57,927 bases of DNA, taken from Utricularia gibba. Taxonomy: Eukaryota > Plantae > Magnoliophyta. Location: contig NEEC01000287.1 in NCBI GenBank assembly GCA_002189035.1, positions 1-57,927 on the forward strand. The letters run 5' to 3'. A program made the position numbers and the translations under genes. This document shows, piece by piece, positions 1 through 57,927 of this stretch. The notes under the pieces were generated by a model, which was not told where the DNA came from, did not search any database, and worked only from the letters and a program-made list of their open reading frames with translations. Position 1 is the first letter of the stretch. Every line of letters starts with the position of its first letter.

Positions 1-582
1 CCCTCGAGAGCGCCTCCTCAAATAAAAAGTATGTGGTTGGAAAACCATTTGGGGTGCTCATGACATCCTAACTTCAATAATGCATCACGATTTTCGTTGA
101 ATAGGACCGATTGGGCGCAGGAGTCGAACCGAACTTGGGTCCGGATGAACTTCCCAACGAAAGCACCCACCAAAAAACGACAAGCTTTTTCCTTCAGAAA
201 CAATGTAGGCAGCTGCCGAAAACCCACGTTAATAAATGGATCACTTTTTTGCCGGGCTACAAATGACTATGGGCCCGATTTCGACAGACCTCCGGCCAGA
301 TCCTAGTGCCCCTCGAGAGCGCCTCCTCAAATATAAAGCTTGTGGATGAGAAACCATTTGGGGTGCTCATGACATCCTAACTTCAATAAATGCATCACGA
401 TTTTCGTTGAATAGGACCCGATTGGGCGCAGGAGTCGAACCGAACCTTGGGTCCGGATGAACTTCCCAACGAAAGCACCCACCCAAAAACGACAAGCTTT
501 TCCTTCAGAAACAATGTAGGCAGCTGCCGAAAACCCAACGTTAATAAATGGATCATTTTTTTGCCGGGCTACAAATGACTAT

Positions 583-3500
583 GGGCCCGAGCCCGACCCG
601 ACCTCCGCCCGATCCTGGTGCCCCTCGAGAGCGCCTCCTCAAATATAAATCTTGTGGATGAGAAAGCCATTTGGGGTGCTCATGACATCCTAACTTCAAA
701 AAATGCATGTTGATTTTTGTTGAATAGGACCCGATTGGGCTCAGGAGTCGAACCGAACCTTGGTCCGGATGAACTTCCCAATGAAAGCACCACCCAAAAA
801 CGACAAGCTTTCCTTCAGAAACCATGTAAGCAGCTGCCGAAAACCCAACGTTAATAAATGGATCACTTTTTTTCCCGGGCTACAAATGACTATGGGCCCG
901 AGCCCGACCTGACCTCCGGCCCGATCCTGGTGCCCTCGAGAGCGCCTCCTCAAATATAAAGCTTGTGGATGAGAAAACCATTTGGGGTGCTCATGACATC
1001 CTAACTTCAATAAATGCATCACGATTTTCGTCAAATAGTACCTGATTTGGCTCAGGAGTCGAACCGAAACTTGGGTCTGGACGAAGTTCCCAACGACAGC
1101 ACCCACCCAAAAAAGACAAGCTTTTCCTTCAGAAACCATGTAGGCAGCTGCCGAAAACCCAACGTTAATAAATGGATCACTTTTTTTGCCGGGCTACAAA
1201 TGACTATGGGCCCGATTTCGAAAGACCTCCGGCCCGATCCTAGTGCCCCTCGAGAGCGCCTCCTCAAATAAAAGCATGTGGTTGAGAAAACCATTTGGGG
1301 GCTCATGACATCCTAACTTCAATAAATGCATCACGATTTTCGTTGAATAGGACCCGATTGGGCTCAGGAGTCGAACCGAACCTTGGGTCCGGATGAACTT
1401 CCCAACGAAAGCACCCACCAAAAACGACAAGCTTTTCCTTCAGAAACAATGTAGGCAGCTGCCGAAAAACCCAACGTTAATAAATGGATCACTTTTTTTG
1501 CCGGGCTACAAATGACTATGGGCCCGAGCCGACCGACCTCCGGCCCGATCCTGGTGCCCTCGAGAGCCTCCTCAAATATAAAGCTTGTGGATGAAACCAT
1601 TTGGGGTGCTCATGACATCCTAACTTCAATAAATGCATCACGATTTTCGTCGAATAGACCGATTTGGCTCAGGAGTCGAACCGAACCTTGGTCGGATGAA
1701 GTTCCCAACGAAAGCACCCACCAAAAACGACAAGCTTTTCCTTCAGAAACCATGTAGCAGCTGCCGAAAAACCAACGTTAATAAATGGATCATTTTTTGC
1801 CGGGCTACAAATGACTATGGGCCCGAGTTCGATATGACCTCCGGCCCGATCCTAGTGCCCCTCGAGAGCGCCTCCTCAAATAAAAAGCTTGTGGTTGAGA
1901 AACCATTTGGGGTGCTCATGACATCCTAACTTCAATAAATGCATCACGATTTTCGTTGAATAGGACCCGATTGGCTCAGGAGTCGAACCGAACCTTGGGT
2001 CCGGATGAACTTCCCAACGAAAGCACCCACCCAAAAACGACAAGCTTTTCCTTCAGAAACAATGTAGGCAGCTGCCGAAAACCCAACGTTAATAAATGGA
2101 TCACTTTTTTTGCCGGGCTACAAATGACTATGGGCCCGAGCCCGACCCGACCTCCGGCCCGATCCTGGTGCCCCTCGAGAGCGCCTCCTCAAATATAAAT
2201 CTTGTGGATGAGAAACCATTTGGGGTGCTCATGACATCCTAACTTCAAAAAATGCATACGATTTTCGTTGAATAGGACCCGATTGGGCTCAGGAGTCGAA
2301 CCGAACCTTGGGTCCGGATGAACTTCCCAATGAAAGCACCAACCAAAAACGACAAGCTTTTCCTTCAGAAACAATGTAGGCAGCTGCCGAAAACCCAACG
2401 TTAATAAATGGATCACTTTTTTTGCCGGGCTACAAATGACTATGGGCCCGAGCCCGACCGACCTCCGGCCCGATCTGGTGCCCCTCGAGAGCGCCTCCTC
2501 AAATATAAAAGCTTGTGGGATGAAAACCATTTGGGGTGCTCATGACATCCTAACTTCAATAAATGCATCACGATTTTCGTCAATAGACCGATTTGGCTCA
2601 GGAGTCGAACCGAAACTTGGGTCCGGATGAACTTCCCAACGAAAGCACCCACCCAAAAAACGACAAGCTTTTCCTTCAGAAACAATGTAGGCAGCTGCCG
2701 AAAACCCAACGTTAATAAATGGATCACTTTTTTTGCCGGGCTACAAATGACTATGGGCCCGATTTCGACGACCCGGCCGATCCTAGTGCCCCTCGAGAGC
2801 GCCTCCTCAAATAAAAAGTTGTGGTTGGAAAACCATTTGGGGTGCTCATGACATCCTAACTTCAATAAATGCATCACGATTTTCGTTGAATAGGACCCGA
2901 TTGGGCGCAGGAGTCGAACCGAACCTTGGGTCCGGATGAACTTCCCAACGAAAGCACCCACCAAAAAACGACAAGCTTTTCCTTCAGAAACAATGTAGGC
3001 AGCTGCGAAAACCCAACGTTAATAAATGGATCACTTTTTTTGCCGGGCTACAAATGACTATGGGCCCGAGCCCGACCTGACCTCCGGCCCGATCCTAGTG
3101 CCCCTCGAGAGCGCCTCCTCAAATATAAAGCTTGTGGATGAGAAAACCATTTGGGGGTGCTCATGACATCCTAACTTCAATAAATGCATCACGATTTTCG
3201 TCGAATAGGACCCGATTGGCTCAGGAGTCGAACCGAACCTTGGGTCGGATGAACTTCCCAACGAAAGCACCCACCAAAAACGACAAGCTTTTCCTTCAGA
3301 AACAATGTAGGCAGCTGCCGAAAACCCAACGTTAATAAATGGATCACTTTTTTTGCCGGGCTACAAATGACTATGGGCCCGAGTTCGGACCTCCGGCCCG
3401 ATCCTTGCCCCTCGAGAGCGCCTCCTCAAATAAAAAGCTTGTGGAGAAAACCATTTGGGGTGCTCATGACATCCTAACTTCAATAAATGCATCACGATTT

Positions 3501-3678
3501 TCGTTGAATAGGACCCGATTGGGCTCAGGAGTCGAACCGAACCTTGGGTCCGGATGAACTTCCCAACGAAAGCACCCCCAAAAACGACAAGCTTTTCCTT
3601 CAGAAACCATGTAAGCAGCTGCCGAAAACCCAACGTTAATAAATGGATCACTTTTTTTGCCGGGCTACAAATGACTAT
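583..3678. repeat. Two copies of a 5-monomer HOR (A-B-C-E-like-C'), ~1.55 kb
   Basis: A-type monomers start at 583, 2132 and 3679 (spacing 1549, 1547). The fourth monomers (1520, 3062) carry the GTCGAAT allele and are followed by a GAGTTCG-headed monomer (1819, 3375). Markers are partly mixed. Confidence 0.6.
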
Positions 3679-6600
3679 GGCCGAGCCCGACCCGACCTCC
3701 GGCCCGATCCTGGTGCCCCTCGAGAGCGCCTCCTCAAATAAAATCTTGTGGATGAGAAACCATTTGGGGTGCTCATGACATCCTAACTTCAAAAATGCAT
3801 CACGATTTTTGTTGAATAGGACCCGATTGGGCTCAGGAGTCGAACCGAACCTTGGTCCGGATGAACTTCCCAATGAAAGCACCAAACCAAAAACGACAAG
3901 CTTTTCCTTCAGAAACCATGTAAGCAGCTGCCGAAAACCCAACGTTAATAAATGGATCACTTTTTTCCCGGGCTACAAATGACTATGGGCCCGAGCCGAC
4001 CTGACCTCCGGCCCGATCCTGGTGCCCCTCGAGAGCGCCTCCTCAATATAAAGCTTGTGGATGAGAAAACCATTTGGGGTGCTCATGACATCCTAACTTC
4101 AATAAATGCATCACGATTTTCGTCAAATAGACCGATTTGGCTCAGGAGTCGAACCGAAACTTGGGTCGGACGAAGTTCCCAACGAAGCACCCACCCAAAA
4201 AAGACAAGCTTTTCCTTCAGAAACAATGTAGGCAGCTGCCGAAAACCCAACGTTAATAAATGGATCACTTTTTTTGCCGGGCTACAAATGACTATGGGCC
4301 CGATTTCGACTGACCTCCGCCGATCCTAGTGCCCCTCGAGAGCGCCTCCTCAAATAAAGCTTGTGGTTGAGAAAACCATTTGGGGTGCTCATGACATCCT
4401 AACTTCAATAAATGCATCACGATTTTCGTTGAATAGGACCCGATTGGGCGCAGGAGTCGAACCGAACCTTGGGTCCGGATGAACTTCCCAACGAAAGCAC
4501 CCACCAAAAACGACAAGCTTTTCCTTCAGAAACAATGTAGGCAGCTGCCGAAAACCCAACGTTAATAAATGGATCACTTTTTTTGCCGGGCTACAAATGA
4601 CTATGGGCCCGAGTTCGACCGACCTCCGGCCCGATCCTAGTGCCCCTCGAGAGCGCCTCCTCAAATATAAAGCTTGTGGATGAGAAAACCATTTGGGGTG
4701 CTCATGACATCCTAACTTCAATAAATGCATCACGATTTTCGAAAGGACCCGATTGGGCTCAGGAGTCGAACCGAACCTTGGGTCCGGATGAACTTCCCAA
4801 CGAAAGCACCCACCCAAAAACGACAAGCTTTTCCTTCAGAAACAATGTAGGCAGCTGCCGAAAACCCAACGTTAATAAATGGATCACTTTTTTGCCGGGC
4901 TACAAATGACTATGGGCCCGAGCCCGGACCTCCGGCCCGATCCTGGTGCCCCTCGAGAGCGCCTCCTCAAATATAAAGCTTGTGGATGAAAACCATTTGG
5001 GGTGCTCATGACATCCTAACTTCAATAAATGCATCACGATTTTCGTTGAATAGGACCCGATTGGCTCAGGAGTCGAACCGAACCTTGGGTCCGGACGAAC
5101 TTTCCAACGAAAGCACCCACCAAAAACGACAAGCTTTTCCTTCAGAAACCATGTAGGCAGCTGCCGAAAACCCAACGTTAATAAATGGATCACTTTTTTT
5201 GCCGGGCTACAAATGACTATGGGCCCGAGCCCGACCCGACCTCCGGCCCGATCCTGGTGCCCCTCGAGAGCGCCTCCTCAAATATAAAGCTTGTGGATGA
5301 GAAACCATTTGGGGTGCTCATGACATCCTAACTTCAAAAAATGCATCACGATTTTCGTGAATAGGACCCGATTGGGCTCAGGAGTCGAACCGAACCTTGG
5401 TCCGGATGAACTTCCCAATGAAAGCACCACCCAAAACGACAAGCTTTTCCTTCAGAAACCATGTAAGCAGCTGCCGAAAACCCAACGTTAATAAATGGAT
5501 CACTTTTTTTGCCGGGCTACAAATGACTATGGGCCCGAGCCCGACCTGACCTCCGGCCCGATCCTGGTGCCCCTCGAGAGCGCTCCTCAAATATAAAGCT
5601 TGTGGATGAGAAAACCATTTGGGTGCTCATGACATCCTAACTTCAATAAATGCATCACGATTTTCGTCAAATAGACCCGATTTGGCTCAGGAGTCGAACC
5701 GAACCTTGGGTCGGACGAAGTTCCCAACGAAGCACCCACCCAAAAAAGACAAGCTTTTCCTTCAGAAACAATGTAGGCAGCTGCCGAAAACCCAACGTTA
5801 ATAAATGGATCACTTTTTTTGCCGGGCTACAAATGACTATGGGCCCGAGCCCGACGACCTCCGGCCGATCCTAGTGCCCCTCGAGAGCGCCTCCTCAAAT
5901 AAAAATTGTGGATGAGAAAACCATTTGGGGTGCTCATGACATCCTAACTTCAATAAATGCATCACGATTTTCGTTGAATAGGACCCGATTGGGCTCAGGA
6001 GTCGAACCGAACCTTGGGTCCGGATGAACTTCCCAACGAAAGCACCCACCAAAAAACGACAAGCTTTTCCTTCAGAAACATGTAGGCAGCTGCCGAAAAC
6101 CCAACGTTAATAAATGGATCACTTTTTTTCCCGGGCTACAAATGACTATGGGCCCGAGCCCGACCTGACCTCCGGCCCGATCCTGGTGCCCCTCGAGAGC
6201 GCCTCCTCAAATATAAAGCTTGTGGATGAGAAAACCATTTGGGGTGCTCATGACATCCTAACTTCAATAAATGCATCACGATTTTCGTCAAATAGACCGA
6301 TTGGCTCAGGAGTCGAACCGAACCTTGGGTCGGACGAAGTTCCCAACGAAAGCACCCACCCAAAAACGACAAGCTTTTCCTTCAGAAACCATGTAGGCAG
6401 CTGCCGAAAACCCAACGTTAATAAATGGATCACTTTTTTGCCGGGCTACAAATGACTATGGGCCCGAGTTCGAATGACCTCCGGCCCGATCCTAGTGCCC
6501 CTCGAGAGCGCCTCCTCAAATAAAAGCTTGTGGATGAGAAAACCATTTGGGGTGCTCATGACATCCTAACTTCAATAAATGCATCACGATTTTCGTTGAA

Positions 6601-8303
6601 TAGGACCCGATTGGGCTCAGGAGTCGAACCGAACCTTGGGTCCGGATGAACTTCCCAACGAAAGCACCCACCCAAAAACGACAAGCTTTTCCTTCAGAAA
6701 CAATGTAGGCAGCTGCCGAAAACCCAACGTTAATAAATGGATCACTTTTTTTGCCGGGCTACAAATGACTATGGGCCCGAGCCCGACCCGACCTCCGGCC
6801 CGATCCTGTGCCCCTCGAGAGCGCCTCCTCAAATAAAAGCTTGTGGATGAGAAAACCATTTGGGGTGCTCATGACATCCTAACTTCAATAAATGCATCAC
6901 GATTTTCGTTGAATAGGACCCGATTGGGCTCAGGAGTCGAACCGAACCTTGGGTCCGGATGAACTTCCCAACGAAAGCACCCACCCAAAAACGACAAGCT
7001 TTTCCTTCAGAAACATGTAGGCAGCTGCCGAAAACCCAACGTTAATAAATGGATCACTTTTTTTGCCGGGCTACAAATGACTATGGGCCCGATTTCGACT
7101 GACCTCCGGCCGATCCTAGTGCCCCTCGAGAGCGCCTCCTCAAATAAATTGTGGATGAGAAACCATTTGGGGTGCTCATGACATCCTAACTTCAATAAAT
7201 GCATCACGATTTTCGTTGAATAGGACCCGATTGGGCTCAGGAGTCGAACCGAACCTTGGGTCCGGATGAACTTCCCAACGAAAGCACCCACCCAAAAACG
7301 ACAAGCTTTTCCTTCAGAAACAATGTAGGCAGCTGCCGAAAACCCAACGTTAATAAATGGATCACTTTTTTGCCGGGCTACAAATGACTATGGGCCCGAG
7401 CCCGACCCGACCTCCAGCCCGATCCTGGTGCCCCTCGAGAGCGCCTCCTCAAATATAAATCTTGTGGATGAGAAACCATTTGGGGTGCTCATGACATCCT
7501 AACTTCAAAAATGCATCGATTTTTGTTGAATAGGACCCGATTGGGCTCAGGAGTCGAACCGAACCTTGGTCCGGATGAACTTCCCAATGAAAGCACCAAA
7601 CCAAAAACGACAAGCTTTTCCTTCAGAAACCATGTAAGCAGCTGCCGAAAACCCAACGTTAATAAATGGATCACTTTTTTTCCCGGGCTACAAATGACTA
7701 TGGGCCCGAGCCCGACCTGACCTCCGGCCCGATCCTGGTGCCCCTCGAGAGCGCCTCCTCAAATATAAAGCTTGTGGATGAGAAAACCATTTGGGGTGCT
7801 CATGACATCCTCTTCAATAAATGCATCACGATTTTCGTCAAATAGGACCGATTTGGCTCAGGAGTCGAACCGAAACTTGGGTCGGACGAACTTCCCAACG
7901 AAGCACCCACCAAAAAAGACAAGCTTTTCCTTCAGAAACATGTAGGCAGCTGCCGAAAACCCAACGTTAATAAATGGATCAACCTAACAGAACCGACGAT
8001 CAACCCCGATTTCCGGCCAGATCCTAGTGCCCCTCGAGAGCGCCTCCTCAAATATAAATCTTGTGGATGAGAAACCATTTGGGGTGCTCATGACATCCTA
8101 ACTTCAATAAATGCATCACGATTTTCGTTGAATAGGACCCGATTGGGCGCAGGAGTCGAACCGAACCTTGGGTCCGGATGAACTTCCCAACGAAAGCACC
8201 CACCAAAAACGACAAGCTTTTCCTTCAGAAACAATGTAGGCAGCTGCCGAAAACCCAACGTTAATAAATGGATCACTTTTTTTGCCGGGCTACAAATGAC
8301 TAT

Positions 8304-11300
8304 GGGCCCGAGCCCGACCCGACCTCCAGCCCGATCCTGGTGCCCCTCGAGAGCGCCTCCTCAAATATAAATCTTGTGGATGAGAAAGCCATTTGGGGTG
8401 CTCATGACATCCTAACTTCAAAAAATGCACGATTTTTGTTGAATAGGACCCGATTGGGCTCAGGAGTCGAACCGAACCTTGGTCCGGATGAACTTCCCAA
8501 TGAAAGCACCAACCAAAAACGACAAGCTTTTCCTTCAGAAACCATGTAAGCAGCTGCCGAAAACCCAACGTTAATAAATGGATCACTTTTTTTCCCGGGC
8601 TACAAATGACTATGGGCCCGAGCCCGACCTGACCTCCGGCCCGATCCTGGTGCCCCTCGAGAGCGCCTCCTCAAATATAAAGCTTGTGGATGAGAAAACC
8701 ATTTGGGGTGCTCATGACATCCTAACTTCAATAAATGCATCACATTTTCGTCAAATAGACCTGATTGGCTCAGGAGTCGAACGAAACTTGGGTCGGACGA
8801 AGTTCCAACGAAGCACCACCCAAAAAAGACAAGCTTTTCCTTCAGAAACCATGTAGGCAGCTGCCGAAAACCCAACGTTAATAAATGGATCACTTTTTTG
8901 CCGGGCTACAAATGACTATGGGCCCGAGTTCGAATGACCTCCGGCCCGATCCTAGTGCCCCTCGAGAGCGCCTCCTCAAATAAAAGCATGTGGTTGAGAA
9001 AACCATTTGGGGTGCTCATGACATCCTAACTTCAATAAATGCATCACGATTTTCGTTGAATAGGACCCGATTGGGCTCAGGAGTCGAACCGAACCTTGGG
9101 TCCGGATGAACTTCCCAACGAAAGCACCCACCAAAAACGACAAGCTTTTCCTTCAGAAACAATGTAGGCAGCTGCCGAAAACCCAACGTTAATAAATGGA
9201 TCACTTTTTTTGCCGGGCTACAAATGACTATGGGCCCGATTTCGACAAGACCTCCGGCCGATCCTAGTGCCCCTCGAGAGCGCCTCCTCAAATATAAAGC
9301 TTGTGGATGAGAAACCATTTGGGGTGCTCATGACATCCTAACTTCAATAAATGCATCACGATTTTCGTTGAATAGGACCCGATTGGGCTCAGAGTCGAAC
9401 CGAACCTTGGGTCCGGATGAACTTCCCAACGAAAGCACCCACCCAAAAACGACAAGCTTTTCCTTCAGAAACAATGTAGGCAGCTGCCGAAAACCCAACG
9501 TTAATAAATGGATCACTTTTTTGCCGGGCTACAAATGACTATGGGCCCGAGCCCGACCCGACCTCCGGCCCGATCCTGGTGCCCCTCGAGAGCGCCTCCT
9601 CAAATATAAAGCTTGTGGATGAGAAACCATTTGGGGTGCTCATGACATCCTAACTTCAAAAAAATGCATCATTTTTGTTGAATAGGACCCGATTGGGCTC
9701 AGGAGTCGAACCGAACCTTGGTCCGGATGAACTTCCCAATGAAAGCACCCAAAAAACGACAAGCTTTTCCTTCAGAAACCATGTAAGCAGCTGCCGAAAA
9801 CCCAACGTTAATAAATGGATCACTTTTTTTTTCCCGGGCTACAAATGACTATGGGCCCGAGCCCGACCTGACCTCCGGCCGATCCTGGTGCCCCTCGAGA
9901 GCGCCTCCTCAAATATAAAGCTTGTGGATGAGAAAACCATTTGGGGTGCTCATGACATCCTAACTTCAATAAATGCATCACGATTTTCGTGAATAGGACC
10001 GATTGGCTCAGGAGTCGAACCGAACCTTGGGTCGGACGAAGTTCCCAACGAAGCACCCACCCAAAAAAGACAAGCTTTTCCTTCAGAAACCATGTAGGCA
10101 GCTGCCGAAAACCCAACGTTAATAAATGGATCACTTTTTTGCCGGGCTACAAATGACTATGGGCCCGAGTTCGAATGACCTCCGGCCCGATCCTAGTGCC
10201 CCTCGAGAGCGCCTCCTCAAATAAAAGCTTGTGGTTGAGAAAACCATTTGGGGTGCTCATGACATCCTAACTTCAATAAATGCATCACGATTTTCGTTGA
10301 ATAGGACCCGATTGGGCTCAGGAGTCGAACCGAACCTTGGGTCCGGATGAACTTCCCAACGAAAGCACCACCCAAAAACGACAAGCTTTTCCTTCAGAAA
10401 CAATGTAGGCAGCTGCCGAAAACCCAACGTTAATAAATGGATCACTTTTTTTGCCGGGCTACAAATGACTATGGGCCCGACGACGACCTCCGGCCGATCC
10501 TAGTGCCCCTCGAGAGCGCCTCCTCAAATAAATCTTGTGGATGAGAAACCATTTTGCTCATGACATCCTAACTTCAATAAATGCATCACGATTTTCGTTG
10601 AATAGGACCCGATTGGGCTCAGGTCGAACCGAACCTTGGGTCCGGATGAACTTCCCAACGAAAGCACCCACCCAAAAACGACAAGCTTTTCCTTCAGAAA
10701 CATGTAGCAGCTGCCGAAAACCCAACGTTAATAAATGGATCACTTTTTTTGCCGGGCTACAAATGACTATGGGCCCGAGCCCGACCCGACCTCCGGCCCG
10801 ATCCTGGTGCCCCTCGAGAGCGCCTCCTCAAATATAAAGCTTGTGGATGAGAAAACCATTTGGGGTGCTCATGACATCCTAACTTCAAAAAATGCATGAT
10901 TTTTGTTGAATAGGACCCGATTGGGCTCAGGAGTCGAACCGAACCTTGGTCCGGATGAACTTCCCAATGAAAGCACCAACCAAAAACGACAAGCTTTTCC
11001 TTCAGAAACCATGTAAGCAGCTGCCGAAAACCCAACGTTAATAAATGGATCACTTTTTTTGCCGGGCTACAAATGACTATGGGCCCGAGCGACCTGACCT
11101 CCGGCCGATCCTGGTGCCCCTCGAGAGCGCCTCCTCAAATATAAAGCTTGTGGATGAGAAAACCATTTGGGGTGCTCATGACATCCTAACTTCAATAAAT
11201 GCATCACGATTTTGAATAGACCGATTGGCTCAGGAGTCGAACGAAACTTGGGTCCGGATGAAGTTCCCAACGAAAGCACCCACCCAAAAACGACAAGCTT

Positions 11301-13860
11301 TTCCTTCAGAAACCATGTAGGCAGCTGCCGAAAACCCAACGTTAATAAATGGATCACTTTTTTGCCGGGCTACAAATGACTATGGGCCCGAGTTCGAAGA
11401 CCTCCGGCCCGATCCTAGTGCCCCTCGAGAGCGCCTCCTCAAATAAAAGCTTGTGGTTGAGAAACCATTTGGGTGCTCATGACATCCTAACTTCAATAAA
11501 TGCATCACGATTTTCGTTGAATAGGACCCGATTGGGCTCAGGAGTCGAACCGAACCTTGGGTCCGGATGAACTTCCCAACGAAAGCACCCACCCAAAAAC
11601 GACAAGCTTTTCCTTCAGAAACAATGTAGGCAGCTGCCGAAAACCCAACGTTAATAAATGGATCACTTTTTTTGCCGGGCTACAAATGACTATGGGCCCG
11701 ATTCGACGACCTCCGGCCGATCCTAGTGCCCCTCGAGAGCGCCTCCTCAAATATAAATCTTGTGGATGAGAAACCATTTGGGGTGCTCATGACATCCTAA
11801 CTTCAATAAATGCATCACGATTTTCGTTGAATAGGACCCGATTGGGCGCAGGAGTCGAACCGAACCTTGGGTCCGGATGAACTTCCCAACGAAAGCACCC
11901 ACCCAAAAACGACAAGCTTTTCCTTCAGAAACAATGTAGGCAGCTGCCGAAAACCCAACGTTAATAAATGGATCACTTTTTTTGCCGGGCTACAAATGAC
12001 TATGGGCCCGAGCCCGACCCGACCTCCAGCCCGATCCTGGTGCCCCTCGAGAGCGCCTCCTCAAATATAAATCTTGTGGATGAGAAAGCCATTTGGGGTG
12101 CTCATGACATCCTAACTTCAAAAAAATGCATGTTGATTTTGTTGAATAGGACCCGATTGGGCTCAGGAGTCGAACCGAACCTTGTCCGGATGAACTTCCC
12201 AATGAAAGCACCAAACAAAAACGACAAGCTTTTCCTTCAGAAACCATGTAGCAGCTGCCGAAAACCCAACGTTAATAAATGGATCACTTTTTTTCCCGGG
12301 CTACAAATGACTATGGGCCCGAGCCCGACCTGACCTCCGGCCCGATCCTGGTGCCCCTCGAGAGCGCCTCCTCAAATATAAAGCTTGTGGATGAGAAAAC
12401 CATTTGGGTGCTCATGACATCCTAACTTCAATAAATGCATCACGATTTTCGTCAAATAGACCTGATTTGGCTCAGGAGTCGAACGAAACTTGGGTCGGAC
12501 GAAGTTCCAACGAAGCACCCCAAAAAAGACAAGCTTTTCCTTCAGAAACCATGTAGGCAGCTGCCGAAAACCCAACGTTAATAAATGGATCACTTTTTTG
12601 CCGGGCTACAAATGACTATGGGCCCGAGTTCGAATGACCTCCGGCCCGATCCTGCCCTCGAGAGCGCCTCCTCAAATAAAAGCATGTGGTTGAGAAAACC
12701 ATTTGGGGTGCTCATGACATCCTAACTTCAATAAATGCATCACGATTTTCGTTGAATAGGACCCGATTGGGCTCAGGAGTCGAACCGAACCTTGGGTCCG
12801 GATGAACTTCCCAACGAAAGCACCCACCAAAAAACGACAAGCTTTTCCTTCAGAAACAATGTAGGCAGCTGCCGAAAACCCAACGTTAATAAATGGATCA
12901 CTTTTTTTGCCGGGCTACAAATGACTATGGGCCCGACGACGACCTCCGGCCCGATCCTAGTGCCCCTCGAGAGCGCCTCCTCAAATATAAAGCTTGTGGA
13001 TGAGAAAACCATTTGGGGTGCTCATGACATCCTAACTTCAATAAATGCATCACGATTTTCGTTGAATAGGACCCGATTGGGCTCAGGAGTCGAACCGAAC
13101 CTTGGGTCCGGATGAACTTCCCAACGAAAGCACCCACCCAAAAACGACAAGCTTTTCCTTCAGAAACAATGTAGGCAGCTGCCGAAAACCCAACGTTAAT
13201 AAATGGATCACTTTTTTTGCCGGGCTACAAATGACTATGGGCCCGAGCCCGACCCGACCTCCGGCCCGATCCTGGTGCCCCTCGAGAGCGCCTCCTCAAA
13301 TATAAAGCTTGTGGATGAGAAACCATTTGGGGTGCTCATGACATCCTAACTTCAAAAAAATGCATTTGATTTTTGTTGAATAGGACCCGATTGGGCTCAG
13401 GAGTCGAACCGAACCTTGGTCCGGATGAACTTCCCAATGAAAGCACCAACCAAAAACGACAAGCTTTTCCTTCAGAAACCATGTAAGCAGCTGCCGAAAA
13501 CCCAACGTTAATAAATGGATCACTTTTTTTCCGGGCTACAAATGACTATGGGCCCGAGCCGACCTGACCTCCGGCCCGATCCTGGTGCCCCTCGAGAGCG
13601 CCTCCTCAAATATAAAGCTTGTGGATGAGAAAACCATTTGGGGTGCTCATGACATCCTAACTTCAATAAATGCATCACGATTTTCGTCAAATAGGACCGA
13701 TTGGCTCAGGAGTCGAACCGAACCTTGGGTCCGGACGAAGTTCCCAACGAAGCACCCACCCAAAAACGACAAGCTTTTCCTTCAGAAACAATGTAGGCAG
13801 CTGCCGAAAACCCAACGTTAATAAATGGATCACTTTTTTTGCCGGGCTACAAATGACTAT
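8304..13860. repeat. 4-monomer HOR (A-B-C'-D), ~1.235 kb, about 4.5 copies
   Basis: A monomers (CTTCAAAAAATGCA, CCAATGA, GTAAGCAG, mostly TTCCCGGG tail) start at 8304, 9543, 10771, 12004 and 13239. Each is followed by B (mostly CGTCAAATAG and GGACGAAGTT), then a TGTGGTTGAG monomer, then a plain D monomer. Confidence 0.8.
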
Positions 13861-14633
13861 GGGCCCGACCGACCCGACCTCCGGCCGATCCTAGTGCCCC
13901 TCGAGAGCGCCTCCTCAAATAAAAGTTGTGGTTGAGAAAACCATTTGGGTGCTCATGACATCCTAACTTCAATAAATGCATCACGATTTTCGTTGAATAG
14001 GACCCGATTGGCTCAGGAGTCGAACCGAACCTTGGGTCCGGATGAACTTCCCAACGAAAGCACCCACCCAAAAACGACAAGCTTTTCCTTCAGAAACATG
14101 TAGGCAGCTGCCGAAAACCCAACGTTAATAAATGGATCACTTTTTTTTGCCGGGCTACAAATGACTATGGGCCCGAGCGACCGACCTCCGGCCGATCCTG
14201 TGCCCCTCGAGAGCGCCTCCTCAAATATAAAGCTTGTGGATGAGAAAACCATTTGGGGTGCTCATGACATCCTAACTTCAATAAATGCATCACGATTTTC
14301 GTCGAATAGGACCCGATTGGGCTCAGGAGTCGAACCGAACCTTGGGTCCGGACGAAGTTCCCAACGAAAGCACCCAAAAAGACAAGCTTTTCCTTCAGAA
14401 ACCATGTAAGCAGCTGCCGAAAACCCAACGTTAAATAATGGATCACTTTTTTGCCGGGCTACAAATGACTATGGGCCCGAGTTCGATATGACCTCCGGCC
14501 CGATCCTAGTGCCCCTCGAGAGCGCCTCCTCAAATAAAAGCATGTGGTTGAGAAAACCATTTGGGGTGCTCATGACATCCTAACTTCAATAAATGCATCA
14601 CGATTTTCGTTGAATAGGACCCGATTGGGCGCA

Positions 14634-14644
14634 GGAGTCGAACC
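14634..14644 (-). promoter_or_regulatory. Pol III B-box-like motif GGTTCGACTCC (representative copy; present in nearly every monomer, first at 120-130)
   Basis: Plus-strand GGAGTCGAACC reverse-complements to GGTTCGACTCC, an exact fit to the tRNA B-box consensus GGTTCGANTCC. There is no convincing A-box or cloverleaf, so function is unproven. Confidence 0.4.
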
Positions 14645-14786
14645 GAACCTTGGGTCCGGATGAACTTCCCAACGAAAGCACCCACCCAAAAACGACAAGC
14701 TTTTCCTTCAGAAACAATGTAGGCAGCTGCCGAAAACCCAACGTTAATAAATGGATCACTTTTTTTGCCGGGCTACAAATGACTAT

Positions 14787-16658
14787 GGGCCGAGCCCGAC
14801 CCGACCTCCGGCCCGATCCTGGTGCCCCTCGAGAGCGCCTCCTCAAATATAAAGCTTGTGGATGAGAAAGCCATTTGGGGTGCTCATGACATCCTAACTT
14901 CAAAAATGCATGTTGATTTTTGTTGAATAGGACCCGATTGGGCTCAGGAGTCGAACCGAACCTTGGTCCGGATGAACTTCCCAATGAAAGCACCAACCAA
15001 AAACGACAAGCTTTTCCTTCAGAAACCATGTAAGCAGCTGCCGAAAACCCAACGTTAATAAATGGATCACTTTTTTTCCCGGGCTACAAATGACTATGGG
15101 CCCGAGCCGACCTGACCTCCGGCCCGATCCTGGTGCCCCTCGAGAGCGCCTCCTCAAATATAAAGCTTGTGGATGAGAAAACCATTTGGGGTGCTCATGA
15201 CATCCTAACTTCAATAAATGCATCACGATTTTCGTCAAATAGTACCGATTTGGCTCAGGAGTCGAACCGAAACTTGGGTCGGACGAAGTTCCCAACGACA
15301 GCACCCACCCAAAAAAGACAAGCTTTTCCTTCAGAAACATGTAGGCAGCTGCCGAAAACCCAACGTTAATAAATGGATCACTTTTTTTGCCGGCTACAAA
15401 TGACTATGGGCCCGATTTCGACAAGACCTCCGGCCGATCCTAGTGCCCCTCGAGAGCGCCTCCTCAAATAAAATTGTGGTTGAGAAACCATTTGGGGTGC
15501 TCATGACATCCTAACTTCAATAAATGCATCACGATTTTCGTTGAATAGGACCCGATTGGGCGCAGGAGTCGAACCGAACCTTGGTCCGGATGAACTTCCC
15601 AACGAAAGCACCCACCCAAAAAACGACAAGCTTTTCCTTCAGAAACAATGTAGGCAGCTGCCGAAAACCCAACGTTAATAAATGGATCACTTTTTTTGCC
15701 GGGCTACAAATGACTATGGGCCCGAGCCCGACCCGACCTCCAGCCCGATCCTGGTGCCCCTCGAGAGCGCCTCCTCAAATATAAATCTTGTGGATGAGAA
15801 AGCCATTTGGGTGCTCATGACATCCTAACTTCAAAAAATGCATGTTGATTTTTGTTGAATAGGACCCGATTGGGCTCAGGAGTCGAACCGAACCTTGTGT
15901 CCGGATGAACTTCCCAATGAAAGCACCAAACCAAAAAACGACAAGCTTTTCCTTCAGAAACCATGTAAGCAGCTGCCGAAAACCCAACGTTAATAAATGG
16001 ATCACTTTTTTTTCCCGGGCTACAAATGACTATGGGCCCGAGCCGACCTGACCTCCGGCCCGATCCTGGTGCCCCTCGAGAGACCCTCCTCAAATATAAA
16101 GCTTGTGGATGAGAAAACCATTTGGGGTGCTCATGACATCCTAACTTCAATAAATGCATCACGATTTTCGTCAAATAGTACCTGATTTGGCTCAGGAGTC
16201 GAACCGAAACTTGGGTCTGGACGAAGTTCCCAACGACAGCACCCACCAAAAAAGACAAGCTTTTCCTTCAGAAACAATGTAGGCAGCTGCCGAAAACCCA
16301 ACGTTAATAAATGGATCACTTTTTTTGCCGGGCTACAAATGACTATGGGCCCGATTTCGACAAGACCTCCGGCCAGATCCTAGTGCCCTCGAGAGCGCCT
16401 CCTCAAATAAAAGTATGTGGTTGGAAAACCATTTGGGGTGCTCATGACATCCTAACTTCAATAAATGCATCACGATTTTCGTTGAATAGGACCCGATTGG
16501 CCGCAGGAGTCGAACCGAACCTTGGGTCCGGATGAACTTCCCAACGAAAGCACCCACCCAAAAACGACAAGCTTTTCCTTCAGAAACAATGTAGGCAGCT
16601 GCCGAAAACCCAACGTTAATAAATGGATCACTTTTTTTGCCGGGCTACAAATGACTAT
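14787..16658. repeat. 3-monomer HOR (A-B-C) x2, ~0.93 kb
   Basis: A at 14787 and 15718, B at 15098 and 16034, C (GATTTCGACAAGACC head, TGTGGTTG) at 15408 and 16347. Confidence 0.75.
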
Positions 16659-19600
16659 GGGCCCGATTTCGAAAAGACCTCCGGCCGATCCTAGTGCCCT
16701 CGAGAGCGCCTCCTCAAATATAAAGCTTGTGGATGAGAAAACCATTTGGGGTGCTCATGACATCCTAACTTCAAAAAATGCATCACGATTTTTGTCGAAT
16801 AGGACCCGATTGGGCTCAGGAGTCGAACCGAACCTTGGGTCCGGACGAAGTTCCCAATGAAAGCACCCAAAAAAAAACGACAAGCTTTTCCTTCAGAAAC
16901 CATGTAAGCAGCTGCCGAAAACCCAACGTTAATTAATGGATCACTTTTTTGCCGGGTTACAAATGACTATGGGCCCGAGTTCGATATGACCTCCGGCCCG
17001 ATCCTAGTGCCCCTCGAGAGCGCCTCCTCAAATATAAATCTTGTGGATGAGAAACCATTTGGGGTGCTCATGACATCCTAACTTCAATAAATGCATCACG
17101 ATTTTCGTTGAATAGGACCCGATTGGGCGCAGGAGTCGAACCGAACCTTGGGTCCGGATGAACTTCCCAACGAAAGCACCCACCCAAAAACGACAAGCTT
17201 TTCCTTCAGAAACAATGTAGGCAGCTGCCGAAAACCCAACGTTAATAAATGGATCACTTTTTTGCCGGGCTACAAATGACTATGGGCCCGAGCCCGACCG
17301 ACCTCCAGCCCGATCCTGGTGCCCCTCGAGAGCGCCTCCTCAAATATAAATCTTGTGGATGAGAAAGCCATTTGGGGTGCTCATGACATCCTAACTTCAA
17401 TAAATGCATCACGATTTTCGTTGAATAGGACCCGATTGGCGCAGGAGTCGAACCGAACCTTGGGTCCGGATGAACTTCCCAACGAAAGCACCCACCCAAA
17501 AACGACAAGCTTTTCCTTCAGAAACAATGTAGGCAGCTGCCGAAAACCCAACGTTAATAAATGGATCACTTTTTTTGCCGGGCTACAAATGACTATGGGC
17601 CCGATTTCGACAAGACCTCCGGCCCGATCCTAGTGCCCCTCGAGAGCGCCTCCTCAAATATAAATCTTGTGGATGAGAAAGCCATTTGGGGTGCTCATGA
17701 CATCCTAACTTCAATAAATGCATCACGATTTTCGTTGAATAGGACCCGATTGGGCTCAGGAGTCGAACCGAACCTTGGGTCCGGATGAACTTCCCAACGA
17801 AAGCACCCACCCAAAAACGACAAGCTTTTCCTTCAGAAACAATGTAGCAGCTGCCGAAAACCCAACGTTAATAAATGGATCACTTTTTGCCGGGCTACAA
17901 ATGACTATGGGCCCGAGCCGACCCGACCTCCGGCCGATCCTGGTGCCCCTCGAGAGCGCCTCCTCAAATATAAATCTTGTGGATGAGAAAACCATTTGGG
18001 TGCTCATGACATCCTAACTTCAAAAATGCATCACGATTTTTGTTGAATAGGACCCGATTGGCTCAGGAGTCGAACCGAACCTTGGTCCGGATGAACTTCC
18101 CAATGAAAGCACCAAACCAAAAACGACAAGCTTTTCCTTCAGAAACCATGTAAGCAGCTGCCGAAAACCCAACGTTAATAAATGGATCACTTTTTTTCCC
18201 GGGCTACAAATGACTATGGGCCCGATTTCGACAAGACCTCCGGCCAGATCCTAGTGCCCCTCGAGAGCGCCTCCTCAAATAAAAAGTATGTGGTTGGAAA
18301 ACCATTTGGGGTGCTCATGACATCCTAACTTCAATAAATGCATCACGATTTTCGTTGAATAGGACCCGATTGGGCAGGAGTCGAACCGAACCTTGGGTCC
18401 GGATGAACTTCCCAACGAAAGCACCCACCCAAAAACGACAAGCTTTTCCTTCAGAAACAATGTAGGCAGCTGCCGAAAACCCAACGTTAATAAATGGATC
18501 ACTTTTTTTGCCGGGCTACAAATGACTATGGGCCCGAGTTCGAAGACCTCCGGCCGATCCTAGTGCCCCTCGAGAGCGCCTCCTCAAATAAAATCTTGTG
18601 GATGAGAAAGCCATTTGGGGTGCTCATGACATCCTAACTTCAAAAATGCATGTTGATTTTTGTTGAATAGGACCCGATTGGGCTCAGGAGTCGAACCGAA
18701 CCTTGTGTCCGGATGAACTTCCCAATGAAAGCACCAAACCAAAAACGACAAGCTTTTCCTTCAGAAACCATGTAAGCAGCTGCCGAAAACCAACGTTAAT
18801 AAATGGATCACTTTTTTTCCCGGGCTACAAATGACTATGGGCCCGAGCCGACCTGACCTCCGGCCCGATCCTGGTGCCCCTCGAGAGCCCTCCTCAAATA
18901 AAGCTTGTGGATGAGAAACCATTTGGGGTGCTCATGACATCCTAACTTCAATAAATGCATCACGATTTTCGTCAAATAGTACCTGATTTGGCTCAGGAGT
19001 CGAACCGAAACTTGGGTCGGACGAAGTTCCCAACGACAGCACCCACCAAAAAAGACAAGCTTTTCCTTCAAAAACAATGTAGGCAGCTGCCGAAAACCCA
19101 ACGTTAATAAATGGATCACTTTTTTGCCGGGCTACAAATGACTATGGGCCCGATTTCGACAAGACCTCCGGCCAGATCCTAGTGCCCCTCGAGAGCGCCT
19201 CCTCAAATAAAAGTATGTGGTTGGAAAACCATTGGGGTGCTCATGACATCCTAACTTCAATAAATGCATCACGATTTTCGTGAATAGGACCCGATTGGCG
19301 CAGGAGTCGAACCGAACCTTGGTCCGGATGAACTTCCCAACGAAAGCACCCACCAAAAACGACAAGCTTTTCCTTCAGAAACAATGTAGGCAGCTGCCGA
19401 AAACCCAACGTTAATAAATGGATCACTTTTTTTGCCGGGCTACAAATGACTATGGGCCCGAGCCCGGACCTCCGGCCCGATCCTAGTGCCCCTCGAGAGC
19501 GCCTCCTCAAATATAAAGCTTGTGGATGAGAAAGCCATTTGGGGTGCTCATGACATCCTAACTTCAATAAATGCATCACGATTTTCGTTGAATAGGACCC

Positions 19601-21294
19601 GATTGGGCTCAGGAGTCGAACCGAACCTTGGGTCCGGATGAACTTCCCAACGAAAGCACCACAAAAACGACAAGCTTTTCCTTCAGAAACCATGTAAGCA
19701 GCTGCCGAAAACCCAACGTTAATAAATGGATCACTTTTTTGCCGGGCTACAAATGACTATGGGCCGAGCCCGACCGACCTCCGGCCCGATCCTAGTGCCC
19801 CTCGAGAGCGCCTCCTCAAATATAAATCTTGTGGATGAGAAAGCCATTTGGGGTGCTCATGACATCCTAACTTCAAAAATGCATCACGATTTTTGTTGAA
19901 TAGGACCCGATTGGGCTCAGGAGTCGAACCGAACCTTGGGTCCGGATGAACTTCCCAACGAAAGCACCACCCAAAAACGACAAGCTTTTCCTTCAGAAAC
20001 AATGTAGGCAGCTGCCGAAAACCCAACGTTAATAAATGGATCACTTTTTTTGCCGGGCTACAAATGACTATGGGCCCGAGTTCGATATGACCTCCGGCCC
20101 GATCCTAGTGCCCCTCGAGAGCGCCTCTCAAATAAAAAGCATGTGGATGGAAAACCATTTGGGGTGCTCATGACATCCTAACTTCAATAAATGCATCACG
20201 ATTTTCGTTGAATAGGACCCGATTGGCTCAGGAGTCGAACCGAACCTTGGGTCGGACGAACTTCCCAACGAAAGCACCCACCAAAAACGACAAGCTTTTC
20301 CTTCAGAAACAATGTAGGCAGCTGCCGAAAACCCAACGTTAATAAATGGATCACTTTTTTTTGCCGGGCTACAAATGACTATGGCCGAGCCCGACCCGAC
20401 CTCCAGCCCGATCCTGGTGCCCCTCGAGAGCGCCTCCTCAAATATAAATCTTGTGGATGAGAAAACCATTTGGGGTGCTCATGACATCCTAACTTCAAAA
20501 AATGCAATTTTTGTTGAATAGGACCCGATTGGGCTCAGGAGTCGAACCGAACCTTGGTCCGGATGAACTTCCCAATGAAAGCACCACCAAAAACGACAAG
20601 CTTTTCCTTCAGAAACAATGTAGGCAGCTGCCGAAAACCCAACGTTAATAAATGGATCACTTTTTTTGCCGGGCTACAAATGACTAGGGCCCGATTTCGA
20701 CGACCTCCGGCCAGATCCTAGTGCCCCTCGAGAGCGCCTCCTCCTTGTGGTTGGAAAACCATTTGGGGTGCTCATGACATCCTAACTTCAATAAATGCAT
20801 CACGATTTTCGTTGAATAGGACCCGATTGGGCAGGAGTCGAACCGAACCTTGGGTCCGGATGAACTTCCCAACGAAAGCACCCACCAAAAACGACAAGCT
20901 TTTCCTTCAGAAACAATGTAGGCAGCTGCCGAAAACCCAACGTTAATAAATGGATCACTTTTTGCCGGGCTACAAATGACTATGGGCCCGATTTCGACAA
21001 GACCTCCGGCCAGATCCTAGTGCCCTCGAGAGCGCCTCCTCAAATATAAATCTTGTGGATGAGAAACCATTTGGGGTGCTCATGACATCCTAACTTCAAT
21101 AAATGCATCACGATTTTCGTTGAATAGGACCCGATTGGGCGCAGGAGTCGAACCGAACCTTGGGTCCGGATGAACTTCCAACGAAAGCACCCACCCAAAA
21201 ACGACAAGCTTTTCCTTCAGAAACAATGTAGCAGCTGCCGAAAACCCAACGTTAATAAATGGATCACTTTTTTTGCCGGGCTACAAATGACTAT

Positions 21295-23165
21295 GGCCCG
21301 AGCCCGACCCGACCTCCAGCCCGATCCTGGTGCCCCTCGAGAGCGCCTCCTCAAATATAAATCTTGTGGATGAGAAAGCCATTTGGGGTGCTCATGACAT
21401 CCTAACTTCAAAAAATGCATGTTGATTTTCGTTGAATAGGACCCGATTGGGCTCAGGAGTCGAACCGAACCTTGGTCCGGATGAACTTCCCAATGAAAGC
21501 ACCAACAAAAAACGACAAGCTTTTCCTTCAGAAACATGTAAGCAGCTGCCGAAAACCCAACGTTAATAAATGGATCACTTTTTTTCCCGGGCTACAAATG
21601 ACTATGGGCCCGAGCCCGACCTGACCTCCGGCCGATCCTGGTGCCCCTCGAGAGCGCCTCCTCAAATATAAAGCTTGTGGATGAGAAAACCATTTGGGGT
21701 GCTCATGACATCCTAACTTCAATAAATGCATCACGATTTTCGTCAAATAGTACCTGATTTGGCTCAGGAGTCGAACGAACTTGGGTTGGACGAAGTTCCC
21801 AACGACAGCACCCACCCAAAAAAGACAAGCTTTTCCTTGAGAAACCATGTAGGCAGCTGCCGAAAACCCAACGTTAATTAATGGATCACTTTTTTGCCGG
21901 GCTACAAATGACTATGGGCCCGAGTTCGATATGACCTCCGGCCCGATCCTAGTGCCCCTCGAGAGCGCCTCCTCAAATAAAAGCATGTGGTTGAGAAACC
22001 ATTTGGGGTGCTCATGACATCCTAACTTCAATAAATGCATCACGATTTTCGTTGAATAGGACCCGATTGGGCGCAGGAGTCGAACCGAACCTTGGGTCCG
22101 GATGAACTTCCCAACGAAAGCACCCACCCAAAAACGACAAGCTTTTCCTTCAGAAACAATGTAGGCAGCTGCCGAAAACCCAACGTTAATAAATGGATCA
22201 CTTTTTTTGCCGGGCTACAAATGACTATGGCCGAGCCCGACCCGACCTCCAGCCCGATCCTGGTGCCCCTCGAGAGCGCCTCCTCAATATAAAATCTTGT
22301 GGATGAGAAAGCCATTTGGGGTGCTCATGACATCCTAACTTCAAAAAAATGCATGTTGATTTTTGTTGAATAGGACCCGATTGGGCTCAGGAGTCGAACC
22401 GAACCTTGTGTCCGGATGAACTTCCCAATGAAAGCACCAAACCAAAAACGACAAGCTTTTCCTTCAGAAACCATGTAAGCAGCTGCCGAAAACCCAACGT
22501 TAATAAATGGATCACTTTTTTTCCCGGGCTACAAATGACTATGGGCCCGAGCCCGACCTGACCTCCGGCCCGATCCTGGTGCCCCTCGAGAGCCCTCCTC
22601 AAATATAAAGCTTGTGGATGAGAAAACCATTTGGGGTGCTCATGACATCCTAACTTCAATAAATGCATCACGATTTTCGTCAAATAGTACCTGATTTGGC
22701 TCAGGAGTCGAACCGAAACTTGGGTCTGGACGAAGTTCCCAACGACAGCACCCACCCAAAAAGACAAGCTTTTCCTTCAGAAACAATGTAGGCAGCTGCC
22801 GAAAACCCAACGTTAATAAATGGATCACTTTTTTTGCCGGGCTACAAATGACTATGGGCCCGATTTCGACAAGACCTCCGGCCAGATCCTAGTGCCCCTC
22901 GAGAGCGCCTCCTCAAATAAAAAGTATGTGGTTGGAAAACCATTTGGTGCTCATGACATCCTAACTTCAATAAATGCATCACGATTTTCGTTGAATAGGA
23001 CCCGATTGGCGCAGGAGTCGAACCGAACCTTGGGTCCGGATGAACTTCCCAACGAAAGCACCCACCAAAAACGACAAGCTTTTCCTTCAGAAACAATGTA
23101 GGCAGCTGCCGAAAACCCAACGTTAATAAATGGATCACTTTTTTTGCCGGGCTACAAATGACTAT
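21295..23165. repeat. 3-monomer HOR (A-B-C'/C) x2
   Basis: A at 21295 and 22229, B at 21606 and 22543, C' at 21916, C at 22856. Confidence 0.7.
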
Positions 23166-25021
23166 GGGCCCGAGCCCGACCCGACCTCCAGCCGATCCTG
23201 GTGCCCCTCGAGAGCGCCTCCTCAAATATAAATCTTGTGGATGAGAAACCATTTGGGGTGCTCATGACATCCTAACTTCAATAAATGCATCACGATTTTC
23301 GTTGAATAGGACCCGATTGGCTCAGGAGTCGAACCGAACCTTGGGTCCGGATGAACTTCCCAACGAAAGCACCACCCAAAAACGACAAGCTTTTCCTTCA
23401 GAAACAATGTAGGCAGCTGCCGAAAACCCAACGTTAATAAATGGATCACTTTTTTTTGCCGGGCTACAAATGACTATGGGCCCGAGCCCGACCGACCTCC
23501 GGCCCGATCCTGGTGCCCCTCGAGAGCGCCTCCTCAAATATAAATCTTGTGGATGAGAAACCATTTGGGGTGCTCATGACATCCTAACTTCAAAAAAATG
23601 CATCACGATTTTGTTGAATAGGACCCGATTTGGCTCAGGAGTCGAACCGAACCTTGGTCCGGATGAACTTCCCAACGAAAGCACCAACCAAAAACGACAA
23701 GCTTTTCCTTCAGAAACCATGTAAGCAGCTGCCGAAAACCCAACGTTAATAAATGGATCACTTTTTTTTCCCGGGCTACAAATGACTATGGGCCCGAGCC
23801 GACCGACCTCCGGCCCGATCCTGGTGCCCCTCGAGCGCCTCCTCAAATATAAAGTTGTGGATGAGAAAACCATTTGGGGTGCTCATGACATCCTAACTTC
23901 AATAAATGCATCACGATTTTCGTTGAATAGGACCGATTGGCTCAGGAGTCGAACCGAACCTTGGGTCGGGACTTCCCAACGAAAGCACCACCCAAAAACG
24001 ACAAGCTTTTCCTTCAGAAACAATGTAGGCAGCTGCCGAAAACCCAACGTTAATAAATGGATCACTTTTTTTGCCGGGCTACAAATGACTATGGCCCGAT
24101 TTCGAAAAGACCTCCGGCCAGATCCTAGTGCCCCTCGAGAGCGCCTCCTCAAATATAAAGCTTGTGGATGAGAAACCATTTGGGGTGCTCATGACATCCT
24201 AACTTCAAAAAATGCATCACGATTTTGTGAATAGGACCCGATTGGGCTCAGGAGTCGAACCGAACCTTGGGTCCGGATGAACTTCCCAACGAAAGCACCC
24301 ACCCAAAAACGACAAGCTTTTCCTTCAGAAACCATGTAAGCAGCTGCCGAAAACCCAACGTTAATAAATGGATCACTTTTTTTCCCGGGCTACAAATGAC
24401 TATGGGCCCGAGCCGACCTGACCTCCGGCCCGATCCTGGTGCCCCTCGAGAGCGCCTCCTCAAATATAAAGCTTGTGGATGAGAAAACCATTTGGGGTGC
24501 TCATGACATCCTAACTTCAATAAATGCATCACGATTTTCGTCAAATAGACCTGATTGGCTCAGGAGTCGAACCGAACTTGGGTCGGATGAAGTTCCCAAC
24601 GAAAGCACCCACCCAAAAAAGACAAGCTTTTCCAAAACCATGTAGGCAGCTGCCGAAAACCCAACGTTAATAAATGGATCACTTTTTTTGCCGGGCTACA
24701 AATGACTATGGGCCGATTTCGACAAGACCTCCGGCCGATCCTAGTGCCCCTCGAGAGCGCCTCCTCAAATAAAAGCATGTGGTTGAGAAAACCATTTGGG
24801 GTGCTCATGACATCCTAACTTCAATAAATGCATCACGATTTTCGTTGAATAGGACCCGATTGGGCGCAGGAGTCGAACCGAACCTTGGGTCCGGATGAAC
24901 TTCCCAACGAAAGCACCCACCCAAAAACGACAAGCTTTTCCTTCAGAAACAATGTAGGCAGCTGCCGAAAACCCAACGTTAATAAATGGATCACTTTTTT
25001 TGCCGGGCTACAAATGACTAT

Positions 25022-28000
25022 GGGCCCGAGCCCGACCCGACCTCCAGCCCGATCCTGGTGCCCCTCGAGAGCGCCTCCTCAAATATAAATCTTGTGGATG
25101 AGAAAGCCATTTGGGGTGCTCATGACATCCTAACTTCAAAAAATGCATTTGATTTTTGTTGAATAGGACCCGATTGGCTCAGGAGTCGAACCGAACCTTG
25201 GTCCGGATGAACTTCCCAATGAAAGCACCAAACCAAAACGACAAGCTTTTCCTTCAGAAACATGTAAGCAGCTGCCGAAAACCCAACGTTAATAAATGGA
25301 TCACTTTTTTTGCCGGGCTACAAATGACTATGGGCCCGAGCCCGACCTGACCTCCGGCCCGATCCTGGTGCCCCTCGAGAGCGCCTCCTCAAATATAAAG
25401 CTTGTGGATGAGAAAACCATTTGGGGTGCTCATGACATCCTAACTTCAATAAATGCATCACGATTTTCGTCAAATAGTACCTGATTTGGCTCAGGAGTCG
25501 AACGAAAACTTGGGTCTGGACGAAGTTCCCAACGACAGCACCCACCCAAAAAAGACAAGCTTTTCCTTCAGAAACAATGTAGGCAGCTGCCGAAAACCCA
25601 ACGTTAATAAATGGATCACTTTTTTTGCCGGGCTACAAATGACTATGGGCCCGATTTCGACAAGACCTCCGGCCGATCCTAGTGCCCCTCGAGAGCGCCT
25701 CCTCAAATAAAAAGTATGTGGTTGGAAACCATTTGGGGTGCTCATGACATCCTAACTTCAATAAATGCATCACGATTTTCGTTGAATAGGACCCGATTGG
25801 GCGCAGGAGTCGAACCGAACCTTGGGTCCGGATGAACTTCCCAACGAAAGCACCACCAAAAAACGACAAGCTTTTCCTTCAGAAACAATGTAGGCAGCTG
25901 CCGAAAACCCAACGTTAATAAATGGATCACTTTTTTTGCCGGGCTACAAATGACTATGGGCCCGATTTCGACAAGACCTCCGCCAGATCCTAGTGCCCCT
26001 CGAGAGCGCCTCCTCAAATATAAAGCTTGTGGATGAGAAACCATTTGGGTGCTCATGACATCCTAACTTCAATAAATGCATCACGATTTTCGTTGAATAG
26101 GACCCGATTGGGCGCAGGAGTCGAACCGAACCTTGGGTCCGGATGAACTTCCCAACGAAAGCACCCACCAAAAACGACAAGCTTTTCCTTCAGAAACAAT
26201 GTAGGCAGCTGCCGAAAACCCAACGTTAATAAATGGATCACTTTTTTTGCCGGGCTACAAATGACTATGGGCCCGAGCCCGACCCGACCTCCAGCCCGAT
26301 CCTGGTGCCCCTCGAGAGCGCCTCCTCAAATATAAATCTTGTGGATGAGAAAGCCATTTGGGGTGCTCATGACATCCTAACTTCAAAAAATGCATGTTGA
26401 TTTTCGTTGAATAGGACCCGATTGGGCTCAGGAGTCGAACCGAACCTTGTGTCCGGATGAACTTCCCAATGAAAGCACCAAACCAAAAACGACAAGCTTT
26501 TCCTTCAGAAACCATGTAAGCAGCTGCCGAAAACCCAACGTTAATAAATGGATCACTTTTTTTCCCGGGCTACAAATGACTATGGGCCCGAGCCGACCTG
26601 ACCTCCGGCCCGATCCTGGTGCCCCTCGAGAGCCCTCCTCAAATATAAAGCTTGTGGATGAGAAAACCATTTGGGTGCTCATGACATCCTAACTTCAATA
26701 AATGCATCACGATTTTCGTCAAATAGGACCGATTTGGCTCAGGAGTCGAACCGAAACTTGGGTCCGGACGAAGTTCCCAACGACAGCACCCACCCAAAAA
26801 CGACAAGCTTTTCCTTCAGAAACAATGTAGGCAGCTGCCGAAAACCCAACGTTAATAAATGGATCACTTTTTTTGCCGGGCTACAAATGACTATGGGCCC
26901 GATTTCGACGACCTCCGGCCCGATCCTAGTGCCCCTCGAGAGCGCCTCCTCAAATAAAAGCTGTGGTTGAAAACCATTTGGGGTGCTCATGACATCCTAA
27001 CTTCAATAAATGCATCACGATTTTCGTTGAATAGGACCCGATTGGGCGCAGGAGTCGAACCGAACCTTGGGTCCGGATGAACTTCCCAACGAAAGCACCC
27101 ACCCAAAAACGACAAGCTTTTCCTTCAGAAACAATGTAGGCAGCTGCCGAAAACCCAACGTTAATAAATGGATCACTTTTTTTCCGGGCTACAAATGACT
27201 ATGGGCCCGAGCCGACAAGACCTCCGGCCCGATCCTGTGCCCTCGAGAGCGCCTCCTCAAATATAAATCTTGTGGATGAGAAACCATTTGGGGTGCTCAT
27301 GACATCCTAACTTCAATAAATGCATCACGATTTTCGTTGAATAGGACCCGATTGGGCGCAGGAGTCGAACCGAACCTTGGGTCCGGATGAACTTCCCAAC
27401 GAAAGCACCCACCCAAAAACGACAAGCTTTTTCCTTCAGAAACAATGTAGGCAGCTGCCGAAAACCCAACGTTAATAAATGGATCACTTTTTTTGCCGGG
27501 CTACAAATGACTATGGGCCCGAGCCCGACCGACCTCCGCCCGATCCTGGTGCCCCTCGAGAGCGCCTCCTCAAATATAAATCTTGTGGATGAGAAACCAT
27601 TTGGGGTGCTCATGACATCCTAACTTCAAAAAAATGCATGTTGATTTTTGTTGAATAGGACCCGATTGGGCTCAGGAGTCGAACCGAACCTTGGTCCGGA
27701 TGAACTTCCCAATGAAAGCACCAACCAAAAACGACAAGCTTTTCCTTCAGAAACATGTAGCAGCTGCCGAAAACCCAACGTTAATAAATGGATCACTTTT
27801 TTTTCCCGGGCTACAATGACTATGGGCCCGAGCCGACCTGACCTCCGGCCGATCCTGGTGCCCCTCGAGAGCGCCTCCTCAAATATAAAGCTTGTGGATG
27901 AGAAAACCATTTGGGGTGCTCATGACATCCTAACTTCAATAAATGCATCACGATTTTCGTCAAAATAGTACCTGATTGGCTCAGGAGTCGAACCGAACTT

Positions 28001-31000
28001 GGGTCCGGACGAAGTTCCCAACGAAGCACCCACCCAAAAAAGACAAGCTTTTCCTTCAGAAACCATGTAGGCAGCTGCCGAAAACCCAACGTTAATAAAT
28101 GGATCACTTTTTTGCCGGGCTACAAATGACTATGGGCCCGATTCGACATGACCTCCGGCCCGATCCTAGTGCCCTCGAGAGCGCCTCCTCAAATAAAAGC
28201 ATGTGGTTGAGAAAACCATTTGGGGTGCTCATGACATCCTAACTTCAATAAATGCATCACGATTTTCGTTGAATAGGACCCGATTGGGGCAGGAGTCGAA
28301 CCGAACCTTGGGTCCGGATGAACTTCCCAACGAAAGCACCCACCAAAAACGACAAGCTTTTCCTTCAGAAACAATGTAGGCAGCTGCCGAAAACCCAACG
28401 TTAATAAATGGATCACTTTTTTTGCCGGGCTACAAATGACTATGGGCCCGACGACAAGACCTCCGGCCAGATCCTAGTGCCCCTCGAGAGCGCCTCCTCA
28501 AATATAAACTTGTGGATGAGAAAACCATTTGGGGTGCTCATGACATCCTAACTTCAATAAATGCATCACGATTTTCGTTGAATAGGACCGATTGGGCGCA
28601 GGAGTCGAACCGAACCTTGGGTCCGGATGAACTTCCCAACGAAAGCACCCACCCAAAAACGACAAGCTTTTCCTTCAGAAACATGTAGGCAGCTGCCGAA
28701 AACCCAACGTTAATAAATGGATCACTTTTTTTCCGGGCTACAAATGACTATGGGCCGAGCCCGACCCGACCTCCGCCGATCCTGGTGCCCCTCGAGAGCG
28801 CCTCCTCAAATAAAAGCTTGTGGATGAGAAACCATTTGGGGTGCTCATGACATCCTAACTTCAATAAATGCATCACGATTTTCGTTGAATAGGACCCGAT
28901 TGGGCTCAGGAGTCGAACCGAACCTTGGGTCCGGATGAACTTCCCAACGAAAGCACCACCCAAAAAACAAGCTTTTCCTTCAGAAACATGTAGCAGCTGC
29001 CGAAAACCCAACGTTAATAAATGGATCACTTTTTTTCCCGGGCTACAAATGACTATGGGCCCGAGCCCGACCGACCTCCGGCCGATCCTGGTGCCCCTCG
29101 AGAGCCTCCTCAAATATAAAGCTTGTGGATGAGAAAACCATTTGGGGTGCTCATGACATCCTAACTTCAATAAATGCATCACGATTTTCGTCGAATAGGA
29201 CCCGATTGGCTCAGGAGTCGAACCGAACTTGGGTCCGGATGAAGTTCCCAACGAAAGCACCCACCAAAAACGACAAGCTTTTCCTTCAGAAACATGTAGG
29301 CAGCTGCCGAAAACCCAACGTTAATAAATGGATCACTTTTTTTGCCGGGCTACAAATGACTATGGGCCCGAGCGACGACCTCCGGCCCGATCCTAGGTGC
29401 CCCTCGAGAGCGCCTCCTCAAATAAAAGCTGTGGTTGGAAAACCATTTGGGGTGCTCATGACATCCTAACTTCAATAAATGCATCACGATTTTCGTTGAA
29501 TAGGACCCGATTGGGCGCAGGAGTCGAACCGAACCTTGGGTCCGGATGAACTTCCCAACGAAAGCACCCACCCAAAAACGACAAGCTTTTCCTTCAGAAA
29601 CAATGTAGGCAGCTGCCGAAAACCCAACGTTAATAAATGGATCACTTTTTTTTGCCGGGCTACAAATGACTATGGGCCCGATTTCGACCGACCTCCGGCC
29701 AGATCCTAGTGCCCCTCGAGAGCGCCTCCTCAAATATAAAGCTTGTGGATGAGAAAACCATTTGGGGTGCTCATGACATCCTAACTTCAATAAATGCATC
29801 ACGATTTTCGTTGAATAGGACCCGATTGGGCTCAGGAGTCGAACCGAACCTTGGGTCCGGATGAACTTCCCAACGAAAGCACCCACCCAAAAACGACAAG
29901 CTTTTCCTTCAGAAACAATGTAGGCAGCTGCCGAAAACCCAACGTTAATAAATGGATCACTTTTTTGCCGGGCTACAAATGACTATGGGCCCGAGCCCGA
30001 CCCGACCTCCGCCCGATCCTGGTGCCCCTCGAGAGCGCCTCCTCAAATATAAATCTTGTGGATGAGAACCATTTGGGGTGCTCATGACATCCTAACTTCA
30101 ATAAATGCATCACGATTTTTGTTGAATAGGACCCGATTGGGCTCAGGAGTCGAACCGAACCTTGGGTCCGGATGAACTTCCCAATGAAAGCACCCCAAAA
30201 ACGACAAGCTTTTCCTTCAGAAACCATGTAAGCAGCTGCCGAAAACCCAACGTTAATAAATGGATCACTTTTTTTTCCCGGGCTACAAATGACTATGGGC
30301 CCGAGCCCGACCTGACCTCCGGCCGATCCTGTGCCCCTCGAGAGCGCCTCCTCAAATATAAAGCTTGTGGATGAGAAAACCATTTGGGGTGCTCATGACA
30401 TCCTAACTTCAATAAATGCATCACGATTTTCGTCAATAGGACCTGATTTGGCTCAGGAGTCGAACGAAACTTGGGTCTGGACGAAGTTCCCAACGAAGCA
30501 CCCACCCAAAAAAACAAGCTTTTCCTTCAGAAACATGTAGGCAGCTGCCGAAAACCCAACGTTAATAAATGGATCACTTTTTTTGCCGGGCTACAAATGA
30601 CTATGGGCCCGAGTTCGACCTCCGGCCCGATCCTAGTGCCCCTCGAGAGCGCCTCTCAAATAAAAGCATGTGGTTGAGAAAACCATTTGGGGTGCTCATG
30701 ACATCCTAACTTCAATAAATGCATCACGATTTTCGTTGAATAGGACCCGATTGGGCGCAGGAGTCGAACCGAACCTTGGTCCGGATGAACTTCCCAACGA
30801 AAGCACCCACCAAAAAACGACAAGCTTTTCCTTCAGAAACAATGTAGGCAGCTGCCGAAAACCCAACGTTAATAAATGGATCACTTTTTTTGCCGGGCTA
30901 CAAATGACTATGGGCCCGATTTCGACAAGACCTCCGGCCCGATCCTAGTGCCCCTCGAGAGCGCCTCCTCAAATATAAAGCTTGTGGATGAGAAAACCAT

Positions 31001-31224
31001 TTGGGGTGCTCATGACATCCTAACTTCAATAAATGCATCACGATTTTCGTTGAATAGGACCCGATTGGGCGCAGGAGTCGAACCGAACCTTGGGTCCGGA
31101 TGAACTTCCCAACGAAAGCACCACCCAAAAACGACAAGCTTTTCCTTCAGAAACAATGTAGGCAGCTGCCGAAACCCAACGTTAATAAATGGATCACTTT
31201 TTTTGCCGGGCTACAAATGACTAT
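25022..31224. repeat. 4-monomer HOR (A-B-C/C'-D) x5, ~1.24 kb
   Basis: A-headed monomers start at 25022, 26269, 27515, 28752, 29987 and 31225 (spacings 1247, 1246, 1237, 1235, 1238). The copies at 28752 and 31225 carry only part of the A marker set. Confidence 0.75.
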
Positions 31225-34200
31225 GGGCCCGAGCCCGACCCGACCTCCCCGATCCTGGTGCCCTCGAGAGCGCCTCCTCAAATATAAATCTTGTGGATGA
31301 GAAAGCCATTTGGGGTGCTCATGACATCCTAACTTCAATAAATGCATCACGATTTTCGTTGAATAGGACCCGATTGGGCTCAGGAGTCGAACCGAACCTT
31401 GGGTCCGGATGAACTTCCCAACGAAAGCACCAAACCAAAAACGACAAGCTTTTCCTTCAGAAACCATGTAGGCAGCTGCCGAAAACCCAACGTTAATAAA
31501 TGGATCACTTTTTTTCCGGGCTACAAATGACTATGGGCCCGAGCCCGACCTGACCCCGGCCGATCCTGGTGCCCCTCGAGAGCGCCTCCTCAAATATAAA
31601 GCTTGTGGATGAGAAAACCATTTGGGGTGCTCATGACATCCTAACTTCAATAAATGCATCACGATTTTCGTCAATAGGACCCGATTGGCTCAGGAGTCGA
31701 ACCGAACTTGGGTCGGACGAAGTTCCCAACGAAAGCACCCACCAAAAAAGACAAGCTTTTCCTTCAGAAACAATGTAGGCAGCTGCCGAAAACCCAACGT
31801 TAATAAATGGATCACTTTTTTTGCCGGGCTACAAATGACTATGGGCCCGATTTCGACAAGACCTCCGGCCAGATCCTAGTGCCCCTCGAGAGCGCCTCCT
31901 CAAATAAAAAGTATGTGGTTGGAAAACCATTTGGGGTGCTCATGACATCCTAACTTCAATAAATGCATCACGATTTTCGTTGAATAGGACCCGATTGGGC
32001 GCAGGAGTCGAACCGAACCTTGGGTCCGGATGAACTTCCCAACGAAAGCACCCACCCAAAAACGACAAGCTTTTCCTTCAGAAACAATGTAGGCAGCTGC
32101 CGAAAACCCAACGTTAATAAATGGATCACTTTTTTTGCCGGGCTACAAATGACTATGGGCCCGAGCCGACGACCTCCGGCCCGATCCTGTGCCCCTCGAG
32201 AGCGCCTCCTCAAATATAAAGCTTGTGGATGAGAAAACCATTTGGGGTGCTCATGACATCCTAACTTCAAAAAAATGCATCGATTTTTGTCGAATAGGAC
32301 CCGATTGGGCTCAGGAGTCGAACCGAACCTTGGGTCCGGACGAACTTCCCAATGAAAGCACCCACCAAAAACGACAAGCTTTTCCTTCAGAAACATGTAG
32401 CAGCTGCCGAAAACCAACGTTAATAAATGGATCACTTTTTTTCCGGGCTACAAATGACTATGGGCCCGAGTTCGACATGACCTCCGGCCCGATCCTAGTG
32501 CCCCTCGAGAGCGCCTCCTCAAATAAAAGCTGTGGTTGAGAAAACCATTTGGGGTGCTCATGACATCCTAACTTCAATAAATGCATCACGATTTTCGTTG
32601 AATAGGACCCGATTGGGCGCAGGAGTCGAACCGAACCTTGGGTCCGGATGAACTTCCCAACGAAAGCACCCACCCAAAAACGACAAGCTTTTCCTTCAGA
32701 AACAATGTAGGCAGCTGCCGAAAACCCAACGTTAATAAATGGATCACTTTTTTTGCCGGGCTACAATGACTATGGGCCCGAGCCCGACCCGACCTCCAGC
32801 CCGATCCTGGTGCCCCTCGAGAGCGCCTCCTCAAATATAAATCTTGTGGATGAGAAAGCCATTTGGGGTGCTCATGACATCCTAACTTCAAAAATGCATC
32901 ACGATTTTCGTTGAATAGGACCGATTGGGCTCAGGAGTCGAACCGAACCTTGGTCCGGATGAACTTCCCAATGAAAGCACCAAACCAAAAACGACAAGCT
33001 TTTCCTTCAGAAACATGTAAGCAGCTGCGAAAACCCAACGTTAATAAATGGATCACTTTTTTTCCCGGGCTACAAATGACTATGGCCCGAGCCCGACCGA
33101 CCTCCGGCCGATCCTGGTGCCCCTCGAGAGCCTCCTCAAATATAAAGCTTGTGGATGAGAAAACCATTTGGGGTGCTCATGACATCCTAACTTCAATAAA
33201 TGCATCACGATTTTCGTCAAATAGGACCCGATTGGCTCAGGAGTCGAACGAACTTGGGTCTGGACGAAGTTCCCAACGAAGCACCCCCAAAAAGACAAGC
33301 TTTTCCTTCAGAAACAATGTAGGCAGCTGCCGAAAACCCAACGTTAATAAATGGATCACTTTTTTTGCCGGGCTACAAATGACTATGGGCCCGATTTCGA
33401 CAAGACCTCCGGCCGATCCTAGTGCCCCTCGAGAGCGCCTCCTCAAATATAAAGCTTGTGGATGAGAAAACCATTTGGGGTGCTCATGATCCTAACTTCA
33501 ATAAATGCATCACGATTTTCGTTGAATAGGACCCGATTGGGCGCAGGAGTCGAACCGAACCTTGGGTCCGGATGAACTTCCAACGAAAGCACCCACCCAA
33601 AAACGACAAGCTTTTCCTTCAGAAACAATGTAGGCAGCTGCCGAAAACCCAACGTTAATAAATGGATCACTTTTTTTGCCGGGCTACAAATGACTATGGG
33701 CCCGAGCCGACCCGACCTCCGCCCGATCCTGGTGCCCCTCGAGAGCGCCTCCTCAAATATAAATTTGTGGATGAGAAAGCCATTTGGGGTGCTCATGACA
33801 TCCTAACTTCAAAAAAATGCATCGATTTTGTTGAATAGGACCCGATTGGGCTCAGGAGTCGAACCGAACCTTGGTCCGGATGAACTTCCCAATGAAAGCA
33901 CCAAACCAAAAACGACAAGCTTTTCCTTCAGAAACCATGTAAGCAGCTGCCGAAAACCCAACGTTAATAAATGGATCACTTTTTTTCCCGGGCTACAAAT
34001 GACTATGGGCCCGAGCCGACCTGACCTCCGGCCGATCCTGGTGCCCCTCGAGAGCGCCTCCTCAAATATAAAGCTTGTGGATGAGAAAACCATTTGGGGT
34101 GCTCATGACATCCTAACTTCAATAAATGCATCACGATTTTCGTCAAATAGGACCTGATTGGCTCAGGAGTCGAACCGAAACTTGGGTCTGGACGAAGTTC

Positions 34201-37200
34201 CCAACGAAAGCACCCACCAAAAAAGACAAGCTTTTCCTTCAGAAACAATGTAGGCAGCTGCCGAAAACCCAACGTTAATAAATGGATCACTTTTTTTGCC
34301 GGGCTACAAATGACTATGGGCCCGATTTCGACAAGACCTCCGGCCAGATCCTAGTGCCCCTCGAGAGCGCCTCCTCAAATAAAGTATGTGGTTGGAAAAC
34401 CATTTGGGGTGCTCATGACATCCTAACTTCAATAAATGCATCACGATTTTCGTTGAATAGGACCCGATTGGGCAGGAGTCGAACCGAACTTGGGTCCGGA
34501 TGAACTTCCCAACGAAAGCACCCACAAAAAAACGACAAGCTTTTCCTTCAGAAACATGTAGGCAGCTGCCGAAAACCCAACGTTAATAAATGGATCACTT
34601 TTTTTGCCGGGCTACAAATGACTATGGGCCCGAGGACAAGACCTCCGGCCCGATCCTAGTGCCCCTCGAGAGCGCCTCCTCAAATAAAAGCTGTGGTTGA
34701 GAAACCATTTGGGGTGCTCATGACATCCTAACTTCAATAAATGCATCACGATTTTCGTTGAATAGGACCCGATTGGGCGCAGGAGTCGAACCGAACCTTG
34801 GGTCCGGATGAACTTCCCAACGAAAGCACCCACCAAAAACGACAAGCTTTTCCTTCAGAAACAATGTAGGCAGCTGCCGAAAACCCAACGTTAATAAATG
34901 GATCACTTTTTTTGCCGGGCTACAAATGACTATGGGCCCGAGCCCGACCCGACCTCCGCCGATCCTGGTGCCCCTCGAGAGCGCCTCCTCAAATATAAAT
35001 CTTGTGGATGAGAAAGCCATTTGGGGTGCTCATGACATCCTAACTTCAAAAATGCATCACGATTTTTGTTGAATAGGACCCGATTGGGCTCAGGAGTCGA
35101 ACCGAACCTTGGTCCGGATGAACTTCCCAATGAAAGCACCAAACCAAAAACGACAAGCTTTTCCTTCAGAAACCATGTAGCAGCTGCCGAAAACCAACGT
35201 TAATAAATGGATCACTTTTTTTCCCGGGCTACAAATGACTATGGGCCCGAGCCGACCTGACCTCCGGCCCGATCCTGGTGCCCCTCGAGAGCGCCTCCTC
35301 AAATATAAAGCTTGTGGATGAGAAAACCATTTGGGGTGCTCATGACATCCTAACTTCAATAAATGCATCACGATTTTCGTCAAATAGGACCCGATTGGCT
35401 CAGGAGTCGAACCGAACCTTGGGTCCGGATGAACTTCCCAACGAAAGCACCCACCAAAAACGACAAGCTTTTCCTTCAGAAACAATGTAGGCAGCTGCCG
35501 AAAACCCAACGTTAATAAATGGATCACTTTTTTTGCCGGGCTACAATGACTATGGGCCCGAGCGACAAGACCTCCGGCCGATCCTAGTGCCCCTCGAGAG
35601 CGCCTCCTCAAATAAAAAGTTGTGGATGAGAAAACCATTTGGGGTGCTCATGACATCCTAACTTCAATAAATGCATCACGATTTTCGTTGAATAGGACCC
35701 GATTGGGCGCAGGAGTCGAACCGAACCTTGGGTCCGGATGAACTTTCCAACGAAAGCACCCACCAAAAAACGACAAGCTTTTCCTTCAGAAACCATGTAG
35801 CAGCTGCCGAAAACCAACGTTAATAAATGGATCACTTTTTTTCCGGGCTACAAATGACTATGGGCCCGAGTTCGACGACCTCCGGCCCGATCCTAGTGCC
35901 CTCGAGAGCGCCTCCTCAAATAAAAGCTGTGGTTGAGAAAACCATTTGGGGTGCTCATGACATCCTAACTTCAATAAATGCATCACGATTTTCGTTGAAT
36001 AGGACCCGATTGGGCGCAGGAGTCGAACCGAACCTTGGGTCCGGATGAACTTCCCAACGAAAGCACCCACCCAAAAACGACAAGCTTTTCCTTCAGAAAC
36101 AATGTAGGCAGCTGCCGAAAACCCAACGTTAATAAATGGATCACTTTTTTTGCCGGGCTACAAATGACTATGGGCCCGAGCCGACCCGACCTCCGCCCGA
36201 TCCTGGTGCCCCTCGAGAGCGCCTCCTCAAATATAAATCTTGTGGATGAGAAAACCATTTGGGGTGCTCATGACATCCTAACTTCAATAAATGCATCACG
36301 ATTTTCGTTGAATAGGACCCGATTGGGTCAGGAGTCGAACCGAACCTTGGGTCCGGATGAACTTCCCAACGAAAGCACCCACCCAAAAACGACAAGCTTT
36401 TCCTTCAGAAACAATGTAGGCAGCTGCCGAAAACCCAACGTTAATAAATGGATCACTTTTTTTGCCGGGCTACAAATGACTATGGGCCCGAGCCCGACCG
36501 ACCTCCGCCCGATCCTGGTGCCCCTCGAGAGCGCCTCCTCAAATATAAATCTTGTGGATGAGAAACCATTTGGGGTGCTCATGACATCCTAACTTCAAAA
36601 ATGCATCGATTTTCGTTGAATAGGACCCGATTGGGCTCAGGAGTCGAACCGAACCTTGGTCCGGATGAACTTCCCAATGAAAGCACCAAACCAAAAAACG
36701 ACAAGCTTTTCCTTCAGAAACCATGTAAGCAGCTGCCGAAAACCCAACGTTAATAAATGGATCACTTTTTTTCCCGGGCTACAAATGACTATGGGCCCGA
36801 GCCGACCTGACCTCCGGCCCGATCCTGGTGCCCCTCGAGAGCCTCCTCAAATATAAAGCTTGTGGATGAGAAAACCATTTGGGGTGCTCATGACATCCTA
36901 ACTTCAATAAATGCATCACGATTTTCGTCAATAGGACCTGATTTGGGCTCAGGAGTCGAACCGAACCTTGGGTCCGGATGAACTTCCCAACGAAAGCACC
37001 CACCCAAAAACGACAAGCTTTTCCTTCAGAAACAATGTAGGCAGCTGCCGAAAACCCAACGTTAATAAATGGATCACTTTTTTTGCCGGGCTACAAATGA
37101 CTATGGGCCCGATTTCGACAAGACCTCCGGCCAGATCCTAGTGCCCCTCGAGAGCGCCTCCTCAAATAAAAAGTATGTGGTTGGAAAACCATTTGGGGTG

Positions 37201-40200
37201 CTCATGACATCCTAACTTCAATAAATGCATCACGATTTTCGTTGAATAGGACCCGATTGGGCAGGAGTCGAACCGAACCTTGGGTCCGGATGAACTTCCC
37301 AACGAAAGCACCCAACAAAAAACGACAAGCTTTTCCTTCAGAAACATGTAAGCAGCTGCCGAAAACAACGTTAATAAATGGATCACTTTTTTGCCGGGTA
37401 CAAATGACTATGGGCCGAGTTCGACTGACCTCCGGCCCGATCCTAGTGCCCCTCGAGAGCGCCTCCTCAAATAAAAGCTTGTGGATGAGAAACCATTTGG
37501 GGTGCTCATGACATCCTAACTTCAATAAATGCATCACGATTTTCGTTGAATAGGACCCGATTGGGCGCAGGAGTCGAACCGAACCTTGGGTCCGGATGAA
37601 CTTCCCAACGAAAGCACCACCAAAAACGACAAGCTTTTCCTTCAGAAACATGTAGGCAGCTGCCGAAAACCCAACGTTAATAAATGGATCACTTTTTTTG
37701 CCGGGCTACAAATGACTATGGGCCCGAGCCCGACCGACCTCCGGCCGATCCTGGTGCCCCTCGAGAGCGCCTCCTCAAATATAAATCTTGTGGATGAGAA
37801 AACCATTTGGGGTGCTCATGACATCCTAACTTCAATAAATGCATCACGATTTTCGTTGAATAGGACCCGATTGGGCGCAGGAGTCGAACCGAACCTTGGG
37901 TCCGGATGAACTTCCCAACGAAAGCACCCACCAAAAACGACAAGCTTTTCCTTCAGAAACAATGTAGGCAGCTGCCGAAAACCCAACGTTAATAAATGGA
38001 TCACTTTTTTTGCCGGGCTACAAATGACTATGGGCCCGAGCCGACCGACCTCCGGCCGATCCTGGTGCCCCTCGAGAGCGCCTCCTCAAATATAAATCTT
38101 GTGGATGAGAAAACCATTTGGGGTGCTCATGACATCCTAACTTCAAAAAATGCATGTTGATTTTTGTTGAATAGGACCCGATTGGGCTCAGGAGTCGAAC
38201 CGAACCTTGGTCCGGATGAACTTCCCAATGAAAGCACCAAACCAAAAACGACAAGCTTTTCCTTCAGAAACATGTAAGCAGCTGCCGAAAACCCAACGTT
38301 AATAAATGGATCACTTTTTTTCCCGGGCTACAAATGACTATGGGCCCGAGCCCGACCTGACCTCCGGCCCGATCCTGGTGCCCCTCGAGAGCGCCTCCTC
38401 AAATATAAAGCTTGTGGATGAGAAAACCATTTGGGGTGCTCATGACATCCTAACTTCAATAAATGCATCACGATTTTCGTCAAATAGGACCTGATTGGGC
38501 TCAGGAGTCGAACCGAACTTGGGTCTGGACGAAGTTCCCAAAAGCACCCCCAAAAAAGACAAGCTTTTCCTTCAGAAACAATGTAGGCAGCTGCCGAAAA
38601 CCCAACGTTAATAAATGGATCACTTTTTTTGCCGGGCTACAAATGACTATGGGCCCGATTTCGACAAGACCTCCGCGATCCTAGTGCCCCTCGAGAGCGC
38701 CTCCTCAAATAAAAAGTATGTGGTTGGAAAACCATTTGGGGTGCTCATGACATCCTAACTTCAATAAATGCATCACGATTTTCGTTGAATAGGACCCGAT
38801 TGGGCGCAGGAGTCGAACCGAACCTTGGGTCCGGATGAACTTCCCAACGAAAGCACCCACCAAAAAACGACAAGCTTTTCCTTCAGAAACAATGTAGGCA
38901 GCTGCCGAAACCCAACGTTAATAAATGGATCACTTTTTTTGCCGGGCTACAAATGACTATGGGCCCGATTTCGACGACCTCCGGCCCGATCCTAGTGCCC
39001 CTCGAGAGAGCGCCTCCTCAAATATAAATCTTGTGGATGAGAAAACCATTTGGGGTGCTCATGACATCCTAACTTCAATAAATGCATCACGATTTTCGTT
39101 GAATAGGACCCGATTGGGCGCAGGAGTCGAACCGAACCTTGGGTCCGGATGAACTTCCCAACGAAAGCACCCACCCAAAAACGACAAGCTTTTCCTTCAG
39201 AAACCATGTAGCAGCTGCCGAAAACCCAACGTTAATAAATGGATCACTTTTTTGGGCTACAAATGACTATGGGCCGAGCCGACCTGACCTCGGCCCGATC
39301 CTGGTGCCCCGAGAGCCTCCTCAAATATAAAGCTTGTGGATGAGAAAACCATTTGGGTGCTCATGACATCCTAACTTCAATAAATGCATCACGATTTTCG
39401 TCAAATAGGACCTGATTTGGCTCAGGAGTCGAACCGAACTTGGGTCGGACGAACTTCCCAACGAAAGCACCCACCCAAAAAAGACAAGCTTTTCCTTCAG
39501 AAACAATGTAGGCAGCTGCCGAAAACCCAACGTTAATAAATGGATCACTTTTTTTGCCGGGCTACAAATGACTATGGGCCGATTTCGACAAGACCTCCGG
39601 CCCGATCCTAGTGCCCCTCGAGAGCGCCTCCTCAAATAAAAGTATGTGGTTGGAAAACCATTTGGGGTGCTCATGACATCCTAACTTCAATAAATGCATC
39701 ACGATTTTCGTTGAATAGGACCCGATTGGGCGCAGGAGTCGAACCGAACCTTGGGTCCGGATGAACTTCCCAACGAAAGCACCCACCCAAAAAAACGACA
39801 AGCTTTTCCTTCAGAAACAATGTAGGCAGCTGCCGAAAACCCAACGTTAATAAATGGATCACTTTTTTTGCCGGGCTACAAATGACTATGGGCCCGATTT
39901 CGACAAGACCTCCGGCCAGATCCTAGTGCCCTCGAGAGCGCCTCCTCAAATATAAACTTGTGGATGAGAAAGCCATTTGGGGTGCTCATGACATCCTAAC
40001 TTCAATAAATGCATCACGATTTTCGTTGAATAGGACCCGATTGGGCGCAGGAGTCGAACCGAACCTTGGGTCCGGATGAACTTCCCAACGAAAGCACCCA
40101 CCCAAAAACGACAAGCTTTTCCTTCAGAAACAATGTAGGCAGCTGCCGAAAACCCAACGTTAATAAATGGATCACTTTTTTTGCCGGGCTACAAATGACT

Positions 40201-42046
40201 ATGGGCCGAGCCCGACCGACCTCCAGCCCGATCCTGGTGCCCCTCGAGAGCGCCTCCTCAAATATAAATCTTGTGGATGAGAAAGCCATTTGGGGTGCTC
40301 ATGACATCCTAACTTCAAAAATGCATGTTGATTTTTGTTGAATAGGACCCGATTGGGCTCAGGAGTCGAACCGAACCTTGGGTCCGGATGAACTTCCCAA
40401 TGAAAGCACCAAACCAAAAACGACAAGCTTTTCCTTCAGAAACCATGTAAGCAGCTGCCGAAAACCCAACGTTAATAAATGGATCACTTTTTTTCCGGGC
40501 TACAAATGACTATGGGCCCGAGCCCGACCTGACCTCCGGCCCGATCCTGGTGCCCCTCGAGAGCGCCTCCTCAAATATAAAGCTTGTGGATGAGAAAACC
40601 ATTTGGGGTGCTCATGACATCCTAACTTCAATAAATGCATCACGATTTTCGTCAATAGTACCTGATTTGGCTCAGGAGTCGAACCGAACTTGGGTCCGGA
40701 CGAAGTTCCCAACGACAGCACCCACCCAAAAAAGACAAGCTTTTCCTTCAGAAACAATGTAGGCAGCTGCCGAAAACCCAACGTTAATAAATGGATCACT
40801 TTTTTTGCCGGGCTACAAATGACTATGGGCCCGATTTCGACAAGACCTCCGGCCAGATCCTAGTGCCCCTCGAGAGCGCCTCCTCAAATAAAAAGTATGT
40901 GGTTGGAAAACCATTTGGGGTGCTCATGACATCCTAACTTCAATAAATGCATCACGATTTTCGTTGAATAGGACCCGATTGGGCGCAGGAGTCGAACCGA
41001 ACCTTGGGTCCGGATGAACTTCCCAACGAAAGCACCCACCAAAAACGACAAGCTTTTCCTTCAGAAACAATGTAGGCAGCTGCCGAAAACCCAACGTTAA
41101 TAAATGGATCACTTTTTTTGCCGGGCTACAAATGACTATGGGCCCCCGACCACCTCCGCCCGATCCTGTGCCCCTCGAGAGCGCCTCCTCAAATAAAAAG
41201 TTGTGGTTGAGAAAACCATTTGGGGTGCTCATGACATCCTAACTTCAAAAAAATGCATCTTGATTTTTGTCGAATAGGACCCGATTGGGCTCAGGAGTCG
41301 AACCGAACCTTGGGTCCGGACGAACTTCCCAATGAAAGCACCAAAAAACGACAAGCTTTTCCTTCAGAAACCATGTAGCTGCCGAAAACCAACGTTAATA
41401 ATGGATCACTTTTTTCCGGGCTACAAATGACTATGGGCCCGAGTTCGATGACCTCCGGCCCGATCCTAGTGCCTCGAGAGCGCCTCCTCAAATAAAAGCA
41501 TGTGGTTGAGAAAACCATTTGGGGTGCTCATGACATCCTAACTTCAATAAATGCATCACGATTTTCGTTGAATAGGACCCGATTGGGCTCAGGAGTCGAA
41601 CCGAACCTTGGGTCCGGATGAACTTCCCAACGAAAGCACCACCCAAAAAGACAAGCTTTTCCTTCAGAAACAATGTAGGCAGCTGCCGAAAACCCAACGT
41701 TAATAAATGGATCACTTTTTTTGCCGGGCTACAAATGACTATGGGCCCGAGCCGACCGACCTCCGCCCGATCCTGGTGCCCCTCGAGAGCGCCTCCTCAA
41801 ATATAAATCTTGTGGATGAGAAAACCATTTGGGGTGCTCATGACATCCTAACTTCAATAAATGCATGATTTTCGTTGAATAGGACCCGATTGGGCAGGAG
41901 TCGAACCGAACCTTGGTCCGGATGAACTTCCAATGAAAGCACCAAACCAAAAACGACAAGCTTTTCCTTCAGAAACATGTAAGCAGCTGCCGAAAACCCA
42001 ACGTTAATAAATGGATCACTTTTTTTCCCGGGCTACAAATGACTAT

Positions 42047-44532
42047 GGGCCGAGCCCGACCTGACCTCCGCCCGATCCTGGTGCCCCTCGAGAGCGCCTC
42101 CTCAAATATAAAGCTTGTGGATGAGAAAACCATTTGGGGTGCTCATGACATCCTAACTTCAATAAATGCATCACGATTTTCGTCAAAATAGTACCGATTG
42201 GCTCAGGAGTCGAAGCGAAACTTGGGTCTGGGACGAAGTTCCCAACGACAGCACCCACCCAAAAAAGACAAGCTTTTCCTTGAGAAACATGTAGGCAGCT
42301 GCCGAAAACCCAACGTTAATTAATGGATCACTTTTTTGCCGGGTTACAAATGACTATGGGCCCGAGTTCGATATGACCTCCGGCCCGATCCTAGTGCCCC
42401 TCGAGAGTGCCTCCTCAAATAAATAGCATGTGGTTGAGAAAACCATTTGGGGTGCTCATGACATCCTAACTTCAATAAATGCATCACGATTTTCGTTGAA
42501 TAGGACCCGATTGGGCGCAGGAGTCGAACCGAACCTTGGGTCCGGATGAACTTCCCAACGAAAGCACCCACCCAAAAACGACAAGCTTTTCCTTCAGAAA
42601 CAATGTAGGCAGCTGCCGAAAACCCAACGTTAATAAATGGATCACTTTTTTTGCCGGGCTACAAATGACTATGGGCCGAGCCCGACCCGACCTCCAGCCC
42701 GATCCTGGTGCCCTCGAGAGCGCCTCCTCAAATATAAATCTTGTGGATGAGAAAGCCATTTGGGGTGCTCATGACATCCTAACTTCAAAAAATGCATGTT
42801 GATTTTTGTTGAATAGGACCCGATTGGGCGCAGGAGTCGAACCGAACCTTGGGTCCGGATGAACTTCCAACGAAAGCACCCACCCAAAAACGACAAGCTT
42901 TTCCTTCAGAAACAATGTAGGCAGCTGCCGAAAACCCAACGTTAATAAATGGATCACTTTTTTGCGGGCTACAAATGACTATGGGCCCGAGCCGACCCGA
43001 CCTCCGCCCGATCCTGGTGCCCCTCGAGAGCGCCTCCTCAATATAAATCTTGTGGATGAGAAAGCCATTTGGGGTGCTCATGACATCCTAACTTCAAAAA
43101 ATGCATGATTTTTGTTGAATAGGACCCGATTGGGCTCAGGAGTCGAACCGAACCTTGTGTCCGGATGAACTTCCCAATGAAAGCACCAAACCAAAAACGA
43201 CAAGCTTTTCCTTCAGAAACATGTAAGCAGCTGCCGAAAACCCAACGTTAATAAATGGATCACTTTTTTTCCCGGGCTACAAATGACTATGGGCCCGAGC
43301 GACCTGACCTCCGGCCCGATCCTGGTGCCCTCGAGAGCGCCTCCTCAAATATAAAGCTTGTGGATGAGAAAACCATTTGGGGTGCTCATGACATCCTAAC
43401 TTCAATAAATGCATCACGATTTTCGTCAAATAGTACCTGATTTGGCTCAGGAGTCGAACGAAACTTGGGTCTGGACGAAGTTCCCAACGACAGCACCCAC
43501 CAAAAAAGACAAGCTTTTCCTTCAGAAACATGTAGGCAGCTGCCGAAAACCCAACGTTAATAAATGGATCACTTTTTTGCCGGGTTACAAATGACTATGG
43601 GCCCGAGTTCGATATGACCTCCGGCCCGATCCTAGTGCCCTCGAGAGTGCCTCCTCAAATAAATAGCATGTGGTTGAGAAAACCATTTGGGGTGCTCATG
43701 ACATCCTAACTTCAATAAATGCATCACGATTTTCGTTGAATAGGACCCGATTGGGCGCAGGAGTCGAACCGAACCTTGGGTCCGGATGAACTTCCCAACG
43801 AAAGCACCCACCCAAAAACGACAAGCTTTTCCTTCAGAAACAATGTAGGCAGCTGCCGAAAACCCAACGTTAATAAATGGATCACTTTTTTTGCCGGGCT
43901 ACAAATGACTATGGGCCCGAGCCCGACCCGACCTCCGCCCGATCCTGGTGCCCTCGAGAGCGCCTCCTCAAATATAAATCTTGTGGATGAGAAAGCCATT
44001 TGGGGTGCTCATGACATCCTAACTTCAAAAAATGCATGTTGATTTTCGTTGAATAGGACCCGATTGGGCGCAGGAGTCGAACCGAACCTTGGGTCCGGAT
44101 GAACTTCCCAACGAAAGCACCCACCCAAAAACGACAAGCTTTTCCTTCAGAAACAATGTAGGCAGCTGCCGAAAACCCAACGTTAATAAATGGATCACTT
44201 TTTTTGCGGGCTACAAATGACTATGGGCCCGAGCCCGACCCGACCTCCGCCCGATCCTGGTGCCCCTCGAGAGCGCCTCCTCAAATATAAATCTTGTGGA
44301 TGAGAAAGCCATTTGGGGTGCTCATGACATCCTAACTTCAAAAAATGCATATTTTTGTTGAATAGGACCCGATTGGGCTCAGGAGTCGAACCGAACCTTG
44401 TGTCCGGATGAACTTCCCAATGAAAGCACCAACCAAAAACGACAAGCTTTTCCTTCAGAAACATGTAAGCAGCTGCCGAAAACCCAACGTTAATAAATGG
44501 ATCACTTTTTTTCCCGGGCTACAAATGACTAT
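42047..44532. repeat. Variant 4-monomer HOR (B-C'-A/D hybrid-A) x2, ~1.243 kb
   Basis: B at 42047, 43291 and 44533. Shared private alleles: GAGAGTGCC and AAATAGCATG in C' (42411-42430, 43641-43670) and TTTGCGGGCT at the end of the hybrid (~42961, ~44201). Confidence 0.8.
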
Positions 44533-47340
44533 GGGCCCGAGCCCGACCTGACCTCCGGCCCGATCCTGGTGCCCCTCGAGAGCGCCTCCTCAAATATAAA
44601 GCTTGTGGATGAGAAAACCATTTGGGGTGCTCATGACATCCTAACTTCAATAAATGCATCACGATTTTCGTCAATAGTACCTGATTTGGCTCAGGAGTCG
44701 AAGCGAAAACTTGGGTCTGGACGAAGTTCCCAACGACAGCACCCCCCAAAAAAGACAAGCTTTTCCTTGAGAAACCATGTAGGCAGCTGCCGAAAACCCA
44801 ACGTTAATTAAATGGATCACTTTTTTGCCGGGTTACAAATGACTATGGGCCCGAGTTCGATATGACCTCCGGCCCGATCCTAGTGCCCCTCGAGAGTGCC
44901 TCCTCAAATAAAGCATGTGGTTGAGAAAACCATTTGGGGTGCTCATGACATCCTAACTTCAATAAATGCATCACGATTTTCGTTGAATAGGACCCGATTG
45001 GGCGCAGGAGTCGAACCGAACCTTGGGTCCGGATGAACTTCCCAACGAAAGCACCCACCCAAAACGACAAGCTTTTCCTTCAGAAACAATGTAGGCAGCT
45101 GCCGAAAACCCAACGTTATAAATGGATCACTTTTTTTGCCGGGCTACAAATGACTATGGGCCCGAGCCCGACCCGACCTCCAGCCCGATCCTGGTGCCCC
45201 TCGAGAGCGCCTCCTCAAATATAAATCTTGTGGATGAGAAAGCCATTTGGGGTGCTCATGACATCCTAACTTCAAAAAATGCATGTTGATTTTTGTTGAA
45301 TAGGACCCGATTGGGCTCAGGAGTCGAACCGAACCTTGTGTCCGGATGAACTTCCCAATGAAAGCACCAAACCAAAAACGACAAGCTTTTCCTTCAGAAA
45401 CATGTAAGCAGCTGCCGAAAACCCAACGTTAATAAATGGATCACTTTTTTTCCCGGGCTACAAATGACTATGGGCCCGAGCCCGACCTGACCTCCGGCCC
45501 GATCCTGGTGCCCCTCGAGAGCGCCTCCTCAAATATAAAGCTTGTGGATGAGAAAACCATTTGGGGTGCTCATGACATCCTAACTTCAATAAATGCATCA
45601 CGATTTTCGTCAAATAGTACCTGATTTGGCTTAGGAGTCGAAGCGAAACTTGGGTCTGGACGAAGTTCCCAACGACAGCACCCACCCAAAAAAGACAAGC
45701 TTTTCCTTCAGAAACCATGTAGGCAGCTGCCGAAAACCCAACGTTAATTAATGGATCACTTTTTTGCCGGGTTACAAATGACTATGGGCCCGAGTTCGAT
45801 ATGACCTCCGGCCGATCCTAGTGCCCCTCGAGAGTGCCTCCTCAAATAAAAGCATGTGGTTGAGAAACCATTTGGGGTGCTCATGACATCCTAACTTCAA
45901 TAAATGCATCACGATTTTCGTTGAATAGGACCCGATTGGGCGCAGGAGTCGAACCGAACCTTGGGTCCGGATGAACTTCCCAACGAAAGCACCCACCCAA
46001 AAACGACAAGCTTTTCCTTCAGAAACAATGTAGGCAGCTGCCGAAAACCCAACGTTATAAATGGATCACTTTTTTTGCCGGGCTACAAATGACTATGGGC
46101 CCGAGCCCGACCGACCTCCAGCCCGATCCTGGTGCCCCTCGAGAGCGCCTCCTCAAATATAAATCTTGTGGATGAGAAAGCCATTTGGGGTGCTCATGAC
46201 ATCCTAACTTCAAAAAATGCATGTTGATTTTTGTTGAATAGGACCCGATTGGGCTCAGGAGTCGAACCGAACCTTGTGTCCGGATGAACTTCCCAATGAA
46301 AGCACCAAACCAAAAACGACAAGCTTTTCCTTCAGAAACCATGTAAGCAGCTGCCGAAAACCCAACGTTAATAAATGGATCACTTTTTTTCCGGGCTACA
46401 AATGACTATGGGCCCGAGCCCGACCTGACCTCCGGCCCGATCCTGGTGCCCCTCGAGAGCGCTCCTCAAATATAAAGCTTGTGGATGAGAAAACATTTGG
46501 GGTGCTCATGACATCCTAACTTCAATAAATGCATCACGATTTTCGTCAAATAGTACCTGATTTGGCTCAGGAGTCGAACGAAACTTGGGTCTTGACGAAG
46601 TTCCCAACGACAAGCACCCACCAAAAAAGACAAGCTTTTCCTTCAGAAACCATGTAGGCAGCTGCCGAAAACCCAACGTTAATAATGGATCACTTTTTTG
46701 CCGGGTTACAAATGACTATGGGCCCGAGTTCGATATGACCTCCGGCCCGATCCTAGTGCCCTCGAGAGCGCCTCCTCAAATAAAAGCATGGTTGAGAAAA
46801 CCATTTGGGGTGCTCATGACATCCTAACTTCAATAAATGCATCACGATTTTCGTTGAATAGGACCCGATTGGGCGCAGGAGTCGAACCGAACCTTGGGTC
46901 CGGATGAACTTCCAACGAAAGCACCCACCAAAAACGACAAGCTTTTCCTTCAGAAACAATGTAGGCAGCTGCCGAAAACCCAACGTTAATAAATGGATCA
47001 CTTTTTTTGCCGGGCTACAAATGACTATGGGCCCGAGCCCGACCCGACCTCCAGCCCGATCCTGGTGCCCCTCGAGAGCGCCTCCTCAAATATAAATCTT
47101 GTGGATGAGAAAGCCATTTGGGGTGCTCATGACATCCTAACTTCAAAAATGCATGTTGATTTTTTTGAATAGGACCCGATTGGGCTCAGGAGTCGAACCG
47201 AACCTTGTGTCCGGATGAACTTCCCAATGAAAGCACCAACCAAAAACGACAAGCTTTTCCTTCAGAAACCATGTAATCAGCTGCCGAAAACCCAACGTTA
47301 ATAAATGGATCACTTTTTTTCCCGGGCTACAAATGACTAT
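44533..47340. repeat. 3-monomer HOR (B-C'-A) x3, ~0.935 kb
   Basis: B at 44533, 45472, 46410; C' at 44847, 45786, 46720; A at 45158, 46097, 47029. The private deletion AACGTTATAAATGG at ~45113 and ~46051 is one unit apart. Confidence 0.85.
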
Positions 47341-50300
47341 GGGCCGAGCCCGACCTGACCTCCGGCCCGATCCTGGTGCCCCTCGAGAGCGCCTCCTCAA
47401 ATATAAAGCTTGTGGATGAGAAAACCATTTGGGGTGCTCATGACATCCTAACTTCAAAAAATGCATCTTGATTTTTGTCGAATAGGACCCGATTGGGCTC
47501 AGGAGTCGAACCGAACCTTGGGTCCGGACGAAGTTCCCAATGAAAGCACCCAACAAAAAACGACAAGCTTTTCCTTCAGAAACCATGTAAGCAGCTGCCG
47601 AAAACCAACGTTAATAAATGGATCACTTTTTTGCCGGGTTACAAATGACTATGGGCCCGAGTTCGATATGACCTCCGGCCCGATCCTAGTGCCCCTCGAG
47701 AGTGCCCTCCTCAAATAAAGCATGTGGTTGAGAAAACCATTTGGGGTGCTCATGACATCCTAACTTCAATAAATGCATCACGATTTTCGTTGAATAGGAC
47801 CCGATTGGGCGCAGGAGTCGAACCGAACCTTGGGTCCGGATGAACTTCCCAACGAAAGCACCCACCCAAAAACGACAAGCTTTTCCTTCAGAAACAATGC
47901 AAAAAAAATGGATCACTTTTTTTCCAAATGACTATGGGCCCGAGCCCGACCCGACCTCCAGCCCGATCCTGGTGCCCCTCGAGAGCGCCTCCTCAAATAT
48001 AAATCTTGTGGATGAGAAAGCCATTTGGGGTGCTCATGACATCCTAACTTCAAAAATGCATGATTTTTGTTGAATAGGACCCGATTGGGCTCAGGAGTCG
48101 AACCGAACCTTGTGTCCGGATGAACTTCCCAATGAAAGCACCAAACCAAAAACGACAAGCTTTTCCTTCAGAAACATGTAAGCAGCTGCCGAAAACCCAA
48201 CGTTAATAAATGGATCACTTTTTTTCCGGGCTACAAATGACTATGGGCCGAGCCCGACCTGACCTCCGGCCCGATCCTGGTGCCCCTCGAGAGCGCCTCC
48301 TCAAATATAAAGCTTGTGGATGAGAAAACATCTCATGACATCCTAACTTCAATAAATGCATCACGATTTTCGTCAATAGTACCTGACTTCCGAAACTGGG
48401 AAAAAAAAGCACGACAAGCTTTTCCTTAAAACAGCTGCGAAAACCAACGTTAATAAATGGATCACTTTTTTTGCCGGGCTACAAATGACTATGGGCCGAG
48501 CCCGACCCGACCTCCAGCCCGATCCTGGTGCCCCTCAAAATAAAAATCTTGTGGATGAGAAAGCCATTTGGGGTGCTCATGACATCCTAACTTAAAAAAA
48601 TGCATGTTGATTTTTGTTGAATAGGACCGATTGGGCTCAGGAGTCGAACCGAACCTTGTGTCCGGATGAACTTCCCAATGAAAGCACCAAACCAAAAACG
48701 ACAAGCTTTTCCTTCAGAAACCATGTAATCAGCTGCCGAAAACCCAACGTTAATAAATGGATCACTTTTTTTCCCGGGCTACAAATGACTATGGGCCCGA
48801 GCCCGACCCGACCTCGGCCCGATCCTGGTGCCCCTCGAGAGCGCCTCCTCAAATATAAAGCTTGTGGATGAGAAAACCATTTGGGGTGCTCATGACATCC
48901 TAACTTCAATAAATGCATCACGATTTTCGTTAAATAGTACCTTTGGGAGGAGTCGAAACCTTGGGGGGAACAACGAAAGCACCCCCAAAAAAGACAAGCT
49001 TTTCCTTGAGAAACCATGTAGGCAGCTGCCGAAAACCCAACGTTAATAAATGGATCACTTTTTTGCCGGGTTACAAATGACTATGGGCCCGAGTTCGATA
49101 TGACCTCCGGCCCGATCCTAGTGCCCCTCGAGAGTGCCTCCTCAAATAAATAGCATGTGGTTGAGAAAACCATTTGGGGTGCTCATGACATCCTAACTTC
49201 AATAAATGCATCACGATTTTCGTTGAATAGGACCCGATTGGGCGCAGGAGTCGAACCGAACCTTGGGTCCGGATGAACTTCCCAACGAAAGCACCCACCC
49301 AAAAACGACAAGCTTTTCCTTCAGAAACAATGTAGGCAGCTGCCGAAAACCCAACGTTAATAAATGGATCACTTTTTTTGCGGGCTACAAATGACTATGG
49401 GCCCGAGCCCGACCGACCTCCGCCCGATCCTGGTGCCCCTCGAGAGCGCCTCCTCAAATATAAATCTTGTGGATGAGAAACCATTTGGGGTGCTCATGAC
49501 ATCCTAACTTCAATAAATGCATCAATTTTTGTTGAATAGGACCCGATTGGGCTCAGGAGTCGAACCGAACCTTGGTCCGGATGAACTTCCCAATGAAAGC
49601 ACCAAACCAAAAACGACAAGCTTTTCCTTCAGAAACATGTAGCAGCTGCCGAAAACCCAACGTTAATAAATGGATCACTTTTTTTCCGGGCTACAAATGA
49701 CTATGGGCCCGAGCCCGACCTGACCTCCGGCCCGATCTGGTGCCCCTCGAGAGCGCCTCCTCAAATATAAAGCTTGTGGATGAGAAAACCATTTGGGGTG
49801 CTCATGACATCCTAACTTCAATAAATGCATCACGATTTTCGTCAAATAGTACCTGATTTGGCTCAGGAGTCGAACCGAAACTTGGGTCTGGACGAAGTTC
49901 CCAACGACAGCACCCACCCAAAAAAGACAAGCTTTTCCTTCAGAAACAATGTAGGCAGCTGCCGAAAACCCAACGTTAATAAATGGATCACTTTTTTTGC
50001 CGGGCTACAAATGACTATGGGCCCGAGCCCGACCGACCTCCAGCCCGATCCTGGTGCCCCTCGAGAGCGCCTCCTCAAATATAAATCTTGTGGATGAGAA
50101 AGCCATTTGGGGTGCTCATGACATCCTAACTTCAAAAAATGCATGTTGATTTTTGTTGAATAGGACCCGATTGGGCTCAGGAGTCGAACCGAACCTTGTG
50201 TCCGGATGAACTTCCCAACGAAAGCACCAAACCAAAAAACGACAAGCTTTTCCTTCAGAAACATGTAATCAGCTGCCGAAAACCCAACGTTAATAAATGG

Positions 50301-50942
50301 ATCACTTTTTTTCCGGGCTACAAATGACTATGGGCCCGAGCCCGACCCGACCTCGCCCGATCCTGGTGCCCCTCGAGAGCGCCTCCTCAAATATAAAGCT
50401 TGTGGATGAGAAAACCATTTGGGGTGCTCATGACATCCTAACTTCAATAAATGCATCGATTTTCGTTAAATAGTACCTGATTGGCTCAGGAGTCGAACCG
50501 AAACTTGGGTCTGGACGAAGTTCCCAACGAAGCACCCACCCAAAAACGACAAGCTTTTCCTTCAGAAACATGTAGGCAGCTGCCGAAAACCCAACGTTAA
50601 TAAATGGATCACTTTTTTGCCGGGCTACAAATGACTATGGGCCCGAGCCGACTGACCTCCGGCCGATCCTGTGCCCCTCGAGAGCGCTCCTCAAATAAAG
50701 CTGTGGTTGAGAAAACCATTTGGGGTGCTCATGACATCCTAACTTCAATAAATGCATCACGATTTTCGTCGAATAGGACCCGATTGGGCTCAGGAGTCGA
50801 ACGAACCTTGGGTCGGATGAACTTCCCAACGAAAGCACCCACCCAAAAACGACAAGCTTTTCCTTCAGAAACAATGTAGGCAGCTGCCGAAAACCCAACG
50901 TTAATAAATGGATCACTTTTTTTCCGGGCTACAAATGACTAT

Positions 50943-53900
50943 GGGCCCGAGCCCGACCTGACCTCCGCCCGATCCTGGTGCCCCTCGAGAGACCTCCTCA
51001 AATAAAGCTTGTGGATGAGAAAACCATTTGGGGTGCTCATGACATCCTAACTTCAATAAATGCATCACGATTTTCGTCAATAGTACCTGATTGGCTCAGG
51101 AGTCGAACCGAACTTGGGTCTGGATGAAGTTCCCAACGACAGCACCCACCAAAAAAGACAAGCTTTTCCTTCAGAAACAATGTAGGCAGCTGCCGAAAAC
51201 CCAACGTTAATAAATGGATCACTTTTTTTGCCGGGCTACAAATGACTATGGGCCCGAGCCCGACCGACCTCCGCCCGATCCTGGTGCCCCTCGAGAGCGC
51301 CTCCTCAAATATAAATCTTGTGGATGAGAAAGCCATTTGGGGTGCTCATGACATCCTAACTTCAAAAAATGCATGTTGATTTTCGTTGAATAGGACCCGA
51401 TTGGGCTCAGGAGTCGAACCGAACCTTGGTCCGGATGAACTTCCCAATGAAAGCACCAAACCAAAAACGACAAGCTTTTCCTTCAGAAACCATGTAATCA
51501 GCTGCCGAAAACCCAACGTTAATAAATGGATCACTTTTTTTCCCGGGCTACAAATGACTATGGGCCCGATGACCTCCGGCCCGATCCTGGTGCCCCTCGA
51601 GAGACCTCCTCAAATATAAAGCTTGTGGATGAGAAAACCATTTGGGGTGCTCATGACATCCTAACTTCAATAAATGCATCACGATTTTCGTCAATAGTAC
51701 CTGATTGGCTCAGGAGTCGAACCGAACTTGGGTCTGGACGAAGTTCCCAACGACAGCACCCACCCAAAAAAGACAAGCTTTTCCTTCAGAAACAATGTAG
51801 GCAGCTGCCGAAAACCCAACGTTAATAAATGGATCACTTTTTTTGCCGGGCTACAAATGACTATGGGCCCGAGCCCGACCCGACCTCCGCCCGATCCTGG
51901 TGCCCTCGAGAGCGCCTCCTCAAATATAAATCTTGTGGATGAGAAAGCCATTTGGGGTGCTCATGACATCCTAACTTAAAAAAATGCATGTTGATTTTTG
52001 TTGAATAGGACCCGATTGGGCTCAGGAGTCGAACCGAACCTTGTGTCCGGATGAACTTCCCAATGAAAGCACCAAACCAAAAAACGACAAGCTTTTCCTT
52101 CAGAAACATGTAATCAGCTGCCGAAAACCCAACGTTAATAAATGGATCACTTTTTTTCCCGGGCTACAAATGACTATGGGCCCGAGCCGACCGACCTCGG
52201 CCCGATCCTGGTGCCCCTCGAGAGCGCCTCCTCAAATATAAAGCTTGTGGATGAGAAACCATTTGGGGTGCTCATGACATCCTAACTTCAATAAATGCAT
52301 CACGATTTTCGTTAAATAGTACCTGATTTGGCTCAGGAGTCGAACCGAAACTTGGGTCTGGACGAAGTTCCCAACGACAGCACCCACCCAAAAAAGACAA
52401 GCTTTTCCTTCAGAAACAATGTAGGCAGCTGCCGAAAACCCAACGTTAATAATGGATCACTTTTTTGCCGGGTTACAAATGACTATGGGCCCGAGTTCGA
52501 CCTCCGGCCCGATCCTAGTGCCCTCGAGAGCGCCTCCTCAAATAAAAGCATGTGGTTGAGAAAACCATTTGGGGTGCTCATGACATCCTAACTTCAATAA
52601 ATGCATCACGATTTTCGTCGAATAGGACCCGATCGGGCTCAGGAGTCGAACAGAACCTTGGGTCGGATGAACTTCCCAACGAAAGAACCCACCCAAAAAC
52701 GACAAGCTTTTCCTTCAGAAACAATGTAGGCAGCTGCCGAAAACCCAACGTTAATAAATGGATCACTTTTTTTGCCGGGCTACAAATGACTATGGGCCCG
52801 ATTTCGACAAGACCTCCGGCCAGATCCTAGTGCCCCTCGAGAGCGCCTCCTCAAATAAAAAGTATGTGGTTGGAAAACCATTTGGGGTGCTCATGACATC
52901 CTAACTTCAATAAATGCATCACGATTTTCGTTGAATAGGACCCGATTGGGCTCAGGAGTCGAACCGAACCTTGTGTCCGGATGAACTTCCCAATGAAAGC
53001 ACCAACCAAAAACGACAAGCTTTTCCTTCAGAAACCATGTAAGCAGCTGCCGAAAACCCAACGTTAATAAATGGATCACTTTTTTCCCGGGCTACAAATG
53101 ACTATGGCCCGAGCCCGACCTGACCTCCGGCCCGATCCTGGTGCCCCTCGAGAGCGCCTCCTCAAATATAAAGCTTGTGGATGAGAAAACCATTTGGGGT
53201 GCTCATGACATCCTAACTTCAATAAATGCATCACGATTTTCGTCAAATAGTACCTGATTTGGCTCAGGAGTCGAACGAAACTTGGGTCTGGACGAAGTTC
53301 CCAACGACAGCACCCACCCAAAAAGACAAGCTTTTCCTTGAGAAACATGTAGGCAGCTGCCGAAAACCCAACGTTAATTAATGGATCACTTTTTTGCCGG
53401 GTTACAAATGACTATGGGCCCGAGTTCGATATGACCTCCGGCCCGATCCTAGTGCCCCTCGAGAGCGCCTCCTCAAATAAAAAGTATGTGGTTGGAAAAC
53501 CATTTGGGGTGCTCATGACATCCTAACTTCAATAAATGCATCACGATTTTCGTTGAATAGGACCCGATTGGGCGCAGGAGTCGAACCGAACCTTGGGTCC
53601 GGATGAACTTCCCAACGAAAGCACCCACCAAAAACGACAAGCTTTTCCTTCAGAAACAATGTAGGCAGCTGCCGAAAACCCAACGTTAATAAATGGATCA
53701 CTTTTTTTGCCGGGCTACAAATGACTATGGGCCGATTTCGACAAGACCTCCGGCCAGATCCTAGTGCCCCTCGAGAGCGCCTCCTCAAATATAAATCTTG
53801 TGGATGAGAAAGCCATTTGGGGTGCTCATGACATCTAACTTCAATAAATGCATCACGATTTTCGTTGAATAGGACCCGATTGGGCGCAGAGTCGAACCGA

Positions 53901-56900
53901 ACCTTGGGTCCGGATGAACTTCCCAACGAAAGCACCACCCAAAAACGACAAGCTTTTCCTTCAGAAACAATGTAGGCAGCTGCCGAAAACCCAACGTTAA
54001 TAAATGGATCACTTTTTTTGCCGGGCTACAAATGACTATGGGCCCGAGCCCGACCCGACCTCCGGCCCGATCCTGTGCCCCTCGAGAGCGCCTCCTCAAA
54101 TATAAAGCTTGTGGATGAGAAAGCCATTTGGGGTGCTCATGACATCCTAACTTCAAAAAATGCATCTTGATTTTTGTCGAATAGGACCCGATTGGGCTCA
54201 GGAGTCGAACCGAACCTTGTGTCCGGATGAACTTCCCAATGAAAGCACCAAACCAAAAACGACAAGCTTTTCCTTCAGAAACCATGTAACAGCTGCCGAA
54301 AACCCAACGTTAATAAATGGATCACTTTTTTTCCCGGGCTACAAATGACTATGGGCCCGAGCCCGACCTGACCTCCGGCCCGATCCTGGTGCCCCTCGAG
54401 AGACCTCCTCAAATATAAAGCTTGTGGATGAGAAAACCATTTGGGGTGCTCATGACATCCTAACTTCAATAAATGCATCACGATTTTCGTCAAATAGTAC
54501 CTGATTTGGCTCAGGAGTCGAACCGAACTTGGGTCTGGACGAAGTTCCCAACGACAGCACCCACCCAAAAAGACAAGCTTTTCCTTCAGAAACAATGTAG
54601 GCAGCTGCCGAAAACCCAACGTTAATAAATGGATCACTTTTTTTGCCGGGCTACAAATGACTATGGGCCCGAGCCCGACCCGACCTCCAGCCCGATCCTG
54701 GTGCCCCTCGAGAGCGCCTCCTCAAATATAAATCTTGTGGATGAGAAAGCCATTTGGGGTGCTCATGACATCCTAACTTAAAAAAATGCATGTTGATTTT
54801 TGTTGAATAGGACCCGATTGGGCTCAGGAGTCGAACCGAACCTTGGTCCGGATGAACTTCCCAATGAAAGCACCAAACCAAAACGACAAGCTTTTCCTTC
54901 AGAAACCATGTAATCAGCTGCCGAAAACCCAACGTTAATAAATGGATCACTTTTTTCCCGGGCTACAAATGACTATGGGCCCGAGCCGACCTGACCTCCG
55001 GCCGATCCTGGTGCCCCTCGAGAGCCCTCCTCAAATATAAAGCTTGTGGATGAGAAAACCATTTGGGGTGCTCATGACATCCTAACTTCAATAAATGCAT
55101 CACGATTTTCGTCAAATAGTACCTGATTTGGCTCAGGAGTCGAACCGAAACTTGGGTCTGGACGAAGTTCCCAACGACAGCACCCACCCAAAAAAGACAA
55201 GCTTTTCCTTCAGAAACAATGTAGGCAGCTGCCGAAAACCCAACGTTAATAAATGGATCACTTTTTTTGCCGGGCTACAAATGACTATGGGCCCGAGCCC
55301 GACCCGACCTCCGCCCGATCCTGGTGCCCCTCGAGAGCGCCTCCTCAAATATAAATCTTGTGGATGAGAAAGCCATTTGGGGTGCTCATGACATCCTAAC
55401 TTAAAAATGCATGTTGATTTTCGTTGAATAGGACCCGATTGGGCTCAGGAGTCGAACCGAACCTTGGTCCGGATGAACTTCCCAATGAAAGCACCACCAA
55501 AAACGACAAGCTTTTCCTTCAGAAACCATGTAATCAGCTGCCGAAAACCCAACGTTAATAAATGGATCACTTTTTTTCCCGGGCTACAAATGACTATGGG
55601 CCCGAGCCCGACCCGACCTCGGCCCGATCCTGGTGCCCCTCGAGAGCGCCTCCTCAAATATAAAGCTTGTGGATGAGAAAACCATTTGGGGTGCTCATGA
55701 CATCCTAACTTCAATAAATGCATCACGATTTTCGTTAAATAGTACCTGATTTGGCTCAGGAGTCGAACCGAAACTTGGGTCGGACGAAGTTCCAACGAAG
55801 CACCCACCCAAAAAGACAAGCTTTTCCTTCAGAAACCATGTAGGCAGCTGCCGAAAACCCGTTAATAATGGATCACTTTTTTGCCGGGTACAAATGACTA
55901 TGGGCCCGAGACGACCTCCGGCCGATCCTAGTGCCCCTCGAGAGTGCCTCCTCAAATAAAACAACCATTTGGGGTGCTCATGACATCCTAACTTCAATAA
56001 ATGCATCACGATTTTCGTCGAATAGGACCCGATCGGCTCAGGAGTCGAACAGAACCTTGGGTCGGATGAACTTCCCAACGAAAGCACCCACCCAAAAACG
56101 ACAAGCTTTTCCTTCAGAAACAATGTAGGCAGCTGCCGAAAACCCAACGTTAATAAATGGATCACTTTTTTTGCCGGGCTACAAATGACTATGGGCCCGA
56201 TTTCGACAAGACCTCCGGCCAGATCCTAGTGCCCCTCGAGAGCGCCTCCTCAAATAAAAAGTATGTGGTTGGAAAACCATTTGGGGTGCTCATGACATCC
56301 TAACTTCAATAAATGCATCACGATTTTCGTTGAATAGGACCCGATTGGGCTCAGGAGTCGAACCGAACTTGGTCCGGATGAACTTCCCAATGAAAGCACC
56401 AACCAAAAACGACAAGCTTTTCCTTCAGAAACCATGTAAGCAGCTGCCGAAAACCCAACGTTAATAAATGGATCACTTTTTTCCCGGGCTACAAATGACT
56501 ATGGGCCCGAGCCCGACCTGACCTCCGGCCCGATCCTGGTGCCCCTCGAGAGCGCCTCCTCAAATATAAAGCTTGTGGATGAGAAAACCATTTGGGTGCT
56601 CATGACATCCTAACTTCAATAAATGCATCACGATTTTCGTCAAATAGTACCTGATTTGGCTCAGGAGTCGAACGAACTTGGGTCTGGACGAAGTTCCCAA
56701 CGAAGCACCCACCAAAAAAGACAAGCTTTTCCTTGAGAAACCATGTAGGCAGCTGCCGAAAACCCAACGTTAATAATGGATCACTTTTTTGCCGGGTTAC
56801 AAATGACTATGGGCCCGAGTTCGATGACCTCCGGCCCGATCCTAGTGCCCTCGAGAGCGCCTCCTCAAATAAAAAGTATGTGGTTGGAAAACCATTTGGG

Positions 56901-57736
56901 GTGCTCATGACATCCTAACTTCAATAAATGCATCACGATTTTCGTTGAATAGGACCCGATTGGGCGCAGGAGTCGAACCGAACCTTGGGTCCGGATGAAC
57001 TTCCAACGAAAGCACCCACCAAAAAACGACAAGCTTTTCCTTCAGAAACAATGTAGGCAGCTGCCGAAAACCCAACGTTATAAATGGATCACTTTTTTTC
57101 CGGGCTACAAATGACTATGGGCCCGATTCGACAAGACCTCCGGCCAGATCCTGGTGCCCTCGAGAGCGCCTCCTCAAATATAAATCTGTGGATGAGAAAA
57201 CCATTTGGGGTGCTCATGACATCCTAACTTCAATAAATGCATCACGATTTTCGTGAATAGGACCGATTGGGCGCAGGAGTCGAACCGAACCTTGGGTCCG
57301 GATGAACTTCCCAACGAAAGCACCCACCCAAAAACGACAAGCTTTTCCTTCAGAAACAATGTAGGCAGCTGCCGAAAACCCAACGTTAATAAATGGATCA
57401 CTTTTTTTGCCGGGCTACAAATGACTATGGGCCCGAGCCCGACCCGACCTCCGGCCAGATCCTGTGCCCCTCGAGAGCGCCTCCTCAAATATAAAGCTTG
57501 TGGATGAGAAAACCATTTGGGGTGCTCATGACATCCTAACTTCAAAAAATGCATCGATTTTCGTCGAATAGGACCCGATTGGGCTCAGGAGTCGAACCGA
57601 ACCTTGGTCCGGATGAACTTCCCAACGAAAGCACCCACCAAAAACGACAAGCTTTTCCTTCAGAAACCATGTAAGCAGCTGCCGAAAACCCAACGTTAAT
57701 AAATGGATCACTTTTTTTCCGGGCTACAATGACTAT
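50943..57736. repeat. Tandem duplication of an 11-monomer block (~3.4 kb): B-A-B-A-B-C''-C/A-B-C-D-A/E, x2
   Basis: Rare alleles recur at ~3.39-3.42 kb offset: GTTAAATAGTAC (52311/55734), GATCGG plus GTCGAACAGAACC (52631-52657/56030-56056), a C/A hybrid (52794/56193), CCTTGAG (~53336/56731), and GTCGAAT in an A-like monomer (~54176/~57563). The match is firm from 52178 and looser from 50943. Confidence 0.8.
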
Positions 57737-57927
57737 GGGCCCGAGCCGACCGACCTCCGGCCGATCCTGGTGCCCCTCGAGAGCCTCCTCAAATATAAAG
57801 CTTGTGGATGAGAAAACCATTTGGGGTGCTCATGACATCCTAACTTCAATAAATGCATCACGATTTTCGTCAAATAGGACCTGATTTGGGCTCAGGAGTC
57901 GAACCGAAACTTGGGTCGGACGAAGTT

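Follow-up and report, generated by a model that had tools for sequence, protein, structure and literature searches.

A 311-bp satellite array of Utricularia gibba with four ordered monomer types and small, irregular higher-order structure

The window analysed here, a whole contig of 57,927 nt, is a single unbroken head-to-tail satellite array of about 186 monomers in one orientation (+). The contig is plant DNA (Utricularia gibba), not human. Four main SNP-defined monomer types (A, B, C and D) plus hybrids were found in a cyclic order, together with local duplications and chimeric monomers. From these observations, which come from the assembled sequence of one contig, we infer an ancestral 4-mer, a recombination pathway and an order of events. 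A fixed four-type order that was later altered by in-register recombination and local re-amplification probably explains the array. The irregular pattern of small higher-order repeats (HORs) is real but ordinary, of a type known from plant and human satellites.

TRF reported one 311-bp array spanning positions 1-57924. We placed 187 anchors on the + strand, which delimited 186 monomers with a spacing of 270-326 bp and a single exception, and the GC content was 0.47-0.49 along the entire window. The unit was 311-313 bp as assembled; its true length is probably about 315 bp when assembly deletions are allowed for. The unit is an internal dimer of halves of about 157 bp, a level proposed in an earlier note on this DNA, and the halves were 65% identical, about 8 SD above shuffles. 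As part of the same probable explanation, the 311-315-bp unit would be an old dimer of these subunits and non-coding. An Rfam search of positions 1-4000 gave no match, a tRNA search of the window found none, and no consistent ORF was present in the window. The TRF array breaks at 48373-48432 in one damaged monomer, where there was no foreign DNA. No age gradient was seen along the array. Exact-pattern scans of public metagenomes for independent copies gave 0 matches, and no published name or description of the satellite was found by sequence-string and word searches of the literature.

1-57927, + strand: satellite array (TRF period 311, 91% matches; anchors; GC).
48373-48437, + strand: damaged monomer, with loss or garbling of about 60 bp in one unit (48282-48835 aligned to two consensus units).

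About 45-57 SNP columns were linked in blocks, with r = 0.7-0.84 inside a block. SNP typing is reliable because singleton substitutions amounted to just 0.19% per base. The earlier note had named a continuum of monomers with no discrete clusters as one outcome that would speak against its HOR reading. The clusters were discrete, with a silhouette of 0.54-0.56 at k = 3-4 compared with 0.04-0.06 when columns were shuffled, and the array thus has the distinct subtypes of a HOR; 8% of monomers were poorly assigned and 18% were chimeric. The types differed by only 3-9%, and the distance between same-type monomers anywhere in the window was 2.4-4.1%. Monomer A of the earlier note is type B here and its B is type C. 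The proposed use of SmaI (CCCGGG) as a marker of the former proved sound: 37 monomers carried the site and 36 of them were type B.

The order of types was far from random. Steps along the A>B>C>D cycle numbered 115 of 185, against 46±6 in 10000 shuffles (maximum 77), as expected of the fixed subtype order in a HOR. The step B>C occurred 40 times (13.8±2.7 in shuffles). The earlier observation that type C almost always follows type B directly was overstated; the exceptions are more than the three then listed, with 10 cases among clear B monomers and 16 of 56 when partial ones are included. Several of the monomers in these positions were part-C chimeras. Linkage extended across the monomer border, most strongly from B sites to the C sites of the following monomer (r up to 0.77) and nearly as strongly from C sites to the head of the following D (r up to 0.69). 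The last 30 frame columns followed the type of the next monomer, not that of their own body: they were plain before B or C in 97/102 cases and T-type before D in 34/39. The loss of a whole monomer therefore leaves a clean junction within the 185-285 interval. At the right end of the window, (BC)n runs were followed by D and A.

The array was parsed into units between successive B monomers, which gave 3-mers (18), 4-mers (15), 2-mers (10), 5-mers (6), singles (5) and 7-mers (2). The window does contain multimers of several lengths, as had been proposed. The blocks of 5-, 4-, 3- and 2-mers fell where the earlier note had placed them, and BC dimers were located inside its dimer stretch at 49.4-55.9 kb. 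Its 11-mer level of about 3.4 kb corresponded to a duplicate, 50982-54392 versus 54393-57773. In the respective zones, distances at lags 3, 4, 11 and 12 were 1-2.8% compared with 5-9% at other lags, which is the periodicity of a HOR; across the 3-mer zones, lag-3 substitution distances were 1.6-2.8% versus 7-9%. The blocks were as follows.

620-3714, + strand: two diverged 5-monomer units (BCDcA, bcDAA), from the unit parse and a lag-5 distance of 3.7% versus 5-7%; a third 5-monomer unit starts at 3715, after this pair.
8342-13276, + strand: four consecutive 4-monomer units (BCDA, BcAA, BcAA, BCDA), from the unit parse and distances of 2.1, 2.1 and 1.1% at lags 4, 8 and 12 versus 5-6% at other lags.
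8029-14201, + strand: 12-monomer (about 3.7 kb) duplication, 8029-10504 versus 11728-14201 (monomers 26-33 paired with 38-45), with lag-12 distances of 0-2.9%, 3/8 pairs without a substitution difference and nearest neighbours at lag ±12.
14824-16694, + strand: two 3-monomer units (BCD BCD), lag 3 = 1.9% versus 7.4-7.7%.
21332-23202, + strand: two 3-monomer units (BCD BCD), then an A monomer, lag 3 = 1.6% versus 7.8-9.1%.
25060-31258, + strand: a run of five 4-monomer units and the longest regular one of the window, lags 4, 8 and 12 = 2.4, 2.4 and 2.5% versus 4.9-5.6%.
43019-47066, + strand: four BCD 3-mers, the youngest block, from the unit parse, substitution distances and chimera test; interrupted once, at 43949, by a B/consensus chimeric monomer, and with differences of 0-1.6% among the three BCD copies from 44262 (44262-47066).
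50982-57773, + strand: 11-monomer (about 3.4 kb) unit in two copies, BC dimers nested with BCD and BCDA units, lag 11 = 1.4% versus 5-8%, per-pair distances mostly 0-2%.

Rare variants were held in common by 9 pairs at lag 4 (1.2 expected) and by 7 pairs at lag 11 (1.1 expected), which shows that the 4-mers and the 11-mer were genuinely and recently duplicated in tandem. A long homogeneous reiteration of one multimer, as in a strict human-type HOR array, was not seen. The unit length changed about 40 times in 58 kb, and the longest run of equal-length units was 5 (P = 0.2). Equal lengths were adjacent in 15 cases versus 11.7±2.9 in shuffled unit order (P = 0.17); under a second labelling, adjacent identical units numbered 8 versus 3.5 (P = 0.012). 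For 35% of monomers the nearest neighbour lay no more than 12 monomers away (13% expected), and for 65% it lay farther off. One-period copies in the 4-mer zones differed by 2.1-2.4%, little closer than same-type monomers across the window, and much of the pattern may thus be old rather than ongoing. Because runs reached 5 copies at most, length clustering was weak and 4-mer copies were barely closer than other same-type pairs, a cyclic succession of monomer types that often skips members, plus a few young local amplifications, describes the array better. The earlier suggestion that several HOR lengths capture HOR turnover is supported in part by the recent 4-mer and 11-mer duplication and by the chimeras; as a statement about process, it extrapolates from one static, poorly polished contig.

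A duplication of about 18 kb (58 monomers) was rejected as a robust level. Under the first Ward labels, the stretches at 9.3-16.7 kb and 27.2-34.6 kb read as the same string of 24 monomer types, and the mean distance was smallest at lag 58. Lag-58 partners were not nearest relatives, and once the monomers had been re-framed and relabelled, no long-range run was longer than those in unit-shuffled nulls (P = 0.08 to 1).

Two-part chimeras of the main types made up 33/185 monomers in a test in which the 'consensus-like' half is partly defined by the absence of derived alleles. Their breakpoints were spread along the unit, which supports in-register unequal exchange or gene conversion. One B/C mosaic recurred in five monomers (Ward cluster f); the other four begin at 16695, 32191, 41170 and 47378.

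14202-14510, + strand: B/C mosaic monomer of the recurrent type (haplotype table; Ward cluster f; chimera test).

We propose that an earlier amplification set the four-monomer order A-B-C-D, about 1.25 kb long. Misaligned but in-register recombination, with unlike monomer types as partners, would later have removed or added whole monomers, by unequal sister-chromatid exchange, gene conversion or break-induced replication. This would yield BCD and BCA trimers, BC dimers, 5-mers, the recurrent B/C mosaic and many chimeric monomers. A few of these would then have been re-amplified locally, giving the 3-mers at 43-47 kb, the 4-mers at 8-13 and 25-31 kb, the 12-mer at 8-14 kb and the 11-mer at 51-58 kb.

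The same grammar might be a remnant first-order succession rule, left by a single ancient 4-mer (or 5-mer) that was worn down as monomers were deleted, duplicated and converted at random, while no new HORs arose. The non-significant adjacency and run length of equal-length units, lag-4 distances near the array-wide within-type values and the 65% of distant nearest neighbours would all be expected from such decay. However, the low distances of 0-1.6% among the 3-mer copies at 44.3-47.1 kb, of about 1.4% between the 11-mer copies and of 0% in three of the 12-mer pairs, together with the rare variants in common at lags 4 and 11, indicate young amplifications of derived units. The excess of identical neighbouring units under the second labelling and of nearest neighbours within 12 monomers also argues against decay, which we regard as unlikely. 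A selective explanation, in which the B-C pair is kept together for alternating protein-binding or nucleosome-positioning signals, might be modelled on the alternation of CENP-B-box and box-less monomers in some alpha-satellite dimers. It would suit a unit of two nucleosome-sized halves, the B>C linkage as the strongest between monomers, and the persistence of BC dimers where other types were lost. The C>D linkage is nearly equal, C is missing after B in 10-16 of 56 cases, and physical adjacency and recombination account for the linkage without selection, so that such constraint appears highly improbable.

The quality of the assembly bears on a further reading. Consensus errors were about 2% and deletion-biased, with 6.2 deletions versus 0.3 insertions per monomer, and monomer pairs almost without substitutions still differed at 6.7 gap positions; this noise shows poor polishing. 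Long-range order could be misassembled, since this is one satellite-only, poorly polished contig. The contig might then join reads from several arrays that lie on separate chromosomes or haplotypes and that each have a distinct regular HOR, and the coexistence of 2-, 3-, 4-, 5- and 11-mers would be a product of misassembly. Monomers that are otherwise identical show largely uncorrelated indel noise, typical of a thin long-read consensus, and unique anchors are lacking from the window, both as this reading predicts. The number of unit-length changes is far above what read joins could give, the same monomer types and sub-variants recur throughout the window, and the noise level is roughly even along it. 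We therefore consider an assembly artefact very unlikely, and retain in-register recombination on a fixed order, with local re-amplification, as the probable history.

Comparison with known satellites places the array among ordinary plant repeats. As in the window, the monomers of Arabidopsis CEN178/CEN180 and of the maize CentC and knob repeats occur as SNP-defined variants whose order recurs. Plant HORs, as described in reviews, are small, local and highly polymorphic, mostly 2-4 monomers, shorter than 10 kb and of low copy, with occasional larger duplications, and are explained there by unequal exchange, gene conversion or break-induced replication, all as in the window (PMC10984392; PMC13011684). 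By our own count from the parsed unit lengths, about 46% of monomers in the window belong to series of two or more units equal in length, and about 38% of CentC monomers are reported in HORs. The unit differs from Arabidopsis and maize satellites (156-180 bp) in being a fused dimer of 311-315 bp, and unlike in those satellites one cyclic four-type order runs through the whole window.

Human alpha-satellite arrays can contain a canonical n-mer alongside shorter and longer variants made by in-register exchange. These structural variants follow the grammar of the window: the monomer order is fixed, whole monomers or cassettes have been added or dropped, and the junctions carry hybrid monomers. 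Active human arrays are long and more than 95% homogeneous, whereas the regular run here reaches 5 copies at most. The likeness to primate alpha satellite drawn in the earlier note thus holds for organisation, by analogy. In sequence there is no relation: alpha satellite has an AT-rich monomer of about 171 bp, and the repeat here is a 311-bp plant unit with 48% GC.

Putative centromeric regions of U. gibba have been described as without satellite repeats (PMC8333044). The two nucleosome-sized halves, the HOR-type organisation, the array length of at least 58 kb and the satellite-only contig suggest that the 313-bp satellite might be the real centromeric repeat of this species, which we consider unlikely. 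Such a repeat could have been missed because its arrays were not joined to chromosome-scale contigs. If true, this reading would overturn the published view of satellite-free U. gibba centromeres (PMC8333044). The present finding itself fits current models and leaves them unchanged; it adds one plant satellite whose higher-order structure is small and irregular, together with a clear set of chimeric monomers as a record of exchange in register. SNP-typed monomers, such as the one type marked by the SmaI site, can serve to sort and place satellite-only contigs in this small genome, and allow testing of whether the repeat sits at U. gibba centromeres.

The window is one tandem array. Tandem Repeats Finder, run on the whole window, gave a period of 311 over 1-48373 and 48432-57924 (89-91% matches, 3-4% indels), and a 16-base anchor occurred 187 times on the plus strand at a spacing of 270-326 bp, with one exception at 48282-48830 where the interval held two monomers. 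A damaged monomer lies there (48373-48437, plus strand), with about 60 bp gone or scrambled at columns ~100-215 of the unit consensus, followed by a monomer without the anchor motif; no inserted foreign DNA was found at 48282-48830. This damage is the sole break in the array. The GC content was 0.47-0.49 along the entire window. No Rfam match was obtained for positions 1-4000, ARAGORN detected no tRNA in the window, and its ORFs were short with no frame in common, indicating that the window is non-coding. On the minus strand, a sequence that matches the tRNA-type B-box consensus recurs in every unit (window 120-130, then every ~311 bp). The internal dimer of ~157 bp described in the earlier note is real, as 102 of 157 positions were identical, ~8 SD over shuffles.

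Compared with the consensus, monomers had a mean of 6.2 deleted columns and only ~0.3 inserted bases, leaving aside two bins with damaged monomers, and deletions were found outside homopolymer runs too. As 220 monomer pairs nearly free of substitutions (mean 0.74) still differed at 6.7 gap positions, the majority of indels are consensus errors of the long-read assembly. Indel noise was mostly uncorrelated among otherwise identical monomers, and its bias towards deletion points to a long-read consensus with thin coverage or no polishing. The unit itself is probably closer to 315 than to 311 bp. The substitution signal was clean, with singletons at 0.19% per base, and monomers were typed by substitutions only, with indels left out.

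About 45-57 columns showed recurrent alternative bases, linked into blocks that define four monomer types.

Type A: near consensus
Type B: changes at columns 81, 99, 164, 174/176, 207, 213 and 258 (pairwise r 0.7-0.84); a subset has additional changes at columns 31, 47 and 90-92
Type C: changes at columns 102, 103, 109, 113, 118, 139, 148, 152, 156, 167 and 184 (r 0.7-0.84)
Type D: head changes at columns 27-39, plus column 178

Columns 286-288 and 313 form a further variable state, termed T-type. Columns 27-39, in the unit head around the first HindIII site, are a short hypervariable stretch in which at least four variants recur and split types D and A further. A CCCGGG site arises from the G-to-C change at column 258, and 36 of the 37 monomers bearing this site were type B. 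The SmaI site therefore marks the type called A in the earlier note, so that its A is our type B and its B is our type C. We re-framed the units at column 277, the frame of that note, and clustered them on 45 informative columns. The monomers formed discrete clusters and not a continuum: the silhouette was 0.54-0.56 at k = 3-4, against 0.04-0.06 with columns independently shuffled, and 8% of monomers were poorly assigned at k = 4. Substitution distance was 3.2-8.6% between types and 2.4-3.4% within types for clearly typed monomers (2.4-4.1% when weakly typed monomers were added).

The types follow a cyclic order, A>B>C>D. Steps of this cycle made up 115 of 185, against 46±6 in shuffles (maximum 77), and B>C steps alone numbered 40, against 13.8±2.7 in 10000 shuffles (maximum 26). 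Linkage spans monomer borders: B sites were correlated with C sites of the next monomer (r up to 0.77) and C sites with the D head of the next (r up to 0.69), whereas D head sites were poor predictors of the following monomer (r 0.2 or less). The variable slot of the cycle is thus after D. The proposed core of two monomers, B>C in our notation, is a fair description, but C>D is nearly as tight. The three exceptions to it that had been listed are an undercount, since B lacked a following C in ten clear and six weaker monomers. Several of these non-C followers carried the first C sites only, which identifies them as chimeras.

Intervals from B to B comprised 3-mers (18), 4-mers (15), 2-mers (10), 5-mers (6), singles (5) and 7-mers (2). 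All multimer blocks previously named were recovered by the unit parse, and lag distances (between monomers n positions apart) supported every period.

620-3714, plus strand: 5-mers by unit parse; lag 5 distance 3.7%, other lags 5-7%
31.2-32.8 kb and 40.2-41.7 kb: single 5-monomer intervals, only if a B/C mosaic monomer is not scored as B
8342-13276, plus strand: 4-mers by unit parse, 4 units
25060-31258, plus strand: 4-mers by unit parse, 5 units; lag 4 distance in the 4-mer zones 2.1-2.4%, other lags 5-6%
14824-16694, 21332-23202 and 44262-47066, plus strand: 3-mers by unit parse; lag 3 distance 1.6-2.8%, other lags 7-9%
Between 49.4 and 55.9 kb, plus strand: dimers, within the duplicated 11-monomer unit; lag 2 distance 4.4%, lag 1 7.5%
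50982-54392 and 54393-57773, plus strand: two copies of an 11-monomer unit; lag 11 distance 1.4%, other lags 5-8%
8029-10504 versus 11728-14201, plus strand: 12-monomer duplication, new in this analysis and not among the blocks previously named; 3 of 8 pairs with zero substitution difference

For rare variants, present in 2-4 monomers, most sharing was at two lags: lag 4, with 9 pairs against 1.2 expected, and lag 11, with 7 against 1.1. An ~18-kb repeat of the type order was seen at first and was lost on relabelling.

The earlier note had interpreted these blocks as a higher-order repeat (HOR) grammar of several lengths. The blocks are present, but their regularity is low: adjacent units were equal in length in 15 cases, against 11.7±2.9 in unit-order shuffles (P = 0.17), and the longest run of equal units was five. 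By our count from the unit list, ~46% of monomers belonged to units that stood next to another of equal length, in runs of two or more. An independent labelling gave P = 0.16 for equal length and P = 0.2 for the longest run, with a modest enrichment of identical adjacent units (8 versus 3.5, P = 0.012). The nearest relative was at most 12 monomers away in 35% of monomers (13% expected) and farther in 65%. It is conceivable that misassembly lies behind the mixed unit lengths, this being one contig without unique flanks, but the ~40 length changes in 58 kb are too frequent for read joins. The window does not consist of well-formed HOR arrays; it is best described as a single cyclic succession of monomers in which units are often skipped or inserted and to which a few young amplifications have been added locally.

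The final 30 columns of the original frame tracked the type of the next monomer, not their own body: they were plain in 97 of 102 cases before B or C and T-type in 34 of 39 before D, while D monomers sorted by their own body split 15 to 23. This places the joins left by whole-monomer loss within columns 185-285, where the types are alike. Such joins include D straight to B, yielding BCD trimers, and C straight to B, yielding BC dimers. Both products of D/A exchange were present (BCD 14 times, BCA 3 times). A two-segment chimera, called when it improved the fit by at least 3 informative sites, beat any single main type in 33 of 185 monomers, with breakpoints at columns 39-47, 81-103, 139-144, 176-178 and 294-314. 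One mosaic was recurrent.

Starts 14202, 16695, 32191, 41170 and 47378, plus strand: B/C mosaic monomer, five occurrences

Judged from sequence, such joins and chimeras are the footprints that would be expected of in-register unequal exchange or gene conversion. Sister-chromatid exchange, conversion and break-induced replication, all discussed in PMC10984392, are candidate pathways, any of which may have acted.

The observation in the earlier note was borne out in almost all details and its interpretation in part, and the feature belongs to a well-known kind of organisation, on a poorly polished contig. The array is not alpha satellite. It fits the small, local pattern of Arabidopsis HORs, in which two or three monomers are usually involved over less than 10 kb and large duplications occur now and then (PMC10984392). 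String and word searches of the literature found no published name or description of this satellite, and no independent copy turned up when contigs of public metagenomes were scanned with two patterns. Putative centromeric regions of U. gibba were reported without satellite repeats (PMC8333044), whereas the assembly holds this 58-kb satellite-only contig. Should the satellite prove to be the centromeric repeat of a species described as lacking one, its significance would be greater; otherwise it is modest.
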